A DNA stretch of 64,000 bases, from the NCBI GenBank assembly GCA_964373175.1, contig CAYJTP010000004.1, positions 6,651 to 70,650 of the forward strand. Direction: 5' to 3'. This document shows, piece by piece, positions 1 to 64,000 of this stretch. The notes below the pieces were generated by a model. The model was not told the origin of the DNA. It saw only the letters and a list, made by a program, of their open reading frames with translations, and made no database searches. The stretch is from an uncultured Planctomycetales bacterium (GTDB taxonomy: Bacteria > Omnitrophota > Gorgyraeia > Aquiviventales > Aquiviventaceae). Positions within the stretch are counted from its first letter, which is position 1. Every line of letters starts with the position of its first letter. Both the position numbers and the translations under genes were made by a program.

Positions 1-1062
1 CCGCTGATGATTAAAGACTTCGCGCACACGAGCTTGAGCTTGACGTCCGAATTGCGCGGCCATGGCAGGATCCTTCAGGAGTCGCACGATGCCCTCCGCT
101 AAGGCCACTGGGTCGTCCGGAGGGACCAGCCACCCGGTTTTCCCATGCTCGATGATCTCTGGGACAGCTCCGGTTCGTGTGGCAACCACTGGCCGCCCCA
201 TCGCCATGGCTTCAATGAGCGACAGCCCGAACGCTTCCGGCCAGCGCGAGGAAAACACAAAGACATCCATCAGGGCAAGCGGGACTCGGACGTCATCGGT
301 CGCCCCTAAAAAGTGCACGTGACCATTGATCCCGAGCCGCTCAGCCTCGCGTTCCAAGAATGGCCGACGCGGTCCATCCCCAACTAAGATGACCTCAATG
401 TTAGGAAGTTGTTGCTGGGTGAGTTTGGCGGCTGCTAAGAGCACATCAAATCCCTTCACCCCTCCAGAGGCCAACCGCCCCACATTGCCAATCACGAATC
501 GCTGTTCTGAGGGCCATCGCATCCGGCATGCCTGAAGGGCGGCGACATCGGGAACCTCCGTGAAATAATTCACGTCGACGCCGTGGTAGATCAGACGGAT
601 GCGATCCTCAGCTTGCCAGCCCATGTCGATGAGATGCTGCCGGACCTGCTGGCTGATGGCAATCGTCACCAGCCCGGTGCAGGGCCACCATCTCCGTCCG
701 AGTCGCCGGCGATAGAACCCATGCCAGGTGGTGAGATACGGAATCTTGTGCCGCTTCCACAACCAGTGCGCGATGACCTGGGACACACGGGTGTGCGCAT
801 GAATGAGATCGACCGGCTCGCGGGACAGGGTTCGACTCAGTTGCCACCCCGACCACGCCACTGAGGAACTCAGTTCGACGCTGGTATGAAGCGGCAGGCG
901 CCGGTGCGGGATGGCGTTGTGCGACAGGCGGTGTTCCAGCAGCCCACGGTCTGAGGCAACCATCACCTGATGCCTACGCTTCACCAACGCCGCAGACAGA
1001 TTGACGACGTACGTGGAAATACCGCCGGCCTCAAGATGCGAGGTGAGTTGAAGGATACGCAT
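1..1062 (-). CDS. Glycosyltransferase family 4 (GT-B, GT1-like). The 5' part is in the window and the 3' end runs off the window start.
   Basis: Reverse translation from ATG at ~1062 gives MRILQLTSHLEAGGISTYVVNLSAAL… Further on comes the GT4 C-terminal signature …VFVFSSRWPEAFGLSLIEAMAMGRPVVATRTGAVPEIIEHGKTGWLV… The gene is absent from the ORF track because it leaves the window. Confidence 0.8.
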   Translation of the reverse strand, partial: MRILQLTSHLEAGGISTYVVNLSAALVKRRHQVMVASDRGLLEHRLSHNAIPHRRLPLHTSVELSSSVAWSGWQLSRTLSREPVDLIHAHTRVSQVIAHWLWKRHKIPYLTTWHGFYRRRLGRRWWPCTGLVTIAISQQVRQHLIDMGWQAEDRIRLIYHGVDVNYFTEVPDVAALQACRMRWPSEQRFVIGNVGRLASGGVKGFDVLLAAAKLTQQQLPNIEVILVGDGPRRPFLEREAERLGINGHVHFLGATDDVRVPLALMDVFVFSSRWPEAFGLSLIEAMAMGRPVVATRTGAVPEIIEHGKTGWLVPPDDPVALAEGIVRLLKDPAMAAQFGRQAQARVREVFNHQR

Positions 1063-1189
1063 CAAGAAGAGCTCGGAATGCGCCCGCCCCGGCTCTGGGA
1101 TTTGACGGCGGGCCGGGGGAGTGCGCCCGCCTGCCCCGTATTCTGCTGGGCGGGCAGGGAGTGTAGAGTGGAAGGGACGCGCCTCACAC

Positions 1190-3337
1190 TCATCGCCCGT
1201 GGCCCTTTCCACTTTCCACTTTCAACTTTCCGCTGTTGAGGATCTGCCGCGCCGCACACGCCTCTAGAATGGCTTGGGCGACTTCATCCACGGTGATCCG
1301 TTTCATGCAGGCATGCGTGATCGTCCGACACCTCGGGGAATAACACGGACTACAGAAGACTTTCTTGTTAATGACTCGGACCAGGGAAGATGGCGGAACG
1401 TGGCGGGCAGGATCGGTGGGTCCAAACAGACACACCGTGGGGACCCCCATGGCAACAGCGATATGGAGGGGCGCTGAGTCAGTGGTGACAAAGGCCGCGC
1501 ATCGTCGGATGAGACAGGCCAGTTCCATGATCCGGGTCTTGCCAATCGCTAGCACGGGTTTGGAGCGCACGAACCGCATCAGTTGCTCGCCAAGCCGATG
1601 GTCGGATGGGCTTCCGGTCACCACCACTTGGAACCCTTGGTCTGCCAAGCGATCGCACAGGGCCGCCCACCGCTCCAGGTCCCATCGCTTCGTCTTCCAA
1701 CGCCCACTGCTCCCAAGATGCACGCCAACGAGGGGCTTTCTGATATCGCTTTGGTCGGGTGGAAGCAACGGCTCGACGGCTTGCTCATCAAGGTCAGAGG
1801 GCCAGAGCTCAAGGGCGTGTCCATCAGGAGTAATCTGGGCGGCTTCAAGGAGGTAATGCTGATGGGCCACCGGATCCATCCGGGTGCGCGGCAGAGCCAC
1901 CCGCCGATTCAGCAATCTGCCCCACCGTCGGGCATACCCAATTCGCACCGGAATCCCTGCCAGCCACGCCAACACATGGGTCAAGCGGCTGTTCTGCAGA
2001 TCAATCGACAGATCAAACCCGCCGCGTGTGAGCCGGCGCAGGAAGGTCCGCTTCCCCCGCAGTGTGCGATCCTTGCGCTGCGCATCGTACACCACCACAT
2101 CATCAACATAGGGACACCTCGCCACGACCTCATAGACGGGACGTCCCACCACTAACGTGATCGGCGACTCAGAAAACTGGCGACGGATCGCCCGAAGGCT
2201 CGGCGTCACCAGGACCACATCCCCAAGGGCGCTGAGCTTCCACACAACGATCCGGGGTTTCGACAGGCAGTCGCGATAGACCGCCTCCGTCTCATGAACC
2301 ATCTGCTCAAGGCTAAACTGCTCCTCAACGCGTCGTCTGGCGTGCTGAATGATGGCCAGACGAAGCGGCTCTTCTTGGATCAGGCGGCTGATCGCCTGAG
2401 CAAGCGCCGTGGGATCACGTGGCTCAACCAAGAGACCCGTGACACCCTCCTCAACAATCTCCGCCAAAGCGCCGAGGCGTGAGGCCACGACCGGCACGCC
2501 CACCGCGTAGGCTTCGATGACGCTTCGGCCAAACGATTCCGGATACGTGGACGGAACCACCACCACATCCAGCGAGGCCAGACGCTCGGGGATATCGTAG
2601 CGGGTCCCCAGCCACTCGATCGCCTGCGCTACGCCCAACGTGTCGGCCAGTTGCTCTAAGCGGGCTCGCGCCTGAGGGTTTCCTGCCGGCGCATCGCCAA
2701 TCACACACAGCGTCGCCGACGGATGGTGTCGCAGCAGTTGCGCAAGGGCGCGGATCGCCACGTCATGACCTTTCAACGCGCTGAACCGCCCGATGATCCC
2801 GATCCGCCACGGGCGTTCCCCATGCGGCGCGGGATCGCGAAAAGGAAACTCGACGAGATCCACGCCTCGAGGAATCACCCGCAGTCGCTCTGGAGGCACC
2901 TGGAACGTATCAATCAGATACCGCCCAAGCAGCTTGGAGGGGGCGATGACGGTGCGCCCCCAGGTCATCACACGAGAGCCAAGATGCGGTGTATAAAAGC
3001 CGTGGCACGTGGTCACAAAAGGTTTCTGGATGCGCCGCGAGGCGAGATAGCCAACCCACGCCGGCACGCGGGAGCGCGCGTGAATCACATCGACCTGCTC
3101 CTCGCGGATGATCCGACAGACCTCAGGCACGCATCGCCACAGCGCCTGAGGCGATTTGTGATGGATCGAAAGTGCATAGTGGGTTGCGCCGAGTTGCACG
3201 AGCGGCTCAACGAGCGCGCCTCCCGATGAGACCACGCTCACCCGATGCCCCCGTTGGATCAACCCCCGGGCGAGATCCAGGACCCCGCGCTCAACCCCCC
3301 CTACATCAAGACGAGGCACGAGCTGGAGGATATGCAT
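1190..3337 (-). CDS. Bifunctional glycosyltransferase. An N-terminal GT4 domain is fused to a C-terminal GT9 ADP-heptose:LPS heptosyltransferase (WaaC/WaaF/WaaQ-like) domain.
   Basis: N-terminus MHILQLVPRLDVGGVERGVLDLA… with the EX7E-like motif ([21 protein letters not shown]). C-terminal half RIVVWKLSALGDVVLVTPSLRAI…GVHLGSSGRWKTKRWDLERWAAL…TTDSAPLHIAVAMGVPTVCLFGPTDP is typical of GT9 heptosyltransferases. Confidence 0.8.
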   Translation of the reverse strand: MHILQLVPRLDVGGVERGVLDLARGLIQRGHRVSVVSSGGALVEPLVQLGATHYALSIHHKSPQALWRCVPEVCRIIREEQVDVIHARSRVPAWVGYLASRRIQKPFVTTCHGFYTPHLGSRVMTWGRTVIAPSKLLGRYLIDTFQVPPERLRVIPRGVDLVEFPFRDPAPHGERPWRIGIIGRFSALKGHDVAIRALAQLLRHHPSATLCVIGDAPAGNPQARARLEQLADTLGVAQAIEWLGTRYDIPERLASLDVVVVPSTYPESFGRSVIEAYAVGVPVVASRLGALAEIVEEGVTGLLVEPRDPTALAQAISRLIQEEPLRLAIIQHARRRVEEQFSLEQMVHETEAVYRDCLSKPRIVVWKLSALGDVVLVTPSLRAIRRQFSESPITLVVGRPVYEVVARCPYVDDVVVYDAQRKDRTLRGKRTFLRRLTRGGFDLSIDLQNSRLTHVLAWLAGIPVRIGYARRWGRLLNRRVALPRTRMDPVAHQHYLLEAAQITPDGHALELWPSDLDEQAVEPLLPPDQSDIRKPLVGVHLGSSGRWKTKRWDLERWAALCDRLADQGFQVVVTGSPSDHRLGEQLMRFVRSKPVLAIGKTRIMELACLIRRCAAFVTTDSAPLHIAVAMGVPTVCLFGPTDPARHVPPSSLVRVINKKVFCSPCYSPRCRTITHACMKRITVDEVAQAILEACAARQILNSGKLKVESGKGHGR

Positions 3338-3352
3338 GGGAATCGGCGTTCC

Positions 3353-5299
3353 TTAGAGCAGACGCTTCACGGCGTCTCGGACGGCGACGTAGGAATCCAG
3401 ACGGCGAACGGGCGGGTGTGTGGTGAGCAGCCGTCGAATAGCGTGGCTGACTTCCGGCATGGGATGGACGCGCAGGTACCCTTGCTCGGTCAGGAGGCGA
3501 AGATAGCGTTGCGGCTTCGTCAGCCGGGCGTAGTTCGCCTTCCACAGGGGCGGTTCGACCACGACCACATGCCGGCCGCTCGCACAGGCCTCAGAAACCA
3601 TCGAGATGCTCTCACCCGTCACGACCACCACCTGCGCCCACCCCAGCATCCCCTCAAGGGTCCCGTTCAGTTGATCGCGACTGGCCAACAGGAGCAGTGC
3701 ACAGCGCGGATGTTTCGCGAGCCGCTCAGCGAGCACGCGTTCCACATCGGGCGGGGTCCGGCGGGAGGTGGTCACGAGGCAGGTGCCATCCACCTCTTCG
3801 CAGACCGCTAACACGTGCCGCACGACGGCCTCCGCAAAACTGGTGGTGACGTGATAGTCTGGGGTATCACCCCCGATGAACAGGGCAATGGCGGGCTTGC
3901 CGGACGTCATGGGCCTACGAAACCGCGGATGCGTTTGCAAGCGCTCGCGGGCATCACGCATCTGGCCATCGCTCATCGCGGTCAAGGCCCCATACGTGTG
4001 GAGGACGTTGCTCCGACGCGGGAGGCCGTCATGCACCGGTACGATCGCCAGCGAAAACTTGCGAAGCGGGATGGGCGTCGGATTCATGATGACCACCGAC
4101 TTGGCCCGGTTGTCCGCAGCCAACAGGACGTTGACCGGCGCTGTGGACGCCCCGCAGGAGATGATCACATCGACGTACCGGCACGCCAGCTTCGCGTAGC
4201 ACGATGGCTCCAAGACCAGTCGCAAGCCCCTCAGGGCGCCCACACCCCTTGGGATCAACCAGGCCCAGAGCACGGCCATCGCCCGAGCGAGCGGGTTGCG
4301 GTAGCGCACCTCAACAACCTCCTCGCGGAGATCCGTGGAGTGCTCTCGCAACGCCTGCACCACGGTGAGCGACTGCTTCAGGTGACCCAACTTCCCATCG
4401 CTGAGCACCAGGACCTGACGGGTCGGGGTGCGCTTCCAGCGTTTGTGCAACCACAGCCATTGGGTAGGAGCCTGCTCGATGTGCCGCGCCATGATCCTCG
4501 CAAACTGCTCAACACCGTTCCGAATGATGGCATCACGCTTCCCACGCCGCGGCAGTTCAATCGGCGGTTCAATGACGATCCGATGAAAGGGCCCTCGGAG
4601 GCGATGGATGAAAGCAGGCACAATCAGCGCCCCGCTTCGTCGGGCCAAGTCAAACGGGCCTGTGGTAAACAGCGCAGGGCGTCCAAAGAAATCCACCGCG
4701 ATCCCCTGTCGGGATGCCTGATCGCCCACGATGCCGACGAGCTCACGACGGGCCAGCGCCTGGACCAGCTGCTTCATCGCCCCGCCTTTGTGGACGATCC
4801 GGCACCCCTTCGATTCACGATACGAGACCAGGAGTCGATAGAAGTTCGGGAGTTTCTCTTGGGCCCTGGCGAGCGCCACAATGGGATAGCCTTTCAAGGC
4901 CGCGGCAATCGAACATAGCTCCCAGTTGCCGAAGTGACCTGTCAAGAAGACAATGGGACGTCCCATCTCGATCGCGGCATGAATATGGGACTCACCGACC
5001 ATCTCGAGGTACCGGTCCAGATACGCCTGGTCGATCGCCGGGAGCCTGAGCATCTCCACCAACCCCGCCCCCAGTTGGCCAAAGACCCGACGGACCATCT
5101 GCCGAGCCTGACGTGGCGTGATACGGTCCCCGAAGGCCGCCTTCAGGTTCAGGTACCCGATCCGGGCGCGTTTGGGCGAAATCCACGAGGCCAGCCACCC
5201 GAGCCCAAAGCCGAGCCGAACGCAGAAGCCCGGCGGGAGGTGACAAGCAATCCAGCCAATCGCTCTAACGAGCGCACACAGCAGCCAGTCGAGCATCAA
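3353..5299 (-). CDS. lpxL: Lipid A biosynthesis lauroyl/myristoyl acyltransferase (LpxL/HtrB family), N-terminal ~300 aa, fused to a C-terminal ELM1/DUF1022-like domain.
   Basis: LpxL hallmarks …VFLTGHFGNWELCS…FFGRPALFTTGPFDLARRSGALIVPAF… The C-terminal part (VLVLSDGKLGHLKQSLTVVQAL…) resembles the Mito_fiss_Elm1/DUF1022 family as recalled. It overlaps lpxK by 35 nt. Confidence 0.7.
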   Translation of the reverse strand: MMLDWLLCALVRAIGWIACHLPPGFCVRLGFGLGWLASWISPKRARIGYLNLKAAFGDRITPRQARQMVRRVFGQLGAGLVEMLRLPAIDQAYLDRYLEMVGESHIHAAIEMGRPIVFLTGHFGNWELCSIAAALKGYPIVALARAQEKLPNFYRLLVSYRESKGCRIVHKGGAMKQLVQALARRELVGIVGDQASRQGIAVDFFGRPALFTTGPFDLARRSGALIVPAFIHRLRGPFHRIVIEPPIELPRRGKRDAIIRNGVEQFARIMARHIEQAPTQWLWLHKRWKRTPTRQVLVLSDGKLGHLKQSLTVVQALREHSTDLREEVVEVRYRNPLARAMAVLWAWLIPRGVGALRGLRLVLEPSCYAKLACRYVDVIISCGASTAPVNVLLAADNRAKSVVIMNPTPIPLRKFSLAIVPVHDGLPRRSNVLHTYGALTAMSDGQMRDARERLQTHPRFRRPMTSGKPAIALFIGGDTPDYHVTTSFAEAVVRHVLAVCEEVDGTCLVTTSRRTPPDVERVLAERLAKHPRCALLLLASRDQLNGTLEGMLGWAQVVVVTGESISMVSEACASGRHVVVVEPPLWKANYARLTKPQRYLRLLTEQGYLRVHPMPEVSHAIRRLLTTHPPVRRLDSYVAVRDAVKRLL

Positions 5300-6407
5300 T
5301 GTGTTCTTCCCCGCTCAAGAAGCGCATCTGAATTCGCAACACCCACACAGGCACAGACACGCTCGTGCCCTTCATCCCCTCGAGATATGGCTGAAGCCGA
5401 ATCCAGTCTTTTTCCGTCGTCACCAGGGCCTCAGCACGATCCCTCGATGCCGCGTGGAGCATGGCATGCCAGTCCTGTCTCTGATACGCATAGTGGTCCG
5501 GATACGCCGCATGCGAGACTACCGTTGCCCCCATCCGCCTGACGGTCTGCTCAAACCCGTCAGGATCGCCGATGCTCGAGAGCAGGCTCACTCGGCCTCG
5601 GCTCAAGAGATCGAGCGAGAGCGTCTCCGAGGTCACGCCATCCTTCAGCGCAAGGGGCTCGTGGACAGCGGTCGCGATGATGGCGGTCGGGCTCACGCTT
5701 CGTAGCCGTTCTTGCATGGCGGCAGCGAGCTCAAGCGACTGGTCCACTTTGGTCACGATGATGACATCGGCCCGCCGCAGGGAGGCCAAGGGTTCCCGCA
5801 TCGGACCGCGAGGAAACAGTGGCCATCCGCCAAGCGGCATCCGGGCGTTGATCAACACAACCTCACAATCCCGATGCAATCGACGATACTGAAACCCGTC
5901 ATCGAGGATGACCACACCGGTTTGAAACTGTGCCACGGCGAGGCTGCCGGTCTGTTCCCGTCGTGCCCCAACCAGGATGGGCGTTCCAGGCAGATGCAAG
6001 GCCAGCAACTGCGGTTCGTCAGGAAGCCCATCAGTCCCCGTGTGCCCATTGCGCAGCACCTGGCCGGCCTGCGCCACGAGCCAGTAGGGCTTCTGCTGGC
6101 GTCCTCCATACCCCCGCGAGAGGATCGCCACCCGCTGGCCAAGCTGCTGGACTTTCGACGCAAGGCGTTCCACGCAGGCGGTCTTGCCGGTGCCGCCCAG
6201 CGTCAGGTTCCCCACGCTGATCACGCGGCAGGACAGTCGCTCCTGAGGCATCCAGCCGCGGTCATAGGCCAGATTGCGCACGCTCACCCCACCCTGGTAG
6301 AAGAACACCAGACCCTGACACACACCACCGAGGACGCGTGCACCAGAGGAGGAAGTCTGAGGTGTCGTGGCAAGACGCCACCAGGCGTCATGGAAGGAGC
6401 GCCACAT
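5265..6407 (-). CDS. lpxK: Tetraacyldisaccharide 4'-kinase
   Basis: P-loop VISVGNLTLGGTGKT and overall LpxK-like sequence. ATG confirmed at 6405-6407. Confidence 0.9.
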   Translation of the reverse strand: MWRSFHDAWWRLATTPQTSSSGARVLGGVCQGLVFFYQGGVSVRNLAYDRGWMPQERLSCRVISVGNLTLGGTGKTACVERLASKVQQLGQRVAILSRGYGGRQQKPYWLVAQAGQVLRNGHTGTDGLPDEPQLLALHLPGTPILVGARREQTGSLAVAQFQTGVVILDDGFQYRRLHRDCEVVLINARMPLGGWPLFPRGPMREPLASLRRADVIIVTKVDQSLELAAAMQERLRSVSPTAIIATAVHEPLALKDGVTSETLSLDLLSRGRVSLLSSIGDPDGFEQTVRRMGATVVSHAAYPDHYAYQRQDWHAMLHAASRDRAEALVTTEKDWIRLQPYLEGMKGTSVSVPVWVLRIQMRFLSGEEHIDARLAAVCAR

Positions 6408-6485
6408 ACACCCTATTCTACGGCGTCGAGGGGGAGGGTGTCAAAAGGGAGCGCTGGATGGTGCTGTCATGATTCGCCCAGGAAC

Positions 6486-6566
6486 CGCTGATGAACGCTG
6501 ATGGCTACGCTGATCCACGCCGATGTGATCGGCGAATATCAGCGTTTCGATCAGCGGGAATCAGTG
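6486..6566. repeat. Symmetric phased array: 3x direct CGCTGAT then 3x inverted ATCAGCG/ATCAGTG, spaced 10-12 bp, around a CCGATGTGATCGG centre.
   Basis: Seen directly at 6486, 6496, 6508 (CGCTGAT) and 6538, 6550, 6560 (ATCAGYG). It lies in the waaA-stop/lpxK-start intergenic spacer. Confidence 0.7.
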
Positions 6567-6580
6567 AGATCGAGAGGAAG

Positions 6581-7864
6581 TCACGACGCTGGTGTCAAAA
6601 GCGGCTTCAGGGCATCGAGTGTGCGCTGGGTACAGCCTCCTGAACGCTCAATCAGCGCTTGAGCGTGCTGGCCCATCGCGCGGGCTTCGACCCCGTCCGC
6701 CAGCAGTCGGCTGAGGACGGTCACCAGTTCCGTGCTGCTTGCAAGTTGTCTGGCCGCTTGGTGGGAGAGCAGCTGCTTGGTGATGTCGGCAAAATTGTCC
6801 ATGAATGGCCCAAAGACAATCGGCTTACCAAGACTTGCAGGTTCTAAGGGGTTCTGTCCTCCATGCGGGATCAAACTTCCTCCGATAAACGTCACCGTGG
6901 CCAGGCCGTAGTACAGAAACAACTGCCCCACGGTATCCACGAGTCCGACCTCCCACCCCCCGAGGTCTGAAGGGCGGGAGGTCCGGATGGACGTGAATCT
7001 GTATTGCCGGATGAGCGTCTCCACTTCCGCCACACGTTCGAGGTGTCGTGGAGCGAGGAGGAGACGAAGCGACGGGTGCGAGGCGCGTAAGGTGCGAAAC
7101 GCCTGTAAGACGAGATCTTCTTCGCCGCGATGGGTGCTGCCCGCCACGATGAGGGGATCTCCCGCACGCAATCCGAGTCGAGTGGTTACCGCACCGAGGT
7201 CTTGTTGCGTGGGGCGCGTCAACAAGCTGGCATCCCACTTGAGGCTGCCGAGCACCCAGACTCGAGCCGGGGGCGCCCCCATCCTGATCACCCGCTCGGC
7301 GTCGGCCTCGGTTTGCATGAGGAGGGCCTCAACCGATTCGAGGAGAGCTTTCACCCAGGGACGTACCCACCGATACCGACGACAGGCCCGCTCGGACACC
7401 CGGCCATTCACGACTGCGACGGGGATGCGCTGTTGCGCAAGCAGCCGGATGAGATTAGGCCAGAGCTCGGATTCCACTAATAACAGCATCCGCGGCCGGA
7501 TGACCTTGAGCGCCCGGCGAACCGTCAGGCCAAAGTCCAGCGGGCTATAGATCGTCACGCCCCGATCGCCCAGCAGGCTCGAGGCCACCTCAAACCCGGC
7601 CGGGGTGATCGTCGACAGGACAAGAGGGTTATCGGGGTATCGGGCGACCAGGGCTTGAATGAGCGGCTGCACCGCCAGCACTTCCCCAACACTGACGGCA
7701 TGAACCCACATCGCTCGCCGCCCGCCAAGACGCTGATGAACGGTCGCCGGGTAGCGTCCCAACCGCATCGTCCATCCCGGATGCGGCAGCCGCTTGCGCC
7801 AGAGCGCCTTTGGGAGATAACCCAGTAGACCAATGACCAGAAGGATGTCGTAGAGCAACCACAT
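6581..7864 (-). CDS. waaA: 3-deoxy-D-manno-octulosonic acid (Kdo) transferase
   Basis: 427 aa with a KdtA-like N-terminal membrane anchor and GT30 motifs (…VWVHAVSVGEV…, …GGSLIPHGGQNPLEPASLGKPIVFGP…). Confidence 0.9.
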   Translation of the reverse strand: MWLLYDILLVIGLLGYLPKALWRKRLPHPGWTMRLGRYPATVHQRLGGRRAMWVHAVSVGEVLAVQPLIQALVARYPDNPLVLSTITPAGFEVASSLLGDRGVTIYSPLDFGLTVRRALKVIRPRMLLLVESELWPNLIRLLAQQRIPVAVVNGRVSERACRRYRWVRPWVKALLESVEALLMQTEADAERVIRMGAPPARVWVLGSLKWDASLLTRPTQQDLGAVTTRLGLRAGDPLIVAGSTHRGEEDLVLQAFRTLRASHPSLRLLLAPRHLERVAEVETLIRQYRFTSIRTSRPSDLGGWEVGLVDTVGQLFLYYGLATVTFIGGSLIPHGGQNPLEPASLGKPIVFGPFMDNFADITKQLLSHQAARQLASSTELVTVLSRLLADGVEARAMGQHAQALIERSGGCTQRTLDALKPLLTPAS

Positions 7865-7865
7865 C

Positions 7866-7985
7866 GTGAGTCTAAAGTCGAAAGTCTAAGGTCGAAAGTA
7901 AAAAGAGTTCAAAAACGGCTTTCTGTTTTCTGGTTTTCCAATTGTCACTTTCGACCTTCGACCTTATACGTTCGACCTCCGCTGC
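7866..7985. repeat. AT-rich spacer with 2x direct GTCGAAAGT and 3x inverted (C)TTTCGACC copies. It is a potential long imperfect hairpin or operator array.
   Basis: aagtcgaaagtctaaggtcgaaagt … actttcgaccttcgaccttatacgttcgacc, between the xerC stop and the waaA start. About 42% GC against ~62% for the background. Confidence 0.6.
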
Positions 7986-7987
7986 TT

Positions 7988-8896
7988 TCAGGCACGAGGA
8001 TGAGCTTGTTCATACACCCGCTTGAGGCGTTGCGGGGTGATATGCGTATAGATTTGCGTGGTCGAGAGATGCTGATGGCCCAAAAGCTCTTGGACGCTGC
8101 GTAGATCCGCCCCTCGATCAAGCAGATGGGTCGCGAAACTGTGGCGCAAGCTGTGCGGACTAATGGCCACCGGAAGCTGAACGGTTTTGGCGTATCGCTG
8201 GAGCAAGCGATCCACCTGGCGGACGGTCAACCGCGTCAGTTTCTGGCTAACAAACAGCGCCTGGGGAACCTTGACCCGTTTTGGACGCTTCGTCAGGTAG
8301 CGCTGGACCGTGGTGAGGGCAGTTTTGCCAATCGGACACAGCCGTTCCCGCTTGCCCTTGCCACGAACGATCACAGTCCCGGAAATATCATCCACGTCGT
8401 TGAGATTCAATCCGACGAGCTCGCTGACCCGCATCCCGGTCGAATAGAGCGTCTCGAGGATCGCGCGATCCCGAAGTCCCTGCCACCGATCGGTCGGCGG
8501 GGCCTCAAGCAAACGGCGAACCTGGTCTTCATCGAGAAACGTCGGGAGGCGACGCTCCAGGCGTGGCGCCGGAACGACCGCCGCAGGGTTCTGTTTCAGG
8601 ACGCCTTCGCGACAGAGGAAGCGGAAAAAGCTGCGCAGGCAGGAGAGCCGTCTTGCGATGGTCCGTTTGGCGTAGCGGGAGATACTCTGATGGGCGAGGA
8701 AGCTGCGGATATCAAAGGGCGTGATGTCGCGCAAGGGTTTGTCACCGAGCAGCTGGAAAAATTTGGCCAGATCATCGTGGTAATTGCGACGGGTATAGTC
8801 CGACGTATTGCGCTCAACAGACAGGTAATGGAGGAACCGTTGAATCGCTTGTTGAGGGCGCGTGATTGACTCCTGTCTATCGACTATGTCCGCCAA
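7988..8896 (-). CDS. xerC: Tyrosine site-specific recombinase, XerC/XerD family
   Basis: C-terminal catalytic motifs …HSLRHSFATHLLDRGADLRSVQELLGHQHLSTTQIYTHI… The start lies inside a REP copy, and the listed start is a TTG. Confidence 0.85.
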   Translation of the reverse strand: MADIVDRQESITRPQQAIQRFLHYLSVERNTSDYTRRNYHDDLAKFFQLLGDKPLRDITPFDIRSFLAHQSISRYAKRTIARRLSCLRSFFRFLCREGVLKQNPAAVVPAPRLERRLPTFLDEDQVRRLLEAPPTDRWQGLRDRAILETLYSTGMRVSELVGLNLNDVDDISGTVIVRGKGKRERLCPIGKTALTTVQRYLTKRPKRVKVPQALFVSQKLTRLTVRQVDRLLQRYAKTVQLPVAISPHSLRHSFATHLLDRGADLRSVQELLGHQHLSTTQIYTHITPQRLKRVYEQAHPRA

Positions 8897-8934
8897 AGGC
8901 GGATCCGCCTCTGGCGGAGACTATCGACTCGCAC

Positions 8935-11046
8935 TTACTCGTCCTGTTTGGGCAGCCGGCGCGTGGTATAGGTGCAGGCCGGATATTTGGAGCACCCATA
9001 GAACACGCGCCCCCTCGAGCGCCGTTCAATCAACTCTCCCCCGCACCCCGGCTGAGGGCAGGCCACCCCCGTGGGAATCGGCCGGGCGTTCTTGCAGGTG
9101 GGATAGTCTGAACAACTCAAAAACTGGCCGAAGCGTCCCCACTTGATGACCATCGGTTTTCCGCATCGATCGCAGACGTAGTCCGTTGGGATCACTTCGC
9201 GTTTCACCTCGCGCATGTTCGCTTGCGCCGTCGTCACGCGAGCCGAAAAGGGCGTGTAGAAATGCCGCACCACGCTGACCCACTCCAAATCGCCTTCTTC
9301 GATGCGGTCGAGCTCCTCTTCCATCTCGGCGGTGAATGTGACATCCATCACTTCTGGAAAATGCTCGATCAGCATCTCGGTGACCACTCGACCCAGATGG
9401 GTGGGAACGAGACTGCCCCCGGTGCGTCGCACGTAGTCGCGCGAAACGATCGTCTGAATGGTCGGGGCGTACGTGCTCGGTCGGCCAATCCCCGCCTCTT
9501 CCAGCGCTTTCACCAAGGACGCATCGGTATAGCGACGCGGGGGCTTGGTGAAATGCTGGCTCGGCGTACACCCGAGCAACGTCAACGCCTCGCCTGCCGC
9601 AAGCGGGGGGAGCAGCCCTTCAGGCAGGCCGTCTGTTTCCTGTTCCTTATCTTCAACGGTTTGATAGACCGCCGTCCAGCCGGGAAAGAGGTTCGTGCGG
9701 CCGTTGGCTTTGAGATGGAATTTGCCTGCCCGCCCCTCGTCCATCTGGGCAGGCGGGCCTGCATCGATCTGCACGCTCACCACGCGATCCACGGCATCCG
9801 CCATCTGACTGGCGACAAATCGCTGCCAGATCAACTGGTACAGTTCGAACTGCTCCTCAGTGAGTGAGGCTTTCAAGGCGTCGGGGCGCCGCGTGACGCT
9901 GGTGGGTCGGATGGCCTCATGGGCTTCCTGGGCGGTTTTCTTGGCCCGGTAGGTCCGTGGGGCATCGGGGAGATACGGGGCTCCGAAGGCTTTCGGGATG
10001 AACCCGCGGACCGCTCGCAGGGCCTCATCCGCCACGCGGACAGAGTCGGTCCGCATATACGTGATCAACCCAACCGGACTCTCTTCCCCGATTTCAAGCC
10101 CTTCGTACAGTTGCTGGGCGATGCGCATCGTCCACGCAGAGGAAAAGCCAAGCCGGTAGAACGCTTCTTGCTGCAGCGTACTCGTGGTAAATGGGGGCTT
10201 GGGATAGCGCTTTTGCTCTTTCTCTTCGACGTTGGCAACCGCAAAGGACTGCTTCTTCAGCTCCGCCACGAGGCGCTGCGCCTCATCGTTCGTCTTGATG
10301 TGGACTTTCTTCTCGCCGATCTTCTCAAGTTGCGCAATGAAGGATCCTTCGGCCCCCACCTTTTGCAACTTGGCGTCGATGGTCCAGTATTCCTCAGGGA
10401 CAAAGGCGTCAATCGCTTGCTCGCGCTCCACGACCAGTCGAAGCGCCACCGATTGCACCCGTCCGGCCGAGAGCCCTCGGCCCACCTTTTTCCAGAGGAG
10501 CGGGGAAAGCGAATACCCCACCAGCCGATCAAGAATCCGACGCGCCTGTTGGGCGTTGACTTTGTTCACGTCAATCTCCCCGGGATGCTGCAGGGCCGCT
10601 TTCACCGCTTGCGGGGTAATCTCATGGAAGGTAATCCGGTAAATCTTGCGGCCGTCGCGCTGGGCAGAGGCGGACCGGCCCGTCTTCGAGGTCGTCTTGG
10701 ATGACGTGGTTGCGGTCTTGGCGTGTTTGCGCTGTTTCGCTTCGTCCTCGCGCAGGAGCCGCGCCAGGTGCCAACTGATCGCCTCGCCTTCGCGGTCCGG
10801 ATCAGGCGCCAGATAGATGGCGTCTTTCCCCCTGGCGTCTTGTTGAAGCTGCTTGGCGAGTTTTCGGCGCTGCTGAATGACGATGTACTGGGGGGAAAAA
10901 TCATGCTCAACATCCACCCCCAGCTTGCTCGCCGGCAAATCCACCAGGTGCCCCATGGATGACGTCACCTCGAAATCCTTGCCCAGGATTTTATGGATTG
11001 TTTTCGCCTTCGCCGGCGATTCAACAATGACGAGGTTCTTGGCCAT
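8935..11046 (-). CDS. topA: DNA topoisomerase I
   Basis: Toprim N-terminus MAKNLVIVESPAKAKTI, an active-site region, and C-terminal Cys4 zinc ribbons (CDRCGKPMV…CPQPGCGGEL…). Confidence 0.95.
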   Translation of the reverse strand: MAKNLVIVESPAKAKTIHKILGKDFEVTSSMGHLVDLPASKLGVDVEHDFSPQYIVIQQRRKLAKQLQQDARGKDAIYLAPDPDREGEAISWHLARLLREDEAKQRKHAKTATTSSKTTSKTGRSASAQRDGRKIYRITFHEITPQAVKAALQHPGEIDVNKVNAQQARRILDRLVGYSLSPLLWKKVGRGLSAGRVQSVALRLVVEREQAIDAFVPEEYWTIDAKLQKVGAEGSFIAQLEKIGEKKVHIKTNDEAQRLVAELKKQSFAVANVEEKEQKRYPKPPFTTSTLQQEAFYRLGFSSAWTMRIAQQLYEGLEIGEESPVGLITYMRTDSVRVADEALRAVRGFIPKAFGAPYLPDAPRTYRAKKTAQEAHEAIRPTSVTRRPDALKASLTEEQFELYQLIWQRFVASQMADAVDRVVSVQIDAGPPAQMDEGRAGKFHLKANGRTNLFPGWTAVYQTVEDKEQETDGLPEGLLPPLAAGEALTLLGCTPSQHFTKPPRRYTDASLVKALEEAGIGRPSTYAPTIQTIVSRDYVRRTGGSLVPTHLGRVVTEMLIEHFPEVMDVTFTAEMEEELDRIEEGDLEWVSVVRHFYTPFSARVTTAQANMREVKREVIPTDYVCDRCGKPMVIKWGRFGQFLSCSDYPTCKNARPIPTGVACPQPGCGGELIERRSRGRVFYGCSKYPACTYTTRRLPKQDE

Positions 11047-11052
11047 GAGTGA

Positions 11053-11331
11053 TCAGACCAGAGACTTGAGACATGAGACTTGAGATCTGTGACTTCCTTG
11101 TCTCTTGTCTCTTGTCTCTTGTCTCTTGAACGCTCCGCCCCCCACGAACTGAACGATCTCCACCTGATCTCCCGCCTTGAGCACCGTTGAGGGCAGTTGG
11201 TCCCGTTTGAGGATCGTGAGATTCACCTCAACCACCACCCGTTCCGGCCGAATGGCGAGCTGCTCCAAGAGCTGGGCCGCCGTGAGCCCCTCGGCCACGT
11301 CTCGCCGCTGTCCATTCACCACTAACTCCAT
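11053..11331 (-). CDS. thiS: ThiS/MoaD-family sulfur-carrier protein. The 66-aa core ends …VQFVGGG and is followed by a 26-aa tail encoded by the heptamer repeat.
   Basis: MELVVNGQRRDVAEGLTAAQLLEQLAIRPERVVVEVNLTILKRDQLPSTVLKAGDQVEIVQFVGGG matches the ThiS pattern. No stop follows GGG. The frame continues as AFKRQETRDKRQG… through gagacaagagacaag repeats to a TGA at 11053. Confidence 0.6.
   Translation of the reverse strand: MELVVNGQRRDVAEGLTAAQLLEQLAIRPERVVVEVNLTILKRDQLPSTVLKAGDQVEIVQFVGGGAFKRQETRDKRQGSHRSQVSCLKSLV
11062..11135. repeat. Heptamer-repeat element (GACAGAR/GAGACAAG family), copy a
   Basis: cttgagacatgagacttgagatctgtgacttccttgtctcttgtctcttgtctcttgtctcttg, located between the thiS core and the topA start. 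Confidence 0.8.
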
Positions 11332-11438
11332 CCCGTGAGACTTCCTTCACAGTGTGCGTGTCGACTCAACGCATCGTCGTATGCATAACGCCGCGCTTCG
11401 TTCCATCGAGTCGTTGGGAAGAAGTCTAACGGGATCCA

Positions 11439-12560
11439 TCAACACGCCTTGAGAAATTGTTTACCCGGCAATTGCTTGACGAGCCGTTTCAGCTCGAGCT
11501 GTAACAACGCCGACGCGCACGTCGAGACTGCCAAGCCGGTCTTTGCCACGATCGCATCAAGGTTGCACGGCTCATCCGAGTGAAGCTGATTGAGCAACAT
11601 GCGCTCGTCTGGAGCCAACGCGCTGAGGGCTCGATCTGCCTCAGCCGAGAGCGGTTGAGCTGGACGACCCGCGCAAACCACGCGTGCTTCGAGGTGAAGT
11701 TCTTCGAGGATGTCCTCAACGCAGGTCACCAGCTTGGCACCTTGTTTTAGCAACTGGTGCGTGCCTTGCGAGGTCACTGAGTCAACCTTGCCGGGCACTG
11801 CAAAGACTTCACGACCCTGCTCCAGCGCGCAGTCTGCGGTGATGAGCGCTCCGCTGCGGTTGGACGCTTCGACGATGACGACGCCAAGTGACAGGCCGCT
11901 CACCAACCGGTTTCGCCGTGGGAAATTCTGGGCGAGCGGCGCCATCTGCATCGGATACTCGGACAGCACAGCCCCGTGGGCCGCGATCTGCTCAGCCAGT
12001 TTCTCATGTTCTGGGGGGTAGATTGTCGAGAGCCCGTTTCCTAAGACCGCCAACGTCCGGCCATTCGCTTTGAGCGCGCCTCGGTGTGCAGCTCCATCGA
12101 TGCCCCTCGCAAGGCCGGAGACAACCGTCGCGCCTCGAAGTGCCAGGTCATACGCCAGCCGCTCAGCCACCTGCTGCCCATAGAGGGAGGCGCGCCGGGA
12201 GCCGACCATGGCGATCGCCGTGCGATCCGCCTCGGTCAGGTGGCCTTTCACATAGAGCACAAGTGGGGGATCGTGAATCTGCCTGAGCAACTCAGGAAAC
12301 TCAGCATCCAGTTGCGTCACGATGGTACATCGGGCTTGGTTGACCAAGCGAAGCTCTTCCTGAAGACCCTTCGTCTCGCGCAAGCCGGTCACCAGGCGCC
12401 TCGCCAAGACCGGTCCGATCCCCTCCACCTGCTTGAACTGTTCCTCCGATGCGGCAAACAGTTCACGCAACGTCCCGAATGCCTCGAGGAGCCGCTTGAC
12501 CCGCAGCGTCCCGATATCCGGGACCAGATTCAACAGGATCAATCGCTCGCGATCATCCAT
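11439..12560 (-). CDS. dprA: DNA processing protein DprA (Smf)
   Basis: Rossmann-like DprA core …IAMVGSRRASLYGQQVAERLAYDLALRGATVVSGLARGIDGAAHRGAL… plus a C-terminal winged-helix domain. Confidence 0.9.
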   Translation of the reverse strand: MDDRERLILLNLVPDIGTLRVKRLLEAFGTLRELFAASEEQFKQVEGIGPVLARRLVTGLRETKGLQEELRLVNQARCTIVTQLDAEFPELLRQIHDPPLVLYVKGHLTEADRTAIAMVGSRRASLYGQQVAERLAYDLALRGATVVSGLARGIDGAAHRGALKANGRTLAVLGNGLSTIYPPEHEKLAEQIAAHGAVLSEYPMQMAPLAQNFPRRNRLVSGLSLGVVIVEASNRSGALITADCALEQGREVFAVPGKVDSVTSQGTHQLLKQGAKLVTCVEDILEELHLEARVVCAGRPAQPLSAEADRALSALAPDERMLLNQLHSDEPCNLDAIVAKTGLAVSTCASALLQLELKRLVKQLPGKQFLKAC

Positions 12561-12589
12561 GGATTAGACTCAAGCTTTCTTCCAAGCCG

Positions 12590-12800
12590 CCTCGAATTGT
12601 GGATCGTCGATTGCGCCCGTCCCGGCTCTGAGACTCAACGGCGGGCCGGGGAATTGCGGATTGACCGACGAACCACTCCGCAATCCCTGCCCGCCATGAG
12701 AAGCGAGGGGCAGGCGGGGAAAATCCCTGCCCGCCACGCGGAACATGGGGCAGGCGGGCAAAATCCACAATCCCTGAGGTGTTGAAGCTAGCTCTAAGCA
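12590..12800. repeat. Array of GC-rich palindromic REP-like hairpin units (CCCTGCCCGCC-N10-GGGGCAGGCGGG family). A related unit lies at ~1080-1160.
   Basis: aatccctgcccgccatgagaagcgaggggcaggcggggaa / aatccctgcccgccacgcggaacatggggcaggcgggcaa plus a gaattgcgga…tccgcaatcc hairpin. The same cccgcctgcccc…gggcgggcaggg hairpin and the shared motif ccggctctgRgaYt..acggcgggccgggg occur at 1080-1160. Confidence 0.75.
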
Positions 12801-12884
12801 TACCACACGACGAAAACAGCAGACAAGGCACCCCGGGCAAATGGCAAGACAAGGACCGGCGTGGTCGCAAGATCCTCGAGGGCG

Positions 12885-13334
12885 CTATCGCCCGCCGCGT
12901 CGGATCGGACTGGCCGTGAGAAGCCGGGCCTTATCGTTAAAACACATGACAAATCGGTCGAACACCCCGGCCCGCCCCAGTAGATTGAACCCCACGCGGA
13001 GGGCATCCGAGAACCCTGCGGGCACGGAACATTCAACGCCCGCAAACCGCACCCGGACGCGGTGGAGGTAGATGGGGATGACGCTTCCGTTGCCCAGCGC
13101 CATGTAGCGCCGCTTGGCGTGCAAGAGCTTGAGGCCTAAGAGTTGTGCGACGTCAGAATGGAAGATAGTCCACGACGCCCCTGAGTCGACATACGCTTGG
13201 AGATAGAGCCAGCGATCCCCGGTCCAGACCTGGAGGTAGACAATGGGTGCAAAGTGCCCGGTTGAATCTTTCAGATAGGGGAATTCCATCCGCCGAAGCG
13301 GGGTCCTGCGAGGCGAGGCCGAACGCGCACCCAT
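12885..13334 (-). CDS. Retropepsin-like (clan AA) aspartic protease domain protein
   Basis: …LQAYVDSGASWTIFHSDVAQLLGL… carries the D-S/T-G-A active-site motif of bacterial retropepsin-like proteases. The true start may be the internal Met (MEFPYLKD…). Confidence 0.6.
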   Translation of the reverse strand: MGARSASPRRTPLRRMEFPYLKDSTGHFAPIVYLQVWTGDRWLYLQAYVDSGASWTIFHSDVAQLLGLKLLHAKRRYMALGNGSVIPIYLHRVRVRFAGVECSVPAGFSDALRVGFNLLGRAGVFDRFVMCFNDKARLLTASPIRRGGR

Positions 13335-13461
13335 CCCCCCACCTATCTATCAAGGCGGCTATGAGGAGAGAGAAACCGCCGTGCGAAGCCGCCTTGATCA
13401 ACCTGTGTTGTTCCGTCGAACGAGTCCGCTGACAGCGGACTCGAGATAGATGGGGGGACCA

Positions 13462-14181
13462 TTACAGGGCGATCGCGGATTCCTCAGGCAAAGGGATGTA
13501 ATAGATCCCAACCTCTCGGTCGGGGGGAACGTGTTGGCGAATTGCCTGATACGCCTTCAAATGCGTGGTTCCGACCGCGACGACGCGATCATTCAGGACC
13601 GCCACGTACTTGCCCCCGTAGCGGGTGGTGAGTTCGTGGCTGTGGGCGAGGAAGTAGTGCCAGCTTGTCGACATCCACGGACCGATCTGGCTCCAGATCC
13701 GCTCGACGACTTCCTCAACCGTGGCGCGACTCGTGTCAAGCGTCAGGTCAGCCTTCGCATAGGCCGAGGCGCGCTGCGCCAATAATTGCTGAATCCGCTG
13801 AAGCGGGGAGGCGGCCTTCGCAAGTAATGGACGGCTCAAGAGGGTTGGACGCGCGCGCTGCACAATGACCCGCGGGCTTGCCGTCAGACAAATCACCGGC
13901 CCCACGGCCCGCAAGAGGCGTTGGTTCTCTGGATTGACAAACGCTCCCCCACCTGTCGCGATGACCTGTTGATGGCCCTTGGCGATCCGACGAATCGCCC
14001 GTTTCTCCAGCCGCCGAAAAACCGCCTCGCCGTGTTCGGCAAAAATCTTGGCGACGGACTCCTTGGCACTGGCGACAATCACGCTATCCACATCGACGAA
14101 CCGCCAGCCCAAGCGCTTCGCCAGCCGCTTGCCGACGGCGGTCTTCCCCGTGCCCATGAAGCCGGTCAGGGTAATGTTCAT
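13462..14181 (-). CDS. aroK: Shikimate kinase with an in-frame C-terminal ~70-aa DUF5678-like domain
   Basis: N-terminus MNITLTGFMGTGKTAVGKRLAKRLGWRFVDVD (P-loop) through …VEEVVERIWSQI is typical AroK (~170 aa). The frame then continues without a stop into MSTSWHYFLAHSHELTTRYGGKYVAVLNDRVVAVGTTHLKAYQAIRQ…IYYIPLPEE. That stretch resembles small standalone DUF5678-type proteins, assigned from memory. Confidence 0.8.
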   Translation of the reverse strand: MNITLTGFMGTGKTAVGKRLAKRLGWRFVDVDSVIVASAKESVAKIFAEHGEAVFRRLEKRAIRRIAKGHQQVIATGGGAFVNPENQRLLRAVGPVICLTASPRVIVQRARPTLLSRPLLAKAASPLQRIQQLLAQRASAYAKADLTLDTSRATVEEVVERIWSQIGPWMSTSWHYFLAHSHELTTRYGGKYVAVLNDRVVAVGTTHLKAYQAIRQHVPPDREVGIYYIPLPEESAIAL

Positions 14182-14184
14182 AGC

Positions 14185-14258
14185 TCAGAGGTCAGAAGAC
14201 AGAGGACAGAAGACAGAATACAGATGACAGGTCAGACCAGAGACAAGAGACATGAGAC
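14185..14258. repeat. Heptamer-repeat element, copy b
   Basis: gtcagaagacagaggacagaagacagaatacagatgacaggtcagaccagagacaagagacatgagaccagagat, between the aroK start and the upstream gene stop. Confidence 0.8.
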
Positions 14259-14264
14259 CAGAGA

Positions 14265-15542
14265 TTAAGGCGCATGTGTCGAGGTTGGTTGCTCCGGTGT
14301 CGCTGCCGCGAGGGCTTCCGGTGGTATGGTGATTTCGATTGGAAGGTTATGGTCGCTAAAGTCCACTGTGTTTTCGAATAAAAATTTCACGTTTTCATTT
14401 TTAGGAGGCGTACCAACTAGCTCCGCAAAGGGCCAACTCTGAATCGTTAGTCTCTTCAGAATTCCTTCTCCCTTTACATGGTCTCTCACAAGAAAATAGC
14501 TGTTTGAATCGATCCACTGCTCAGATATAAAATCAGTAACAACCAGGTTATCTTGGAATGTCGGTAGACTCTCTGGCGTATCGAGCAACCCTTGTAGTAT
14601 TTTCGCAACTCTTTGAAGACCACCGAATTTCTGCCTCACAAGGTAGCATTCCTTACCCTCCAATAAGACTTGTGCAATCTCCGCATTAGCAAATTCAGTT
14701 ATAGCGGTTTGTTTTCCCTCTGGCAACCTACCACTCGCCAAGGTTACCAAATCTTCTGGACGTTCACTAATGAATAGGTCAACTAAAGTGATCTTTCCTT
14801 CGCCCAACATATTCCAAAACTCTGCCACCCCTTTCGCGGTTTCCTCACCGGAAATTTTCTCCCAGCTTCCCAAAAAATTATGGAGCACAGCAGTCTCTGT
14901 GAAATAAATGTCTCTTTTCCTTCGCATCTCCTGTTCCACTACATTTATATCCAGTAATTGGAGGAGGTGTTGCTTTTGATCCGGCTTGAGGTTTAGGTTT
15001 TGTAGGACCTTTTGTCTCTCTTTTTGAAACAGCTCCTTAGCAAATTCACTCTCATGCCGAAGAACCTGATAGGATGCATGGTATCTCTTAGCATCAGCAC
15101 TACCAGCCCCTTCGCCTCTTGCTTCAAGATCAGTAAGGCCTTCGATTGATAAGGTGGTTTGGGCTACTGCCTTAATAGTCCGTATGGCTTTATTTACCCT
15201 CTCATATTTTGTGACGATCTCTTGAGGATCTGGAATCGGGCCGGGTTCTGAAACCTTGGTATCTTGCGTTGCCACAGGAGGCGTTTCAGATATCTTTGTC
15301 CCTGTCTCTGGAGGAGAGCTTGCCTCGATATGGGCGATGGATTCTTTCGCGTAAGGGATCGTTGTCCCACTGGAAACTTCAACTTCGACGGCGGAGTCCG
15401 TCATCTTCACAATTTTTCCCTCAATGACCTTGCCATCCTTGAAGTGGATTTTTTCAGCAAACGCCTCCTCTGACCAAAGAGCTGTGAGCATGACCACAAC
15501 CCACGCTCCCCACCATTTCCAGTCTCTTGTCTCTTGTCTCAT
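14265..15542 (-). CDS. Hypothetical secreted protein (N-terminal signal peptide). The gene has low GC (~45%) and is probably horizontally acquired.
   Basis: Signal-like MRQETRDWKWWGAWVVVMLTALWSEEAFA|EK, then a KIHFKDGKVIEGKIVKMTDSAVEVEV small beta-rich motif. No recognisable catalytic motif. Composition is markedly AT-richer than its neighbours (runs of aaa/gaa codons). Confidence 0.6.
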   Translation of the reverse strand: MRQETRDWKWWGAWVVVMLTALWSEEAFAEKIHFKDGKVIEGKIVKMTDSAVEVEVSSGTTIPYAKESIAHIEASSPPETGTKISETPPVATQDTKVSEPGPIPDPQEIVTKYERVNKAIRTIKAVAQTTLSIEGLTDLEARGEGAGSADAKRYHASYQVLRHESEFAKELFQKERQKVLQNLNLKPDQKQHLLQLLDINVVEQEMRRKRDIYFTETAVLHNFLGSWEKISGEETAKGVAEFWNMLGEGKITLVDLFISERPEDLVTLASGRLPEGKQTAITEFANAEIAQVLLEGKECYLVRQKFGGLQRVAKILQGLLDTPESLPTFQDNLVVTDFISEQWIDSNSYFLVRDHVKGEGILKRLTIQSWPFAELVGTPPKNENVKFLFENTVDFSDHNLPIEITIPPEALAAATPEQPTSTHAP

Positions 15543-15552
15543 GTCTCTCGTC
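15512..15552. repeat. Heptamer-repeat element, copy c
   Basis: cagtctcttgtctcttgtctcatgtctctcgtct. It also supplies the first codons (MRQETRD) of the secreted-protein ORF. Confidence 0.7.
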
Positions 15553-15698
15553 TAAAACTGCTCGAGTTGGCGCAGGTAGCCGTGATAGTTGCGCTTGAGT
15601 TCGCGCAAGGAATCACCGCCAAACTTCTGGAGGATTGCATTGGCCAGTTCGAAGGCGACCATCGCTTCGCCGATCACCCCGGCCGCGGGCATGGTATT
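15552..15698 (-). pseudogene. Duplicated, diverged 3' fragment of aroC (49 codons). It is the relic of the original aroC end displaced by the MntA/HepT cassette.
   Basis: Minus-strand translation gives [49 protein letters not shown]. The intact aroC C-terminus is …[46 protein letters not shown]. Nucleotide identity is ~80% over ~150 bp (15550-15700 against 16337-16487). Confidence 0.85.
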
Positions 15699-16042
15699 CA
15701 TCGCGAGGCGCCACCCAGCAGTTCTTTGGCGGCTTCTTCAAGGCCAGAGAGCTTGTGCTGAACAACATCCCACACGACCTCAACGTTGATGCCGAAATAT
15801 TCATGGATTAAGATGTCCCGTAATCCGGCGATCTTTCTCCACTCGATATGAGGCTTCCGGCTGCGGGCATCCTCCGGCAGACGCTTCACGGCTTCGCCAA
15901 TGACTTCGAGATTCCGGACCACGGCATCCAACGTTTTCGCATCGTTCGACAGGGCGGCGACGGACATACCGCCTGTGAATTCCCGAATCTTTCGAATCGC
16001 CTCAAGGATGTCTTCGAGATAGACCTGAGGGTCCCGTGGCAT
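15698..16042 (-). CDS. hepT: HepT-like toxin (DUF86 / RX4HXY nuclease) of a HepT/MntA type II TA pair
   Basis: …[23 protein letters not shown]… contains the R-x4-H-x-Y motif. ~110 aa, immediately downstream of the cognate nucleotidyltransferase gene. Confidence 0.85.
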
Positions 16043-16322
16043 AAACCGTTTCCTTTAAAATGCCCTCCCGCAACCTCGGCTTAATCGTATCCGCCAACAC
16101 GAGATCGACGGAACATCGAAACAGGTCTTCCAGAAAAAATTTCAGGTTCATGTAGGCATCGAAGCTGTTGTGTTCAAGCTCGACGAGGAAGTCCAGGTCG
16201 CTGCCCGCACCTCCTTCATCGCGGGCGATGGAGCCAAAGAGGCCGAGTCGCCGAACGCCAAGTTGTCGGAGAGCCTGTTGGTTGTCTCGTAGACGTTTCA
16301 AGACCTCTTCTCGAGTCTTCAT
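16002..16322 (-). CDS. mntA: MntA-like minimal nucleotidyltransferase antitoxin
   Basis: GS-x9-DxD nucleotidyltransferase motif (LGLFGSIARDEGGAGSDLDFLVEL). It overlaps the hepT start, as is usual for this TA family. Confidence 0.85.
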   Translation of the reverse strand: MKTREEVLKRLRDNQQALRQLGVRRLGLFGSIARDEGGAGSDLDFLVELEHNSFDAYMNLKFFLEDLFRCSVDLVLADTIKPRLREGILKETVYATGPSGLSRRHP

Positions 16323-16338
16323 CGCATCATCTCCTCAC

Positions 16339-17493
16339 CTAAAACTGCTGGATTTGACGAACATAGCCCTGAAGATTCCGCTTGAGTTCGCGCAAGGAAT
16401 CGCCCCCGAACTTCTCGAGAATCGCCTTCGCCAGCTCAAACGCAATCATCGCTTCCCCGATCACGCCGGCAGCGGGCACAGTACAGACATCCGAGCGCTC
16501 TACTGTGGCGACGACGGGGCGTTTCGTATTGATCTCAACCGAGCGAAGGGGTTTGCGCAGCGTTGAGAGCGGTTTCAAAAATCCCCGGACGATGACCGGC
16601 TGGCCCGTCGTCATGCCACCTTCAAACCCCCCTGCACGATTTGACGAGCGTGTGAACCCTGTTCGCTTGCTGTAGAAAATTTCATCCTGCACTTTCGAAC
16701 CTGGCAGCGAAGCGGCGAGCACCCCATCACCCACTTCAGCAGCTTTCACCGCGTGGATCGCGAGGATCGCGCGTGCCAAGATGGCATCCAACCGCCGGTC
16801 ATATTGGACATAACTCCCCAGTCCAGGCGGAACCCCCTCCGCGATCACTTCAAAAATTCCACCGAGGGTATCGCCCCGCTTCATGCAGGCGTCGATTTCG
16901 CGCATCATGTTCTTTGTCGCCTGTGGATCAAGACATCGGACAGGCGAGGCGTCCGCTTTTTTTCGAAGCTGCGCAATCGACAGCTTCGGGATGCGCGTGG
17001 CACGCGTTGCGCCGATGGCCACGATGTGGCTCGCGAGCTCAATCCCCAGCTCACCCAGGAGTTGCTTGCAGATGGCTCCAACAGCCACCCGTGCTGCGGT
17101 CTCCCGGGCGCTGGCCCGCTCCAGGACATTGCGGATGTCCCGATGGTCGTATTTCATCGCGCCGGTCAGATCGGCATGCCCGGGTCTGGGCTGCGTGACC
17201 ACTAGCAAACGGTCGATGGAAAAGTCTTTGTTGGCAATCTGCAGCGACACCGGGCTTCCCAACGTCACGCCCTTGCGAAGCCCAGAGAGGATCTCGACCC
17301 GATCGGTCTCAAACTGCATACGGGGACCGCGGCCATACCCAAACTGCCGGCGCTTCATCTCGACGTCAATCGCCTCTTGCCGGATCCTCACTCCTGCCGG
17401 CAGACCATCGAGGATGGCCACCAGACATTTGCCGTGTGATTCACCCGCTGTCAAGAAGCGTAACATCAGGCTCTCCACCCGACCAAGGACCAC
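16339..17493 (-). CDS. aroC: Chorismate synthase
   Basis: MLRFLTAGESHGKCLVAILDGLPAG… and conserved AroC blocks (…GRSSNRAGGFEGGMTTGQPV…). 384 aa. Confidence 0.95.
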   Translation of the reverse strand: MVLGRVESLMLRFLTAGESHGKCLVAILDGLPAGVRIRQEAIDVEMKRRQFGYGRGPRMQFETDRVEILSGLRKGVTLGSPVSLQIANKDFSIDRLLVVTQPRPGHADLTGAMKYDHRDIRNVLERASARETAARVAVGAICKQLLGELGIELASHIVAIGATRATRIPKLSIAQLRKKADASPVRCLDPQATKNMMREIDACMKRGDTLGGIFEVIAEGVPPGLGSYVQYDRRLDAILARAILAIHAVKAAEVGDGVLAASLPGSKVQDEIFYSKRTGFTRSSNRAGGFEGGMTTGQPVIVRGFLKPLSTLRKPLRSVEINTKRPVVATVERSDVCTVPAAGVIGEAMIAFELAKAILEKFGGDSLRELKRNLQGYVRQIQQF

Positions 17494-18290
17494 AAGATTT
17501 GAATCGTCTCCTCAATGCCAGTTCTCTGGATCAGCAGAGATCCGCTAAAGAGGGACAGGACGAGCGCCAACGAGAGAAAGGGCCCATACGGAATCACGTG
17601 TGACCGTTTCCACAACAGCACCCCCACACCCGGGATCAGGGCGAGGACTGGAGCGATGAAAAACGTGAAGGTCACCAGTTTCCATCCCAGGATTGACCCC
17701 GCCATCGCCAGCAATTTCACGTCCCCCCCACCCATGGCCTCTTTGCGAAACAAGACGCTTCCAAGCGCCCCGGTTGTGTACAACAACCCTCCCCCCACCG
17801 CCGCGCCAAGGAGAGCACGCTTCAGGGAGACCAAGGCGTGGTCGGTCCCATGAAGGTGGGGGACGAGCAGGCTGAGCAACAGTCCGATGATGAGTCCCCC
17901 GACACTGATTTCATCAGGAATGATCTGGTGCTCCAGATCAATGAAGCTCGCCACCAGGAGCGCCCACACGAACGCCAGATAGATCACCCCAACAACCCCC
18001 ACCCCAAAATGATGGAGCACGGCAACCGTCGACAAGCCACTCAAGGCTTCCACGACGGGGTAGCGCCAGTGGATCGTCGTGTGGCAATGCCGACACCGGG
18101 CGCCAAGCGCCAGGTAACTGAGGATCGGGATGTTGTCATACCACGCGATGGGGCGCTGGCACTGCGGACAGTGCGACCGCGGGTGGATGATCGACTCCTC
18201 GCGAGGCAACCGATAAATGCAGACATTAAGGAAACTCCCCACCATTGCTCCGAGGACGAACCATATCATCCACATCAGTCCATAGTCCAT
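17466..18290 (-). CDS. pilD: Prepilin peptidase / type IV leader peptidase (peptidase A24)
   Basis: N-terminal Cys-rich region (CPQCQRPIAWYDNIPILSYLALGARCRHC) plus multi-TM body with the catalytic Asp region (…GGGDVKLLAMAG…). It overlaps aroC by 28 nt. Confidence 0.85.
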   Translation of the reverse strand: MDYGLMWMIWFVLGAMVGSFLNVCIYRLPREESIIHPRSHCPQCQRPIAWYDNIPILSYLALGARCRHCHTTIHWRYPVVEALSGLSTVAVLHHFGVGVVGVIYLAFVWALLVASFIDLEHQIIPDEISVGGLIIGLLLSLLVPHLHGTDHALVSLKRALLGAAVGGGLLYTTGALGSVLFRKEAMGGGDVKLLAMAGSILGWKLVTFTFFIAPVLALIPGVGVLLWKRSHVIPYGPFLSLALVLSLFSGSLLIQRTGIEETIQILWSLVGWRA

Positions 18291-18356
18291 GGTCCATAGT
18301 CCATAGTCAACAACGAGGTTGCCGGTGGACCATCGACGATTGACTATGGACTATCG
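18279..18356. repeat. Tandem TCCATAGTC/TCCATGGTC octamer repeats (x4) with a downstream inverted copy (gactatggactatcgac).
   Basis: gtccatagtccatggtccatagtccatagtc…gactatggactatcgactg. It spans the aroE-pilD spacer and supplies the pilD initiation codons (ATGGACTATGGACTG = MDYGL). Confidence 0.7.
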
Positions 18357-19259
18357 ACTGCGTGTACGAAGCGCCTGCTCTACCGCCCGGCGCATCACGT
18401 CAATCGGCGGCGGCCGATGCCACCACAGCCTGAATGACTCGGCTCCTTGGTATACTAACATCGGAAGTCCATCCACCGCAAGCGCCCCGCGCCGTCTGGC
18501 CTCCAGCACCAGCTTCGTCGTTGGGGCGCGATAGACCAGGTCGACCACCACCAGCCCCTTGCGAATGGTGCGCGGGGGAACCGGAAGCGGATCGCCGAGG
18601 CGAAGCCCCAGACTCGTCGCATTCACCAGCAGGTCGACCTCCTGAAGACGCCGTCCAATCGCCCGGCGCTCGAAGGGAATCGTCGTCAGCTCGAGGCGCT
18701 CGTGTGTCCCCTGCCGTGATGCGGCACGTCGTAACCACCGGATGAACCTGTTCGTATGCGCCGGTGTGCGGTTCGCCACCGTGATGCGCTCAGGAACCGC
18801 TTGCGTCAGCACCCACCCCACCGCTCGGGCCGCTCCTCCCGTCCCTAAGAGCAGAATGCGTTTCCCCCGACTATGCCAGTGGAGCGCTTCACGGAGCACC
18901 TGACGAAATCCGGCGACATCGGTGTTATACCCGATGAAGCGGCTGCCCTTGCGAACCAGGGTATTCACAGCCCCAACGACCGAGGCCGACTCATCAAGGT
19001 CTGTCCGTGGATTCAACGACCGCATGATCCGCTCTTTGTGCGGAACGGTGATATTCAACCCATCAATGCCGGCCGCTGCTAAACCCTGAAACACCGGGCC
19101 AAGGACTCGGGGCGGGACTTCGAACGGCGCATAGATGGCATCCAGCCCAAGGGCGTCAAAGGCCGCCGTATGCATGAGGGGAGACAGGCTGTGACTGATC
19201 GGGTAGCCGACCACCCCGAAGACACGCGTCATTGGAACGTGGCACGGGGCATGAGACAA
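18351..19259 (-). CDS. aroE: Shikimate dehydrogenase
   Basis: …VFGVVGYPISHSLSPLMHTAAFDALGLDAIYAPFEV… and an NADP-binding GTGGAARAV motif. The likely true start is the internal Met (MTRVFGVV, ~19232). Confidence 0.85.
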   Translation of the reverse strand: MSHAPCHVPMTRVFGVVGYPISHSLSPLMHTAAFDALGLDAIYAPFEVPPRVLGPVFQGLAAAGIDGLNITVPHKERIMRSLNPRTDLDESASVVGAVNTLVRKGSRFIGYNTDVAGFRQVLREALHWHSRGKRILLLGTGGAARAVGWVLTQAVPERITVANRTPAHTNRFIRWLRRAASRQGTHERLELTTIPFERRAIGRRLQEVDLLVNATSLGLRLGDPLPVPPRTIRKGLVVVDLVYRAPTTKLVLEARRRGALAVDGLPMLVYQGAESFRLWWHRPPPIDVMRRAVEQALRTRSR

Positions 19260-19318
19260 GGGGCAAGGGGATTATGCGGGGCTTTCTGCCCCACGCCCCG
19301 TGTCTCACGCCCCATATT

Positions 19319-20902
<1,584 letters not shown>

Positions 20903-20997
20903 GGAATGTCTCGACTAAATCAGGGGCGAGGGACGTGGGGCACGGGGCGTGGGCTCTCTGAGGCCGCCTTCGCCCCCTGTCTCCTGCCCCTTGCCCC

Positions 20998-21248
20998 TCA
21001 TTCTTCCACTCCGCCTTCCTCGATATAGGGCTCGATGAGATCCAGGAGACGATCGAGCGCGTCGAGCAGCTCGTGCTCACCGGTCTCGATCAAGCTGTGG
21101 CGGACCGCAGCCAGATCCACCCGTTTGGTAATAATGGCCTCGGAGAGCGCATTAGCCAGCTGACCCCGTTCACTCGCTGGGGTGTCATGGAAGGCTCGCA
21201 GCGCATGGATAAACACCTGCGGGTCTTGGACCTGTCCCTCAAACATAC

Positions 21249-21252
<4 letters not shown>
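20998..21252 (-). CDS. Hypothetical small acidic protein (84 aa). Its start overlaps the ilvC stop (ATGA).
   Basis: ORF only, with no recognisable motif. Its position inside the ilvC-leuA operon and the 4-nt overlap suggest it is real. Confidence 0.4.
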
Positions 21253-22367
<1,115 letters not shown>

Positions 22368-22403
22368 CCTGACTCCTGGTTAAGCGAGTGTCTTGTGCAT
22401 CGT

Positions 22404-22475
22404 TGTTCGTCTGTCGGTTACGCTACCCGTTTCGTAGTTCGGTAACGTCGTTCGCTTTTACGAATTTACGAACTA
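22404..22475. promoter_or_regulatory. Complex dyad (tcgtagttcggtaacg … cgaactacgtaacc) in the spacer upstream of ilvC. Candidate operator or attenuator-like structure.
   Basis: cggttacgctacccgtttcgtagttcggtaacgtcgttcgcttttacgaatttacgaactacgtaacc. The arms are mutual reverse complements. The region is AT-richer than the background. Confidence 0.35.
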
Positions 22476-22502
22476 CGTAACCACATGACGACACGGGTCG
22501 CG

Positions 22503-22898
22503 TCACCGATCACCGAAAACCGATAGCCGACCCGATGACTTAAACCAGGCTTTCACATGAGGCCGGGTCAAATAGCGAATCACCACCAGCTGGATCGAAG
22601 CGATGCCGGTCGCCAAGACGCTGCGCATCGGTTGGGGGGCGGCTTGGGCAATCGCAAGCCCCGCATTCGCCAGCGCCCCAACCAAGATGAGCCCTGAAGA
22701 CCAGATGGCGAGCTTCCGGGCCCACGGCTTCAACCACGCAAGTCCCACGACCAGGACCGCGGAGACACCACACCACACGCTCAGCCACAGGATGGCTCCG
22801 TGGACCTGCCCGTGCCAGAGCTTCCAGAGCGTCGCGGCTGAGGCGGTAGCTAATCCAGCATACCACAGCACCAAGAGCGCAATCGGCCACGGAACCAT
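22503..22898 (-). CDS. Hypothetical small membrane protein (~4 TM) within the ilv operon
   Basis: MVPWPIALLVLWYAGLATASAATLWKLWHG… with hydrophobic helices. The listed ORF extends upstream to 23015 through a repeat-containing spacer. The internal Met at ~22898 is preferred. Confidence 0.5.
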   Translation of the reverse strand: MVPWPIALLVLWYAGLATASAATLWKLWHGQVHGAILWLSVWCGVSAVLVVGLAWLKPWARKLAIWSSGLILVGALANAGLAIAQAAPQPMRSVLATGIASIQLVVIRYLTRPHVKAWFKSSGRLSVFGDR

Positions 22899-22904
22899 TA
22901 CGGC

Positions 22905-23045
22905 CTCACTTCGTTCGGCCGAGTGACAAGTGATAGGTGATGAGTGACGAGGAAAAACCGATCGGGCATCATCAGTTTTGGAAACTGTTACTAATGGCTT
23001 GTTAGATTGGTTCAATTCTCAATCTATCACTTATCATCCATCACC
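22905..23045. repeat. Inverted pair of GTGAYRRGTGA-type units (agtgacaagtgataggtgatgagtgac … tcacttatcatccatcaccgatcactg) flanking an AT-rich 60-nt core
   Basis: Seen directly between the ilvN stop and the membrane-protein gene. The motif resembles the IRs flanking the four-helix-bundle cassette at 26695-27120. Confidence 0.5.
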
Positions 23046-23047
23046 GA

Positions 23048-23554
23048 TCACTGTTTTTCAAGGGCGACGCGGCCCGTCCGCACCAGCTTCAGAATTCCAT
23101 GCGGACGTAACTGCTCGACGAGCTGATCCAACGCCTTCGTATCCCCGGACGCTTCAACGACGACCGAGGTTTCGGTCGCATCCGCCAGCTTGCCCCCAAA
23201 CCGCTCAGCGACTTGCTGCAACGCCGCCTTGGTCTGCCCGTTGGCCTTCACCCGGGCCAAGAGCAGTTCCCGATCCATGAACTCGCCCTCCCGCAGCTCC
23301 TGGACCTCGATCACATCGATCAGGCGGCCGAGCTGCCGCTTGACCTGCTCGAGCTTCAGGGCATCCGCGTCGACGACGATCGTCATGCGCGAGATCGTCG
23401 GGTCTTCGGTCGTGCTGACCGTCAAAGAGTCAATGTTGAAGGCCCGCGCGCTGATCAGGCCCGAGACGCGCGCCAAGACGCCGAAATGGTTTTCCACCAG
23501 ACACGAGATCGTATGCTTGTCGCCCATCGAGGTGGTTGACGTCGGGTTAGCCAA
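23048..23554 (-). CDS. ilvN: Acetolactate synthase small (regulatory) subunit
   Basis: ACT domain (HTISCLVENHFGVLARVSGLISARAFNIDSLTV). It overlaps ilvB by 8 nt. Confidence 0.9.
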   Translation of the reverse strand: MANPTSTTSMGDKHTISCLVENHFGVLARVSGLISARAFNIDSLTVSTTEDPTISRMTIVVDADALKLEQVKRQLGRLIDVIEVQELREGEFMDRELLLARVKANGQTKAALQQVAERFGGKLADATETSVVVEASGDTKALDQLVEQLRPHGILKLVRTGRVALEKQ

Positions 23555-25292
23555 GACTCAGCTTGGCCTCTTCATCGGGCTCTCGGTGACGGTACTGCGG
23601 GATTCCGCCTTCACCTTTCAAGGTCTCATACGTCCCGAGCATTTGATCATGCGCTTTCCCCGGGGCGATCATCGGCCAGCAGTCCTCGGATTCCTCGACC
23701 AGAAAATCGATCACCGTCGGGCGATCGCGCACCGCCATCGCCCGTTTAATCGCTGGACGCACGTCAGGTTTGCGCTCGACGCGGATCCCGACACAGCCAA
23801 ACGCCTCCGCGAGTTTCACAAAATCAATCGTGTTGAGTTTTGATTGCGCGTGGCGGCCTTGGTAGAACAGGTCCTGCCACTGGCGCACCATCCCGTGGTG
23901 CTGGTTGTTCATGATGGCGACCTTGATGGGCAGGTTGTGTTGCGCGGCGGTGGCCAGCTCCTGCGCCGTCATCTGAAAACTTCCGTCGCCATCGATGTCC
24001 CAGACCGTGGCCTCCGGACGCCCAAACTGGGCGCCGATGGCCGCCGGCAAGCCAAACCCCATGGTGCCCAAGCCGCCACTCGTGATGAGCGAGCGCGGCA
24101 GATTGAACTGGTAGAACTGGGCCGTCCACATCTGATGCTGGCCGACCCCGGTGGCGATGATGGCGCTACCCTTCGTCAATTCGGAAATCTGCTGGATGAC
24201 GAACTGCGGCAGCAGCTTCTTCTTTTCCCGGTACACCAACGGGTACTTCGCCCGCATCCCCTGAATCGTCTTCAGCCACGCGCGGGTGTCCCCGGGCTTG
24301 ACGATTCGATTGAGCTCTTGGAGCACTTGCTTCACATCGCCCACGATGGGGATATCGACCACGACGGTTTTATTGATCGACGAGGGATCGACGTCGATGT
24401 GGATTTTCTTGGCGCGTTTGGCAAACTCATCAGGCTTGCCGGTCACCCGGTCGTCAAACCGCGCCCCAATGCCAATGAGCAGATCACATTGGGCCACGGC
24501 GTAGTTCGTGTATTCAAAGCCGTGCATCCCCAACATCCCCAAACTCAACGGATCGGTCTCCGGAAATCCCCCAAGACCGAGCAGGCTCGTCGTCACGGGA
24601 ATGTGCGTCTTGCGGGCCAACTCCGCTAGCTCCTGCGCCGCTCCGGCATGGATGACCCCCGCCCCGGCATAAATAACGGGCTGGTTGCTGTTCGCAATGG
24701 CCTCAGCAGCGGCCTTGATGGCGCCGAGGTCTGGCTCCGGGAAGGCCTGGACGCGGTAGCCGCGGATGTTGATCTGCTCGGGGTAGAGAAACTCTGTCTC
24801 GGCGACGGTGGTATCGACCGGCAGGTCGATGAGCACTGGACCAGGTCGACCGGTGCGCGCAAGGTAAAAGGCTTCCTTCACCACCCGGGCCATGTCCCGA
24901 ACGTCTTTGACGAGATAGCTGTGTTTCGTGATGGGGCGGGTAATCCCCATCGTATCAGCTTCCTGGAAGGCGTCGTTGCCGATCACGGTCGTGCGAACCT
25001 GACCCGTCAGGGCGACGATCGGGATGGAATCCATGAAGGCCGTCGCAATGCCGGTAACGAGGTTGGTGGCGCCGGGTCCCGACGTCGCCAGGCACACCCC
25101 CACCTTGCCGGTCGCTCTGGCATAGCCATCTGCCATGTGCGCCGCGCCCTGCTCATGGACGGTCAGGATCACCTTGATGGACGACTGGTACAACGCATCA
25201 AAGGTCGGCAGGTTGGCCCCGCCAGGAATCCCGAACGCGATCTCCACATTTTCGCGTTTCAAGCACTCGATGAGAATTTGCGCTCCCTTCAT
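23547..25292 (-). CDS. ilvB: Acetolactate synthase large subunit
   Basis: ThDP-enzyme motifs (…GIPGGANLPTFDAL…, …GLGTMGFGLPAAIGAQFG…) over 581 aa. Confidence 0.95.
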   Translation of the reverse strand: MKGAQILIECLKRENVEIAFGIPGGANLPTFDALYQSSIKVILTVHEQGAAHMADGYARATGKVGVCLATSGPGATNLVTGIATAFMDSIPIVALTGQVRTTVIGNDAFQEADTMGITRPITKHSYLVKDVRDMARVVKEAFYLARTGRPGPVLIDLPVDTTVAETEFLYPEQINIRGYRVQAFPEPDLGAIKAAAEAIANSNQPVIYAGAGVIHAGAAQELAELARKTHIPVTTSLLGLGGFPETDPLSLGMLGMHGFEYTNYAVAQCDLLIGIGARFDDRVTGKPDEFAKRAKKIHIDVDPSSINKTVVVDIPIVGDVKQVLQELNRIVKPGDTRAWLKTIQGMRAKYPLVYREKKKLLPQFVIQQISELTKGSAIIATGVGQHQMWTAQFYQFNLPRSLITSGGLGTMGFGLPAAIGAQFGRPEATVWDIDGDGSFQMTAQELATAAQHNLPIKVAIMNNQHHGMVRQWQDLFYQGRHAQSKLNTIDFVKLAEAFGCVGIRVERKPDVRPAIKRAMAVRDRPTVIDFLVEESEDCWPMIAPGKAHDQMLGTYETLKGEGGIPQYRHREPDEEAKLSLG

Positions 25293-25304
25293 GCCTTGAG
25301 CCTC

Positions 25305-25395
25305 GTGATGATCCCTTCACGCTTGCCCGCCCCCCCGGCCCGCCGCGAGCGACAGCCGGGGCGGGCAGCGATAGCGAAAGGCGGGCCGGGGAGGC
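25305..25395. mobile_element. Partial, inverted copy of the TIR element core (the ccccccggcccgccg…gacagccggggcgggc… segment), immediately 5' of the ilvB start
   Basis: gcccgcccccccggcccgccgcgagcgacagccggggcgggcagcgatagcgaaaggcgggccgggg is approximately the reverse complement of the interior of the copies at 28479-28706 and 34447-34600. Confidence 0.5.
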
Positions 25396-25418
25396 ACTCA
25401 ACCAGGATGTGCGCGCCT

Positions 25419-25572
25419 TTCATCCCACCACCTGCGCCGCACGGCGGCGTTGTATCGTTGGTCCCACCATCGGCGCCGTGGCAAAGCCAAAACCCACAGC
25501 GTTGGGCAAATTAGAGGCCATTGGCTTCGTGGTCCGCCGTAGGCGGACCAGCGCAGGTGGTGGGATCATCTT
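25419..25572. mobile_element. MITE-like element with 16-bp terminal inverted repeats ATCCCACCACCTGCGC / GCGCAGGTGGTGGGAT (variant of the ATCCCCCCACCTG family)
   Basis: ttcatcccaccacctgcgcc … gcgcaggtggtgggatcatc. The TIRs are perfect and ~110 nt apart. It lies in the ilvB 5' region. Confidence 0.55.
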
Positions 25573-25726
25573 CTCAGGCATTCCGCGGACTCTTCATCCC
25601 TTTCACCCTGCCTGCCCGCGCCGAACATCGTGAGGCAGGCGGGCCTGACCGACGCCAGCTGAGGCGAGTGGTCAACCCGCTGATCGCCGTGATCGCGCAG
25701 GGAGGTCTTTGAAAAGACAAATTGTT

Positions 25727-25735
25727 ATTATACCA
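25727..25735 (-). promoter_or_regulatory. Candidate extended -10 promoter element (TGGTATAAT on the minus strand) ~430 nt upstream of ilvB
   Basis: The plus strand reads attatacca. The region is AT-rich and a weak TTGAC lies upstream. Sequence only. Confidence 0.3.
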
Positions 25736-25930
25736 CGGAACGGCCCGTCAAGGAGCGCCGCGTCTTACGGGCTAGGGGCTTGAGGCAGCGGCCGGGGTCG
25801 TGCGGCGACCCCGCCATCGGGCCACGGCCTTCGGCCGTAGGCCCGCGCTGCTTCTTCAAACGCGGGGGCGGGATGTCGCCCCCCCGGCCCGACGCTGGCG
25901 CGAGCCGGGGCGGGCAGGTGGAGCGTGGTA

Positions 25931-26692
25931 TCAGGGTGCCACGCCCGCCTGCCCCCTGTTCCCCCTGGCGGGCAGGGGCTCTGCCCGTGGGGCTCCACTT
26001 GCGGTGTTCTTGGGCTGGATCGAGCAGGTGAGGGGATAGAGATAGAGCGGCACGAGATCGCGCGGATTGTCCGTATGTCCTTGGTGGAGCCGTTCAAGAC
26101 CCAGCCGCCCGAGCGTCGCGGCCCGAGGCATCCAGAGCTCCGGAGCCGCGAAGAGGGCTCGACTCCCGTAGCGTTGGGTCAGTGGCTCTCGATAGAGCGT
26201 CACGCCATCGCCGAGGAAGACGATGGAACCATCATATGTGATGAGGGTGGGCAATTCCTCGATCGTGACGAGGTGGTAGTCTGACTGCTTGCGCAACGTG
26301 CCGTCGATGACTCGGTAGCACGCCGTATAGACCTTGCGCTGCTTGGCATCCACGATGGGACAGATGGCATGGGGCACAAGCGGCAGGTGTGCAGCTAAGA
26401 CATCAAGCGAGGCAACACCCACCACCGGTGTGTGCGTGCGAAAAGCGAGGGCTTTCACAAATGCGACCCCGATCCGCAAGCCGGTGAAGGACCCTGGACC
26501 GATGTCCACGACGATAGCCTCCAGCTGCTCCAACGTCTGGTTGGCGGTCTGCAACACCCTAGTCACGGCTTGGGGAAGTTCAACGGCGTGTGGGCGCTCC
26601 GCGAAGATCTCATAGGAGGCCAGCACTCGGACTTCCTCCACCACGGCCACGCCAAGCTGGTCGGTCGCTGTGTCAATCGCGAGAACACTCAT
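25931..26692 (-). CDS. tsaB: tRNA threonylcarbamoyladenosine biosynthesis protein TsaB (YeaZ)
   Basis: MSVLAIDTATDQLGVAVV…IVVDIGPGSFTGLRIGVAFVKALA… The listed C-terminal ~30 aa run through REP-type repeats and may not be native. Confidence 0.85.
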   Translation of the reverse strand: MSVLAIDTATDQLGVAVVEEVRVLASYEIFAERPHAVELPQAVTRVLQTANQTLEQLEAIVVDIGPGSFTGLRIGVAFVKALAFRTHTPVVGVASLDVLAAHLPLVPHAICPIVDAKQRKVYTACYRVIDGTLRKQSDYHLVTIEELPTLITYDGSIVFLGDGVTLYREPLTQRYGSRALFAAPELWMPRAATLGRLGLERLHQGHTDNPRDLVPLYLYPLTCSIQPKNTASGAPRAEPLPARGNRGQAGVAP

Positions 26693-26694
26693 GG

Positions 26695-27120
26695 GTTTCG
26701 TGACCCGTGATTCGTGGCTCGTGACCCGTCAGAGACTATGAATGAGTCTGACAAGCATGCGAGTTTCGTGGTTCACGGCTTCTGCGATGATCTGCATTTG
26801 CGGTGGATGCACATATCTCCTTCTTTGAGCGATAATCAACAATGTGTCCAACTCAGCACACGAACCTAACGAGACGTAAAGATGCTGCTGGTACTCCTTG
26901 GTATGGTGCCTGACAAAGCCTTCAGCGATATTCGTTGGGATTGACACGGCCGCACGTCTCATCTGACTGCTTAACCCATACATCTCCGATTGCGGAAAAG
27001 TCTCTGTCAGTTCGTAAACCAGACCGACGATTTCAACACCTTTTTGCCACACTTGAAGATCTTTATAGTCCTTCACCTTCATCGGCAGTTTACGGATCAC
27101 GGGTCACTGGTCACGAGTCA
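26695..27120. mobile_element. Low-GC cassette carrying a four-helix-bundle gene, flanked by inverted repeats built from GTGACCCGTGA units
   Basis: Left flank ttcgtgacccgtgattcgtggctcgtgacccgtcag. Right flank cggatcacgggtcactggtcacgagtcacggc, which is the reverse-complement arrangement. The enclosed gene is ~48% GC against ~62% for its neighbours. Confidence 0.55.
26729..27100 (-). CDS. Four-helix-bundle protein of the 23S rRNA intervening-sequence protein family
   Basis: 123 aa. …WQKGVEIVGLVYELTETFPQSEMYGLSSQMRRAAVSIPTNIAEGFVRHHTKEYQQHLYVSLGSCAELDT… matches this family as recalled. Confidence 0.7.
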   Translation of the reverse strand: MIRKLPMKVKDYKDLQVWQKGVEIVGLVYELTETFPQSEMYGLSSQMRRAAVSIPTNIAEGFVRHHTKEYQQHLYVSLGSCAELDTLLIIAQRRRYVHPPQMQIIAEAVNHETRMLVRLIHSL

Positions 27121-27613
27121 CGGCAAGTTTCTGGACCAGTTGGGATGAACGGGGCCCGTGGCTGATCGCCGCGATGGTCCGCTGGTTGGTCGTCCGATGG
27201 GTCAGGTAGATTTCGAGGTAGTCCTCTGGGAGACAGCCGCTGAATCGATCCGCCCACTCAATCACCGTCGCCTTCTTTGACGAGAACACCCATTCCAGGT
27301 CCAACCAGACGGCGGAGGCCGCGCCCTCCAACCGATACCCGTCGATATGGATCAGGGGGAGGCGTCCTTGATGCTCGCGTAAGAGGATAAAGGTCGGGCT
27401 TTTCACGCCTCCCGGATCGATGCCAAGCCCTTTCGCGATCCCTTGCACGAAGGTCGTCTTGCCACTGCCCAGTTCCCCCACCAGACCCACCACATCCCCC
27501 TGTGCCAGGAGCTCGCCGAGCCGCTCGCCGAGTTGGTGGGTCTCCTCCACCGAGCGGCTGATCAGTTCAAAAATGTTTGAAGCCTTTTGGGATGAGCGAG
27601 GTGATGCGGCCAT
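27104..27613 (-). CDS. tsaE: tRNA threonylcarbamoyladenosine biosynthesis ATPase TsaE (YjeE)
   Basis: Walker A VVGLVGELGSGKTTFVQGIAKGLG. ~160 aa. Confidence 0.85.
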   Translation of the reverse strand: MAASPRSSQKASNIFELISRSVEETHQLGERLGELLAQGDVVGLVGELGSGKTTFVQGIAKGLGIDPGGVKSPTFILLREHQGRLPLIHIDGYRLEGAASAVWLDLEWVFSSKKATVIEWADRFSGCLPEDYLEIYLTHRTTNQRTIAAISHGPRSSQLVQKLAVTRDQ

Positions 27614-28478
27614 CGGTTCGCACCAATTCTACACCAGCGCCGTGTGCGGTCACCACACCAATCTCCGTCAGGGGTAGGCGACCAATCGCCGCCGGCACGC
27701 GAGGGGCGATCCGCTGCGGGACCGTGAACAGCAATTCAAAATCTTCCCCGTCCATGAGCGCATGCCACGCCGTCTCGGCGGCTTGAGCCACGGGGATCGC
27801 GTCTTCGTGGATCTGGAACGTCACACGGCTAGCCCGCGCCAGCTGCCAGAGATCAGACGCCAGTCCATCCGAGAGATCAATCATGGCATGCACAGGAAGA
27901 TGCGCCACGAGCCACTGGGCCTCGCGCAGCCGTGGCGTGAAGGTCGCATGCCGGTGGTGCGCTAAGGCTCCGCCCAATCGCCCGGTCACGAACACCCGCT
28001 CACCGAGCTTGGCGCCACTGCGCAGGACAAGATGCTTCGGCCGGACGGTTCCGAGAATCGCGACGTCGATCACCACACACGGGGCGCGGACCGTATCGCC
28101 GCCGACGATCGCCACGCCAAATCGTCTGGCGCAGCGCACCAAGCCGTGGTAGAGCCGATCCACAAACGACACGGCAACCTGGCGCGGAAGTCCGAGAGAC
28201 ACAACCGCGTATTTCGGCACACCTCCCATCGCCGCGATGTCGCTGATATTGCATGCCAAGGCCTTCCATCCGATCCAGTGAGGGGCCAGATGTCCTCGCG
28301 TGAAGTGCACCCCCTCAATCAGCATGTCACTGGCAAAGAGCAGTGACTTGGTTCGCGTCGCGCGGAGAACCGCCGTGTCATCCCCGATTCCCACCAGCAC
28401 CGACGGGACAACGGGAATCCGTCGCCTGAGGCGGTCAATCAAGCCCACTTCCCCCAGCGTGGCAATCGTCCGCGTCAT
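27567..28478 (-). CDS. thiL: Thiamine-monophosphate kinase. The true start is ATG at 28476-28478, and the listed ORF extension runs into repeat DNA.
   Basis: MTRTIATLGEVGLIDRL…AIR-synthase-related fold motifs (…GDDTAVL…, …GGDTVRAP…). The upstream 61 codons of the listed ORF are encoded by the TIR element. Confidence 0.85.
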   Translation of the reverse strand: MTRTIATLGEVGLIDRLRRRIPVVPSVLVGIGDDTAVLRATRTKSLLFASDMLIEGVHFTRGHLAPHWIGWKALACNISDIAAMGGVPKYAVVSLGLPRQVAVSFVDRLYHGLVRCARRFGVAIVGGDTVRAPCVVIDVAILGTVRPKHLVLRSGAKLGERVFVTGRLGGALAHHRHATFTPRLREAQWLVAHLPVHAMIDLSDGLASDLWQLARASRVTFQIHEDAIPVAQAAETAWHALMDGEDFELLFTVPQRIAPRVPAAIGRLPLTEIGVVTAHGAGVELVRTDGRITSLIPKGFKHF

Positions 28479-28706
28479 CCCCCCACCTGTCTTCCCCGGC
28501 CCGCCGATAGCCCTCGCCGCCCGCCCCGGCTGTCGCCGGCGTCGGGCCGGGGGGGCGGGCGGCCCGGAGGGCCAACCGCGTTTGGGTTCATGGGTTGATT
28601 CACCTTCGGTGAACCCCCACACCACCCCGCCATCGGCGGGGTGGCGTCGGGGGAGCGCCATTCGGGGCTTCCTGGTGTGGGGGTGAATAGACAGGTGGGG
28701 GGATCA
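28479..28706. mobile_element. MITE-like element copy 1 (~228 bp). Terminal inverted repeats GTCATCCCCCCACCTG … CAGGTGGGGGGATCAT, with a nested CCCCCACACC…GGTGTGGGGG palindrome and a CCACCCCGCCA..GGCGGGGTGG REP.
   Basis: It is directly adjacent to the thiL ATG (…cgcgtcat|ccccccacctgtcttcc…gaatagacaggtggggggatcat). The interior shares ~70 bp with copy 2 at 34447-34600 (ccggcccgccgatagccctcgccgYccgccccggctgtcgccggcgtcgggccgggggggcgggc). Confidence 0.65.
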
Positions 28707-29735
28707 TCCCAACGCCTTGAACGTCAATCCCAGCCCCACCAACAAGGCGTTGTGAACCATGTGGACCGCAATGGGGCTGAATAACGACCCGGTCCGCTCA
28801 TAGAGATCGGCGAGCAAACAGCCCAGGATCACGATGGGGAGGAATCCGATGGGGTTGGTGTGGACCGCCGCGAACATCGAGCCGCTGATCAGCATGGCGA
28901 CAACGCGAGACATCCGGGTCCGCAGCGCGGGAAAGAGCACCCCTCGAAAAAAGATCTCCTCGACCACCGGCCCCACGAGGCACGCCAGCACGACGGTCAG
29001 CCCCACGATGATCCCCCGTTCCTCAAAGAGCAATTCCTGAATGGGCTCCAGGGGCGGCTGAATGCCGAACCGCTGGCACAGTTGGATCAGGATCCACAGG
29101 AGCCCGAAGATCCAGGGAAAGAGCGTCACATAACCCCGAAGCCCTTGCGTGATGGCCCCAGCCACCCTGCGTCGAGACAAACCCAAGGCCATCCGAACGG
29201 AGAGCGCTCTGGCGGACGCGAATCCGCACACGGTGAGCACGAGAAATCCGTGCACGATGAACATCGCAAGCACGCTCCACAGGTGCGGATCGGCCAGCTG
29301 CGATGGCCCCCACGCCATCAGGCTCAGGTGCACAAACGGGAGGAGGCTCGCGACCAACGCCAGCAACAGCACCATGCGGGCCAGTTCTTGGAGTGACCAA
29401 CTCCGGGGGAGTTTGGAGCGGTAGCGAAAGAGTCGGCGCAGGTTCCGTCGCCGGACGAGCTGGACCGTCAGCCCAACGCCACTCACGACCAGCCCAACCA
29501 ACAGCACGGCCCAGAATCCCAAGAGGAGCGCTACCCTGGGCTTCTGGGAAAAAAGCGACACCAGTTTTGTCGGGTCACGCTCAAGTCCCTGGAATTTCGT
29601 CGACGGGGCAGGGGTTTCGAATTCCGGCTCCAAGGCGCTGTGCAATCGAACCGGGGTACCGATGAACAACCGTGTGTACAGCACAAGGACGATGAGACCG
29701 AGCCCTGCATACAACCACCAGCCGCGATGAAGCAT
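28704..29735 (-). CDS. CPBP family intramembrane glutamic metalloprotease (CAAX protease-like)
   Basis: …VVEEIFFRGVLFPAL… (EExxxR), …FAAVH… and …HMVHNALL… motifs in a multi-TM protein. The probable start is the internal Met at ~29735 (MLHRGWWLYAG). It abuts the metG stop. Confidence 0.75.
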   Translation of the reverse strand: MLHRGWWLYAGLGLIVLVLYTRLFIGTPVRLHSALEPEFETPAPSTKFQGLERDPTKLVSLFSQKPRVALLLGFWAVLLVGLVVSGVGLTVQLVRRRNLRRLFRYRSKLPRSWSLQELARMVLLLALVASLLPFVHLSLMAWGPSQLADPHLWSVLAMFIVHGFLVLTVCGFASARALSVRMALGLSRRRVAGAITQGLRGYVTLFPWIFGLLWILIQLCQRFGIQPPLEPIQELLFEERGIIVGLTVVLACLVGPVVEEIFFRGVLFPALRTRMSRVVAMLISGSMFAAVHTNPIGFLPIVILGCLLADLYERTGSLFSPIAVHMVHNALLVGLGLTFKALG

Positions 29736-31321
29736 CAGGCGCGTGAGGAGTCCGGCCGAGGAAATAAGACGTCCCGCCTCCCGAGGGGTTGGCCAGGCGT
29801 AAGGCCTGGCCAGGAGGTCGTATCCGCGAAGCGTCGAGGCGCCTGGCCCATCCCGAGTTGACCCCAGATGGCTTGCGCCACACACGGCATGAACGGCTCC
29901 ATGGTGATCGCGACAACCCGGATGACTTCCGCAAGGACCGCTAAGACCGTGTGCAATCGCTCAGGGGAAGATGTCTTCGCCAGTTGCCAGGGGCTGGTGG
30001 TTTCGATGTACCGATTGGCATGGCTGACCAGCTGAAAGATGGCGTCGAGCGCTTCCGCAAAATTGAGTCGTGCCATCGCCGTCTCCAGCCGCTTCCCGAG
30101 GCCCAAGGCTTCCTGGCGTACGGGCTCATCATCAACCGCACACCCCACCGGACCGAGCGAGGGCAGGACGCCGTGGCAGTAGCGCTCGATCATGGAGAGG
30201 GTTCGATGCACGAGGTTCCCGAGGTCATTGGCCAAGTCCGCATTCAACCGAGTGAGAATCGCCTCTTCAGAGAAGTTGCCATCTTGGCCGAAGGGGATCT
30301 CGCGCAACAGAAAGTAGCGGTAGACATCGGCCGCGTACGGCTGCGAGGCCAGCACCTCGCGAATGACCACCGCGGGATCAACGATATTCCCGCGCGACTT
30401 GGACATCTTCTGCTCGCCCACCTTCCACCACCCATGGGCCACGATCATCCGCGGCATGTGGTCATCCGGAAATCCCAAGGCATGGAGCACAATCGGCCAG
30501 TAAATGGCATGATGCCTGAGGATATCCTTCCCGATGAGATGGACGTCGGCAGGCCAGAGGGACGCGAACCGACGCTCGTCCTCTCCGTAGCCCGGGGCGC
30601 TGATGTAGTTGAGTAGCGCATCGAACCAGACATAGGTCACGTGTTGCGGGCTGAACGGCACTGGGATCCCCCATCCCACCCGCTGGCGGGGTCGGGTGAT
30701 GCAGAGGGACTCGGGGAGAGGGCGGTCTAGGAGACTGGCCATTTCGTTGTAGCGTGTCTCAGGATGGATGAAGGTCTTGTGGTCTCGGACAAACCCCCGC
30801 AGCCAGTCTTGGGCGGGGCGCAGCGGCAGGTGCCACCCGTCTTCATGGACTCCCTCTACAGAACGCTGACAACTGGGGCACAGCGGCTGCTCAGCGACGG
30901 GGCTGAGTTCCTCGTGGGTCCAAAATGTCTCGCACGGGGTGCAGTACCACCCCTCATAGGTCGCCCGAAGCACCTTGCGTTCATCGTGCAGGCGCGCGAG
31001 GCAGGCCTGCACGATGCGGATGTGACGCGCTTGGGTCGTGCGAATGAAATCATCATAGGAAATGGATAAGAGCTGCCAGAGGGCGGTGAATCGCTCAACG
31101 ACGTCATCGACAAAGCGCTGCGGCGTGTGCCCAGCGGCCGTTGCGGCTTGTTCGATCTTCTGCCCATGCTCATCGGTCCCGGTCAACAGGAAGACGGCTT
31201 CCCCTTTGAGCCGGTGGTAGCGCGCCACGCAATCGGCCGCGATATTGGTATAGGAGTGCCCGATGTGGGGCGCGGCGTTGACGTAGTACAACGGCGTCGT
31301 GAGATAGTATGTCTTCGACAT
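29735..31321 (-). CDS. metG: Methionyl-tRNA synthetase (short form without a C-terminal tRNA-binding domain)
   Basis: Class I signatures PLYYVNAAPHIGHSYTN (HIGH) and KMSKSRGN (KMSKS). Zinc knuckle CPSCQ. Confidence 0.95.
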   Translation of the reverse strand: MSKTYYLTTPLYYVNAAPHIGHSYTNIAADCVARYHRLKGEAVFLLTGTDEHGQKIEQAATAAGHTPQRFVDDVVERFTALWQLLSISYDDFIRTTQARHIRIVQACLARLHDERKVLRATYEGWYCTPCETFWTHEELSPVAEQPLCPSCQRSVEGVHEDGWHLPLRPAQDWLRGFVRDHKTFIHPETRYNEMASLLDRPLPESLCITRPRQRVGWGIPVPFSPQHVTYVWFDALLNYISAPGYGEDERRFASLWPADVHLIGKDILRHHAIYWPIVLHALGFPDDHMPRMIVAHGWWKVGEQKMSKSRGNIVDPAVVIREVLASQPYAADVYRYFLLREIPFGQDGNFSEEAILTRLNADLANDLGNLVHRTLSMIERYCHGVLPSLGPVGCAVDDEPVRQEALGLGKRLETAMARLNFAEALDAIFQLVSHANRYIETTSPWQLAKTSSPERLHTVLAVLAEVIRVVAITMEPFMPCVAQAIWGQLGMGQAPRRFADTTSWPGLTPGQPLGRRDVLFPRPDSSRA

Positions 31322-31326
31322 GTCTG

Positions 31327-32391
31327 TCAGGGGCGTGGGGCGTGGGGCGTGGGGCGTGGGGCATCGCTCTGACCGTGCCCCTCGTCTCTCGCCCCCTGCC
31401 CCAACAAATCAAGCCATTCTTCGCGTAAGAGGGTCCCGACCAATCGGGGGCTCACCATCTGCTCAAGGGACCCCCATAACTCAATGAGCCGGAGGCCCGT
31501 CTCCACGCAGCGCTCGCTGTCCACCTGCTTCGCTTGCCGATGGATCGTCGTGGCGGCGTCCCGATGGCTCACCAGCGACTCATCCGCCACGGCCGCAACC
31601 GCAAGGTCACGAAGCCACGCAATCGACCCCATGAGCCAGGAAGCCACTTCCTGACGGTCCATCGGGACCGCCCATCCCAGCCACGGAGCTGGCGAGGCTG
31701 CACCAAACTGCGCGACCATTCCCTCCAGCGCCTTCCACTGCGTCATCACCTCAAGTGCCCGCGAGAGGCTCCCTTGGGCCAGACGGCTGATGGCCTGCGC
31801 AATCTGTGGAGGACAGGCGTGCCTGGTGACCAGCGAGTCTTCGATGAGGGAAGCGGACAGCCGAGCAAACCGAATGACCTGGCATCGCGAGACAATCGTC
31901 GCAAGGCAGCGGGCGGGCTGATCGGTCAGGAGAACAAACCGCGCGTGGGCGGGCGGTTCTTCGAGCGACTTCAGGAGGATGTTCCCCGCTTCCTCGGTCA
32001 ACCGATCCGCCCCATCCACGATCACCACCTGACACGTCCCCATGAAGGGACGCAGCGCAATCCGGCCTAACACGCCCCGAACCTCATCGATCCGAATCAG
32101 CTCTGAGGCGCCATGCGGGAAAAGCCCGTGCACATCAGGATGGACCTGGCGGTCGATCCGCTGACAGCTGTCGCAGCGATCACAGGAGTCGCTGTCGCCG
32201 TGTTCGCAGTTGAGGGCTTTAGCTAATGTTCTCGCCACGAGGCGCTTGCCGACCCCATCCGGTCCCACAAAGAGATACGCAAGCGCCAGACGCTGGCGGC
32301 TCGCGTGGGTCTGCAAGATCCGAAGGGCAAGGGCTTGTCCATGAATCTCCGTCCACGCCATCCGACCGAGTCCTATCCTGAAGGCCGCCAC
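31327..32391 (-). CDS. holB: DNA polymerase III delta-prime subunit
   Basis: AAA+ fold with AYLFVGPDGVGKRLVARTLAKALNCEH and the Zn module CDRCDSCQ. The C-terminal tail (…DAPRPTPHAPRP) is encoded by GGGGCGTGGGGCGTGGGG repeats. Confidence 0.85.
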   Translation of the reverse strand: MAAFRIGLGRMAWTEIHGQALALRILQTHASRQRLALAYLFVGPDGVGKRLVARTLAKALNCEHGDSDSCDRCDSCQRIDRQVHPDVHGLFPHGASELIRIDEVRGVLGRIALRPFMGTCQVVIVDGADRLTEEAGNILLKSLEEPPAHARFVLLTDQPARCLATIVSRCQVIRFARLSASLIEDSLVTRHACPPQIAQAISRLAQGSLSRALEVMTQWKALEGMVAQFGAASPAPWLGWAVPMDRQEVASWLMGSIAWLRDLAVAAVADESLVSHRDAATTIHRQAKQVDSERCVETGLRLIELWGSLEQMVSPRLVGTLLREEWLDLLGQGARDEGHGQSDAPRPTPHAPRP

Positions 32392-32413
32392 CTGTCCAGG
32401 GACCGATGGGTGA

Positions 32414-33058
32414 TCATCGCTGAGAATCGAGCCAGCTCAAAACCACACCGAGTACCCGGCGCGCAATCTCGGCTTGAGGCTGGGTGGCGTCAATGGCCAC
32501 AAAGCGCTGGGGCTCTCGCTGAGCGAGTTGACGGTACCCGGCTCGGACGCGCTCATGGAACGCGCGAGCTTTCTGTTCCATGCGATCCCGCGGCCTCCCC
32601 ACGCGTGCAAAACCTACCGCCGTTGGGACATCCAGGAGAATCGTCAGATCCGGGAGCCTCCCGTCAATCACCGCTCGGCCAAGCTGATCGAGCCAGTGGA
32701 CATCGACGCCTCCGCCGAACCCTTGATAGGCCACCGTCGAATCATGGAAGCGGTCGCACACCACGACGGCCCCTCGCTGCAATGCGGGACGGATCCGCGC
32801 CTGAATGAGCTGGAGCCGCCCCGCGAGAAAGAGCAGGGCCTCCGCTAGCGGGGAGAATCGATCCGACCCATCATGCAGCAACGTCTGCCGCAGACGACGA
32901 CCCAATGGCGTTGACCCGGGGTCGCAGACAAACACCACGGATTTCCTCCGAGTACGCAAGACCCGGACGAGACGTTTCGCCTGGCTCGACTTACCAGAGC
33001 CTTCTGGACCTTCGAAGGTGATGAAGAACCCAGGACGCGTCATGTCACGCGACGCCAC
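32414..33058 (-). CDS. tmk: Thymidylate kinase
   Basis: FITFEGPEGSGKSSQ P-loop, DRF-like motif (CDRFHDSTVAYQG). Confidence 0.9.
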   Translation of the reverse strand: MASRDMTRPGFFITFEGPEGSGKSSQAKRLVRVLRTRRKSVVFVCDPGSTPLGRRLRQTLLHDGSDRFSPLAEALLFLAGRLQLIQARIRPALQRGAVVVCDRFHDSTVAYQGFGGGVDVHWLDQLGRAVIDGRLPDLTILLDVPTAVGFARVGRPRDRMEQKARAFHERVRAGYRQLAQREPQRFVAIDATQPQAEIARRVLGVVLSWLDSQR

Positions 33059-34446
33059 AACGTCCCGCCGGCGGTATCCGTCAAGAGATATCCCTCCTGC
33101 TGGAGCTGCCGGCGGATTGCATCAGCCCGCTTGAAGTCCTTGGCCTTCCGAGCCCCGTCCCGTTCGGCAACCAGCGCTTGCAACCGTTGCTGGATGTCCG
33201 GACGCTCTTCTGACATGCCGTGGAGGAATAATCCAAGGGCCACCCCCCATTCCAGCAAGACATCATGGATCCCTCGTGCCATGAAGCGCTGTTTCGAGTC
33301 GCCAGACTCCAGGATCCGATGTCCCAGGTTCACCAGATCAAACAGCACGGACAAGGCCTCTGGCGTGTTGAGATCGTTAGCCATCGCTGTGTCGAATTGC
33401 GCTCGAGCCTTGAGGAGCTCTGGTGGAGCCGCTGCGCCACTCACAGCGTCGGGTTTGAGCTGGTCATCGTGTTGGAAAAACCGAGAAAATTCCTGCCAAT
33501 TGGTCTTGGCTTCAACCATGCGCTCCGATGAGTAGTCAATCGGCGACCGATAATGCGTTTTGAGGAAGAAGATTTTCAGGTAGTCGGGGTGAGGATAGTC
33601 CACCAGGACGTGGTCAACGGTCAGAAAGTTGCCCAACGACTTCGACATCTTTTCGCCGTTGACGGTCAGCAGCCCATGATGGACCCAATAACGGGCGAAG
33701 GGTTTGCCAGCCGCCTGGGCCTGGGCGAGTTCATTCTCATGATGCGGAAATACGAGATCGACTCCGCCGCCGTGGATGTCAAACGCATCGCCCAGATACT
33801 TCGTGCTCATCGCTGAACACTCGATATGCCAGCCAGGTCGTCCCCTCCCCCAGGGGCTGTTCCAAGACGGCTCGCCGGGTTTCGCAGCTTTCCACAGCGC
33901 GAAGTCTAACGGATCACGCTTGTGCTCACCCGGTTCCACGCGCGTCCCGGCTTGAAGCTCATCCAAGCTGCGGTTGGAGAGCTGGCCATAACGCGCAAAC
34001 TTCCGCACGGCAAAGTAGACATCGCCACCCGCTTCGTAGGCCGCGCCTTGCATGAGGAGCTTTGAGATCAGGTCGGTCATCTCTGGCACGACATGCTCCG
34101 TCGCGCGCGGCTCGTGCGTGGGAGGGTTGAGGCCAAGCCGATCCAACGTCTCATGATACCGTTTCAAATATCGTTCGGCGACGGCGGTCGGCGATTCACC
34201 GGTCTCCTGGGCTTTCTGGATGATTTTATCGTCGACGTCCGTCACGTTGCGGACACACTGCACCTGGAATCCTTTGTATTCGAGGTAGCGACGCAGGATC
34301 TCAAAGATGTAGGCACTCCGGACGTGGCCGATGTGCGGCTCATCGTACACCGTGGGGCCACAGACATACATCTTCACTGTAGGAGGATCGAGCGGCGTCA
34401 AGTCTTGGACGGTCCGAGTGAGCGTATTGTAAAGGCGCAGGGTCAT
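33040..34446 (-). CDS. cysS: Cysteinyl-tRNA synthetase. The true start is ATG at 34444-34446, and the upstream 112 codons of the listed ORF belong to the TIR element.
   Basis: [16 protein letters not shown]…[18 protein letters not shown] (HIGH) … KMSKSLGN. Confidence 0.9.
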
Positions 34447-34600
34447 CCCCCCACCTGCCTTCCCCCCCGGCCCGCCGATAGCCCTCGCCGTCCGCCCCGG
34501 CTGTCGCCGGCGTCGGGCCGGGGGGGCGGGCCGATCAAGCGTTGCGTCTCCTGTTGATTCACCTTCGGTGAATAGGCAGGTGGGGGGATCACGGGCTGTG
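34447..34600. mobile_element. MITE-like element copy 2 (~154 bp), same TIRs as copy 1, directly abutting the cysS ATG
   Basis: ggtcat|ccccccacctgccttcccccccggcccgccgatagccctcgcc…gattcaccttcggtgaataggcaggtggggggatcac. Confidence 0.65.
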
Positions 34601-35302
34601 GTGTGGTGACTGCGATTGCCGGAATTCTTTGAGGTGCCGCTCGATGAGATCAATTTCGTGCTGGAGTTTCTCCAAACGCTCCGTGAGCGGATCCGGGAGG
34701 TTGGTGTGATCGAGATTGATGCCGGGAAAATGGCGATCAGCGGTCCGGGCCACGCGGCCGGGGATCCCCACCACGGTAGCATTCGCCGGGACGTCTCGCA
34801 CCACCACCGCGTTGGCTCCGATCATCGCGTTATCGCCCACCGTGATATGCCCCAGGACTTTCGCCCCAGCGCCAATGACCACATTGTCTCCAATCGTTGG
34901 ATGGCGTTTGCCGCGTTGCTTGCCCGTCCCGCCGAGCGTCACCCCTTGAAACAGCGTCACGTTGTCCCCGATCACCGCCGTCTCCCCAATCACCACCCCC
35001 ATCCCATGGTCGATGAACAACCCCCGGCCAATCATCGCGGCGGGGTGGATCTCAATCCCGGTCGCCCACCGAACCAGCAACATGAGCAACCGCGGGATCA
35101 CGGGGATGTGCAGTCGGGACAACCCGTGGGCGACGCGATACCCAATGATCGCATGCAGTCCTGGATACGCCAGCAGCACCTCGAGCAGATTGCGGGCCGC
35201 AGGGTCTCGCTCAAAGCAGGCGCGGATCTCCTTGGCGAATGCGACTCGAATCATCAAAAGCAGCGTGACAATGAGGACGCTGCTGATAATCAGTGACGTC
35301 AT
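34589..35302 (-). CDS. cysE: Serine O-acetyltransferase
   Basis: N-terminal SAT helical domain plus left-handed beta-helix hexapeptide repeats (…[41 protein letters not shown]…). Confidence 0.9.
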
Positions 35303-35814
35303 GGTGGCGGTTCTCGTTTCCTCAAGGACGATCGGGGGGTGAGCAGGACGACCGCATGGGCCGCGATTCCACGCTTGCCGGGAGGCAGCCCCTCGGTCGT
35401 TTTCGCCTTGACCGAAACCGCGGAGGAGTCCACCTTGAGCAAGCGGCTAATCACCTGCCGCATCTGGGCCTTATACGGAGTCAACGTGGGTTCATCGGTC
35501 ACGACGGTCGCGTCCACGTTCCCGACGCAAAACCCGGCGCGATGGACTCGGCCGAGGGCCTGTTGCACAAACCAGCGGCTGTCCGTCCGCGTGTAGTGCG
35601 GATCGCTGGAGGGAAAAAGCTCGCCGAGATCCGGCGCGCCGATGGCACCCAAGAGCGCATCCGCGATGGCGTGGAGCAAGACATCCGCGTCCGAATGGCC
35701 AGAGAGTCCGCGAGCAGCCGGAATGACCACGCCACCGAGTTTCAACGGACGCCGACTGGCGTTAAAACGATGGCTATCGTAGCCAATGCCTATTCTCATT
35801 TCATGTCCCTTCAT
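35299..35814 (-). CDS. ispF: 2-C-methyl-D-erythritol 2,4-cyclodiphosphate synthase
   Basis: [12 protein letters not shown]…[19 protein letters not shown]… The probable start is the Met at ~35799. Confidence 0.9.
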
Positions 35815-35915
35815 TCAGAGGACAGAAGTCAGAAATCAGAAGACAGATCAACGCTAAACACACCGGAGGGTCTATTCTGATTTCTGTCCTCTGCCATCTG
35901 TCCTCTGGTACCTCC
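35815..35915. repeat. Heptamer-repeat element, copy e: inverted pair forming a long hairpin between ispD and ispF
   Basis: cagaggacagaagtcagaaatcagaagacaga…(loop)…tctgatttctgtcctctgccatctgtcctctg. Confidence 0.8.
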
Positions 35916-36669
35916 GCTTCAAGATCGCTTCTGCAAGTAGCAGATCTTCGCGGGTGGTGACCTTGATATTCAACGGATCCCCCGGCACCACATGAACCGG
36001 AAACCCGGCCCATTCCAGCAGGGCCGCGTCATCCCACCACCCGTCGCATCCGCCAAAGGCGGATCGATCGGCCCTTTGGGCCGAGCGACGAGTGGTGGGA
36101 TCATCCGGCATGGTCTCCAAGTGATGATCGACCCGCGCGAGTGTCTCTGCCAGCCAGTCTCGACGAAAAACCTGAGGCGTTTGCATGAACCAGAGGCTGT
36201 CTCGATCGAGGGTCAATCGAACCGTCGCGGCCTGATCGACGGCCTTCACGGTCACCGAGGCTGGCAAGCCGCACGCCACGGCTCCATAGCGCCGGGCCTG
36301 TGCAATCGTTGCCTGGATCAGACGTCGCGTGAGACACGGCCGAGCCCCGTCATGGACGAGAACCCATTGGGCCTTGGCAGGCAGTGCTGCCATCCCTCGG
36401 ATGACTGACTGGGCCCGCGTTGAGCCGCCGATGACAAGGGCCGTCACTTTCGTCAGCCGATGGCGTCGCACGAGACGCTGCATCGCGGCGCGATCCGCTC
36501 GGCGGACAGCCACCACAATCCACCGAATCGCCGGGGTCACCTCAAGCGCCTTGAGGGGGTGGAGGATGAGCGGCTGTCCCGCGAGCGTGATGAAGGCTTT
36601 CGAGGTCGGCCCTCCCAGGCGCATTCCTTGCCCCGCGGCAGGAATCACGGCTCCAACGTTCCGGACCAT
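35872..36669 (-). CDS. ispD: 2-C-methyl-D-erythritol 4-phosphate cytidylyltransferase carrying an in-frame ~26-aa insertion and a heptamer-encoded C-terminal tail
   Basis: MVRNVGAVIPAAGQGMRLG… conserved IspD blocks through …NIKVTTREDLLLAEAIL. Insertion PDDPTTRRSAQRADRSAFGGCDGWWD between …HLETM and DAALLEWAGF (E. coli has …TITDEASALEYCGF…). Confidence 0.85.
   Translation of the reverse strand: MVRNVGAVIPAAGQGMRLGGPTSKAFITLAGQPLILHPLKALEVTPAIRWIVVAVRRADRAAMQRLVRRHRLTKVTALVIGGSTRAQSVIRGMAALPAKAQWVLVHDGARPCLTRRLIQATIAQARRYGAVACGLPASVTVKAVDQAATVRLTLDRDSLWFMQTPQVFRRDWLAETLARVDHHLETMPDDPTTRRSAQRADRSAFGGCDGWWDDAALLEWAGFPVHVVPGDPLNIKVTTREDLLLAEAILKRRYQRTDGRGQKSE
36031..36101. mobile_element. Miniature TIR element (GTCATCCCACCAC … GTGGTGGGATCAT) with internal CCGCCAAAGGCGG and GGCCCTTTGGGCC hairpins, inserted in frame inside ispD
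   Basis: gtcatcccaccacccgtcgcatccgccaaaggcggatcgatcggccctttgggccgagcgacgagtggtgggatcatcc. It has the same terminal motif and the same GTCAT/ATGAT end asymmetry as the elements at 25419, 28479 and 34447. Confidence 0.7.
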
Positions 36670-36768
36670 CGAGGTTCACCTCATCACCGCGCCGCTCACG
36701 TGTATGGAGGAGGCCGTTGGTGTCTGTTCGTGGCGGAATACTGCTGTGCCCGTTGTGGGGAGGCGTCG

Positions 36769-37851
36769 TCAGCGACGAGAAGTATTCCCAGGTTGTCTGG
36801 GTGTCGTCGCGGCGGCACTTCCCCCCTGTGAGGAACCCCGGGCCGTCGCCGAGAGATCCGGTCGCACAAACACCATGCGACCCGCCGCCGTTTGCAAGAC
36901 GCTGGTGACGACCCCTTGGACGGTCTGGCCGATCAGGTGACGGCCGTTTTCCACCACCACCATGGTCCCATCGTCAAGATATGCCACGGCTTGGTGTGCT
37001 TCCTTGCCTTCCTTGAGGGGTTTGACCTCCAGGGCCTCACCCGGAAGCACGACCGGCCGAAGTCCCTGCGCCAATTCGTTGACGTTCAGGACCGTGACGC
37101 CCTGGAACTCTGCGACCTTATTGAGGTTATAATCGGTCGTCACCACCTTGGCCCCAAGCAGTTTGGCGAGCTTCACCAGTTTCGCATCGGTATCGGCGAT
37201 GCGCGGGATGTCCTCCTCATGGATGCGCAGATCCACGTGGGATTGACTGCGCAGGGCATTCAGGACATCTAAGCCCCGGCGACCCCGATTGCGTTTGATC
37301 GGATCGGCGCTGTCCGCAATCGCCTGCAGCTCCCGCAGGACGAACCGCGGGATAATCAGCCGACCTTCAAGAAATCGCGTCCGGCACAGTTCGGCGATTC
37401 GTCCATCGATGATGGCGCTGGTGTCAATCGCAAAGAGCTCTTCGCTACGATCCTGACGGGACAGCCGGACGTACGGGATCACGACGTTGAATTCGTCACG
37501 GCCGCGCAGCGCGACCACCATCCCGATATAGGCAAACGACCACGTCACCACCAGCCGAACCAGACTAATCGTCGCGGGATCGAGGGTCGTCAAGGCGATC
37601 GCATCGGACACCATCTTGGCCATAATCAGGCCGAACAACAGCCCAAACACCGCGGCGGAGAATCCCCGAACCGAGACCCGGCCGATGCGATGGAGCAACG
37701 CCTCAAAGGCGACGAGAAATCCGCCACAGAGAATCCCAACGGAAAACCAGAGCCACCACGCCACCAGGGACTGGGCTCGCTGGATCCCCAGCTGAATGCC
37801 CAGCAAGCCTCCAATGAGGATAAATCCCACGCGAATCAAGCGCAGATCCAT
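36769..37851 (-). CDS. Membrane-anchored PIN and TRAM domain protein (YacL-like)
   Basis: N-terminal TM helices, a PIN domain (…LFAIDTSAIIDGRIAEL…DPIKRNRGRRGLDVL…) and a C-terminal TRAM-like beta barrel (…GQTVQGVVTSVLQTAAGRMVFVR…). It sits in the yacL position between radA and ispD. Confidence 0.8.
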   Translation of the reverse strand: MDLRLIRVGFILIGGLLGIQLGIQRAQSLVAWWLWFSVGILCGGFLVAFEALLHRIGRVSVRGFSAAVFGLLFGLIMAKMVSDAIALTTLDPATISLVRLVVTWSFAYIGMVVALRGRDEFNVVIPYVRLSRQDRSEELFAIDTSAIIDGRIAELCRTRFLEGRLIIPRFVLRELQAIADSADPIKRNRGRRGLDVLNALRSQSHVDLRIHEEDIPRIADTDAKLVKLAKLLGAKVVTTDYNLNKVAEFQGVTVLNVNELAQGLRPVVLPGEALEVKPLKEGKEAHQAVAYLDDGTMVVVENGRHLIGQTVQGVVTSVLQTAAGRMVFVRPDLSATARGSSQGGSAAATTPRQPGNTSRR

Positions 37852-37914
37852 GGACTACTCACTCCCATGCATTGTTCCGCTCCCAAGAAGCAGACGACTG
37901 ACACGCCGGCTCGA

Positions 37915-39273
37915 TCAGGTGAGCGACGCCTGCACGGCCTCGCGAACGTTGCGCACCCCGACGACCTCAAGACCATCCGCCTGGATGGCGTGCTTCGAGG
38001 CCGCCACGAGGCACCGACGAAAACCCACCCGCTTCGCCTCGTGAAGCCGCTGGGCGAGATTGATGACAGGCCGAACTTCGCCGGTCAACCCCACCTCACC
38101 GATCGCGACATCCGTCCGGGCATTCGCCCGCTCCTTGAGGCTGGAGGCAATCGCCAGGGCCATCGCGAGATCGCAGGCAGGCTCCACCACCCGCACCCCA
38201 CCCAGCGATGAGACAAACACGTCCTGCTGGGCGAGCTGCGGCAGGCCGGCGCGCCGCTCGAGCACCGCCAACAACACGCTCACCCGATTAAAATCCACCC
38301 CGCTCGCTTTTCGACGGGGGAACCCCATGGTACACGGCGCCGTGAGGGCCTGAAGCTCGACCAGCAGCGGACGGCTCCCCTCGAGGCTCACCGTGACCAT
38401 GCAGCCGGGGGCTTGGTCGGTCCGATCACTCACGAAGAGCTCCGAGGGATTCGACACCTCGACCAGGCCCTCGCTCGTCATATGGAAGACGCCCAGCTCC
38501 GAGGTCTGGCCGAAGCGGTTCTTGGTGGTGCGCAACAAACGAAACCCGCTGGTGGGTTCCCCTTCGAAGTAGAGGACCGTGTCCACCAGATGCTCCAAGA
38601 CCTTTGGGCCGGCCAGGAATCCTTCTTTCGTGACATGACCAACCAAAATCATCGTGCAGATCTGATTCTTGGCGAGGCGAACCAGGCGATGGGCGCAAGC
38701 CCGGACTTGACTGATCGATCCCGGGCTTGAGGACAGCTCCCCGGATTCCACGACTTGAATCGAATCTACGATCACCACGTGCGCGGCGGTGTTGCGAATG
38801 GCTTCCTCAATGGCTTCGAGGTGTGTCTGTGAGACCAGCTGAATCGCGGACTCCCCCAGTCCCAGTCGCAGGGCCCGGAGTTTCGTCTGCCGGAGGCTCT
38901 CTTCCCCACTGGCATACAGGACCCGCAAGCCAGTGGCCCCTAAGCGGCCCGCCATGGAGAGTAGCAGCGTCGATTTGCCGATGCCCGGCTCCCCACCCAC
39001 GAGAATCACCGAACCCGGGACCAACCCCCCGCCTAAGACCCGATCAAGCTCTCCAATCCCGGTCTGGATGCGGATCGTGTCGTCAAGCGGGACCTCCGCC
39101 AGGAGGGTTGGGGTCACGGGTTCTGCGGTGACGGTGGACGTCCGAGGGGCTTCCTCAACCACTTCTTCCACCAAGGTGTTCCACTCCCCACACCCGGGGC
39201 AGCGGCCCGCCCACTTGATGGCCTGACACCCACACTGTTGGCAGATGAAGACGGCTTTGAGCTTACTGGCCAT
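37915..39273 (-). CDS. radA: DNA repair protein RadA (Sms)
   Basis: N-terminal Zn finger CQQCGCQAIKWAGRCPGCGEW, RecA-like ATPase (GGEPGIGKSTLLL), KNRFG motif and C-terminal Lon-like domain. Confidence 0.95.
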   Translation of the reverse strand: MASKLKAVFICQQCGCQAIKWAGRCPGCGEWNTLVEEVVEEAPRTSTVTAEPVTPTLLAEVPLDDTIRIQTGIGELDRVLGGGLVPGSVILVGGEPGIGKSTLLLSMAGRLGATGLRVLYASGEESLRQTKLRALRLGLGESAIQLVSQTHLEAIEEAIRNTAAHVVIVDSIQVVESGELSSSPGSISQVRACAHRLVRLAKNQICTMILVGHVTKEGFLAGPKVLEHLVDTVLYFEGEPTSGFRLLRTTKNRFGQTSELGVFHMTSEGLVEVSNPSELFVSDRTDQAPGCMVTVSLEGSRPLLVELQALTAPCTMGFPRRKASGVDFNRVSVLLAVLERRAGLPQLAQQDVFVSSLGGVRVVEPACDLAMALAIASSLKERANARTDVAIGEVGLTGEVRPVINLAQRLHEAKRVGFRRCLVAASKHAIQADGLEVVGVRNVREAVQASLT

Positions 39274-39274
39274 G

Positions 39275-39372
39275 ACTTCGCGATCAGAAGACAGAGGTCA
39301 GAAGTCAGAGGACAGGCGCGGCCGAGCTTATTGGGTACCTGTCTTCTGTCGTCTGTCTTCTGTCTTCTGTCC
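39275..39372. repeat. Heptamer-repeat element, copy f: inverted pair or hairpin between mlaD and radA
   Basis: gatcagaagacagaggtcagaagtcagaggacagg…ctgtcttctgtcgtctgtcttctgtcttctgtcc. Confidence 0.8.
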
Positions 39373-40101
39373 CTTCGGACGGATCAGGAGTTTCCAGGGG
39401 TGTTCTCGGAGATCATCGACAAACAGGACGATGCGCTGGTAGAGATCCTCGTCAAACAGGAGCTTCCCGAGATTGCCTTCACCGCCTTCCGCGTGGTACA
39501 TCGCCACGTTGAGCCGTTCGCCCAACAACCGCCACTGCCGTGTCGCATCCCGAGCCTCCTGCAAGGCCTCTTTGAGATAGATGCGCGCTTCGGGGTCCCC
39601 GACCAGCGCATTCAACCCTTCCAGGGCTCGCTTAAACTCGGTGAGGACTTCGTTGGACCGTTGGATGACTTGTTCGGTGGACACCGGGGGTCTGCCGATC
39701 AACAGATCCGTGGCTTTGACGAGCGCTCCGGTCCCAGCCCCGGGGATGATCTCGAGGTATTTCTCCCCTAACAACCCAAACGTGCTGATGGCGGCGATGT
39801 CGTCCGTCCGAATCTGCAGCCGGCGGGGCACGCGCGCGATCAATTCGACCTTGGGCCGCGAGGGATCCGATGGATAGATGATCCGCACATCCTCGACCTT
39901 GCCCACTTCGACCCCAGCGTACTGCACCGGAGAGCCCCGCGCGATCCCGTTGGCCGCGTCAAACACGACGTGCAACGTCAGCCCGGGCTGGAAGTAGGTC
40001 GCCAGGTCCCCGATGGCAAACAGAAACACCACCAGCATGACCATCCCCGAGATGATGAACGCCCCCACCTTCATCTCGAGTGACACGACCCGTTGCTGCA
40101 T
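39328..40101 (-). CDS. mlaD: MCE-family protein MlaD (outer-membrane lipid asymmetry maintenance) with a heptamer-encoded C-terminal tail
   Basis: TM helix plus MCE domain (…VVFDAANGIARGSPVQYAGVEVGKVEDVRI…). Ends …[21 protein letters not shown]. The preferred start is the Met at ~40101, adjacent to the mlaF stop. Confidence 0.8.
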   Translation of the reverse strand: MQQRVVSLEMKVGAFIISGMVMLVVFLFAIGDLATYFQPGLTLHVVFDAANGIARGSPVQYAGVEVGKVEDVRIIYPSDPSRPKVELIARVPRRLQIRTDDIAAISTFGLLGEKYLEIIPGAGTGALVKATDLLIGRPPVSTEQVIQRSNEVLTEFKRALEGLNALVGDPEARIYLKEALQEARDATRQWRLLGERLNVAMYHAEGGEGNLGKLLFDEDLYQRIVLFVDDLREHPWKLLIRPKGQKTEDRRQKTGTQ

Positions 40102-40103
40102 CG

Positions 40104-40919
40104 TCACGATCCCTTTCGCAGGACTTGCCTCCACAAGGGCTTGCGCCACTGGGTCAAGATCCGGCGATCCGGCAGCCCCTCCTGGATGGGCCCCATCGCG
40201 TGCCCCTGGATAAACTGTTGCACGATCGGGTTCTTCGACGCCTTGATGGCGTCTGGCGTCCCCACCTCCACAATGGCACCATTGTAAAGCATCGCGAGGC
40301 GATCTGCCACTTTGTAGGCGCTGCGCATATCATGGGTGACAACCACGGAGGTCACCCGGAGGCGATCGTGCAGGGTGACGATGAGGTCATTGATCACGTC
40401 CCCCATGATCGGATCGACCCCGGTAGTGGGTTCATCATAGAGGATCATTTCCGGATTCATGGCCAGTGCCCGGGCGAGCCCTGCCCGCTTGCGCATCCCG
40501 CCAGACAGCTCCGCGGGATGGAGGTCCTCGACCCCCTCCAGCCCGACAAGCGCCAGGCACTCCCGAACGCGCTGCCGAATCGCGGCGGGATCCATAGTGG
40601 TATGCTCCCGCAAGGGGAACGCGACGTTCTCCCCCACCGTCATCGAGTCAAACAGCGCGGCTCCCTGAAAGAGCATCCCGAACTTTTTCCGGAGCTCGTC
40701 GAGGGACCGGCCGGTGAGCTGCGTGACGTCGATCTCATCCACCAGCACCGATCCCTGCTCGGGCTTCATCAAGCCGATGATGTGCTTCAACAGCACGGAT
40801 TTGCCGCATCCGGAGCGCCCGATGACCACCATCGTCTCGCCGGTCTTGATCGTCAGGTCCAGGTGGTCCAGGACCAGATGATGGTTGAATGTTTTGGTGA
40901 GTTCCTTGATTTCGATCAT
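40104..40919 (-). CDS. mlaF: ABC transporter ATP-binding protein MlaF
   Basis: Walker A GRSGCGKS, signature LSGGMRKRAGLARA, Walker B ILYDEPTTGVDP. Confidence 0.9.
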   Translation of the reverse strand: MIEIKELTKTFNHHLVLDHLDLTIKTGETMVVIGRSGCGKSVLLKHIIGLMKPEQGSVLVDEIDVTQLTGRSLDELRKKFGMLFQGAALFDSMTVGENVAFPLREHTTMDPAAIRQRVRECLALVGLEGVEDLHPAELSGGMRKRAGLARALAMNPEMILYDEPTTGVDPIMGDVINDLIVTLHDRLRVTSVVVTHDMRSAYKVADRLAMLYNGAIVEVGTPDAIKASKNPIVQQFIQGHAMGPIQEGLPDRRILTQWRKPLWRQVLRKGS

Positions 40920-41007
40920 CCGCCTACCTAGGGGGCAAGGGACGAGAGACGTGGGGCGAGGAACTGGAAATCCCCACGCCCCTTGACCCCCGCCCCGCCC
41001 CCCGTCT

Positions 41008-41805
41008 TCATCGCCCGATGAAGTAGAACGCCGCCGTGATGAGACAGTCAGACGCGATGATGAGGATGAAGGACGTCACCACCGCCCTCGTGGTCGCGCG
41101 GCCCACCCCTTCCGCACCCCCCTCGGTCCGAAACCCCTCAAAGCAACTCACCACGCAGATGATCAGGGCAAAGACACACGACTTCAACAACCCAGAGCCG
41201 AGATCCTTGAAGGCCAGCGGGGTGAAGGTCATCTGCCAATAGAGGCTGGGCAGGATCCCCAGCTTCACGGTCCCAATCAGAAACCCCCCGGCAATCCCAA
41301 TCGCATCTGCCCACACGGTCAGCAAGGGCAGCGCCACGAGCATGGCCAGCAACCTTGGCACGATGAGGTAGCGTACCGGGTCGGTCGCCAGCGTCATGAG
41401 CGCATCGATCTGCTCCGTCACTTTCATGGTCCCGAGCTCCGCCGCAATCGCAGAGCCCACCCGTCCTGCCACAATGAGCGCGGTCATGACCGGGCCGATC
41501 TCTCGCACCACGGACAAGGCCACGAGGCTGGCGATATAGATCTCGGCGGCCAAGCGCTGCATCTGGTAGGCGCTCTGAAAGGCGAGGACCATCCCCACAA
41601 ACAACAACGACAGCGACACGATGAACCAGGACTGCACCCCGATCTTCCAGAGTTCATAGATGACGGCTTTGGCGCGAAGCGGCTTGACGAAACACCCGCC
41701 GACCGATTGCGCCAACAGGACGCCCAGATGCCCGGCGTAGTCCGCAATCTGCACCACCCAGGCCCCGGCTAATGCCACGGGGACGGCGACGCGGGAAACC
41801 TTCAT
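41008..41805 (-). CDS. mlaE: ABC transporter permease MlaE
   Basis: 265 aa multi-TM with the MlaE conserved region …EIGPVMTALIVAGRVGSAIAAELGTMKVTEQIDAL…. Confidence 0.9.
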   Translation of the reverse strand: MKVSRVAVPVALAGAWVVQIADYAGHLGVLLAQSVGGCFVKPLRAKAVIYELWKIGVQSWFIVSLSLLFVGMVLAFQSAYQMQRLAAEIYIASLVALSVVREIGPVMTALIVAGRVGSAIAAELGTMKVTEQIDALMTLATDPVRYLIVPRLLAMLVALPLLTVWADAIGIAGGFLIGTVKLGILPSLYWQMTFTPLAFKDLGSGLLKSCVFALIICVVSCFEGFRTEGGAEGVGRATTRAVVTSFILIIASDCLITAAFYFIGR

Positions 41806-42081
41806 CCTTCTACAACCTCGTCACCACAAGACCCGTCCTCAGCAGAGCGACCTGGTCGCTGGTGACCGGTCTTTGGTTTCGTCTCTCATGGAGCCCCCCG
41901 GGCAAGCCCGGGGTACCCTCTTGCCCGCCGTCGCTCTTCGAGCTTCGGCGAGGCATCCGCCTCCCCTCCAGGGGGCGACATCTCGCCGAAGCAGGAGTGC
42001 CGCATTCCTCCCCGGCCAAGGCCGGGGTCTCCTGCGGAGGCGGATGAAACGAACAGGCGATTGGATCACGCTGACCCAATC

Positions 42082-42187
42082 GCCCCCACACCAATTTGCT
42101 GCATCGTGACGACGGGAAGGTGACGGACTATGTGCTTAATGAGACGGCCGCGTTGGCATTCGGACCGGACCGGCAAATTGGTGTGGG
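42082..42187. repeat. 17-bp perfect inverted repeat CCCCCACACCAATTTGC … GCAAATTGGTGTGGGGG enclosing ~70 nt, immediately 3' of clpC (CCCCACACC-TIR family)
   Basis: Read directly at 42082-42098 and 42171-42187. The spacer 41806-42080 also carries stacked GC palindromes (cccgggcaagcccggg, ccccggccaaggccgggg). Confidence 0.7.
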
Positions 42188-42189
42188 GG

Positions 42190-44637
42190 TCAACTGGTCG
42201 TGGCAGGACGCTCAAGTGCCAGTTCACCTTCAAACTCAAGCGTTTCGCCTTTCCGAAAGACCCGAACCGGCGATCCCTGTTTGAACCGCTTGGCGATCAC
42301 CTCTTCCGCCAGGGGATCTTCCAGGAAGCGCTGGATCACCCGTTTGAGCGGTCGCGCCCCGTAGATTGGATCAAACCCCTTCTCCACGATGAAGTCTTTC
42401 GCGGACTGATCGAGTTCAATGATAATCCCTTGCTCGCGCAACCGTTCTTTGACGTAGCCGATCTCCAGCTCCACGATCTTGCTGAGATCCTCGCGGCTGA
42501 GCGGGCGGAAGACGATCACCTCATCGACCCGGTTCAAGAATTCCGGTTTGAACGCCCGCTTGACCTCATCCATGAGCTGTTCCTTCATCTTGTCGAAGGT
42601 GACCTCTTCCTTGGCCGGCGAAAACCCCAGGCTGCCCTGCTTCTTCAACAGCTCCGCCCCCAGGTTGGAGGTCATGATGAGCACCGTATTGCGAAAATCC
42701 ACCTTGCGGCCAAAGCTGTCGGTCAGGCGTCCGTCCTCCAACACTTGCAGGAGGAGGTTGAAGACATCTGGATGGGCCTTCTCGATCTCATCGAGGAGCA
42801 CCACCGAATACGGCCGGCGGCGGATCCGTTCGGTCAACTGCCCGCCTTCTTCGTAGCCGACGTAGCCCGGTGGGGCCCCAACCAATCGGGAGACATTGAA
42901 CTTCTCCATGTACTCCGACATGTCGAGCTGCGCCAGGGCGCCTTCGTCCCCGAAGAGAAACTCGGCCAACGCCCTCGCCACTAAGCTCTTGCCGACCCCG
43001 GTGGGGCCGAGGAAGATAAACGACCCAATCGGTCGGCGCGGGTCCTTGATCCCAGCGCGGGAGCGTCGGATGGCCCGCGCGATGGCAGCGATCGCTTCGT
43101 TTTGATCGATGAGGCGCTTGTGGAGCCCGTCTTCCATCTTCAGGAGCCGCTCGCTCTCTTTCTCTTCGAGGCGAGACACCGGCACCCCAGTCCACTTGGA
43201 GACAATCACGGCGATATCTTCCGCCGTGATGGCGGGCATCGCGTCGCCCTTCGTTTTCTTCCACTCTTGCCTGACCTTTTCCAGGCGCTCTTTGGCTTCC
43301 CGCTCTTGATCACGCAGACTGGCCGCCCGTTCGAAGTCCTGCCCTTTGATGGCGGCTTCTTTTTCCTTTCGAATCTGCTCCATTTTCTCTTCAAGGTCCT
43401 TAATCTCCGGCGGCGTCGTGAGGACCGATAGCCTCGCGCGGGATCCGGCTTCATCGATGAGGTCGATCGCCTTATCCGGCAAGAACCGACCCGCGATGTA
43501 GCGGTCGGCCTGCTTCGCGGCGGCCGCCAGGGCTTCGTCGAGATACTTCACCCGGTGATGCGCTTCGTATTTGTCGCGCAAGCCCTTGAGGATTTCGACC
43601 GTCTCATCGACTGACGGGGGTTCCACCATGATGGTCTGGAAGCGCCGCTCAAGCGCCGCATCCTTCTCGATGTACTTGCGGTATTCATCCAACGTCGTCG
43701 CCCCGATACACTGGATCTCACCACGCGAGAGGGCGGGCTTGAGGATATTGGAGGCGTCGATCGCGCCTTCGGCGGATCCCGCGCCGACCAGGGTGTGCAA
43801 CTCGTCAATGAACATGATGACGTTTTCCGAGCGGCGGATTTCGTCCATCACGGCCTTGATGCGTTCCTCAAACTGCCCACGGTACTTGGTCCCGGCGACC
43901 ATGAGGGCGAGGTCCAGGATGATCACCCGCTTGTCGCGCAAGATCTCCGGTACGTCGCCCTTGACGACCATTTGGGCCAAGCCCTCGACGATGGCCGTTT
44001 TCCCGACACCCGCCTCCCCCAGTAACACTGGGTTGTTCTTGGTCCGACGGGCCAAGATCTGGATCACCCGCTCGATCTCATCCTTGCGGCCGATCACGGG
44101 ATCGAGCTTGCCTTCCTGGGCGAGCTTCGTGAGATCCCGACCAAACGCATCGAGTGCCGGCGTCTTGGTCTTTGAGGAGGGCCCCGTTTGGGGCGGACCG
44201 GACGAGCCGAGTAAGGTGATGACTTCGTTGCGGACCCGATTGAGATCCAAGCCGAGGTTCATCAGGACCTGGGACGCCACGCCCTCGCCTTCCCGAATCA
44301 GACCCAGCAGCAGGTGTTCCGTCCCAATGTAGTTGTGGCCGAGGGACCTGGCCTCTTCCATCGCCAGCTCAATGACCTTTTTCGCCTTGGGGGTAAAGGG
44401 GATGTCGCCGGAGACCATGGTGCTGGGTCCGCTCTGCACCAGTTTCTCGACTTCCAACCGGATCTTCTCAGGCGACAAACCGAGTTTCTGTAAGACCGCG
44501 GCCGCCACGCCTTCCCCCTCACGGATCAACCCCAGCAGGATATGCTCGGTGCCGATGTAGTCATGGTTGAACCGTTTGGCCTCTTCCTTGGCTAACAGGA
44601 TGACTTTCCGAGCCCGTTCCGTGAATTTATTAAACAT
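42190..44637 (-). CDS. clpC: ATP-dependent Clp protease ATP-binding subunit ClpC. The true start is [12 protein letters not shown] at ~44637.
   Basis: Duplicated Clp_N repeats, two AAA+ modules ([15 protein letters not shown]… and [15 protein letters not shown]…), and a UVR-type coiled-coil linker. Confidence 0.95.
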
Positions 44638-44659
44638 CGGTGCCGCTCCTTCAATGAAG

Positions 44660-44700
44660 ACACAAGTTATGGAGTCCGCCAGGACGACATAACTTGTCTG
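44660..44700 (-). promoter_or_regulatory. 10-bp inverted repeat ACAAGTTATG-N16-CATAACTTGT located 25-60 nt upstream of the clpC start. Candidate operator.
   Basis: agacacaagttatggagtccgccaggacgacataacttgtctg. It matches neither the CtsR direct-repeat box nor CIRCE as recalled. Confidence 0.35.
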
Positions 44701-44705
44701 TCTGA

Positions 44706-44742
44706 ATTTCCGCCAGAGGCGGATCCGCCTTCGGCGGAGAAC
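44706..44742. repeat. REP-type palindrome TCCGCCAGAGGCGGATCCGCCTTCGGCGGAG. Other copies at ~8885-8925, ~60800-60845 and ~61380-61420.
   Basis: ccgccagaggcggatccgccttcggcggag. Compare ccgccaaaggcggatccgcctctggcggag (8885) and ccgccggaggcggatccgcccctcgcc (60800). Confidence 0.75.
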
Positions 44743-44843
44743 CCCACACCCAGCATCGCTGGCGAATCCTCTCAACCTCACAAAGCCGTCATCCCGTCCT
44801 CAACGGCTAGCTACTTGCGACTCCACCGCTGGGTGTGGGGTCA
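44736..44843. repeat. 13-bp inverted repeat CCCCACACCCAGC … GCTGGGTGTGGGG separated by ~80 nt (CCCCACACC-TIR family) in the mcsB-clpC spacer
   Basis: Read directly. The terminal motif matches the pairs at 42082/42171 and 28614/28676. Confidence 0.65.
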
Positions 44844-44898
44844 CATTCTGCCAGACCACTTACGTCGCGATGCTCCGTAAGTGGTGGCGTCATGTGAC

Positions 44899-45960
44899 CT
44901 ATTCTCCCGTGCCGAGCCGACGACGAATCAACTCAGCACGTTTCGCATCACGTTCTTGCGTGGAGAGCCGGCCCCCTTCCAGTTTCTGGAGGTGGGCGGG
45001 CTGTGAAAAGATCAAGAGTTCATTGACCAGGGGACGGTCCACGTGCTTCATGATCCCCAGATCCACCCCGAGCCGCACCGCGGAGAGGAGATCCAGCGTC
45101 TCCCCGGAGCTGATCGTCTGCGCGTGGCGCAAGATCCCATAGGCTCGCCAAATCCGATCCTCAAGTTGCAAGCGGTTGTTCGCCATGAGCCCCTCACGCG
45201 CCGTGTGTTCATGGTCGATGACCTGTTTCAGGATGCGCTCGATATTCTCGATGAGCTCTTCTTCGGGGCGACCCAACGCGACTTGGTTCGAAATCTGGAA
45301 AAAGTTCCCCGACGCTTCGGTCCCTTCCCCGTAGAGCCCGCGGGCAGTCAACCCCAGCTTCGTGATCGCGTGCAGGACCTTATTGATCTGTTTCGTGATG
45401 ACGAGCGCCGGCAGATGGACCATCACCGAGGCCCGCATCCCGGTTCCGGTATTCGTCAGACAGCACGTCAGATAGCCCCAGTCGCTTGAATACGCGTAGG
45501 GGATCGCCTCAGAGAGCTCGTCATCGAGGACGTCCATGGTCGTCCAGGCGTCCCGCAGATTTAAGCCCGACTGCATGACCTGAATGCGCAGGTGATCCTC
45601 TTCGTTGATCATGATGCTGATCACCTCGCCCTGCCCAATGGCCACCGCCCGATGGTCCGCGCGGCTAGCGTGCTCCCGGCTGATCAGATGCCGCTCCACC
45701 AAGAACAGCCGGTCGATTTCATCGAGCTCCTCCATCTGAAAGAACAACGGCTGAGGCAGCGACGCGGTGTGCTCGAGACCTTCTTTCACGATGCGAAGGA
45801 CGTCGGCCTCGGTCTCTTTGGTCGCCCGCGTGGCGAACGGGAGCTTTTCAAGATTGCGAGCCAGCCGAATCCGGCTGGACATCACGATCTCCGAGACCGG
45901 CCCAACCCCGCGCAGCCACTCACTTGGATGTTTGATGAGGTCGTCCAGTTCTTCCGCCAT
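44899..45960 (-). CDS. mcsB: Protein arginine kinase McsB
   Basis: Phosphagen-kinase-like catalytic domain (…EEDHLRIQVMQSGLNL…, …CLTNTGTGMRASVMVHLPAL…). Confidence 0.9.
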   Translation of the reverse strand: MAEELDDLIKHPSEWLRGVGPVSEIVMSSRIRLARNLEKLPFATRATKETEADVLRIVKEGLEHTASLPQPLFFQMEELDEIDRLFLVERHLISREHASRADHRAVAIGQGEVISIMINEEDHLRIQVMQSGLNLRDAWTTMDVLDDELSEAIPYAYSSDWGYLTCCLTNTGTGMRASVMVHLPALVITKQINKVLHAITKLGLTARGLYGEGTEASGNFFQISNQVALGRPEEELIENIERILKQVIDHEHTAREGLMANNRLQLEDRIWRAYGILRHAQTISSGETLDLLSAVRLGVDLGIMKHVDRPLVNELLIFSQPAHLQKLEGGRLSTQERDAKRAELIRRRLGTGE

Positions 45961-45963
45961 GGC

Positions 45964-46491
45964 CTATTTCTTGTTCCAACTCCGATGCTCCTGCTGCTCG
46001 ACCTCTCGAATCTGATCCCGCAGCTGTGCCGCGTCCTCAAACTCTTCCATCTCAATGGCCCGTTCCAGTTTCCGCTTCAGCTCCGCCAGCTCCAGCTTCC
46101 CTGTCGGCGGCTTGACCAACCGGGCCGGCGATTTGCCCACATGATGCGGGGAGCCGTGAATCCGCTTGAGCAGACTTGCCAGGCTTCGCTTGAACGTCGT
46201 GTAGCATTCCGCACAGCCCAACCGCCCCACCTTGCGGAAATCGTCGTACGTCATCCCGCAGTTGGGGCAGGCTTTCGTCGAGACCGCTTCCTCAACCTCG
46301 GTGGTCTTTCCCACGTCGGCCAGCCCCGCCAAGAGGTCCGCCAAGCCGAAATGGCTCTCCACCTGGGAGCCTTTTTCGTTGGCGCACCCCTCGCACAAAT
46401 GCAGCTCGGTCATCTGATCGTTGACAATCTCGGTCAGATGGACCGTCGCTTGCTGTTGTTTGCAGGCGTCGCAAACCATCGTTCTTTCCAC
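45964..46491 (-). CDS. mcsA: McsA (UvrB/C-motif protein, activator of McsB)
   Basis: Two CxxC zinc-finger pairs (CDACKQQQATVHLTEIVNDQMTELHLCEGCA; CPNCGMTYDDFRKVGRLGCAECY) plus a C-terminal UVR motif (…FEDAAQLRDQIREVE…). Confidence 0.85.
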   Translation of the reverse strand: MERTMVCDACKQQQATVHLTEIVNDQMTELHLCEGCANEKGSQVESHFGLADLLAGLADVGKTTEVEEAVSTKACPNCGMTYDDFRKVGRLGCAECYTTFKRSLASLLKRIHGSPHHVGKSPARLVKPPTGKLELAELKRKLERAIEMEEFEDAAQLRDQIREVEQQEHRSWNKK

Positions 46492-46666
46492 CCTCTTACT
46501 AGTCTAGCAGGTTTTCAACGGGAGGCAAAGTGGGCGCCTGTTAGAGCTGGTTCCACAACCTCCCGTGGCTGTGGGCTGGGGGCTGTGGGCTCTGGGCACG
46601 GGCGACAGACGACCCCGAGCCCCGAACCCTGAGCCCTCAGCCGAGAAACGGGTTTGAAAGATGCTG

Positions 46667-47578
46667 TTAATAGCGCACCCCGTCGGTCTTGGTTAACCGT
46701 CGGAAGGCCTGCTGAAGGCGCTTGGTGACCGGGCCGGGCTTACCCTGCCCAATCACCCGCCCGTCGATCTTCACGACGGGGACAATTTCGGCAGCCGTGC
46801 CGGTCAAGAAGCACTCCTGCGCGTTAAACAGATCGTGCCGTGTGAGCAGTTCCTCCCGGACATCCAAACGCAGGGTTTCGCCAAGCTCCATGACGGTCCG
46901 TCGGGTAATCCCGCGCAGGACCCCGATGTACGGCGGGGGGGTGAGCAAGCCTGCCTGCGCCGCCAATCGGCGGGGCGCAGGCAGGCGCTTGCCAGTGACA
47001 ATGAAGAGATTCTCACCCGTACATTCGGTGACATAACCTGAGGGCGAAAGCATGATCGCTTCCTCATAGCCTGCGTTGATCGCCTCAATCTTCGCCAGGA
47101 TGTTGTTCAGGTAGTTCAAGGATTTGATCTGGGGATTGAGCGCCTCGGGGACATTGCGCTGGGTCGCCACCGTGATGAGCTCAAGCCCTTTCTCATACAG
47201 CTGCTTCGGATAGAGCTCGATCTTGTCTGCAATGACGAAGACCGTGGGCTTGGTGCACTTGCGAGGATCCAAGCCCAGGTCCCCCTCACCCCGCGTCACG
47301 ACCAGCCGGATATAGGCGTCCTTCAGCTTGTTCACCCGAAGGCTCTGCTTGACGATTTCAACGAGCTCCCCCTTTGAGAGGGGAATCTTCAGCATGATCG
47401 TATGGGCAGATTCAAACAACCGATCGATGTGCTCACGCAGCTTGAAGATCAGGCTGTTGTACGAACGGATCCCTTCAAAGACCCCGTCCCCGTATAAGAG
47501 CCCGTGGTCAAAGACGGACACCGTCGCAGCTTGGCTGTCCACAAACTTGCCGTTGAGATAGACTTTCATATCGGTCAA
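46667..47578 (-). CDS. ilvE: Branched-chain-amino-acid aminotransferase (PLP fold type IV) carrying an in-frame 13-aa palindrome-encoded insertion
   Basis: …SVFDHGLLYGDGVFEGIR…, …EAIMLSPSGYVTECTGENLFIV… then TGKRLPAPRRLAAQAGLLTPPPYIGVLRGITR. Homologues go from …F.V.dg.l directly to TPP…GITR. Confidence 0.85.
   Translation of the reverse strand: MTDMKVYLNGKFVDSQAATVSVFDHGLLYGDGVFEGIRSYNSLIFKLREHIDRLFESAHTIMLKIPLSKGELVEIVKQSLRVNKLKDAYIRLVVTRGEGDLGLDPRKCTKPTVFVIADKIELYPKQLYEKGLELITVATQRNVPEALNPQIKSLNYLNNILAKIEAINAGYEEAIMLSPSGYVTECTGENLFIVTGKRLPAPRRLAAQAGLLTPPPYIGVLRGITRRTVMELGETLRLDVREELLTRHDLFNAQECFLTGTAAEIVPVVKIDGRVIGQGKPGPVTKRLQQAFRRLTKTDGVRY
46943..46990. repeat. 48-bp palindrome GCAAGC-CTGCCTGCGCCGCC-AATC-GGCGGGGCGCAGGCAGG-CGCTTGC inserted in frame in ilvE (same family as the leuA palindrome)
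   Basis: Read directly. It encodes KRLPAPRRLAAQAGL. Compare leuA LPARRSARQAGQQ from CTGCCTGCCGCGCCGATCGGCGCGCAGGCAGG. Confidence 0.75.
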
Positions 47579-47610
47579 CCCCGTTGTGCCCGTTAGGTCC
47601 GTTGTGCCCG

Positions 47611-48318
47611 TTAACCGGCTAACCCGCTAACCGATGCCTGTCCTTTGACGTCCGAGACAAACTGCCCGTCCCGCAGCACCAGCCACCGATTGGCGAGCTG
47701 CGCCAGCTCATGCTCATGCGTCACCAAGACCAAACTTACGCGTTCCCGTCGCTGCAACTCCACGAGCAACCCCGCCACGGCTTGGCCCGTCTGCGAATCG
47801 AGATTGCCGGTTGGCTCATCGCAAAAAATGATCTTCGGATGATTGATGAGGGCGCGGGCGATGGCCACCCGCTGGAGCTCTCCCCCGGAGAGCTGGCCAG
47901 GCTTGTGCGTTGCCCGGCTCAAGAGCCCGACATGATCGAGGCAGCGACGCGCCCCTGCTTCAAGATCCCGTCGCCCGCGATGCCCGTCCACCAACCCCGG
48001 CAACATGACGTTTTCAAGCGCGGAGAGCTCCGGCAGCAAATGATAGAACTGGAACACAAACCCAATCGTGCGGTTGCGAAGGTTCGCCCGCTCCCGATCG
48101 TTCATGCGCACAAGCGATTTGCCTTCCCACAAGACTTCCCCCTCCGACGGCAGATCCAAGCCCGCTAACACATGCAGCAGCGTTGATTTCCCCGCGCCGG
48201 ATGGCCCGGTGATGGCGATAAACTCACCCGCAGCAATCGTCAGGTCCACACCCTTGAGGACGTGGAGTGCAACTGCCCCTGTTTGATACACCTTGTGTAA
48301 ATTGCGCGCTTCAATCAT
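47611..48318 (-). CDS. lolD: Lipoprotein-releasing system ATP-binding protein LolD
   Basis: Walker A GPSGAGKSTLLH, signature LSGGELQRVAIARAL, Walker B IIFCDEPTGNLD. MacB/LolD-type. Confidence 0.85.
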   Translation of the reverse strand: MIEARNLHKVYQTGAVALHVLKGVDLTIAAGEFIAITGPSGAGKSTLLHVLAGLDLPSEGEVLWEGKSLVRMNDRERANLRNRTIGFVFQFYHLLPELSALENVMLPGLVDGHRGRRDLEAGARRCLDHVGLLSRATHKPGQLSGGELQRVAIARALINHPKIIFCDEPTGNLDSQTGQAVAGLLVELQRRERVSLVLVTHEHELAQLANRWLVLRDGQFVSDVKGQASVSGLAG

Positions 48319-48401
48319 GGATCCGTTGAGCCCGTTGGCCTGTTTGCCCGTGAGGCCAGTGAACCGGCCAACTGGCTAACGGGCTAACTGGCATAACGGA
48401 C

Positions 48402-49583
48402 TTATTCATAGCGCAATGCTTCAACCGGCGACAGCCTCGCCGCCTGACGAGCGGGGTAGACCGTCGCGACCAGGCTGATCACAAACGCCGCCAAGACCGT
48501 CATGCTCCAATCGGACCATTCGATGCGAACCGGCAAGTGGTCCAGGTAGTAGATGGTGCTGGGCAGATGGATGAACTGATAGGTATCGAGCAGCCACACA
48601 ATCCCCCACGCCCCCATCAACCCACAGCCGGTTCCGATGAGCCCAATCACTACCCCCTGCCACGTGAAGATCCACCGGATTGATTGATTCGAGGCCCCGA
48701 TCGATTTGAGGATCCCGATGTCGCGGGTCTTCGCAATCACCATCATGATCAACGTCGAGACGATATTCGCTGCGGCCACGATGACGATCAGGGTCAGAAT
48801 CACAAACATCGTCAGCTTCTCAAGCTTCAAGGCATCAAAGAGCGTCTGGTTGAGCTCCATCCACGTCTTGACCAAGTAGCGGCGCCCGAGTTCGCTGGTT
48901 AACCGGGCTTTGACTTCCTCAGCGCGTTCGAGTCGATCCAGTCGAATGGCTAAGCCGCTGACTGCGTCAGACAACCCGAACAGCGCTTGCGCGCGCGGGA
49001 TGGTGACACCCACGAGGCTTGCGTCGTACTCATACATCCCGGAGCGAAAGATCCCGCTCACCACCAGCTCATGCAGCTTGCCATCCGCTGGACTGATCAA
49101 CCGCAACGGCTCACCCAGACCAGCCCCAATGTAGCGGGCCAGCTCCGTCCCAATGACGACCTCGCGATCGGAGGTGGGCAGATGCCCCATGACGAGATAG
49201 TCCCGCAGCTTGCTCACGCGGACTTCCCGCTCGACGTCCAGGCCCCGCACCATGACCCCGAAGGCCCGGTCGGGCAGCCGGATGATCGCCTGGCCGAGCA
49301 CAAACGGGCTCACCCCCGCCACATGTTCGGTCGCCGCCACCCGTCGGATCAACGACTCGACCTCCTGAATACCTGGCTCTGACTCAATGGTCAGATGGGC
49401 ATTGGCCCCAACCAATTTTTCTTTGAGGTCGTGGTCAAACCCGCTCATCACCGAGAGAACAACCAACAGCGCCATGACCCCAAGCGCGACCCCGCCGATG
49501 GACAACAACGTGATGACCGACACAAACCGCTCACGCCGTCGCGTGAGCAGATACCGCACACTCAACCACAGTTCGTAGCGCAT
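48402..49583 (-). CDS. lolC: Lipoprotein-releasing system permease LolC/LolE (FtsX/MacB-like)
   Basis: N-terminal TM, large periplasmic MacB-like domain, C-terminal FtsX 3-TM bundle (…ILKSIGASNQSIRWIFTWQGVVIGLIGTG…). Confidence 0.85.
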   Translation of the reverse strand: MRYELWLSVRYLLTRRRERFVSVITLLSIGGVALGVMALLVVLSVMSGFDHDLKEKLVGANAHLTIESEPGIQEVESLIRRVAATEHVAGVSPFVLGQAIIRLPDRAFGVMVRGLDVEREVRVSKLRDYLVMGHLPTSDREVVIGTELARYIGAGLGEPLRLISPADGKLHELVVSGIFRSGMYEYDASLVGVTIPRAQALFGLSDAVSGLAIRLDRLERAEEVKARLTSELGRRYLVKTWMELNQTLFDALKLEKLTMFVILTLIVIVAAANIVSTLIMMVIAKTRDIGILKSIGASNQSIRWIFTWQGVVIGLIGTGCGLMGAWGIVWLLDTYQFIHLPSTIYYLDHLPVRIEWSDWSMTVLAAFVISLVATVYPARQAARLSPVEALRYE

Positions 49584-49628
49584 CTCAGACTTCAGACATG
49601 AGACAAGAGACTAGAGACATGAGACTTA
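49577..49628. repeat. Heptamer-repeat element, copy g
   Basis: tctcagacttcagacatgagacaagagactagagacatgagactt, between the lolC start and the low-GC membrane gene. Confidence 0.75.
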
Positions 49629-50066
49629 AAACCGAAAATAAGTCGAGAGAGAAAAGAGAAATGCGATGACAACAGAAATTGGAACCACGAATCCCGCTAG
49701 ACCGTATAAACGCGAAAGAGGTTCTCCCATCCTTTGTTCCACCAGTCGGACTTCCTCAAGAAAGAATCTAAGTTGAAAGGAGGGATTGTACAGATACCAT
49801 CCTTTTAACAGCCGAGCGTTTGCTGTCCATGCAGACCACATTTTCAGCCAAAACGCTACGACAACTACGACAGGAGACAGCATAACCCAAACAAACCACA
49901 AGGGGGGCGGCCTGTTTCGAAAAACCAAAGACGCAGTCAGAATGGAACACCCAAACATGATGTAAGCAAGCAAATAAAGCACAAGTTGCCAGCGCTTCCA
50001 ATGCATTGCCTCAAAAAATATTCGTGCTAATTCACGTGCGAGCGTTCTCCTGTCAGTTTCTGGCAT
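49626..50066 (-). CDS. Hypothetical small membrane protein in a low-GC (~45%) gene. Probably horizontally acquired.
   Basis: 146 aa with 3-4 hydrophobic helices (…LVLYLLAYIMFGCSILTASLVF…, …LWFVWVMLSPVVVVVAFWL…). Composition differs strongly from the flanking lolC and lysS. Confidence 0.5.
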   Translation of the reverse strand: MPETDRRTLARELARIFFEAMHWKRWQLVLYLLAYIMFGCSILTASLVFRNRPPPLWFVWVMLSPVVVVVAFWLKMWSAWTANARLLKGWYLYNPSFQLRFFLEEVRLVEQRMGEPLSRLYGLAGFVVPISVVIAFLFSLSTYFRF

Positions 50067-50073
50067 TTGCAGG

Positions 50074-51582
50074 TCACTCAGGTTTCAACAAGGGAAATAA
50101 AATCACATCCTTGATTGAAGGCTGGTCGAACAAGAGCATCGCTAATCGGTCGACCCCAAGGCCCAACCCTGTGGCCGGCGGCATGCCGTATTCCAGTGCC
50201 TCAAGAAAGTCTTCGTCAACCATTCGGGGGGGCGAGGGGCGTGGGGCACGGGGCGAGGATCGGGTTTTCCCTCGCCCCCGGTCTCCCGCCCCCTGCCCCT
50301 GTTCCTTTAATTGCGCTTCAAACCGTCGTCGCTGCTCAATCGGATCATTCAATTCCGAGTAGGCGTTGGCGACCTCAAAACCCCCGATGAACAGCTCAAA
50401 CCGCTCCGCGATGAGTGGGTTGTCCAGCCGGCTTTTCGCCAAGGGTGAGAGCTCGGTCCAGTAGTCCGTCACAAAGACCGGCACGTCCTTGGTCTTGGGT
50501 TCCACGAGCTGCTCCACGACATGGAGGATCTGGGAGCGTGTCTGGGCTTTGAGCTCGACCTTCGGAAATCCCGACTTCGGCGCTTTCAACTTGCGCTGCA
50601 TCGCTTCAAGTCCATCTTGAGGACCCAAGTCGTAGCCGGTCTTGAGCAGCTCAGTGAATGAGATGATTTCCCAGTCTTTGGCCAAATCGATTGCCTGGCC
50701 TTGATAGGTCAATTGCAACCGTCCCAGCGTGTGCGTCGCGGCCCCCCGGATGAGTTCTTGGACCAACTTCATCATGTACGTGTAGTCCTCATAGGCGCAG
50801 TAGGCTTCGAGCATCGTAAATTCAGGATTGTGTTTGGTGGAGAGCCCTTCGTTGCGAAACGATCGGTTGAGCTCATAGACCTTCTCAAAGCCGCCCACGA
50901 GCAGTTTCTTGAGATACAGCTCCGGAGCGAGGCGCAGATACAGCTCACACCCCAACGTCTGATGATGGGTGACAAACGGCTCGCCCGTCGCCCCGCCTGG
51001 GATCGGATGCATCATGGGCGTTTCGACCTCGAGGTAGCCGTGCGCGTTGAGCGTGGAGCGCAGGCTGTCAAGCAGCCGGGTGCGCTGCTCGAATGCCCGA
51101 CGGACGGGCTCATTCGCGATGAGATCCAGATACCGTTTGCGATAGCGGATCTCCACGTCGCGCAGCCCATGCCATTTCTCCGGCAGGGGTTTCAGCGACT
51201 TTGCCAGCAAGGTGAAGCGGCTGACCTGAATGGTGATCTCGCCGGTCTTGGTTTGGCACAACCGGCCTTCCACCCCAAGGCAATCCCCGAGATCGATGTT
51301 GTCAAAGAGCTGATAGGCGGCCTCGCCCAGTTGCTCTTGGCGAAGGCACAGTTGGATCTTGCCGCTTGCGTCACGAAGATCCGCGAAGGTGAGTGCGCCG
51401 TGAGAACGTTTGGCGCTCAGGCGACCGGCGGTCGTGACCGTTTCGCCGTCGTGGAAGTGCTCCACCAACCACTGGATGGATCGGGTCTTGGGAAACTTGC
51501 CCCCATATGGCTGGATGCCGTGTGAGCGCAACGTGTCGCGGTGCTTTCGTCGTGCGGCTGTAAGCTCATCATAGGTACCCAT
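50074..51582 (-). CDS. lysS: Lysyl-tRNA synthetase (class II) carrying an in-frame ~25-aa palindromic-element insertion near the C-terminus
   Basis: OB-fold anticodon-binding N-terminus, class II motifs (…FRNEGLSTKHNPEFTMLE…), then …RRRFEAQLKEQGQGAGDRGRGKTRSSPRAPRPSPPRMVDEDFLEALEYGMPPATGLGLGVDRL… E. coli has …[37 protein letters not shown]…. Confidence 0.95.
   Translation of the reverse strand: MGTYDELTAARRKHRDTLRSHGIQPYGGKFPKTRSIQWLVEHFHDGETVTTAGRLSAKRSHGALTFADLRDASGKIQLCLRQEQLGEAAYQLFDNIDLGDCLGVEGRLCQTKTGEITIQVSRFTLLAKSLKPLPEKWHGLRDVEIRYRKRYLDLIANEPVRRAFEQRTRLLDSLRSTLNAHGYLEVETPMMHPIPGGATGEPFVTHHQTLGCELYLRLAPELYLKKLLVGGFEKVYELNRSFRNEGLSTKHNPEFTMLEAYCAYEDYTYMMKLVQELIRGAATHTLGRLQLTYQGQAIDLAKDWEIISFTELLKTGYDLGPQDGLEAMQRKLKAPKSGFPKVELKAQTRSQILHVVEQLVEPKTKDVPVFVTDYWTELSPLAKSRLDNPLIAERFELFIGGFEVANAYSELNDPIEQRRRFEAQLKEQGQGAGDRGRGKTRSSPRAPRPSPPRMVDEDFLEALEYGMPPATGLGLGVDRLAMLLFDQPSIKDVILFPLLKPE
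50226..50302. repeat. GC-rich hairpin element (GGGGCGAGGGGCGTGGGGCACGGGGCGAGG … CCTCGCCCCCGGTCTCCCGCCCCCTGCCCC) inserted in frame in lysS
   Basis: Read directly. It is translated as QGQGAGDRGRGKTRSSPRAPRPSPP. Related non-coding copies at ~20920-21000, ~31330-31400, ~40925-41000 and ~19250-19320. Confidence 0.75.
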
Positions 51583-51690
51583 CCCGTTAGACTGTTGTGA
51601 AACGACTTGGTTGCTCCTCCAAACGTTCCGTCACGCTGATCAGCGATGCTTCAGATCCATCGACCTCTATGAAACAGTCTAACGGGACCC
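51583..51690 (-). promoter_or_regulatory. lysS leader: 13-bp perfect inverted repeat CCGTTAGACTGTT…AACAGTCTAACGG enclosing ~75 nt. The 3' arm ends 1 nt before the lysS ATG.
   Basis: Plus strand ggtacccat|cccgttagactgttgtgaaacg…ctctatgaaacagtctaacgggacccc. No Shine-Dalgarno is evident. The motif GGRTCCCGTTAGACT also occurs at 11408-11428 upstream of thiS/topA. Confidence 0.4.
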
Positions 51691-51812
51691 CTCCAGCGTG
51701 CCTGCCTACCCCACGTCGGCAATCCTAAACGGGAATGTCGCAACAAGGGAGGACTTTCATTATACGAGAGGCTTCAAGGGGTGTCAACGAGCGCGGGCGC
51801 TGCGAGCAGGCC

Positions 51813-53381
51813 TTACGTTGTCCTAACCCTGTGTTTGACGAGGGGTTGGAACCAGAGCCATCCAAAGGCCACCACAAGACACAGCCACGCAAACCAGTCT
51901 CCCCACCTGGCATACAGGGTGTGAGACTGACTCGGCTGCACGTCGCAGACCGAAAACCCCTCAACAAAGAGCTCCTTGCCCTTCGAGTTCTGGACGCTGG
52001 CCTGCCAACGGCCGGTTTCATCAATGCAGCCGGACCAGCCGGTGTTGGCCGCACGGATCATCGGCACGCGCAGTTCCACGGCTCTGAACGCCGAGGCTTG
52101 TGCATGCTGGTACGCGGCCGCCGTATCGCCAAACCACGCGTCGTTGGTGATCGTAACCAACATCTGAGCTCCCCGGTTGACAAATTGTCGAGCCAACCCT
52201 GGGAAGATGTCTTCGAAACAGATCAACACACTAAAGCGGGGCGGGGGGCGGGGGGCGGGGGGCGGGGAAACCAACTCATGCCCGTGCCCCACGTCTCTCG
52301 CCCCATGCCCCTCCACGTCAAATACGGTGTACTCATGGCCTGGCACAAAGTTGCCGATCGGCGGCAAGACTCCCCGCAGCCACGGAAAGACTGACTCCAG
52401 AGGGATGAATTCCCCGAAAGGCACCAGATGAAGCTTGTCGTACCGTGTCAGGATGGCTCCCTCGGCATCCAGCAACACGGCGCTATTCGTCAGATACCAC
52501 GTGCCGTCCCGCAAGACACCCATCGGCGCACCGACCAACAAGGGCGTCTGGATCGATTGGGCCAATTGCTTGATCTGCATCGTCATCTGAGCATCTAAAC
52601 CAACATAGCCGGGTACCGAGGTTTCCGGCCACACGATAAGCTGCGGGTGGTGGCGAGCCGCTTCGTGCGTGAGCCGTTCATAGCGCTCAACAATGGACTG
52701 CTGAAACGCCTCGTCCCATTTTTCCTCTTGGGGGATGTTGCCTTGGACGACGGCGATCTTGAGCGGTGTGGTGGGAACAAACTGCTGAAGACGCGCTTTG
52801 CCATACGCCCAGCTTGCAACCACACAACCAAGTGCCAGGGTCATCATGGGAATGACGCGGTGCGCCTCACGCTGGCTCAGATAGCTCGCAATCGCCACAT
52901 TCACCATGACCAGCAGAAACGACACGCCCCAGACACCAGTTACGTCAGCGACTTGGATGGCCGTCAATGCTGGTGTCTGCGAATAGCCCAGGAGGTTCCA
53001 TCCAAAACCCGAGAGGAGATGACTACGCAGGTACTCAAGCGCAACCCACGCAGAGGGAATAAGAAGGTGATGGGTGATGGGTGATGGGTGATGGGTGAAC
53101 TTATGAGCGAGCCAGCCAAATACGCCGAAAAAGAGCGCGAGGTATGCGCAGAGCAGGGTCAATCCCACAAGCGTCACATGCACAAGCCACCAAATGGTGC
53201 CAAGGAAAAACACAAGCCCGACGAGATACGACCAGCCAAATGCTTGCCGCGGGCTCAGCGTCTGCAGACTGATCAGCCATGGGACCAGCGCCACCCACGC
53301 GCACCACGGCTGGTTCCAGTTCGGGAAAGAGAGAGCCAGCAGGACGGCGCTACTCAGCGCCAGGAGGAGCGATTGCAACAC
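51813..53381 (-). CDS. lnt: Apolipoprotein N-acyltransferase carrying an in-frame ~23-aa GC-rich element insertion in the CN-hydrolase domain
   Basis: N-terminal multi-TM region plus CN hydrolase domain (…IAVVQGNIPQEEKW…, …VLICFEDIFP…). Insertion …VFDVEGHGARDVGHGHELVSPPPAPRPPPRFSVLICFE… The start is read as GTG at 53379-53381. Confidence 0.85.
   Translation of the reverse strand: MLQSLLLALSSAVLLALSFPNWNQPWCAWVALVPWLISLQTLSPRQAFGWSYLVGLVFFLGTIWWLVHVTLVGLTLLCAYLALFFGVFGWLAHKFTHHPSPITHHLLIPSAWVALEYLRSHLLSGFGWNLLGYSQTPALTAIQVADVTGVWGVSFLLVMVNVAIASYLSQREAHRVIPMMTLALGCVVASWAYGKARLQQFVPTTPLKIAVVQGNIPQEEKWDEAFQQSIVERYERLTHEAARHHPQLIVWPETSVPGYVGLDAQMTMQIKQLAQSIQTPLLVGAPMGVLRDGTWYLTNSAVLLDAEGAILTRYDKLHLVPFGEFIPLESVFPWLRGVLPPIGNFVPGHEYTVFDVEGHGARDVGHGHELVSPPPAPRPPPRFSVLICFEDIFPGLARQFVNRGAQMLVTITNDAWFGDTAAAYQHAQASAFRAVELRVPMIRAANTGWSGCIDETGRWQASVQNSKGKELFVEGFSVCDVQPSQSHTLYARWGDWFAWLCLVVAFGWLWFQPLVKHRVRTT
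52237..52316. repeat. GC-rich element (GGCGGGGGGCGGGGGGCGGGGGGCGGGG … CCCGTGCCCCACGTCTCTCGCCCCATGCCCCTCC) inserted in frame in lnt
   Basis: Read directly. It is translated as EGHGARDVGHGHELVSPPPAPRPPP. Same GGGGCRNGGGGCAC family as the lysS element. Confidence 0.7.
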
Positions 53382-53391
53382 GACTCGACGC

Positions 53392-53679
53392 TTAGGGATG
53401 CCAGATAAGGCGCTGAACCGGAACAGCGTAGACGTCCTTCCGATGTCCGATGGTGATAATCCACACCGTGTGGCTTTCGATGCGGTAGATGATCCGATAA
53501 TTTCCTACTCGAAGCTTCCAGTAGCCTTTCAATTGGTGTCGTAGCGGCTCTCCGTAATAGGCAGGCTCGAGGGCGAGCCGCTGCTCGAGGGCCCGTTGAA
53601 TGCGATCGCGAATGTCACGGTTAAGACGAGGGAGGTCTTCCCGCAGGACGGCAGGATGGTACGACAGCCGGTAGGGCAT
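53392..53679 (-). CDS. relE: RelE/ParE-family type II toxin
   Basis: MPYRLSYHPAVLREDLPRL…LKGYWKLRVGNYRIIYRIESHTVWIITIGHRKDVY… Its start overlaps the antitoxin stop by 1 nt (TGATG). Confidence 0.8.
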   Translation of the reverse strand: MPYRLSYHPAVLREDLPRLNRDIRDRIQRALEQRLALEPAYYGEPLRHQLKGYWKLRVGNYRIIYRIESHTVWIITIGHRKDVYAVPVQRLIWHP

Positions 53680-53927
53680 TACCGGCGTCGCGTGCGGCGC
53701 CGTCCCCAGACTTCTTCGTGGGTCAGTGCGGTCTTTCGATCGAAGGTGGTCCAACGCGCATGGGCGGCCTTGGCCCAGTACGCATCTTCGTGCAATTCAA
53801 GCGCCTCACGGATCAAGTCACGGGCCTTCAGCGACAGCGAGACCTTGTCACGGGCCGCAAGTCGCGCGACGGAACGGAACGTCGGTGGCTCTAAGACAAC
53901 ATTCAATCGGGGTCGTTTTGTCGGCAT
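53679..53927 (-). CDS. Type II antitoxin, ribbon-helix-helix (RelB/ParD/CopG-like)
   Basis: 82 aa. N-terminal beta strand plus helices (RLNVVLEPPTFRSVARLAARDKVSLSLKARDLIREALE). Positioned and coupled with relE. Confidence 0.65.
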   Translation of the reverse strand: MPTKRPRLNVVLEPPTFRSVARLAARDKVSLSLKARDLIREALELHEDAYWAKAAHARWTTFDRKTALTHEEVWGRRRTRRR

Positions 53928-53978
53928 CGAGTCTCACCTCCGCAATGAGTGTATCAGAAGTGATGAACTCTGTCAACA

Positions 53979-54062
53979 CGCGCACCACGGCTGGTTCCAG
54001 TTTGGAAACGAGAAAACGAGGAGGACGGCGTTACTCAGCGCCAAGAGAGGCGGTCGTCTCAA
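53979..54062 (-). pseudogene. Diverged duplicate of the lnt 5' end (first ~27 codons), on the far side of the relBE cassette
   Basis: gcgcaccacggctggttccagtttggaaacgagaaaacgaggaggacggcgttactcagcgccaagagaggcgg is ~85% identical to 53299-53378 (gcgcaccacggctggttccagttcgggaaagagagagccagcaggacggcgctactcagcgccaggaggagcg). It translates to RRPPLLALSNAVLLVFSFPNWNQPWCAC*. The lnt N-terminus is MLQSLLLALSSAVLLALSFPNWNQPWCAW…. Confidence 0.8.
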
Positions 54063-54111
54063 GGAGGAATTAGGGGGCGTCGGCGTAGGCAATCGTGGCG
54101 TATCCCGTGGA

Positions 54112-54168
54112 ACATTCAGTCTCTTGTCTCATGTCTGACATCTGTCCTCTGTCGTCTGACATCTGATT
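54112..54168. repeat. Heptamer-repeat element, copy h
   Basis: cagtctcttgtctcatgtctgacatctgtcctctgtcgtctgacatctg, immediately 3' of secA. Confidence 0.75.
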
Positions 54169-54172
54169 CCAA

Positions 54173-57100
54173 TCACTTCCCATGACACTTCTTGTACTTG
54201 AGGCCACTCCCGCATGGACAGGGGTCATTTCTTCCGACCTTCGGACCGGCGCGATGGTAGGGTGTGCCTTGTGATTGGTCGTTCTTCGCCCCTACTGGTT
54301 CAAGCACGCGTCGTGGCTGCTCGGCTTCGCTGGATGGCGTGGGAGGCGTTTGCGGCGCAAACCGATCCGCTAATCGCGTCGAGAGCTCTTCATGAACGGC
54401 CTGCTGGGGCGTACGGGCAAACACGCTCACAGGTTGGGCCTCAGCTCGTGGTTGGATGCGCAGGAGCATCATGAGCGATTCGGCTTTGACCGAGGCGATC
54501 ATATCCTGGAACATCGCGTAGGCTTCATGCTGGTATTCGACGAGCGGGTCGCGCTGGCCATAGGCTCGAAGGCCGATGCCTTCCCGGAGCGCATCCATCA
54601 TGTAGAGGTGATCCTTCCACTTCGCATCGACGACGGCCAGCAGGACACTGCGCTCTAGGCTCCGCATCAGCTCAGGGCCGATGGCCTGCGCCTTGGCCTG
54701 ATAGGCCTGCTTCAGGCTCTCGCTGAGCTGCTCGAAGAGCGCGTCACGGACAGGCGACGTGAGGTCAATGGATTGGGTCACGACGAACTGCCGCACGAGG
54801 GTCGTACGCAGGCCCTCCAGATCCCAGGCGTCCGGACGCGACTCTTTGGGGGCGTAACTCGTCACCAACTCATCGGCCACTTCCTCAGCGATCTCCCCGA
54901 CCAAGGTGTCCAGCCCAACCCCATCGAGGATGCGGCGCCGCTGCTCATAGATGACTTCGCGCTGGCGATTCATGACGTTGTCGTACTCCAAGAGATGCTT
55001 GCGCGCATCGAAGTTCTGGGCCTCGACCCGTCGCTGGGCGGTCTCGATCGACTTGGTCACCCACGGATGCTCAATCGGTAATCCCTCCTCCCAGCGAAAC
55101 CACTTGAACTCCATGAGCTTCGCAATCCGATCCGAACCGAAGATGCGCATGAGGTCGTCTTCGAGCGAGAGGTAGAACCGCGAGGAACCGGGATCGCCCT
55201 GCCGGCCGGATCGCCCGCGCAGCTGGTTATCGATGCGGCGGGCTTCGTGGCGCTCGGTCCCGAGGACATGCAGGCCTCCGACGGCAACGACCTTCTCGTG
55301 CTCGTCATCGGCTTGGCGCCGATACTGTTCAAGCAGCGCGCCTCGGTCCTCGTCAGACGCCGCGGTCCCTTGCGCTTCTCGCTCGCGGATGGCGTCCTCG
55401 CAGAGAAATTGGGGATTGCCGCCCAGGAGGATGTCGGTGCCGCGACCCGCCATGTTCGTCGCGATCGTCACCGCCCCCAGCCGCCCGGCCTGCGCGACGA
55501 TGCGCGCTTCTTGCTCGTGGTACTTGGCGTTGAGCACGTTATGCGGGATTCCTGTTTTGACGGCGGTCATCGTCTGGACGAGTCGCAGGAGTTGTTCCAG
55601 ACGATAGACCATGAGGGACTTGGGGGCTTGCGACTTGAGCTGGTCCAAGAGGACTGTCGCCGCCTCCTCGGTGATGGTCCCGGGGCGGCTCGCGAGCTGC
55701 GAGAGCTGCTGCTTGAGCGGTCCAGGAAGCTGTTCGGATTTCAGTTCCTCGGTCACCCACTGGCAGATCGTACTCAGCCGTTTGAGGAACGGGCCTGGTT
55801 CTTTGAGCATCCGCGAGAGCCGCTCGGATTTCTCAATCGAAATGGTTCCCACCAGGACGGGCTGGCCCCTGCGATGGAGCTCAGCAATTTCTTCCACCAC
55901 GGCGAGGAACTTTTCCGCTTCGGTCTTGTAGACGATGTCGGGGTGGTTAGCGCGGATGAGCTGGCTGTTGGTCGGAATGGTGACGACGTCGAGGTGGTAG
56001 ATCTCGCGAAACTCCTGCGCTTCAGTGGCGGCCGTACCGGTCATGCCGGCCAATTTCTCATACATCCGGAAGTAGTTCTGGAAGGTCACCGAGGCGAGGG
56101 TCTGGTTTTCTTCGCGGATCCGGACGTTTTCTTTCGCTTCGATCGCTTGATGGAGCCCATCGCTCCAGCGGCGGCCCGGCATGAGCCGACCCGTGAACTC
56201 ATCGACAATGATGATCTCCCCGTCCTTGACCATGTAGTCCACATCGCGCTTGAACAGCTCGTGAGCGCGCAGGGCCTGGTTGATGTGATGCACCAGGCGC
56301 ATGTTCAGCTCGTCATAGAGGTTCTCCACCCCAAGGAGCTCTTCAGAGTGCTTGATCCCATCCTCGGTGAGGGTCACCGCATGTTGCTTCTCGTCGACCT
56401 CGTAGTGGGTGCCTTTGGTCAAGCGCTCAACCACCTTGTCCAACCGGTAGTACAGCTCGGTGGACTCCTCGGCGGGTCCGGAGATGATCAGGGGGGTGCG
56501 CGCTTCATCAACCAGGATGCTGTCGACCTCATCGACAATCGCAAAGTGAAACTCCCGTTGGACAAGATCCTCGCGGCGATGGCGCATGTTGTCGCGCAGG
56601 TAATCAAAACCGAACTCGTTGTTCTGCCCGTAGGTGATCTCCGCGGCGTAGGCGGCCCTTCGGCTGACCGGTCGCAGGTGGATGAAGCGCTCGGAGGCCT
56701 GGGTGAAGGTCGGATCGTAGAGGAAGGAGAGGGATTCCTCGCCGGCCAGACGCTCGGCGGGGTCCACGCCTTGGATGACCCCGACGGACAATCCCAGGGC
56801 ATGGTAGATCGGCCCCATCCAGCGCGTGTCGCGTCGTGCCAGATAGTCGTTGACCGTCACGATATGGACCCCGCGACCCGTCAAGGCATTGAGGTACGCT
56901 GCCAACGTGGCCACAAGGGTTTTCCCTTCCCCGGTGGCCATCTCGGCGATCTTGCCCTCATGGAGCGCCATGCCCCCAAGGAGCTGGACATCGAAGTGGC
57001 GCATGTTGACGGTCCGACGAGCCGCTTCACGCACTACGGCAAAGGCTTCAGGGAGGAGCTCGTTGAGCGCTCGATCCTGGATCTTGCGCCGCTCCTGCCT

Positions 57101-57349
57101 GCGTTTCAGTCGCTCATCATGGCCAAGCTCATACCACTCGGGGCTGCTCGGATCAATAAACTGGAAGGACTCAAGAGATTTGCGCAGGCGGGCTCGCAGC
57201 TCCTCGGTTTTGGCGCGTAACTGGTCGTCGGAGAGCTTCTGGACATCTGGCTCAAGGCGATTAATGCGCTCGACCACGGGTGCGAGCCGCTTGAGCTCCC
57301 GTGCGCTCTGCGTCCCGAGCAGCTTTTGGAGAATCCACGTGACCATCAT
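54173..57349 (-). CDS. secA: Preprotein translocase subunit SecA
   Basis: DEAD-like motor motifs (…[20 protein letters not shown]…), preprotein cross-linking domain, and C-terminal zinc-binding [14 protein letters not shown]. 1058 aa. Confidence 0.95.
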
Positions 57350-57408
57350 CAGATGACAGACATCAGACCACAGACGTCAGACGACAGAAAACAGAGGACA
57401 GAACATGG
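57348..57408. repeat. Heptamer-repeat element, copy i
   Basis: catcagatgacagacatcagaccacagacgtcagacgacagaaaacagaggacagaac, between the prfB stop and the secA start. Confidence 0.75.
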
Positions 57409-57409
57409 C

Positions 57410-58544
57410 CTATTGCTGCTGTCTGATGTCTGGAGTCCGAGGTCTGTGTTGCTGGGTTTTCCATTTCAGGTACGCCTCGATCAACGGTTCCAATTTGCCA
57501 TCGAGCACGCCCTGGGCGTTGCCTGTTTCGTATTCGGTGCGGTGATCCTTCACCATGTTGTACGGGTGCAGGACGTAGGAGCGAATCTGCGAGCCCCATT
57601 CGATTTTTTGCTTGGCTTGATAGTCTTTTTCGAGTTGCTCTTCCCGCTTCCTGCGCTCCAGTTCATACAACCGGGACTTGAGCACCTGCATAGCCTTCGC
57701 TTTGTTTTGATGCTGCGAGCGTTCGTCCTGGCACTGGACCACCAACCCCGTGGGCAGGTGCGTGATCCGCACGGCCGAGTCGGTCATGTTGACGTGCTGA
57801 CCGCCCTTGCCGCTTGAGCGGTAGGTATCGATCCGCAGGTCGGATTCTTTCACGTCGATGACAATCTCTTCATCCACTTCCGGAATGACATCGACCGACG
57901 CGAATGAGGTATGGCGACGCTTGTTGGCATCGAAGGGTGAGATGCGCACCAACCGGTGGACGCCTTCCTCGGCCTTGAGGTATCCATAGGCGTACGGGCC
58001 TTTAACGATCATCGTGGCATTCTTGACCCCCGCCTCTTCACCCGGCAGTAAATCAATGAGCTCGGTGCCATAGTGCTGTTCTTCAGCCCAGCGACGGTAC
58101 ATCCGCAACAACATCTGGGCCCAATCACAGGATTCTGTCCCGCCGGCACCCGCGTGGATCGAGAGGATGGCATCCCGGGGATCCTGCTCGCCTCCCAAGA
58201 GCCGCTGGAGCTCCAGTTGCTCCAGTTGATGTTCGAGGTGTGTGAGGTCCTTGGCGAGTTGCTCAAGCGAGCTCGAGTCGTGGGGATCCACTAAGGTGAG
58301 GAGCTCCTCGACATCGTGCAGGCCGCGTTGGAAGGCGACAATCGGGGCGTGTCTGGCCTTGAGGGCTTTCAGGGCCTGGATCTGTTGCTGGGCGCCGGGC
58401 TGATCGGTCCAGAACTGGCTCTCCGCCATCGCCCGTTCGATCTGGGTGATCCGGCGGTCGAGGTCATTGAGGTCAAAGATACCTCCGGACGTTCTCCCAT
58501 CGAGCCCGGAGATCGCTGACACGACTTCGGAGTTCTTCCAGCAT
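57410..58544 (-). CDS. prfB: Peptide chain release factor 2 with programmed +1 ribosomal frameshift. ORF1 is ATG at ~58544 through CUU at ~58476-58478, then a +1 shift at UGA ~58473-58475, continuing to 57410.
   Basis: Minus-strand ATGCTGGAAGAACTCCGAAGTCGTGTCAGCGATCTCCGGGCTCGATGGGAGAACGTCCGGAGGTATCTTTGACCTC = MLEELRSRVSDLRARWENVRRYL* . An SD-like GGAGG sits 3 nt before CUU-UGA-C. The +1 frame continues DLNDLDRRITQIERAM… SPF tripeptide and GGQ (SSGKGGQHVN) are present. Confidence 0.9.
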
Positions 58545-58617
58545 CAGGATGAATCCTCGCAAGTGTTGAGGTAGTGTAACACGGACGATCACGGATGACA
58601 ACGGGAACTGGCGAGGG

Positions 58618-60171
58618 TCACGAGTCGGTGGGAGACAGGCGGGTTTCTTTCTCAGCGAGAATCTTCAGGAGGGCGTCAACGACCTGCGGATCACACAGCG
58701 CCCCAGATTGCTTGCGCAGTTCGGCTTTCGCCTCGTCAACGCTCAGGCGCTTGCGATAGGGTCGGTCGGTAATCATGGAGTCATAGATATCTGCGACTGT
58801 CAAGATTCGTGCCCCAAGCGGGATGTCTTCTCCTTTCAGGCCAGACGGATAGCCAGAGCCATCATAATGCTCATGGTGATGGCGCACGAGCTCTGCGACT
58901 TTCGCGAGGGAGCGCACCGGTTTGAGGATCGCTTCCCCGATGATCGAGTGCTGCTGCATGATGCGCAGCTCCTCCGGGGTGAGCGGCCCCGCTTTGAGCA
59001 GGATGGCATCCCGGGTCCCGATCTTCCCCACATCATGGAGGAGACCCGCGTCATTCAACACTGTCTTGGTCTCCTCATCCGCCCCCAGGGCTTCTGCAAT
59101 TTTCACGGCGTAGAAGGCCACGCGTTTGGAATGCCCGGCACTGTACGAGTCCTTCGCTTCCACGGCGAGGGCCAGCGCCATGATCGTCTCGATGTACGTC
59201 CGCTCGACATCCAAGTTCAAGCGGTAGTTTTCGATGGCGACGGCAATCTGGGACCCGATGTTTGCCAGCAATGACTCGTCATCCTCGGTGAAGGGTTTGG
59301 GCGGGTCTTCCCGCAGCACTGACAGCACACCAATGGTCTTGTCGCGGACGATGAGCGGCACGCACAGCACGACGCCCTCCTTCGCCTGCCCATTGGACAA
59401 TCCGATGGAGGCCGGGGAACCGGTCCCGCGGATGGCGCGGTTCTCTTTGGCGACCCAGCCGGCGATCCCTTCGCCGATTTTCATCCGCGTGGCGCTTACC
59501 CGCCGGCTCTCGGCGGACCAGACGGTTTTTGCCTCCAGCTCTTGTTTTTCCCCGTTAACGAGCATCAGGCTTCCCATCGAAGCCCCCAGCCCGACGGAGG
59601 CGTTTTCGACAATGAGCTCCAGGAGGTTGTCAATCCCTTCATAGGACACGATCGCCGTCCCAATGCGGGAGAGGAGTCGCTTAATGAGCGTGCGCGAGGA
59701 TTCGAGCTCTTCGATCTTGTGTTCCAGTTCCCGGGTGATCCGGTTAAAGGTCCTCGTCAGCTCCCCAATCTCATTCCCGTTCGAGCTCTCAAGCGATTCA
59801 CCGATCTGCTCTTGGGCCACGGTGCGGGCATGGTGGACCACCTCAATGACCGCGGCGATGGTGCGCTTGAGCACAAAATAGCCAATGAACATGGAGAAGA
59901 TGATGGCCGCCAGCAACGCACGTAACATGTCTTCCACCGAGCCGCGCACGTGGGGATAGACGAACGCACTGAACGCCCACACGATCAATAAGAGGGGGAT
60001 GAACGACATGAATCCAAAGGCGAGCGTCACCTTCCGAGCCAGCCGCTCATCTTTGAGCGGCACGACCCGGATCGTGGAGCGGGGTCGAGGACTCCGAGCC
60101 TCGCGCTCACGGTCTTGAGCGTTCGGCCGCTTCGTGGTAGAAGACGTGGTAGAAGACATGGGATGACTCAT
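58618..60171 (-). CDS. Membrane-anchored HAMP-GAF-HD-GYP signalling protein (putative c-di-GMP phosphodiesterase)
   Basis: TM helix (VTLAFGFMSFIPLLLIVWAFSAFV), HAMP-like linker, GAF region, and HD-GYP catalytic motifs (…GHSKRVAFYA…, …LLHDVGKIG…, HHEHYDGSGYP). The listed ORF start at 60672 runs through REP copies. The Met at ~60171 is preferred. Confidence 0.8.
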   Translation of the reverse strand: MSHPMSSTTSSTTKRPNAQDREREARSPRPRSTIRVVPLKDERLARKVTLAFGFMSFIPLLLIVWAFSAFVYPHVRGSVEDMLRALLAAIIFSMFIGYFVLKRTIAAVIEVVHHARTVAQEQIGESLESSNGNEIGELTRTFNRITRELEHKIEELESSRTLIKRLLSRIGTAIVSYEGIDNLLELIVENASVGLGASMGSLMLVNGEKQELEAKTVWSAESRRVSATRMKIGEGIAGWVAKENRAIRGTGSPASIGLSNGQAKEGVVLCVPLIVRDKTIGVLSVLREDPPKPFTEDDESLLANIGSQIAVAIENYRLNLDVERTYIETIMALALAVEAKDSYSAGHSKRVAFYAVKIAEALGADEETKTVLNDAGLLHDVGKIGTRDAILLKAGPLTPEELRIMQQHSIIGEAILKPVRSLAKVAELVRHHHEHYDGSGYPSGLKGEDIPLGARILTVADIYDSMITDRPYRKRLSVDEAKAELRKQSGALCDPQVVDALLKILAEKETRLSPTDS

Positions 60172-60199
60172 CGGATTGGGATCTTCACACTGGCTTTGT

Positions 60200-60300
60200 G
60201 GAGCCCCACCCCGCCACGGCGGGGTGGCACCTGAAAACCCACGCCCCGCCCACGCGAACGACTTGTCCCCCACCCCGCCAATTGGCGGGGTGGCCCCCGG
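60200..60300. repeat. Two REP copies of the CCACCCCGCCA-(n3-5)-TGGCGGGGTGG family. A further copy lies nested inside the element at 28630.
   Basis: ccaccccgccacggcggggtggcac … ccaccccgccaattggcggggtggcccccggcggggtgg. Confidence 0.75.
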
Positions 60301-60314
60301 CGGGGTGGATACTC

Positions 60315-60662
60315 TTACCAAAGTATACCTGAGAATGGGGAACGCCGACCAGGTGATGGACGTCGCGCGCGGACTTCCGTTGGGACCCGTCGGGCTTCCT
60401 GTCTGAGCAAGCGTCGTTTCTTCGCCACCCCCCACGCGTAGCCGCCCAGGGAGCCGTCGGTGCGGATCACGCGATGGCACGGCACACGGCGCGGCCACGG
60501 ATTGCGCTTTAGCGCTTGCCCCACCGCGCGCGCCAACCGCGGATTGCCGAGTCGGCTCGCTACCCATCGGTAGGACCGCACTTCGCCACGCGGGATCCGC
60601 CTTACGATCGTATAGACTCGACGCTGAAACGGCGTCAAGACGTGGCGTTTGCGTGCGTTCAT
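60315..60662 (-). CDS. MGMT-family protein, O6-alkylguanine-DNA alkyltransferase DNA-binding/catalytic domain only (~100 aa core)
   Basis: …LTPFQRRVYTIVRRIPRGEVRSYRWVASRLGNPRLARAVGQALKRNPWPRRVPCHRVIRTDGSLGGY… carries the PCHRV active-site motif with the Cys retained. The C-terminal tail runs into the REP copies. Confidence 0.7.
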   Translation of the reverse strand: MNARKRHVLTPFQRRVYTIVRRIPRGEVRSYRWVASRLGNPRLARAVGQALKRNPWPRRVPCHRVIRTDGSLGGYAWGVAKKRRLLRQEARRVPTEVRARRPSPGRRSPFSGILW

Positions 60663-60796
60663 CTAGAGTCAATCACCAAATTCCAAATCCCAAATTCCAA
60701 ATAAGCACCAATAACCAAGCACCAATCACCAAACCAAAGGCTCATGCCCTCTTGAGCAGGTTGATGATTGGAATTTGGTCATTGGAACTTGTTTGG

Positions 60797-62338
60797 TTAT
60801 TGTCCGCCGGAGGCGGATCCGCCCCTCGCCTTGAACGAGAGGGCGGAGGATTTGGTGATTGGTGATTGCGACAGTTGTTGGACAAGTGCTCTGGCGTTGG
60901 GTTCAGAAATACGTGCCACCCTGGCAATCTCCGAAAGGCTCGCGTGCTTGAGGCGATCAACCGACCCGAAGTGGGCAAGGAGCGCACGGGCTCGCCGGGG
61001 GCCGATGCCGGAAATCTCCTCAAGCGCAGAGCAGCTCATGGGCTTCCCCCGCAATCGCCGATGGTAGGCAATAGCAAACCGGTGCGCTTCGTCGCGGATG
61101 CGCTGGATCAAGTGCAAGACGGGTGAGGTGGGCAGCAAGACAATCGGATGTGGCTGATCCGGCAGAAAAATTTCCTCGTGCTGTTTGGCCAATCCCAAAA
61201 TCGGCAGGGCCGGATGGAGCGACGCGAGCTCCTCGCGCGCGGCATTCAACTGCCCCCGCCCGCCATCGACGAGGATGAGATCCGGCTGTGGCAGCTCGGT
61301 GGCAAGCGAACCGCTGTAGCGGCGCCGAATCACCTCGCCCATCATGGCGCAGTCATCTCCGCCCCAGCGTTCAGCGCGCGGGGCGGATCCGCCCCCTGAC
61401 TTGGACGGGCGGGCGGAGATGCCTGCCACTGTTTCGATCTTGAAGCGGCGGTAGTGGCGTTTGAACGGCTTGCCTTCCACAAAGGTCACCAGGGATCCGA
61501 CCGCAAAGGTCCCGGAGATGTTGGAGATATCAAACGCCTCGATCCGACGGGGGAGCACGGGAAGCTTCAACGCCACCTGGAGCTGTTCCAGGGGACCGGC
61601 GTGGGCGGATTTCTCCTTCGCGACGATCACCGAGGTCAATGCCTGGATCTGATCGCGCAGCCTGGCGGCTTCTTCGAATCGTTGCGCCCGCGAGGCCTGG
61701 GCCATGCGCTTCGAGAGCTCCCGCAGCAGATCATCCCGCTTGCCTTCCAGGAAGGCGAGGAGATCGTCGACGATCCGCTGGTAGGCAGCCTCATCAAGAT
61801 ATCCCACACAGGGCGCCAGGCACTGCCCCAGGTGGTATTCCAGACACGGCGTCTTGGGGAAGGTGCGGCACGTCCGAAGCGGAAAGACCCGCCGCATGAA
61901 CTGCAGGGCGTGGCGCAGCAGCCCGGCATCCACATACGGGCCAAAATAGCGCGCGCCATCCGGTCTGCGAGAGCGCGTCACGATCAGCCGCGGAAACGGT
62001 TCGTTGGTGAGTTTCAAGAGAGGAAAACTTTTATCATCCCGGTAGGCCACGTTGTATTTCGGCTGGTGCGCCTTGATGAGTTGAGACTCCAGGAGCAAGG
62101 CCTCGGCTTCCGACGCGGTGGCCCGCACCTCCAGATCGCTGATCCATTGGACGAGGCGGGTGATGCGCGGGGAAAGATCGCGTGAGGCGTGGAAATAGGA
62201 ACTGACGCGCTTGCGAAGACTCAGGGCTTTGCCGACGTACAGGACCTCCCCCTGCGCGTTTTTGAAGAGGTAGACGCCCGGCTGATCAGGTAACGTGGTT
62301 AGGCGCCTGCCTGCCGCGCCTCTGAGGGGTATAGTCAT
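60797..62338 (-). CDS. uvrC: Excinuclease ABC subunit C. The preferred start is ATG at 62336-62338, overlapping the murJ stop as ATGA.
   Basis: GIY-YIG (PDQPGVYLFKNAQGEVLYVGKALSLRKRVSSYF), UvrB-interacting UVR motif (FEEAARLRDQIQAL), RNase-H-like endonuclease domain, (HhH)2 (ISGIGPRRARALLAHFGS). The last ~20 listed residues are encoded by a REP copy. Confidence 0.9.
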   Translation of the reverse strand: MTIPLRGAAGRRLTTLPDQPGVYLFKNAQGEVLYVGKALSLRKRVSSYFHASRDLSPRITRLVQWISDLEVRATASEAEALLLESQLIKAHQPKYNVAYRDDKSFPLLKLTNEPFPRLIVTRSRRPDGARYFGPYVDAGLLRHALQFMRRVFPLRTCRTFPKTPCLEYHLGQCLAPCVGYLDEAAYQRIVDDLLAFLEGKRDDLLRELSKRMAQASRAQRFEEAARLRDQIQALTSVIVAKEKSAHAGPLEQLQVALKLPVLPRRIEAFDISNISGTFAVGSLVTFVEGKPFKRHYRRFKIETVAGISARPSKSGGGSAPRAERWGGDDCAMMGEVIRRRYSGSLATELPQPDLILVDGGRGQLNAAREELASLHPALPILGLAKQHEEIFLPDQPHPIVLLPTSPVLHLIQRIRDEAHRFAIAYHRRLRGKPMSCSALEEISGIGPRRARALLAHFGSVDRLKHASLSEIARVARISEPNARALVQQLSQSPITKSSALSFKARGGSASGGQ

Positions 62339-63924
62339 GGGCGCGGCGCAGGCTGGCTGGAGGAGGGTGGTGTGGTGAACGCGCGTGTGAGCCATCGCAG
62401 GGCTGCGGTCATTTCGGGAACTCGGGCAAGAGCGCAGCTCACTCCGTAGACGATCATACCACCGACGATCACCAGGGGCAATCCTGCCAGCGGCGCAAGT
62501 CGCTGCCCAATCCCGATCCACGCCCACCAACAGCCGACGCCCATGATGAGCGCGGCAGCCCCCATGCGCAGGATGGGCCCGATGAGACCGGGGACCAATG
62601 GGACGTTGAGCCGCCGTTCAAGCGTGCGAAGGAGTCGCCAGGCGTTGAGGCTGCTGGAGAGGGCGGTTGCGAGCGCCAAGCCAGCCACATGAAGCGGCCA
62701 CATGAGACACACGGCGAGGGCGAGATTCACGATGAGCGCTTCCAACGCGAGCCGGACTGGGGTGCGCGTGTCATGGAGCGCGTAGAACGCGCCGGCAAGG
62801 ACTTTGCTCGCCGAATACGCCAGCAGCCCGATGGCCAGGAAGCTCAAGGTCTGGGCGGTCATCTGGGTTGCGTGACGGTCAAACGCCCCACGCTCAAAAC
62901 ACACCTGCACGATCGGACCCGCCAAGACGCTCAATCCCACCGCAGCCGGCAGGCTCTCAAAGATCACCACCCGCAACACCCCCAACAGCGTCTGACGAAA
63001 CATCCCTAAATCCTTCACGGCGGCCCGCTCGGAGAGCATTGGCAAACTGGCTTGGGCCGAGGCCGTCGCAAACAACGCGAGCGGCAGTTGCACCAGGCGA
63101 TTCGCGAAATAGAGGGCTGCGACCGCTCCTTCGCCGGCAATGGAACCCAGCGAGGCGAGGATGGTGCTGAACAACACGCCCGCTTGATAGACGGCGGTTC
63201 CGAGAAGCCGAGGCACCAACAGCCGCATCACCTGTTTTGAGCCGGGGTGACGCCACACCAGACGCCAGCGAAACCCGAGGGCATAGGATACCGGAACCTG
63301 CATCACGAGTTGCATGACCCCGCCCACCATCACCGCCACGACAAGCCCGAGCACCGGCGGGTGCACATGGGGAACCAGCCACACGCACCCCGCGATCATC
63401 GACGCATTGAAGACGGCAGGACCCAAGGCGGGCATGGCAAAGTGGCCGAGGGTATTCAGCAACCCGCACAAGAATGCCCAGATCCCCACGAGCGCGATGA
63501 ACGGAAAGAGGAGGCGGGTCAGCCACACCGTCAGCGCAAACTTCTCAGGATCGCTCCCAAACCCCGGGGCGATGAGATGGACCAGCCAAGGCGCCAGACA
63601 GACCCCAAGGCCGCCCAACACGCTGACGCCGACCATAATCCTCAGACCCAAGGCTTGCGCAAGCCGCCAGAATTCCTGCGGACTGCTGGTCGCTTTGGTC
63701 GCGCTCAGGACAGGGACCACCGCGGTGGTCATCGCGCCTTCCGCCACGAGATCCCTGAAGAGATTCGGCAAACGAAACGCGACCACGAAGGCCTGGGCTT
63801 GGGGGCCGGTCCCAAAGAGCCTGGCGATGAAGAGATCGCGCGCAAACCCCAGGAGGCGGCTGGCGGCTGTGGCCAGCGAGATGGTTCCCGCCGAGGCCGC
63901 CAGGCGAGCGTGGGAGTCAGCCAT
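62335..63924 (-). CDS. murJ: Lipid II flippase MurJ (MviN)
   Basis: MADSHARLAASAGTISLATAASRLLGFARDLFIARLFG… 14-TM MOP-superfamily architecture. Confidence 0.9.
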   Translation of the reverse strand: MADSHARLAASAGTISLATAASRLLGFARDLFIARLFGTGPQAQAFVVAFRLPNLFRDLVAEGAMTTAVVPVLSATKATSSPQEFWRLAQALGLRIMVGVSVLGGLGVCLAPWLVHLIAPGFGSDPEKFALTVWLTRLLFPFIALVGIWAFLCGLLNTLGHFAMPALGPAVFNASMIAGCVWLVPHVHPPVLGLVVAVMVGGVMQLVMQVPVSYALGFRWRLVWRHPGSKQVMRLLVPRLLGTAVYQAGVLFSTILASLGSIAGEGAVAALYFANRLVQLPLALFATASAQASLPMLSERAAVKDLGMFRQTLLGVLRVVIFESLPAAVGLSVLAGPIVQVCFERGAFDRHATQMTAQTLSFLAIGLLAYSASKVLAGAFYALHDTRTPVRLALEALIVNLALAVCLMWPLHVAGLALATALSSSLNAWRLLRTLERRLNVPLVPGLIGPILRMGAAALIMGVGCWWAWIGIGQRLAPLAGLPLVIVGGMIVYGVSCALARVPEMTAALRWLTRAFTTPPSSSQPAPRP

Positions 63925-64000
63925 GCGTCACGTGGGCGAGGGGGGCGAGGGGGGTGTCAATGATACGTGAAGTTGTCAGTTGTTCAAAGCAAGTGAACTG

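Follow-up and report, generated by a model that had tools for sequence, protein, structure and literature searches.

Seven-nucleotide repeat arrays at operon junctions in Omnitrophota DNA and their association with PF05635 genes

The tandem heptanucleotides of Calothrix PCC 7601 were reportedly described in 1990 under the name STRR. Heptanucleotide SSRs include three tandem heptanucleotides in this strain and the GGGAATC and GGGGAYT units of Xanthomonas and Nostoc (PMC4692102). A second described system comprises the 23S rRNA intervening sequences with an S23p/PF05635 ORF, known from Coxiella, Leptospira, Brucella and Xanthomonas (PMC4990558). In Coxiella two to three GACAGAT units plus GACAGAA are located directly upstream of the S23p ATG, the repeat copy number varies among strains, and RNase III cuts the stem where the first repeat begins (PMC4990558).

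Here we describe the period-7 arrays in a stretch of 64,000 nucleotides of Omnitrophota DNA (the window). These repeats are part of the already known class of bacterial 7-base repeats; literature searches delivered no description of heptanucleotide arrays in Omnitrophota and no link between heptamer arrays and intervening sequences (PF05635).

Period-7 arrays of the window and their relatives

With a single criterion for periods 4 to 12 the window contains 22 period-7 arrays, compared to 0-3 for each other period and 0.25 in shuffled sequence. The sequence GACAGARGACAGAR with up to two mismatches has 28 matches where 1.57 are expected (maximum 5 over 100 shuffles). The nine copies listed in the preliminary description are real and all hold the described repeats, in both orientations and each at a boundary between minus-strand genes; Tandem Repeats Finder likewise detects period-7 arrays at all nine, which are only a subset of the 22. 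The array sites and associated genes are:

1153..1231, minus: GGAAAGT x4 array (1202-1231) within the final codons of a glycosyltransferase gene, followed closely by a complementary stretch
7869..7978, minus: AGTCGAA / TTCGACC inverted pair from the xerD-like stop to the Kdo-transferase start, ATG 6 nt past arm 2; -40.2 kcal/mol, z -3.4
11061..11130, minus: inverted pair (mRNA: AGAGACA x5, then TCTCAAG-type) between ThiS and topA; both arms form a 26-aa tail past the GG of ThiS, reading ...GGGAFKRQETRDKRQGSHRSQV..., with the stop 8 nt before the topA ATG; z -4.6
14186..14264, minus: two adjoining unpaired arrays (mRNA: CTTGTCT x4, then TTCTGTC x5), the entire spacer from an orphan ORF stop to the aroK ATG; unstructured, z 0.0
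15518..15553, minus: AGACAAG x4 array, hepT stop to orphan ORF, complementary to 14234-14265 at a distance of 1249 nt
18276..18359, minus: AGTCCAT / ATGGACT inverted pair, aroE to prepilin-peptidase gene; -50.1 kcal/mol, z -4.8
19236..19318, minus: G-rich (GGGGCGT-type) arm, then C-rich arm, leuA to aroE
20903..20997, minus: GGGGCAR-type arm, then CCCCACG-type arm, 84-aa ORF to leuA
21323..21379, minus: GACAGAR x8, unpaired, translated within the basic C-terminal tail of IlvC
26698..26729, minus: 3' arm (mRNA: CGGGTCA CGAGCCA CGAATCA CGGGTCA), PF05635 stop to tsaB ATG
26729..27082, minus: PF05635 / TIGR02436 gene for a four-helix-bundle protein (S23p, "23S rRNA intervening-sequence protein"), in the gap from tsaE to tsaB
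27092..27123, minus: 5' arm (mRNA: CGTGACT CGTGACC AGTGACC CGTGATC), overlapping the tsaE end
31328..31366, minus: CCCCACG x5 (mRNA sense) forming the holB tail (DAPRPTPHAPRP, then stop); metG ATG 5 nt past the stop
35815..35907, minus: GACAGAR-type inverted pair, ispD-ispF; arm 1 is the IspD tail (...QRTDGRGQKSE, then stop), stop at the loop start, arm 2 abuts the ispF ATG; z -3.2
39284..39373, minus: GACAGAR inverted pair; arm 1 encodes the MlaD tail, stop in the loop, arm 2 ends 13 nt 5' of the radA ATG; z -4.3
46567..46636, minus: GGCTGTG / CCCCGAG-type inverted pair past a class IV aminotransferase stop; -55.1 kcal/mol, z -4.1
49585..49625, minus: unpaired AGACAWG array (mRNA: GTCTCWT x6), the entire spacer before an FtsX/MacB-type permease ATG
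50227..50258, minus: GGGGCGA-type array, intragenic, lysS
52235..52269, minus: GGGGCGG x5 array, intragenic, lnt
53064..53100, minus: GGTGATG x5 array, intragenic, lnt
54112..54166, minus: AGACAAG-type and GACAGAR-type arrays immediately past the secA stop
57347..57440, minus: inverted pair; arm 1 (CCAGACATCAGACAGCAGCAA) encodes the release-factor tail, stop in the loop, the secA ATG directly follows arm 2 (TTCTGTC-type x8); z -4.7
60671..60868, minus: CCAAATT / CACCAAT arrays and complementary TTGGTGA-type arrays, uvrC to HD-GYP-type gene

Translation confirms the repeat-derived tails proposed earlier for IlvC, MlaD, IspD and ThiS. The gene at 54173-57349 had been called a secreted-protein gene; it encodes SecA, and the array reported at its start is located directly upstream of the ATG.

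The arrays are 21-57 nt long, with 3-8 units. At least 12 different units occur in the window, with GACAGAR and AGACAAG the commonest; others are AGTCCAT, AGTCGAA, CGTGACC, GGGGCGT, GGTGATG and CCAAATT. In 30 related loci (387 kb) 125 period-7 arrays were found, against 2-29 for periods 5-10. The assignment of all copies to one GACAGAR/GAGACAAG family has to be given up, with 89 distinct units among the 147 arrays of the window and the related loci and different units at orthologous junctions of different species; what is conserved in the class is the 7-nt period, not the unit sequence. Nor is the family lineage-specific: a scan found GACAGAR arrays in at least 120 metagenome stretches (G+C 32-72% in 80 profiled stretches, among the matches listed), the Coxiella intervening sequence contains this unit (PMC4990558), and the related unit GTCAGRA occurs beside four-helix-bundle genes on Nostoc and Aulosira plasmids. 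An assembly artefact is contradicted by the array length of 21-57 nt and by the presence of the same heptamer class in complete plasmids of cultured cyanobacteria. The tsaE-PF05635-tsaB locus was recovered from three independent assemblies, with matching flanks in the one checked.

The arrays are concentrated at gene boundaries, with 82% intergenic or at most 75 nt from an ORF end, in DNA that makes up 23.5% of the sequence, and they are five-fold depleted within ORFs; some lie past the last gene of a run or within genes. The proposed test for enrichment at co-directional junctions is hardly informative here because all window genes are on one strand; the comparison that counts is boundary against interior. 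Near the next start codon, 29 of 68 arrays end at -10 to +20 nt, and arm 2 of pairs ends 0-13 nt upstream of it.

In the window and its Omnitrophota relatives 48% of the arrays have an inverted partner (a match at 12 or more of 14 bases within 150 nt), compared to 2.7% in distant controls. Paired arrays have folding energies between -35 and -55 kcal/mol, with z from -3.2 to -4.8, whereas unpaired arrays have z near 0. Both hairpins of the preliminary description, 35815-35907 and 39284-39373, fold to -44.1 kcal/mol each, and pairs that it had not flagged as hairpins, at 11061-11130 and 57347-57440, fold as well. In 18 of 24 pairs (p 0.02) the 5' arm, which is transcribed first, has the higher purine content.

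The proposed comparison of orthologous junctions was carried out on the conserved holB...aroC gene order. Arrays and pairs occur at matching junctions of relatives with different units in each species, so position is kept while the unit turns over; the copy number differs among relatives, and the paired or single state of a junction tends to be conserved. Array-poor relatives have tight or overlapping gene junctions at these positions. Some relatives are almost devoid of arrays and have the same operons, from which it follows that the elements are dispensable. The junction comparisons gave no target-site duplication.

Association with PF05635 genes

Heptamer arrays are associated with PF05635 genes. 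The flanking arms of the PF05635 gene in the window are 84% complementary over 25 nt (27092..27123 arm versus 26705-26729). Among 24 PF05635 loci from Omnitrophota, Caldilineales, Gemmatirosa, many cyanobacteria and metagenome contigs, a period-7 array lies within 70 nt of the gene in 17, compared to 26 of 129 control ORFs (p 2e-6), arrays lie on both sides in 8 (controls 2 of 129, p 4e-6), and the flanks are complementary in 15 (controls 7 of 129, p 6e-10), these p-values, like that for the arm polarity, being optimistic because loci of related species are not independent. The higher purine content is on the 5' side of the gene in 19 loci and on the 3' side in 3.

Close homologues are found in five different host operons, on contigs otherwise with 0-3 arrays per ~20 kb. 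Their arms carry CG/ACG phased every 7 nt, and since this phasing is kept across the five operons, the arms travel with the gene; the elements themselves are presumably mobile. GACAGAR arms flank PF05635 genes also in L090, L122 and L126, three loci that were chosen because of their GACAGAR arrays, so that only the gene adjacency is informative there. Opposed arrays of the same unit are found around ordinary host genes too (ilvC in L077, aroE in L025), and long-range bracketing alone is therefore weak evidence. Arrays are far more numerous than PF05635 genes: the window has about 25 array loci and a single such gene, and in 50 kb of a Nostoc plasmid the ratio is about 6 to 1. The only PF05635 cassette of the window uses the unit CGTGACC and the ORF-less GACAGAR hairpins use another; in the reading given below, the ORF-less and ORF-bearing forms would share a common descent.

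Origin and role of the arrays

Because arrays and PF05635/S23p flanks share one design, we interpret the copies as intervening-sequence-like insertion elements, most of them ORF-less, which are placed in operon junctions and likely processed as double-stranded RNA (probability roughly 0.55). No rRNA genes lie within the window, so that the term intervening sequence does not strictly apply to the elements. A typical element is palindromic, with a purine-rich array, a short loop and a complementary pyrimidine-rich array in the direction of transcription. Arm 1 often enters the end of the upstream ORF and adds a hydrophilic tail, with the stop in or near the loop. The element would be co-transcribed with its operon and form an imperfect stem of 25-35 bp in the polycistronic RNA. 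Such stems most likely act in RNA processing or stability as double-stranded targets of RNase III, and we infer that this enzyme cleaves them. Unit sequence and array length would drift via slippage and exchange between the two arms. Among the functions suggested earlier an RNA-processing site is the best supported, by analogy with intervening-sequence stems. Stem formation is not possible for the unpaired arrays (IlvC tail, aroK and permease leaders), which counts against the intervening-sequence reading, as do the dispensability of the elements, the lack of a target-site duplication, the small number of PF05635 genes relative to arrays and the differing unit of the window's PF05635 cassette.

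A neutral by-product is a possible, if rather less probable, alternative. Replication slippage in these lineages would favour a 7-nt step, a hypothesis of Mrazek and colleagues (2007) as cited by Rehm et al. (PMC4692102), and arrays would originate at any position, yet persist only where a frameshift is harmless, in spacers and last codons; inverted partners would originate via template switching in quasi-palindromes, and PF05635 genes would merely favour such spacers. The unit diversity, the depletion within ORFs and the variable copy number among Coxiella strains agree with this account. So do the units themselves, which avoid stop codons no more than base composition predicts (95 stop-free, 96.9 expected), and the distribution of the trait, which is genome-wide or absent among relatives sharing operons. 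However, a process acting on DNA only should be symmetric, and both the pairs and the PF05635 flanks are polar. Slippage also leaves aside the cassettes that hold 7-nt-phased arms on otherwise array-poor contigs, and the recurrence of one unit at 6-11 loci of a single genome is unexpected from random picks of ~1,170 unit classes. The tendency to keep the paired or single state, known also from Xanthomonas (PMC4692102), points in the same direction.

We consider it unlikely that the arrays are primarily translation-initiation leaders or coupling devices that substitute for a Shine-Dalgarno site ahead of the start. Single arrays could offer ribosomal protein S1 or a cold-shock-type protein an unstructured, pyrimidine-rich site to bind, and a paired form could couple two cistrons, its stem being opened only while ribosomes translate arm 1. 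Such a role would suit the closeness of single arrays and second arms to the ATG (0-13 nt) and the IlvC tails, which are open across species, in the same end frame, to a stop abutting the next start. GGAG, GAGG, AGGA or AAGG within 20 nt was found at 0 of 13 array-preceded starts and at about 18 of 42 others, a rough count because starts were taken from the longest ORF; a published parallel are the TAACTGA repeats before starts without Shine-Dalgarno motif in Beggiatoaceae (PMC4679880). Arm 1 is translated with a stop in the loop in 4 of 8 pairs, but the stop precedes arm 1 in 3 of 8, arrays before starts are both purine-rich and pyrimidine-rich, and some arrays are intragenic or past the last gene of a run. 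The 7-nt period and the PF05635 link would be left unexplained. As a secondary effect a leader role is compatible with the intervening-sequence reading.

Intrinsic terminators or attenuators punctuating transcription, a role hinted at by the earlier term composite terminator and by strong hairpins between genes, are very improbable, as no hairpin in the window is followed by a T-run, start codons being found there instead, none is among the terminator-like sites of a scan, and sites lie within conserved operons such as ispD-ispF and tsaE-tsaB. Equally improbable are contingency (phase-variation) loci, in which gain or loss of one unit would shift the tail frame or spacing and switch expression. 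In their favour, 7 is not divisible by 3, relatives and Coxiella strains differ in copy number, and SSR phase variation of a Haemophilus gene is reported to depend on an RNase III-targeted 5'-UTR RNA element (PMC12721329). Against them, the neighbours are housekeeping genes (ilvC, secA, topA, metG) and not genes for surface or restriction functions, each array has few units, and the end frame of the IlvC tail is the same across species.

Comparison with known systems

Like the heptanucleotide SSRs of PMC4692102, the window has tandem 7-nt units with a specific period-7 excess, mostly intergenic and frequently in inverted pairs (70-75 pairs in Xanthomonas), whose location is conserved among relatives while length and sequence vary and the paired or single type is usually kept. 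The window differs in its Omnitrophota host, in many units per genome instead of one named unit, in spacers so tight that arrays enter ORF ends and abut starts, and in the arm polarity along transcription; published accounts of these SSRs make no mention of PF05635/S23p genes.

The TAACTGA repeats of marine Beggiatoaceae, cyanobacteria and Bacteroidetes (PMC4679880) are likewise heptamer arrays (2-6 units) a few nucleotides from starts, ahead of genes without Shine-Dalgarno motifs, with some overlapping the upstream ORF end and a patchy phylogenetic distribution. They consist of one fixed unit with a predominant orientation, and 170 sets include only one inverted pair, whereas the window has many units, both orientations and half of its arrays paired. 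REP/BIME elements and MITEs are also small palindromic intergenic elements in operons that can stabilise or process mRNA; the window elements differ by arms of tandem 7-nt units that vary between copies, without a conserved consensus or visible target duplication.

With 23S intervening sequences the window elements share a long stem-loop built from terminal inverted repeats, a heptameric 5' arm (Coxiella GACAGAT/GACAGAA fits GACAGAR at 6 or 7 of 7 positions), variable copy number and, in the PF05635 cassette, a sense ORF in the loop directly past the purine-rich arm. They differ in their location in mRNA operon junctions instead of helix 25 or 45 of 23S rRNA, in being mostly ORF-less, in a unit that changes from element to element and in stems that are only putative sites of RNase III cleavage. 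Heptanucleotide repeats and intervening sequences are both known kinds, and the elements described here are a variant of both.

Heptanucleotide arrays of the window

The window has a G+C content of about 60% and carries about 55 genes, essentially all on the minus strand; its GC skew lies below zero for the most part as far as about 52 kb, beyond which it is near zero. At each of the nine sites listed between same-strand genes in the preliminary description there are tandem 7-nt repeats, of GACAGAR or AGACAAG type and in one or the other orientation, but these sites are only a subset of the 22 period-7 arrays (short tandem runs of 7-nt units) in the window. Arrays were defined by identity at a fixed lag with at least 12 of 14 matches, units of 1-3 nt being excluded. 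The count of 22 compares with 0-3 for any of the other periods between 4 and 12 and with 0.25 in block shuffles; at a stricter cut-off, 15 period-7 arrays were found versus 0-1 for other periods. GACAGARGACAGAR with up to two mismatches matches the window 28 times, versus 1.57 expected. Tandem Repeats Finder and lag-7 autocorrelation showed the head-to-tail 7-nt units that characterize STRR-like repeats. The arrays of the window thus genuinely belong to the class of heptanucleotide repeats, and the Omnitrophota are a phylum without a description of such repeats in the literature searched.

At least 12 different units occur in the window, among them GACAGAR, AGACAAG, AGTCCAT, AGTCGAA, CGTGACC, GGGGCGT, GGGGCGG, GGTGATG, CCAAATT and GGAAAGT, and a few hairpin arms have a period of 8-9. 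The leaders of the aminotransferase and ABC-ATPase genes contain period 8-9 arrays of the CCCGTTGTG and AACGGGCT types (47580-47632 and 48362-48399) that pair in a hairpin-like manner, so that the class is not strictly heptameric. A separate REP-like repeat at 12682-12766 has a 40-nt unit, itself palindromic (GCCCGCCTGCCCC...GGCGGGCAGGG), which is present twice in tandem. Heptamer arrays also lie within lysS (50227-50258) and lnt (52235-52269 and 53064-53100); they are C-rich in mRNA sense and encode Pro-rich stretches, and for lysS and the lnt array at 52235-52269, the downstream one of the two, the Pfam matches exceed their models by about 20-50 residues. Rfam at the gathering threshold reported no family in the window, and the tRNA scan of the window found none.

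Operon junctions in the window and in relatives

Array-bearing junctions of the window take two forms, inverted pairs and unpaired arrays.

Array-bearing junctions, read in mRNA sense, with flanking genes named by Pfam
xerD / Kdo-transferase gene: inverted pair
thiS / topA: inverted pair
aroE / prepilin-peptidase gene: inverted pair
leuA / aroE: inverted pair
84-aa ORF / leuA: inverted pair
ispD / ispF: inverted pair
mlaD / radA: inverted pair
aminotransferase gene / UVR-domain gene: inverted pair
release-factor gene / secA: inverted pair
uvrC / HD-GYP gene: inverted pair
IlvC tail: unpaired array, z near 0, unstructured
aroK leader: unpaired array, z near 0, unstructured
permease leader: unpaired array, z near 0, unstructured

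Seven inverted pairs were folded and gave -35 to -55 kcal/mol with z scores of -3.2 to -4.8; they have the terminal inverted repeats and long stem of S23p-type intervening sequences. A terminator-like role, as first proposed for the hairpins, was rejected: no hairpin is followed by a T-run and none was flagged by the terminator scan.

On the sense strand the 5' arm averages 60% purines and the 3' arm 38%, and among 24 pairs arm 1, the first half of a pair, is the more purine-rich in 18 (p 0.02), a polarity that is indicative only, since related species are not independent samples. Read as protein, the purine-rich arm gives tails of D, R, Q, K, T and E, whereas the complementary arm would give F, L, C and S. 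Selection of units as stop-free for read-through was considered and rejected, with 95 stop-free units on the sense strand versus 96.9 expected from permutation of each unit's letters.

Translation of arm 1 supplies the upstream protein with its tail in four of the eight pairs examined, with the stop in or beside the loop, and the next ATG follows 0-13 nt after arm 2 or after a single array. Translation bears out the protein tails already noted for IlvC, MlaD, IspD and ThiS and adds three more (release factor, HolB and TsaE). The ThiS ORF (11053-11331) runs 26 codons past its Gly-Gly end, through both hairpin arms; if ThiS serves as a sulfur carrier, this tail would need removal, or else the start/stop model is wrong. 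A Shine-Dalgarno-like tetramer lies within 20 nt of none of 13 array-preceded starts versus about 18 of 42 other starts, a rough count because each start was assigned from the longest ORF. As in TAACTGA-type leaders, the array covers the expected ribosome-binding site of genes lacking a Shine-Dalgarno sequence.

An MNT/HepT toxin-antitoxin pair (15698-16322) and a 425-aa orphan ORF (14265-15542) lie between aroC and aroK. Inverted AGACAAG arrays at 14234-14265 and 15515-15546 bracket the orphan ORF, whose sole database match is itself. The idea that it is the cargo of an AGACAAG-bracketed cassette is unproven; same-unit brackets also surround ordinary genes in relatives.

The nearest IlvC homologues carry the name Candidatus Omnitrophica, and IlvC, used as query against species-representative genomes, yielded 30 Omnitrophota-type loci and 50 loci of other phyla. 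The Omnitrophota loci (387 kb) hold 125 period-7 arrays versus 2-29 at periods 5-10. The distribution of arrays is patchy, with 5-9 arrays per 10 kb in some Omnitrophota genomes and almost none in others; array-rich loci also occur in some Caldilineales/Anaerolineales and Vicinamibacteria, and most other phyla have none. Together, the window and related loci contain 147 arrays with 89 distinct units, the favourites differing by genome. An inverted partner lies within 150 nt of 48% of arrays versus 2.7% of distant controls, and 82% of arrays are intergenic or at most 75 nt from an ORF end, versus 23.5% of the sequence. The arrays are thus mainly intergenic, with position kept and length and sequence variable among relatives, as in STRR-like repeats. 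Exact (GACAGAR)x3 arrays, the only unit searched for in this way, occur among the matches listed on metagenome contigs L081-L160, with 32-72% G+C and from many environments.

In the comparison of orthologous junctions that the preliminary description had proposed, the genes between holB and aroC keep the same order, and arrays or pairs occupy the same junctions across species with different units. An array lies directly 3' of the IlvC motif MMPWIG in at least 15 species, its units including GACAGAR, GCGACAA, AGTCCGT, GGTCGGA, CAGCAGT and GGGGCAG, and the ORF stays open to a common end, ARSRS-stop, where the DNA GGCGAGGAGCC...TGA abuts the next gene. The resulting tail of Omnitrophota-clade IlvC (window 21249-21400; comparison loci L001-L038) is 20-50 aa long, basic and of low complexity, mostly with this same end, its frame being maintained across arrays of unlike units; the more distant L022 and L027 end at WIK-stop.

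States of the tsaE-tsaB junction
State 1: ATGA-type overlap, in array-poor genomes
State 2: single array, in L008 and L018
State 3: empty hairpin, in L011
State 4: hairpin with a gene in the loop, in the window

No target-site duplication is visible at tsaE-tsaB among the 14 genomes compared, empty sites included. The junction states indicate that the elements are insertions into tight junctions. The elements are dispensable, and their sequence turns over while the place is kept.

The PF05635 cassette and its homologues

Thousands of proteins belong to the S23p/PF05635 family, for which a structure has been solved (2GSC), and we know of no role assigned to the family. Intervening sequences carrying S23p genes are called selfish elements.

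Features of the tsaE-tsaB junction in the window
26698-27123, minus strand: PF05635 cassette, the one window element with a sense PF05635 ORF in its loop
26729-27082, minus strand: PF05635/TIGR02436 four-helix-bundle ORF, between tsaE and tsaB

The product, of 117 aa, matches PDB 2GSC of Xanthomonas campestris (E 2e-23) and, more weakly, Avd of diversity-generating retroelements. The CGTGACC-type arms around the gene are 84% complementary over 25 nt. In the GACAGAR/AGACAAG copies of the window, whose loops measure 20-30 nt, no PF05635 ORF was found. Decayed PF05635 genes were sought in those ORF-less pairs whose loops are long (190-530 nt), but the longest ORFs there are, by eye, unlike PF05635.

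Homologues were searched in all DNA gathered for comparison. Bracketed copies occur directly 3' of ilvC in L052 (Caldilineales) and, with GACAGAR arms, in L090, L122 and L126. Close homologues lie co-directionally within V-ATPase, hyp and other operons, and their flanks show CG/ACG phased every 7 nt; these flanks persist even on contigs where about 20 kb contain only 0-3 arrays, and the arms therefore belong to the cassette. PF05635 genes are found inside conserved operons in L204, L214, L243, L245, L229, L230, L236, L225 and L224. The sites are V-ATPase AC39/F and B/D and hypF...hypC, all co-directional; cas6/cas4 (Anabaena 90, Pseudanabaena) and cas10/cmr3 (Picosynechococcus), also co-directional; a ParA-like ATPase gene/parB, co-directional; and nrdB/nrdA, on the opposite strand.

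When the DNA of 72,556 plasmids was searched with the protein, 27 records matched; at least 24 are cyanobacterial, mostly of heterocyst-forming genera. Nearly all of 16 plasmid loci inspected by eye have a purine-rich 7-nt-periodic stretch 5' of the ATG, a complementary pyrimidine-rich stretch 3' of the stop, or both; some flanks are degenerate, farther off or in direct orientation. One Nostoc plasmid carries in 50 kb nine arrays at about six loci, and its lone PF05635 gene has an array on each side. At one fixed threshold, 24 PF05635 loci were compared with 129 control ORFs of the same loci; heptameric repeats in the 5' arm beside the ORF start, as in Coxiella, are present in the window cassette and at 17 of the 24 loci.

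Flanks of PF05635 genes and of control ORFs
Array within 70 nt: PF05635 17/24; controls 26/129; p 2e-6
Arrays on both sides: PF05635 8/24; controls 2/129; p 4e-6
Complementary flanks: PF05635 15/24; controls 7/129; p 6e-10

Interpretation and comparison with known systems

Tandem heptanucleotide repeats were reportedly first described in the cyanobacterium Calothrix PCC 7601 in 1990, and we know of no accepted origin or function for them or for the bacterial heptamer excess. As PMC4692102 records, a report of 2007 described heptamer excess among the simple-sequence repeats of bacteria and put forward a polymerase-footprint slippage hypothesis, and Calothrix PCC 7601 carries three tandem heptanucleotides; 70-75 inverted pairs are described in Xanthomonas, with the paired or single type kept between species (PMC4692102). 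TAACTGA repeats lie just 5' of start codons without Shine-Dalgarno sites (PMC4679880). Neither of these two papers mentions S23p, four-helix-bundle genes or RNase III. The 23S rRNA intervening sequence of Coxiella has a 28-bp terminal-inverted-repeat stem cut by RNase III and carries an S23p ORF, with two or three tandem GACAGAT plus GACAGAA directly 5' of its ATG; the 5' cut falls where the first repeat begins (PMC4990558). That paper describes the link for one element, and the literature searches found no paper that draws it generally between S23p or four-helix-bundle genes and heptamer repeats. RNase III mutants exist for the cyanobacterium Synechococcus PCC 7002 (PMC5829567).

The hairpin form has the architecture of intervening-sequence elements, mostly ORF-less and sited in operon junctions. 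The stems would most likely form double-stranded RNA in the polycistronic transcript and then, by analogy with Coxiella, lead to RNase III processing or stabilization of the transcript, with translation effects on neighbouring cistrons as secondary; in this reading the arrays evolve by slippage and exchange between arms. We infer that PF05635 cassettes gave rise to the ORF-less copies or service them; by inference, too, RNase III would cut the stems, as it does in Coxiella, and the elements would be mobile.

A serious alternative is that the arrays are products of neutral slippage. This leaves unexplained why the arms are polar, why a single unit recurs across many loci of one genome and why phased arms accompany PF05635 genes. 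Our own broader reading is tentative, with a probability of about one in four: the bacterial heptanucleotide excess (including the STRR of heterocystous cyanobacteria, the Xanthomonas GGGAATC pairs, and the arrays observed here in Omnitrophota, Caldilineales and Vicinamibacteria) might be the footprint of one ancient mobile family of intervening-sequence-type hairpins, whose gene-carrying form would encode the Avd-related PF05635 four-helix-bundle protein, which would recognize, process or propagate 7-nt-phased stems, the ORF-less junction hairpins being miniature derivatives.

Heptanucleotide repeats and S23p/PF05635 appear as parts of one architecture in at least five phyla, and the published cleavage of the Coxiella stem by RNase III offers a concrete, testable mechanism for operon-junction hairpins. 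For the annotation of uncultured genomes, arrays lengthen ORFs into spurious-looking tails (IlvC, ThiS, MlaD, IspD, release factor), remove Shine-Dalgarno motifs and bring small genes into operons that are otherwise conserved.

Among known systems, intrinsic terminators combine a G+C-rich stem, a short loop and a T-run, a combination that the window hairpins do not show. REP and MITE elements share a consensus or terminal repeat and a target duplication, whereas the window copies have unrelated flanks and loops and varying units. TAACTGA-type repeats have a fixed unit in forward orientation 5' of starts, whereas the units of the window differ and occur in both orientations. The 23S rRNA intervening sequences are set in helix 25 or 45, whereas the window elements lie between protein-coding genes. 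With STRR-like repeats the window arrays have in common the 7-nt tandem unit, the period-7 excess and the conserved position.

What the first reader, a model, noticed from the sequence alone, without database searches (positions are those of the whole stretch)
14265..15542. Low-GC island encoding a 425-aa secreted protein of unknown function, flanked by heptamer repeats
The gene has a codon and GC profile (~45% GC) foreign to the ~62% GC host. It carries a signal peptide and an N-terminal small beta-rich module, with no recognisable enzymatic motif. It sits between two heptamer-repeat copies and next to an MntA/HepT TA cassette. This is the signature of a horizontally acquired accessory gene, possibly a secreted effector, adhesin or phage-defence-related protein.
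Basis: partly seen in the sequence, partly recalled or inferred. Interest (0 to 1): 0.55.

Follow-up and report, generated by a model that had tools for sequence, protein, structure and literature searches.

The report
Foreign orphan gene inside intergenic hairpin
A 1.25-kb stretch of low-GC foreign DNA carrying one gene for a probably exported protein, with no relatives for most of its length, sits in the loop of a native hairpin between two shikimate-pathway genes of an uncultured Omnitrophota bacterium; this is an ordinary strain-specific acquisition, and the insertion site is the more interesting part.

Summary
Window 14265-15542 (-) is a real 425-codon ORF with GC 46.1% and GC3 44.8%, against 61% and 72% for 46 other ORFs (z -7.7 and -5.7). 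The host is a high-GC Candidatus Omnitrophota bacterium. About 50 related loci keep the order aroE-pilD-aroC-aroK-protease-dprA, and none carries this gene.

One relative (L087) has the empty site. There the aroC stop is followed by a GAGAC-type heptamer array, a 27-nt spacer, the inverted array and the aroK start. The gene therefore entered the loop of a native intergenic hairpin. The flanking heptamers belong to the host and are found genome-wide (32 period-7 TRF rows in the window, 0-3 per shuffle). They are not island ends.

The protein has a signal peptide (AFA|EK), a confidently modelled five-stranded Sm/SH3-like barrel, a Pro/Thr-rich linker and a 317-residue C-terminal domain. That domain has no homologue among 5.8 billion protein clusters, even at E<=10. 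Nothing links the gene to MntA/HepT, defence, phages or plasmids.

Horizontal acquisition is supported. The effector, adhesin and defence guesses are not. Function remains unknown; an accessory envelope protein is the best guess. A second low-GC gene (a 23S-rRNA-IVP protein) also sits in a split heptamer hairpin.

The parts
14265..15542 (-). Low-GC ORF, 425 aa (410 aa if started at GTG codon 16, position 15497)
   Evidence: identical gene on two Logan contigs
15456..15542 (-). Predicted Sec signal peptide, aa 1-29, with cleavage at AFA|EK. Codons 1 to about 9 are encoded by the native heptamer arm.
   Evidence: alignment with 13 homologues; helix 5-23 in the model; junction mapped against L087
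15318..15455 (-). N-terminal five-stranded small beta-barrel (Sm/SH3-like), aa 30-75
   Evidence: AF2 pLDDT 90 or higher; Foldseek matches to Hfq and YgdR, rmsd 0.9-2.3 A over 45-51 residues; weak NF047433, YajC and RimP-SH3 hits
15219..15317 (-). Pro/Thr/Glu-rich acidic linker, aa 76-108
   Evidence: sequence; pI 4.25, GRAVY -1.09; no secondary structure in the model
14268..15218 (-). Orphan C-terminal domain, aa 109-425, with no detectable homologue
   Evidence: single-sequence AF2 pLDDT below 50
14268..15514 (.). Inferred inserted foreign segment, about 1.25 kb; boundaries approximate
   Evidence: collinearity of both arms with the empty site in L087; GC profile
15515..15553 (.). Upstream (5') hairpin arm: heptamer array (GAGACAW)n on the sense strand, abutting the TAG of the aroC remnant. 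It contains the ORF's ATG.
14234..14264 (.). Downstream (3') hairpin arm: inverted array (TCTCNNG)n on the sense strand, starting right after the ORF's TAA
   Evidence: 24 nt, 92% complementary; duplex -48.8 against -20.8+-4.4 kcal/mol
14186..14230 (.). Further heptamer array (CAGAAGA/CAGAGGA on the + strand) running up to the aroK start; no partner arm found
15552..15701 (-). Duplicated, diverged aroC 3' end: a 49-codon ORF. Its ATG overlaps the hepT stop (ATGA) and its TAG lies 9 nt before the target's ATG.
   Evidence: called as a 49-aa gene
15698..16042 (-). hepT (RX4HXY present)
   Evidence: PF01934, E 7e-31
16002..16322 (-). mntA nucleotidyltransferase antitoxin
   Evidence: PF01909 and PF18765; PADLOC PDC-S09
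16339..17493 (-). aroC (chorismate synthase), the upstream core gene. Its last 150 nt (16334-16483) are one copy of the direct repeat.
13462..14181 (-). aroK (shikimate kinase fused to DUF5678), the downstream core gene

Best explanation
The feature is a lineage-specific, horizontally acquired single gene. About 1.25 kb of roughly 45% GC DNA was inserted into the spacer (loop) of the native inverted heptamer-array hairpin. In this Omnitrophota clade that hairpin fills the gap between aroC and aroK.

The insertion fused the incoming reading frame to an ATG inside the upstream arm. That arm supplies about 9 codons, which form the n-region of the signal peptide. No sigma-70-type promoter or intrinsic terminator was predicted on the coding strand near the gene. 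It is therefore most likely transcribed by read-through of the aroC-mntA-hepT-...-aroK operon, because aroK lies downstream.

The product is most likely a Sec-exported, signal-peptidase-I-processed, soluble acidic protein of about 44 kDa in the cell envelope. It has an N-terminal Sm/SH3-like small beta-barrel, a module that many uncharacterised exported proteins place in front of unrelated C-terminal domains. A flexible Pro/Thr-rich linker follows, and then a 317-residue domain unique to this organism. The protein probably acts by binding rather than catalysis.

Shown here: foreign composition, absence from relatives, the empty site, the fold of the N-module and the orphan status of the C-domain.

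Inferred only: export, co-transcription, a non-enzymatic role and the accessory envelope function.
For: Composition: z -7.7 (GC) and -5.7 (GC3).

Real ORF.

Synteny: aroE-pilD-aroC-aroK-protease-dprA is conserved in about 50 loci, with no tblastn hit to the gene.

Empty site: L087 has a GAGAC-type left arm that is collinear with the window's as far as GAGACTG(G/A)A, and a GTCTC-type right arm. The arms are 24 nt at 92% complementary, with duplex energy -48.8 against -20.8+-4.4 kcal/mol.

Hotspot: in relatives the same gap holds other cargo. This includes VapBC plus AbrB, a different MntA/HepT, a hydrolase-like secreted protein, small secreted proteins or lipoproteins, and a membrane protein.

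Signal peptide and N-module: shared with 13 distant homologues. Fold confirmed.

C-domain: no hit at E<=10 in 5.8e9 clusters and none beyond residue 216 in 1.84e9 representatives.

Expression signals: no sigma-70-like promoter or terminator found on the minus strand.

Not an artefact: three independent assemblies hold the identical arrangement.
Against: There are no expression data. Export is predicted by eye and by homology, not by a dedicated predictor.

The ATG sits inside a potential long stem and has only a weak GAGAG Shine-Dalgarno. GTG codon 16 has GGAG 8 nt upstream and is the start chosen by gene callers. That start would remove the n-region and half the h-region.

There is no polymorphism or orthologue to show purifying selection, because L001 and L002 are 100% identical to the window.

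The C-domain structure could not be predicted (pLDDT below 50), so 'non-enzymatic' rests only on the absence of hits and motifs.

The donor is unknown.
Confidence: 0.7

Rival explanations
1. The gene is an inert passenger. A truncated foreign gene fragment lost its own start and ribosome-binding site on insertion. If translated at all, it starts at GTG-16 or ATG-18, is not exported, and is on its way to decay.
For: The insertion junction lies at about codon 9, so the original 5' end is missing. GGAG lies 8 nt before GTG-16, which is the start gene callers use. The ATG-1 region would be sequestered if the arms pair. There is no evidence of selection. The gene is a singleton in all databases.
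Against: The 425-codon frame is fully intact in 46% GC DNA where the other frames have 12-31 stops. The frame stays open and in phase back to an ATG that restores a positively charged n-region in front of a complete h-region and AxA site.
Confidence: 0.2
2. The gene plus its two heptamer arms is a mobile cassette. The arrays would act as terminal inverted repeats or as a folded recombination site, like a transposon, MITE or integron cassette.
For: Inverted repeats bracket exactly one ORF. A second low-GC gene (23S_rRNA_IVP) is bracketed in the same way.
Against: L087 has the same arm types at the same junction with only a 27-nt spacer and no gene. Arms of other unit sequences occupy this gap in other species. 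The arrays occur in most intergenic regions. No transposase or integron integrase was found, and the nearby Xer recombinase is syntenic in relatives. The two cargo-bearing hairpins use different units.
Confidence: 0.05
3. The protein is a third component or effector of the adjacent MntA/HepT module, or of a defence system.
For: The gene lies 156 nt downstream of hepT on the same strand, with possible translational coupling through the 49-codon remnant ORF. MntA matches the PADLOC candidate system PDC-S09.
Against: MntA/HepT pairs in L004 and L078 lack this gene. The cassette has its own 150-nt flanking direct repeat that excludes the gene. The gene has no significant PADLOC or PHROGs hit. An exported protein is an odd partner for a cytoplasmic RNase toxin system.
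Confidence: 0.03
4. The low-GC stretch is a metagenome assembly chimera, or a native gene that merely has odd composition.
For: The window probably comes from a metagenome-assembled genome.
Against: The arrangement is identical in two further independent assemblies (ERR4904390, ERR3478686). Both flanks are the same syntenic operon. The gene is absent from all relatives.
Confidence: 0.02

Closest known systems
Strain-specific genomic islets: single ORFan genes inserted at hotspots between conserved core genes
   Same: Atypical GC and codon usage, presence/absence polymorphism against conserved synteny, and a junction that carries different cargo in different relatives (TA systems, small secreted proteins).
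   Different: No integrase, tRNA, IS element or direct repeats of its own. The insertion point is the loop of a heptamer-array hairpin, and the ORF borrows its start codon from the hairpin arm.
Exported proteins with the Leptospira-type N-terminal module (NCBIfam NF047433 Lepto_7_Nterm; also the PTPDL, LB_137 and LIC_13076 families) and the metagenomic proteins P0002-P0014
   Same: Signal peptide, AxA|(E/D)(K/T)I, a beta module of about 45 residues with the invariant glycines, and a Pro-rich linker before a variable C-terminal domain.
   Different: The score of 31 bits is below the curated cutoff of 43 bits, so it is not a member by NCBI's rule. The C-terminal domain is unrelated to any of theirs.
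Sm/SH3-like small beta-barrels (Hfq; E. coli lipoprotein YgdR, PDB 3fif)
   Same: Five-stranded barrel topology; rmsd 0.9-1.6 A over 45-50 residues for Hfq chains and 2.3 A over 51 for YgdR.
   Different: Sequence identity is 14-22%. There is no Sm1/Sm2 RNA-binding motif context, and the domain is exported. This is fold resemblance only.
Intergenic repeat hairpins: REP/BIME of enterobacteria, cyanobacterial STRR heptamers, and TAACTGA heptamer repeats of Beggiatoaceae (PMC4679880)
   Same: Short repeats concentrated in intergenic regions inside operons. Period 7 is shared with STRR and TAACTGA.
   Different: Here the arrays come as inverted pairs that form hairpins. The unit sequence differs from locus to locus and from species to species, while the two arms stay complementary. 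TAACTGA repeats are direct, with one fixed unit.
23S rRNA intervening sequences that carry an ORF in a stem-loop (PF05635 23S_rRNA_IVP)
   Same: An ORF enclosed by a long stem made from flanking inverted repeats. A PF05635 gene occupies the other split hairpin in this window.
   Different: The site is not in rRNA. No evidence of RNase III processing was obtained, and the target gene is unrelated to IVP.
MntA/HepT toxin-antitoxin pair
   Same: Neighbouring genes 15698-16322 are bona fide members.
   Different: The target gene is not part of the pair.

Membership tests
Horizontally acquired genomic islet | Base composition and codon usage deviate from the host | tested here: met
   GC 0.461 and GC3 0.448, against 0.611 and 0.72; z -7.7 and -5.7
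Horizontally acquired genomic islet | Absent from related genomes that keep the flanking synteny | tested here: met
   About 50 loci have aroC-aroK adjacent and none gives a tblastn hit
Horizontally acquired genomic islet | A recognisable empty site in a relative | tested here: met
   L087 has the same GAGAC/GTCTC arms with a 27-nt spacer
Horizontally acquired genomic islet | Mobility gene or terminal repeats of its own | tested here: not met
   No integrase or transposase in the island. The Xer gene at 7988-8896 is syntenic in relatives. The flanking repeats are native.
Sec/SPase I secreted protein | n-, h- and c-regions with an AxA cleavage motif; no lipobox | tested here: met
   MRQETRDWK / WWGAWVVVMLTALW / SEEAFA|EK. 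It aligns with homologues' signal peptides. It is the only hydrophobic segment. No lipobox.
Sec/SPase I secreted protein | Score from a dedicated predictor, or experimental export | not testable with these tools
   No SignalP-type tool was available. The start-codon ambiguity (ATG-1 or GTG-16) is unresolved.
NCBIfam NF047433 Lepto_7_Nterm domain | Score at or above the curated cutoff (43 bits) | tested here: not met
   31 bits, E 1.5e-7, aa 22-72
Sm/SH3-like small beta-barrel fold | Five-stranded barrel superposable on known members | tested here: met
   AF2 pLDDT 90 or higher for aa 30-73. Foldseek matches Hfq at rmsd 0.9-1.6 A and YgdR at 2.3 A.
MntA/HepT system (as an extra component) | Co-occurrence with the pair in other genomes | tested here: not met
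   L004 and L078 have the pairs without this gene. The gene has no homologues anywhere.
Known anti-phage defence proteins (PADLOC) or phage proteins (PHROGs) | Significant profile match | tested here: not met
   Best PADLOC hit E 0.015 over 35 aa; best PHROGs hit E 0.11. No tblastn hit in phages, IMG/VR or plasmids.
Any Pfam enzyme or adhesin family (C-terminal domain) | Profile match or catalytic motif | tested here: not met
   No Pfam family at E<=10 for aa 106-425. No HExxH, GxSxG, CxxC, P-loop, RGD or LPxTG.
Integron cassette or transposon with terminal inverted repeats | Repeats belong to the mobile unit, and a recombinase is present | tested here: not met
   The arms are present at the empty site. 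No intI or transposase in the window region examined.

The most novel reading that the evidence does not exclude
The inverted heptamer-array hairpins fill intergenic gaps in this Omnitrophota clade. Their unit sequences are locus-specific and species-specific, yet the two arms stay complementary. They may be preferred capture sites for foreign genes. Both low-GC genes found in this 64-kb window sit exactly in split hairpins: the 425-aa orphan and a 23S-rRNA-IVP gene. In each case the arms could still pair over the gene (-48.8 and -43.7 kcal/mol). That would enclose the cassette in a long stem like an rRNA intervening sequence, which could be cut out of or insulated from the operon transcript. 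The orphan C-terminal domain would then be one example of cargo recruited in this way.
Probability: 0.12. Interest if true: 0.65.

Novelty: new member of a known kind. Interest (0 to 1): 0.33.

Why it matters
The gene itself is another strain-specific orphan, of a kind common in uncultured lineages. Its value is mainly as a clean, base-pair-resolved example of gene acquisition in Omnitrophota, a phylum with no isolates. The example includes an empty-site comparison, and the incoming ORF is fused to a start codon supplied by a host repeat. The context is more interesting. Operon-internal hairpins built from inverted heptamer arrays appear to be a clade-wide, undescribed genome feature, and the aroC-aroK gap is a hotspot for toxin-antitoxin pairs and small exported proteins. 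If hairpin loops really are preferred entry points, that would describe a new route by which accessory genes enter streamlined genomes without mobile-element machinery.

Tried and rejected
1. Homology for function. Pfam, NCBIfam, PADLOC, PHROGs and PDB sequence searches gave nothing beyond the N-module. So did the word-indexed search of 5.8e9 clusters, run on the full length and on the C-domain alone at E<=10. The same holds for exhaustive phmmer against 1.84e9 representatives, JGI metagenome contigs, IMG/VR, phages and plasmids.

2. Structure of the C-domain. Single-sequence AF2 gave pLDDT below 50, so no fold search was run on it. The afdb50 library was unavailable.

3. Annotation of the N-module homologues. 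All are unnamed metagenomic singletons.

4. Deciding which aroC 3' copy is ancestral by identity to 35 relatives. The two are indistinguishable: 0.83 and 0.84 nt identity to the nearest relative. Only position favours the remnant, because it abuts the native arm as in relatives.

5. Polymorphism or dN/dS. The only other copies are 100% identical over 7-9 kb.

6. Testing whether hairpin pairing is selected in RNA. Folding energies of sense and antisense strands were compared for 35 hairpins. There was no asymmetry: 18 against 17, Wilcoxon p 0.90.

7. Long-spacer inverted array pairs in relatives as further split hairpins. Those found are two neighbouring complete hairpins with similar units around native-GC genes (for example leuA in the window and L016), not split ones.

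8. IVP homologues in the fetched loci: none.

9. Paralogues of either domain in the window or loci: none. Internal repeats: none.

10. Literature on heptamer arrays in Omnitrophota: nothing found.

11. Rfam over the whole window: no family.

12. The LolA-like impression from the sequence around aa 105-135 and the C-terminus is from memory only. Pfam gave no LolA-like hit even at E<=10, so it is not claimed.
Full report

Yes. Window 14265..15542 on the minus strand is an uninterrupted ATG-to-TAA frame of 425 codons. It is not a chance frame. In 2000 first-order shuffles of the same 1278 nt, the longest open frame averaged 113 codons and never exceeded 253. The other five frames carry 12-31 stops. 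GC1/GC2/GC3 of 0.55/0.38/0.45 is a normal coding pattern for a genome of about 45% GC.

The gene's GC is 0.461 and its GC3 0.448. The 46 other ORFs of at least 150 aa in the window average 0.611 (sd about 0.02) and 0.72 (sd about 0.05), giving z-scores of -7.7 and -5.7. The 200-nt profile falls to 0.41-0.50 only across this ORF, and the low GC runs through the whole gene. At the 1-kb scale no other stretch of the 64 kb comes close.

HepT is PF01934 (E 7e-31) at 15698-16042, and MntA is PF01909 at 16002-16322. Period-7 arrays lie at 14186-14264 and 15522-15553.

**2. Host and genomic context**

Chorismate synthase (16339-17493) finds its best relatives at 71-86% identity in MAGs labelled Candidatus Omnitrophota. 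Some are mislabelled Planctomycetales. They have 55-68% GC and come largely from groundwater.

About 50 related loci keep the gene order aroE-pilD-aroC-aroK-clan-AA protease-dprA-thiS-topA-xer. None gives any tblastn match to the 425-aa protein.

The only other copies in public data are on two Logan contigs (ERR4904390, ERR3478686). These are 100% identical to the window over 9.1 and 7.2 kb, so they are the same strain. That rules out an assembly chimera, but it provides no polymorphism to analyse.

**3. The heptamer repeats are host features, and the gene sits in a split hairpin**

TRF reports 32 period-7 rows in the window, against 0-3 in each of 20 Markov shuffles. Across 55 loci of the clade (468 kb) there are 186 such arrays and 52 inverted pairs. 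About 40 of the pairs have spacers of 120 nt or less. They fold into strong hairpins, with z-scores of -4 to -8.

At the orthologous aroC-aroK gap the basic state is: stop codon, array, short spacer, inverted array, ATG. The unit differs by species:
- CACACAG in L007, L012, L016 and L085
- CGTATAG in L010
- CAAGACT in L086
- GGGATCG in L099

In every case the two arms stay complementary.

L087 (aroC 81% identical) has TAG-(ACNTGAG)x4-ACTGAAG, a 27-nt spacer, then (GTCTCNN)x7-ATG. Its left arm is collinear with the window's TAG-ACGAGAG-ACATGAG-ACAAGAG-ACAAGAG-ACTGGA. Its right arm is of the same type as the window's TCTCTGG-TCTCATG-TCTCTTG-TCTCTGG.

In the window the two arms are 24 nt at 92% complementary, or 32 nt at 81%, but lie 1.25 kb apart. 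Each side lacks a local partner. Their RNA duplex energy is -48.8 kcal/mol, against -20.8+-4.4 for shuffled partners.

The simplest reading is that about 1.25 kb of foreign DNA (roughly 14268-15514) entered the loop of a pre-existing hairpin. The flanking heptamers are therefore not the ends of the island. Because they flank most genes here, their mere presence carries no information.

**4. The junction is a hotspot, and MntA/HepT is a separate event**

In relatives the aroC-aroK gap ranges from 3 bp to 1 kb. When it is long it carries unrelated cargo:
- an AbrB-type gene plus VapBC (L008)
- a different MntA/HepT, 41% identical (L004)
- a hydrolase-like secreted protein (L009)
- small secreted proteins or lipoproteins (L014, L015, L105, L109)
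- a 200-aa secreted protein (L098)
- a low-GC membrane protein (L003)

In the window, mntA-hepT is bracketed by a 150-nt direct repeat (15547-15696 and 16334-16483, 79% identical). The repeat consists of two diverged copies of the aroC 3' end.

The downstream copy is a 49-codon ORF. Its ATG overlaps the hepT stop, and its TAG lies 9 nt upstream of the target's ATG. It abuts the native hairpin arm exactly as the aroC stop does in relatives, which suggests it is the ancestral 3' end. Sequence identity to 35 relatives cannot decide this.

The repeat excludes the target gene, and MntA/HepT pairs in L004 and L078 occur without it. The adjacency therefore reflects a shared hotspot, not a shared function.

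**5. The protein**

Residues 1-29 look like a Sec signal peptide: n-region MRQETRDWK, h-region WWGAWVVVMLTALW, c-region SEEAFA|EK. This is the only hydrophobic segment, and there is no lipobox.

Exhaustive phmmer against 1.84 billion representatives found 13 weak hits (E 7e-6 to 1e-3). Twelve are confined to residues 6-129; the thirteenth, P0004, aligns over 12-216, which I did not examine but suspect reflects linker composition. All share the same layout: signal peptide, AxA|(E/D)(K/T)I, a conserved module of about 45 residues with three invariant glycines, a Pro-rich linker, and then unrelated C-terminal domains.

With that alignment, AlphaFold2 models residues 30-73 as five strands at pLDDT 90 or higher. 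Foldseek places the module among Sm/SH3-like small barrels. It matches Hfq at rmsd 0.9-1.6 A over 45-50 residues and the E. coli lipoprotein YgdR at 2.3 A over 51.

Sequence-level hits are sub-threshold: NF047433 Lepto_7_Nterm at 31 bits against a cutoff of 43, and weak YajC and RimP-SH3 matches.

Residues 76-108 form an acidic Pro/Thr-rich linker.

Residues 109-425 are a complete orphan:
- no Pfam family even at E<=10
- no hit other than itself at E<=10 among 5.8 billion clusters
- nothing in JGI metagenome contigs, IMG/VR, phage or plasmid collections
- nothing significant in PDB sequences, PADLOC or PHROGs
- no internal repeats
- no simple catalytic or adhesin motif

Single-sequence AlphaFold2 gave pLDDT below 50 for this part, so no fold assignment is possible.

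**6. How it most likely works**

Shown: a foreign single gene inserted in a hairpin loop inside the aroC...aroK operon.

Inferred:
- No sigma-70-like promoter or terminator was detected on the coding strand, and aroK lies downstream. The gene is therefore probably transcribed by read-through.
- The junction maps to about codon 9. The ATG and the charged n-region are thus supplied by the host arm, in frame with a foreign h-region and cleavage site.
- If ATG-1 is used, the product is exported and processed to a soluble acidic protein of 44 kDa (pI 5.2). It would have a small-barrel 'handle', a flexible linker and a unique domain. Such a layout suggests a binding or scaffolding role in the envelope rather than catalysis.

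I put about 0.85 on the acquisition scenario and about 0.6 on export. I place no more than a weak preference on any particular function.

The main rival (0.2) is that the fragment is an inert passenger. GTG codon 16 has GGAG 8 nt upstream and is the start chosen by gene callers. ATG-1 would be buried if the arms pair. A product starting at codon 16 would lack a working signal peptide.

**7. Comparison with known systems, and novelty**

The finding belongs to a well-known kind: a compositionally foreign, strain-specific ORFan at a hotspot between core genes. It is not a member of any named protein family. The one family whose curated threshold could be tested (NF047433) was not met. It is not part of MntA/HepT, not a recognised defence gene, and not an integron cassette or transposon, because the arms are present at the empty site and no recombinase is associated.

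The context is less ordinary. Inverted heptamer arrays with locus-specific units differ from REP/BIME, from cyanobacterial STRR and from the fixed-unit direct TAACTGA repeats (PMC4679880). I found no description of them in Omnitrophota and no Rfam match.

A second low-GC gene in the window is a PF05635 23S-rRNA-IVP protein (26729-27082, GC 0.469). It also lies exactly between the arms of a split heptamer hairpin, between tsaE and tsaB. Its arms have a duplex energy of -43.7 kcal/mol, against -18.2+-3.9 for shuffled partners.

This hints that hairpin loops collect foreign genes, but the hint is weak. The arms abut the flanking stop and start codons, so the loop is the only place where an insertion does no damage. 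A sense-against-antisense folding test on 35 hairpins showed no RNA-specific signal.

**8. Verdict**

The horizontal-transfer interpretation is supported. The heptamer 'signature' and the effector, adhesin and defence suggestions are not supported. Interest is modest (0.33). The gene is an ordinary orphan acquisition, documented unusually cleanly, in a genome whose intergenic hairpins deserve their own study.

Noticed in passing
window 26697-27123: A 117-aa 23S_rRNA_IVP four-helix-bundle gene (26729-27082, minus strand; PF05635 E 2.4e-34; GC 0.469) lies exactly between two inverted heptamer arrays (26697-26729 and 27092-27123), in the tsaE-tsaB gap. The arms could pair at -43.7 kcal/mol, against -18.2+-3.9 for shuffled partners. 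This is a second low-GC gene in a split hairpin.
   Followed up: partly
window-wide, e.g. 7869-7978, 11061-11128, 18277-18359, 35815-35907, 39284-39371, 46567-46642, 60671-60868; also loci L005-L016 and L085-L100: Intergenic inverted pairs of period-7 tandem arrays form strong hairpins (z -4 to -8). The unit sequence differs between loci and between species at the same locus, while the arms stay complementary. Counts: 186 arrays and 52 inverted pairs in 468 kb of the clade. No Rfam family and no literature were found. There was no sense/antisense folding asymmetry.
   Followed up: partly
window 15547-15696 and 16334-16483: A 150-nt direct repeat (79% identical) made of two diverged copies of the aroC 3' end brackets the mntA-hepT cassette. 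The downstream copy is a 49-codon ORF (15552-15701) overlapping the hepT stop. This looks like the scar of integration of a segment carrying its own aroC end. Which copy is ancestral could not be decided from identity.
   Followed up: partly
aroC-aroK gaps of L003, L004, L008, L009, L014, L015, L098, L105, L109: The same junction carries different cargo in different relatives: VapBC plus AbrB, another MntA/HepT, a hydrolase-like secreted protein, small secreted proteins or lipoproteins, and a low-GC membrane protein. It is an insertion hotspot inside a shikimate operon.
   Followed up: partly
window 11053-11331 (-): The ThiS-family ORF (PF02597) has no stop after its C-terminal GG. It reads about 25 further codons through the heptamer arrays at 11061-11128, ending just before topA. 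In several relatives the tblastn match to this ORF likewise extends well past residue 67 (their stop codons were not checked).
   Followed up: no
window 13462-14181 (-): Shikimate kinase carries a C-terminal DUF5678 domain (aa 183-230). The fusion is conserved across the clade.
   Followed up: no
window 31330-31362, 50229-50299, 52238-52304: G-rich heptamer arrays (GGGGCGT, GGGGCGA, GGGGCGG), the last two with adjacent C-rich partners. They are potential G-quadruplex or hairpin formers, and some overlap the ends of long ORFs.
   Followed up: no
window 12682-12766: A 40-nt tandem repeat (2.1 copies, 84% match) lies in the gap between dprA and the clan-AA protease gene. Each unit contains its own GC-rich palindrome.
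   Followed up: no
window 15497-15511: GGAG lies 8 nt upstream of in-frame GTG codon 16 of the target. This is the start used by automatic gene calls (410 aa). It would give a product without a functional signal peptide.
   Followed up: partly

Follow-up and report, generated by a model that had tools for sequence, protein, structure and literature searches.

Introduction

How did a toxin-antitoxin (TA) gene pair come to lie directly behind aroC, the gene for chorismate synthase, with the end of that gene present on both sides of the pair and the gene itself intact? The question is raised by a 64-kb stretch of DNA (hereafter the window) from an uncultured Omnitrophota bacterium found in groundwater. 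Chromosomal TA pairs are highly mobile, and for most of them the vehicle is not established. The pair considered here resembles the HepT/MntA (type VII) systems, in which the toxin is an RNase that is neutralised via antitoxin AMPylation; the system in the window is a predicted one. We describe the architecture of the locus, compare it with the corresponding site in relatives, trace the origin of the two aroC ends, and weigh the routes by which the pair may have arrived.

Architecture of the locus

All of the genes in question are encoded on the minus strand, in the order aroC, mntA, hepT, and a second, partial copy of the aroC end (copy B). The aroC gene (16339-17493; Pfam PF01264 Chorismate_synt, E 3.5e-114) is intact: its product matches the full Pfam model whether it is read from 17493 (384 aa) or from the start at 17466 favored by gene callers (375 aa). 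A spacer of 16 nt (16323-16338), in which a GGAG ribosome-binding site can be read from the sequence, separates the aroC stop from the start of mntA (16002-16322), which encodes the nucleotidyltransferase (MNT) antitoxin (Pfam NTP_transf_2, E 5e-13; also Polbeta). The hepT gene (15698-16042; Pfam HepT-like, E 7e-31), predicted to encode a HEPN ribonuclease toxin, follows. Its stop codon overlaps the ATG of copy B (as ATGA), an open reading frame of 49 codons at 15552-15701 with its own stop. The first-pass annotation, which ended the intact aroC at 16339, had placed all four of these elements correctly. The neighboring genes are pilD, aroE, leuA, aroK, dprA, and an aspartic protease-like ORF, and those in the flanks are housekeeping genes; integrase and transposase genes are absent from this region. 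A promoter and terminator scan of 14100-16700 returned nothing on the minus strand, an Rfam search of 12000-19000 gave no match, and no tRNA was detected in the 64-kb window.

Directly past the copy B stop begins the left arm of the native aroC-aroK spacer (15515-15551, minus strand), built of heptamers of the form GAGACNN (Tandem Repeats Finder, 15522-15553, period 7). This arm forms an inverted repeat with 14234-14265, which belongs to the right arm of the spacer (14186-14265, minus strand; repeat search and Tandem Repeats Finder), a set of inverted heptamer arrays just upstream of aroK (13462-14181, minus strand). The latter encodes a shikimate kinase fused to DUF5678, as assigned by Pfam (SKI and DUF5678) and by synteny. 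Between the two arms sits ORF425 (14265-15542, minus strand), an orphan gene for a secreted protein with a GC content of 44-46%, as compared to about 60% in the flanks. It has no Pfam match, its only homologue at E < 1e-10 among 1.84 billion representatives searched was ORF425 itself, and it was absent from all relatives compared. We considered ORF425 as a possible part of the element and rejected that idea: it lies beyond copy B and inside the native spacer, differs in GC content, and is absent from the sister loci described below. ORF425 is an insertion separate from the TA unit. A third copy of the aroC end, which would mark a second integration around ORF425, was not present in the window.

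The two copies of the aroC end align without gaps over 150 nt (15547-15696 against 16334-16483), at 79% identity and a spacing of 787 nt. The copy at the end of the intact gene (copy A, 16334-16483, minus strand; repeat family D1) comprises the last 48 or so aroC codons, the stop, and a few bases past the stop. The similarity is significant, as the first-pass annotation had expected of an alignment of the two segments: blastn of the pair returned 153 nt at 79.7% identity (E 1.5e-33 for the 64-kb window), tblastn with AroC recovered copy B at E 2e-20, and copy B matches positions 344-381 of the NCBIfam chorismate synthase model. At its 5' edge, the repeat starts within about 20 nt of the hepT stop; on the 3' side, the similarity passes the stop codon and fades within about 10 nt. 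Over 47 in-register codons, the copies share 79.4% of nucleotides and 80.9% of amino acids. An insertion at the 3' end of aroC bracketed by a direct duplication of about 150 bp, with an in-frame copy of 49 codons about 80% identical to the gene end, had been proposed at the outset, and these figures bear it out (79-80% identity over about 150 nt). The cassette between the repeats, earlier put at about 640 bp, is indeed bounded by them, at a size of 625 bp from the mntA start to the hepT stop; the repeat unit, which includes copy A, the spacer, mntA, and hepT, measures 787 bp. Within the window, this pair is the second strongest repeat and the sole gene-end duplication. Self-BLAST of the window revealed no other gene-end duplications; the remaining repeats were intergenic GC-rich hairpin elements and heptamer arrays.

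The MntA/HepT pair

Both proteins carry the domains and motifs expected of the family. MntA scored 49.7 bits against NTP_transf_2 (cut-off 21) and contains the GSX10DXD motif, present as GSIARDEGGAGSDLD; HepT scored 106.9 bits against the HepT-like model (cut-off 23.5) and contains the RX4HXY motif, present as RDILIHEY. The antitoxin is encoded first and its gene overlaps that of the toxin, the order typical of HEPN/MNT pairs. Against the NCBIfam equivalog models MntA_antitoxin and HepT_toxin, the scores were 40.3 and 48.7 bits, both below the cut-off of 60. These scores support assignment of the predicted pair to HepT/MntA at the level of family, not equivalog. MntA is 106 aa long here, as compared to 98 aa in homologues, because the usual stop codon is mutated from TAA to TCA. 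A search for HepT homologues returned 5316 matches, the closest of which were 83-88% identical.

The empty site in relatives

The gene order leuA-aroE-pilD-aroC-aroK is conserved in about 85 Omnitrophota relatives, with AroC 71-86% identical to that of the window. In these genomes, aroC is followed by 0-130 nt and then by aroK, which is the empty site that the first-pass annotation had proposed to look for. Of the 70 relatives whose sequence extends far enough downstream, none has a second aroC end. The site is empty in the four nearest relatives by AroC (L083, L085, L102, and L175; 84-86% identity). Apart from the window's own AroC, the homologue search returned none above 86% identity. Two contigs encoding the exact HepT protein were 100% identical to the window, and a near-isogenic strain with an empty site was not found among the AroC and HepT matches; the insertion event is consequently undated.

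Two aroC ends of different origin

Which of the two ends is native to this genome? Copy B is followed by the native heptamer spacer, an arm of the same kind being found directly 3' of the aroC stop in L086 and other relatives, and its last 37 nt are closest to those of L085 and L102 (identity 0.84 each) and L175 (0.78), which are among the nearest relatives. Context and tail together establish, at the level of sequence, that copy B is the displaced native end of aroC.

The tail of copy A has other affiliations. Over the last 37 nt, it comes nearest to L174 (0.86) and L103 (0.81), the mean for all relatives being 0.57, and the C-terminal tail that it encodes, RNLQGYVRQIQ[QH]F, occurs in only three of the 120 best AroC homologues: the window (P0121), L174 (P0170), and L103 (P0188). 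The AroC proteins of L174 and L103 are only 78-79% identical overall to that of the window, and in both lineages an MntA/HepT pair lies directly behind aroC. The same tail is found on the partial aroC end of contig L163, one of the sister modules described below. The window and L163 share without mismatch a run of 38 nt that takes in the last part of copy A, the stop, and GTGAG (permutation p 0.019; background identity between the two, 79%). With its affinity to a distant lineage that bears a TA pair, and its conservation alongside the module in L163, this tail travels with the cassette. By its affiliations, copy A shows itself to be a foreign, imported end. The comparison with tRNA-targeting islands, by which aroC was suggested to have been regenerated upon insertion, therefore holds: the copy within the gene is of foreign origin and the one downstream is native.

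The divergence between the copies tells a similar story. They differ by 19 synonymous and 10 non-synonymous changes (dS about 1.1, dN/dS 0.09), and the functional, orthologous aroC ends of L083 and L085 give the same dN/dS of 0.09. A difference that is mostly synonymous at a dS near 1 indicates that, while they diverged, each copy was the functional end of a gene in a genome of its own. They differ as orthologues do, which rules out a local duplication with subsequent decay; an ancient local duplication unrelated to the TA genes was the outcome that had been named as fatal to the integration model. The divergence also bears on a further possibility, that the insertion itself duplicated a long stretch of the resident aroC end, giving copies that were identical at first and diverged later, possibly with a subsequent allelic replacement of aroC by recombination. 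Insertion of addiction modules with target duplications of 30-500 bp and without mobility genes has been documented (PMC2853133), and the geometry matches here. However, a decaying relic should have acquired a dN/dS near 1, not 0.09 at 79% identity and a dS of about 1.1, and the tail of copy A, given its distant affinities and its conservation in L163, travels with the cassette; we regard this account as very improbable.

A 23-nt block identical in copies A and B was considered as a crossover core; it is only suggestive, with a permutation p of 0.08 that is not significant alone.

Sister modules in other lineages

The unit is not confined to the window. Five metagenomic contigs (L163, L170-L172, and L176) carry the window's aroC-end/mntA/hepT unit with the same junction between hepT and copy B, such that the aroC-linked unit occurs in at least three further lineages. 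In L163, where both copies are visible, their offset is also 787 nt, and the spacer between the aroC stop and mntA is of similar sequence and equal length (16 nt). The downstream contexts differ: in one case a lipoprotein gene, for example, and in another a heptamer arm and then aroK. The sister copies B resemble one another (0.73-0.82) less than they resemble various functional aroC ends (0.82-0.91), with a dN/dS between copy B sequences of 0.12-0.22. One pair of strains, L170 and L171, shows no difference across 722 nt that take in mntA, hepT, and the 5' portion of copy B; the final 32 nt contain four differences, which places a recombination breakpoint inside copy B. These contigs are short (0.7-1.2 kb), so their hosts cannot be placed on a tree, and one old, vertically inherited event may also fit them. 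The junction and register common to all lineages would be equally expected from a single origin, from a site-specific mechanism, and from homologous spread.

Another account has a single ancient insertion, inherited vertically, in which selection has kept the 49-codon aroC fragment. The fragment would be a working third gene, or else a regulatory or promoter element; it would be translationally coupled to hepT, or the expression of aroK would depend on it. An intact frame and a low dN/dS would follow from such selection. In the window, L163, and L171, copy B keeps an open frame with no indels and its start codon overlaps the hepT stop, and related modules have a real third gene, encoding a helix-turn-helix (HTH) protein, that is coupled in the same way. 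Against this, copy B of L170 has a premature stop, that of L163 has an Arg to Trp change in the invariant DSLRE motif, and that of L171 has several radical replacements; moreover, the copies B do not form a group of their own, and the downstream contexts differ in every lineage. We consider this account unlikely.

The third gene of the related modules may nevertheless hold a clue to ancestry. In L163, L171, and L176, the bases just past hepT (ATGAC...ATTGAGAAGGC) correspond to the beginning of the HTH gene located behind hepT in tRNA-Pro-linked modules. In the window, the same positions are aroC-like and unlike the HTH start in those three contigs, as is the 5' part of copy B generally: aroC-like in the window, not in L163, L171, or L176. 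No aroC was found within 427 nt upstream of mntA in L176. This lack and the contrast in the 5' part of copy B both weigh against the homology-driven explanation set out below. The matches to the HTH gene hint that the aroC-linked module may descend from a three-gene module. Other related MntA/HepT cassettes lie elsewhere: some are bracketed by a 5' tRNA-Pro remnant and an intact tRNA, and another by fragments of nuoC and nuoD. The recurrence of the same signature at aroC, tRNA-Pro, and nuoC/nuoD argues for a general, homology-based process, not one integrase specific to aroC.

Mechanism of insertion

The explanation that we consider probable is a homology-driven insertion-duplication, followed by spread of the unit with aroC homology as its arms. 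The events may be reconstructed as follows. A unit of 787 bp, consisting of a foreign aroC end, the 16-nt spacer, and mntA-hepT, has recombined into the resident aroC end; the donor would have been a genome in which aroC is followed at once by MntA/HepT, the arrangement seen in L174 and L103. The imported end completes aroC, such that this shikimate pathway gene stays intact. The resident end was pushed downstream, where it survives as the 49-codon relic ahead of the native heptamer spacer and aroK. Integration would have proceeded via homology in the aroC end without an element-encoded enzyme, either through one Campbell-type crossover, the incoming fragment having been circularised, or through a one-sided, homology-facilitated event. 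Because aroC homology flanks the cassette on both sides, it could subsequently be moved between related genomes by ordinary homologous recombination, perhaps after DNA uptake. Precise loss by recombination between the repeats would also be possible; the TA pair would penalise it.

Several features of the locus bear on the absence of an enzyme of its own. Only mntA and hepT lie between the repeats, and no recombinase gene is found there. No terminal inverted repeats bracket 15698-16338, the only inverted arms being those of the heptamer spacer around ORF425, and the combination of terminal inverted repeats and a short target-site duplication that characterises transposons, insertion sequences, and MITEs is not seen. 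Sliding-window identity of the aroC body against ten relatives, a comparison limited by their distance (all at or below 76% nucleotide identity), produced no clear mosaic, an absence that we counted against the preferred explanation.

A recombinase acting in trans must also be considered. The unit could be a minimal integrative cassette without its own integrase, placed by a tyrosine or serine recombinase encoded elsewhere at an attachment site in the aroC 3' end, with the cassette-borne aroC end repairing the target, much like a cis-mobilisable element or an integrase-stripped island. The identity of register, junction, and 787-nt offset between lineages would fit; the perfectly conserved run shared with L163 could be the attachment-site core; and the sister cassettes at tRNA-Pro, with partial tRNA repeats on both sides, occupy a classic integrase target. 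Yet recombinase genes are absent in and beside all loci examined, the three unrelated targets (aroC, tRNA-Pro, and nuoC/nuoD) would need several site specificities, the coding block conserved between copies A and B varies by genome (GATTCC in the window, GACAGC in L163), and the breakpoint in L170/L171 falls elsewhere in the repeat. We judge this route to be rather unlikely. The first-pass annotation had left open the choice between site-specific and homology-facilitated integration; integration itself is upheld, and the evidence leans toward homology-based recombination without settling the matter.

The broader reading of homology-driven insertion is more tentative. It is possible, though we would not favor it at present, that the unit is a recombinase-free, 'homology-armed' selfish cassette, one that brings along a functional substitute for the end of a gene in an essential pathway. 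If so, the host's homologous recombination after DNA uptake would insert the cassette into any related genome, the target gene would be unharmed, and TA addiction would retain the insert; the same strategy would operate at tRNA-Pro and nuoC/nuoD in this phylum and could represent a general, unrecognised route of TA mobility in uncultured bacteria. The aroC locus, its sister loci, and the tRNA-Pro and nuoC/nuoD cases in any event provide a concrete, testable TA route, in which the cassette would travel with a piece of a conserved neighbor gene that serves as both homology arm and repair patch. A duplicated gene end beside a small cassette can thus mark horizontal transfer, not local duplication. 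The distinction matters for annotation of metagenome-assembled genomes, since gene callers call the 49-codon relic as a gene.

Comparison with known systems

Regeneration of the target gene's 3' end is known from integrative islands that target tRNA genes and from prophages such as e14 and phage 21, which occupy icd in E. coli. As in such gene-end-regenerating islands, the direct repeats at the present locus are the 3' end of the target gene, here aroC; the element-borne copy is used by the intact gene, and the displaced host end lies at the far side of the insert. Repeats of the target end and a restored gene are therefore both found at aroC. Unlike in those islands, no recombinase is encoded next to the attachment site, and 787 bp leaves no room for an integrase; the repeat is long (about 150 nt) and only 79% identical, and the cargo is just a TA pair.

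As a TA pair, the cargo resembles HepT/MntA type VII systems in having both domains, antitoxin first, overlapping genes, and the RX4HXY and GSX10DXD motifs. It differs from the type VII equivalogs in scoring below the NCBIfam cut-offs, and its activity is predicted only.

Insertion-duplication (Campbell-type) and homology-facilitated illegitimate recombination are known from natural transformation. In both, as proposed here, one stretch of homology anchors foreign DNA and the anchor gene can be partly duplicated. The known cases come from laboratory experiments that used engineered or selected markers, whereas the aroC case is natural, recurrent, and fixed in environmental genomes.

A further parallel is found in restriction-modification gene complexes, which insert with long target duplications (Furuta, Abe and Kobayashi 2010, PMC2853133; see also Nobusato et al. 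2000 on long-target-duplication insertion, as cited therein), mostly in naturally competent species (PMC2853133). The aroC locus shares with these insertions an addiction module, the lack of a mobility gene, and flanking direct repeats that are long and have a single counterpart in an empty-site genome: the repeat, at about 150 nt, exceeds 30 bp, and relatives have one aroC end at this position. In restriction-modification insertions, however, both repeats derive from the resident target and are near-identical, whereas at aroC the repeats are 79% identical, their tails group with different lineages, and one copy is xenologous (dS about 1). The cargo also differs, a type VII-like TA pair in place of a restriction-modification system. 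Taken as a whole, the locus is a variant of gene-end-regenerating islands and of long-duplication insertion; it requires no new principle, both of these being documented.

Duplicated aroC terminus

The genes aroC (16339-17493; Pfam Chorismate_synt, E 3.5e-114), mntA (16002-16322; NTP_transf_2), hepT (15698-16042; HepT-like, E 7e-31), and a 49-codon ORF (15552-15701), the ATG of which overlaps the hepT stop, lie consecutively on the minus strand of the window. The first-pass annotation described the ORF as a second, roughly 80% identical aroC end beyond hepT. This was borne out: the repeat search and pairwise alignment paired 15547-15696 with 16334-16483 (79% identity over 150 nt without gaps, spacing 787 nt; blastn E 1.5e-33 within the window, AroC tblastn E 2e-20). 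The finding is real, and the accompanying interpretation, a toxin-antitoxin cassette whose integration restored aroC, was correct in outline. Hereafter, copy A denotes the end of the intact gene and copy B the short ORF; copy A, a 16-nt spacer, mntA, and hepT form the 787-bp module. No other gene-end duplication was found in a repeat survey of the 64-kb window. The mntA-hepT pair has the domains, motifs, and gene order of HEPN/MNT (type VII) systems; its proteins score below the NCBIfam equivalog cut-offs. The usual mntA stop has been lost in the window (16002-16026, minus strand; TCA as compared to TAA in the module-bearing contigs L163 and L171), and the gene reads 8 codons further (106 aa vs. 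98 aa). The neighboring aroK (13462-14181, minus strand) encodes a shikimate kinase with a C-terminal DUF5678 fusion, kept in nearly all relatives of the clade.

Relatives and the empty site

AroC scans recovered about 85 loci from uncultured groundwater Omnitrophota (AroC 71-86% identical to that of the window), all of which keep the order leuA-aroE-pilD-aroC-aroK; in most, aroK lies 0-130 nt past aroC. The empty site expected under the insertion proposed in the first-pass annotation was found in the nearest relatives (L083, L085, L102, and L175; AroC 84-86% identity), and no second copy of the locus's own aroC end was observed at any of the 70 loci for which 150 nt or more of sequence past aroC was available. 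Two public contigs encoding an identical HepT were 100% identical to the window and added no variation. Across relatives the aroC-aroK gap is an insertion hot spot. In L002, L103, and L174 it holds a second type of MntA/HepT; L006 has a VapBC-like pair there, and several other relatives have small secreted proteins.

Origin of the two copies

Many relatives separate aroC from aroK by a hairpin-like inverted pair of heptamer arrays starting directly after the aroC stop, as in L086 (TAGACATGAGACCTGAGAC...GTCTCCTGTCTCC...ATG). In the window, an arm of the same kind follows the stop of copy B (15515-15551, minus strand), and an inverted arm detected by repeat search lies ahead of aroK (14186-14265, minus strand). 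By this arrangement, copy B is the native aroC terminus together with the DNA that first followed it, and the tails of both copies agree. The last 37 nt of copy B best match the nearest host relatives (L085 and L102, 0.84; L175, 0.78); those of copy A best match L174 (0.86) and L103 (0.81), with a mean of 0.57 over all relatives. The tail RNLQGYVRQIQ[QH]F occurs in 3 of the best 120 AroC homologues, namely the window's own (P0121), L174 (P0170), and L103 (P0188), and a copy A-type tail is also present on the partial aroC end of contig L163. Overall identity of L174 and L103 AroC to window AroC is just 78-79%. Both carry an MntA/HepT pair directly behind aroC, of another type (41% identical to the window pair), and L174 has no aroC-end duplication. 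The intact aroC is now finished by an imported terminus, and its native one has been pushed downstream.

The two copies differ by 19 synonymous and 10 non-synonymous changes (pS 0.57, dS ~1.1, dN/dS 0.09), a dN/dS equal to that between the working aroC ends of separate genomes (L083 vs. L085), and therefore diverged as functional aroC ends in different genomes. Local duplication followed by decay was rejected on the same ratio.

The module in other lineages

Three additional lineages with the module emerged from the closest homologues of HepT and MntA. Contig L163 carries an aroC end (matching copy A at 27/27 residues), 16 nt, MntA (83%), HepT (88%), a 50-codon aroC remnant, and a lipoprotein gene, with its two aroC-end copies offset by 787 nt, as in the window. 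L170-L172 carry MntA, HepT (85%), the aroC remnant, a heptamer arm, and the start of aroK. L176 carries MntA (85%), HepT, the same hepT/copy B junction, and the aroC remnant, with REP-like non-coding DNA in place of aroC upstream of mntA. L176 begins with a perfect palindrome of ~130 nt (1-130) that may be an assembly artefact, and a frame change near the hepT C-terminus (1040-1112) lets hepT read through into the remnant.

A gap-free alignment of the window, L163, and L171 extends across the junction and copy B; beyond it, the sequences diverge completely. The copy B sequences resemble various functional aroC ends (0.82-0.91) more than they do one another (0.73-0.82); dN/dS among them is 0.12-0.22. 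Strong protection of the relic is contradicted by a premature stop in L170 and by the replacement of Arg with Trp in the invariant DSLRE motif of L163. No difference separates L170 from L171 over 722 nt, after which 4 of the last 32 nt are mismatched; the switch, just 3' of the block coding for a 10-residue stretch, is a recombination breakpoint within copy B.

Gene-end repeats beside other MntA/HepT pairs, which the first-pass annotation had suggested looking for, were seen at two further targets. Three-gene modules (mntA, hepT, and an HTH gene; HepT 81-84% identical to that of the window) lie between a remnant of the 5' two-thirds of tRNA-Pro(CGG), on the upstream side, and the intact tRNA, on the downstream side (L164 4551-4592, 6435-6511, and 6657-6706; L167 1-86 and 1222-1297); L164 and L165 have an extra tRNA 3'-part fragment ~150 nt past the intact tRNA. 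In L177, an MntA/HepT island separates nuoC from nuoD, with a nuoD 5'-end fragment of 44 nt (100% identical) and nuoC 3'-end fragments at its borders (4051-4116/7071-7114; 4752-4838/6465-6505/3431-3479; two 100% identical over 41-44 nt). Small-ORF paralogues, 40% identical, also lie on its flanks. No integrase gene is encoded at the tRNA-Pro-linked or nuoC/nuoD loci.

Intergenic repeats

Tandem heptamer arrays form intergenic spacers in the window (11061-11128, 14186-14264, 15522-15553, 18277-18359, 21323-21377, 31330-31362, 39284-39371, 57347-57402, and others), with period 7 and about 4-5 copies, often in inverted pairs predicted to fold into long hairpins. The design recurs in the relatives' aroC-aroK spacer, the heptamer differing from genome to genome; we know of no described function. 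Inserted genes lie between the two arms. One, ORF425 (14265-15542, minus strand), is a predicted secreted, low-GC orphan in the hairpin loop (GC 44-46% vs. ~60% for the genome). A search of 1.84 billion representatives found, besides ORF425 itself, no homologue below E 1e-10; the one domain resemblance, to a Leptospira-type N-terminal domain, is weak. The window also has a family of hairpin repeats, GC-rich and REP-like (CCCCGGCCCGCC...GGCGGGCCGGGG), dispersed over its intergenic regions (28474-28613, 34442-34572, 25325-25394, 12614-12761, 1076-1125). Elements of a similar kind break up the tRNA-Pro remnant of L167 and L168 and stand ahead of mntA in L176. A 71-nt direct repeat (53296-53366/53977-54047) is 87% identical.

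Mechanism of integration

We infer that integration occurred via aroC-end homology, given that the module holds no recombinase and, by repeat search, no terminal inverted repeats, that the same signature appears at three unrelated target genes, that copy B tails are host-like, and that the L170/L171 breakpoint falls inside the repeat. Entry could have been a Campbell-type single crossover of a circularised fragment, or a one-sided homology-facilitated event from a donor genome with MntA/HepT behind aroC. Thereafter, aroC homology on both flanks would permit movement by ordinary homologous recombination and precise excision. The chief competing explanation is a recombinase supplied in trans and acting on a putative attachment site in aroC; the constant junction across lineages fits it, as does the longest identical run between the window and L163 (38 nt: copy A end, stop, and GTGAG; permutation p 0.019). 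It retains some probability, as the sister contigs are not long enough for their hosts to be placed phylogenetically. Homology-driven integration would give toxin-antitoxin cassettes a way, open to testing, to spread through an uncultured phylum without a recombinase.

Comparison with known systems

In its architecture the aroC locus works like islands that restore the 3' end of the gene they enter, except that the integrase by which those islands are defined is absent from the module. The locus also resembles the 'insertion with long target duplication' of restriction-modification genes, in which both repeats are resident and near-identical (PMC2853133), whereas the aroC repeats are neither both resident nor near-identical. 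The aroC/MntA-HepT arrangement is a variant of these already known kinds of insertion.
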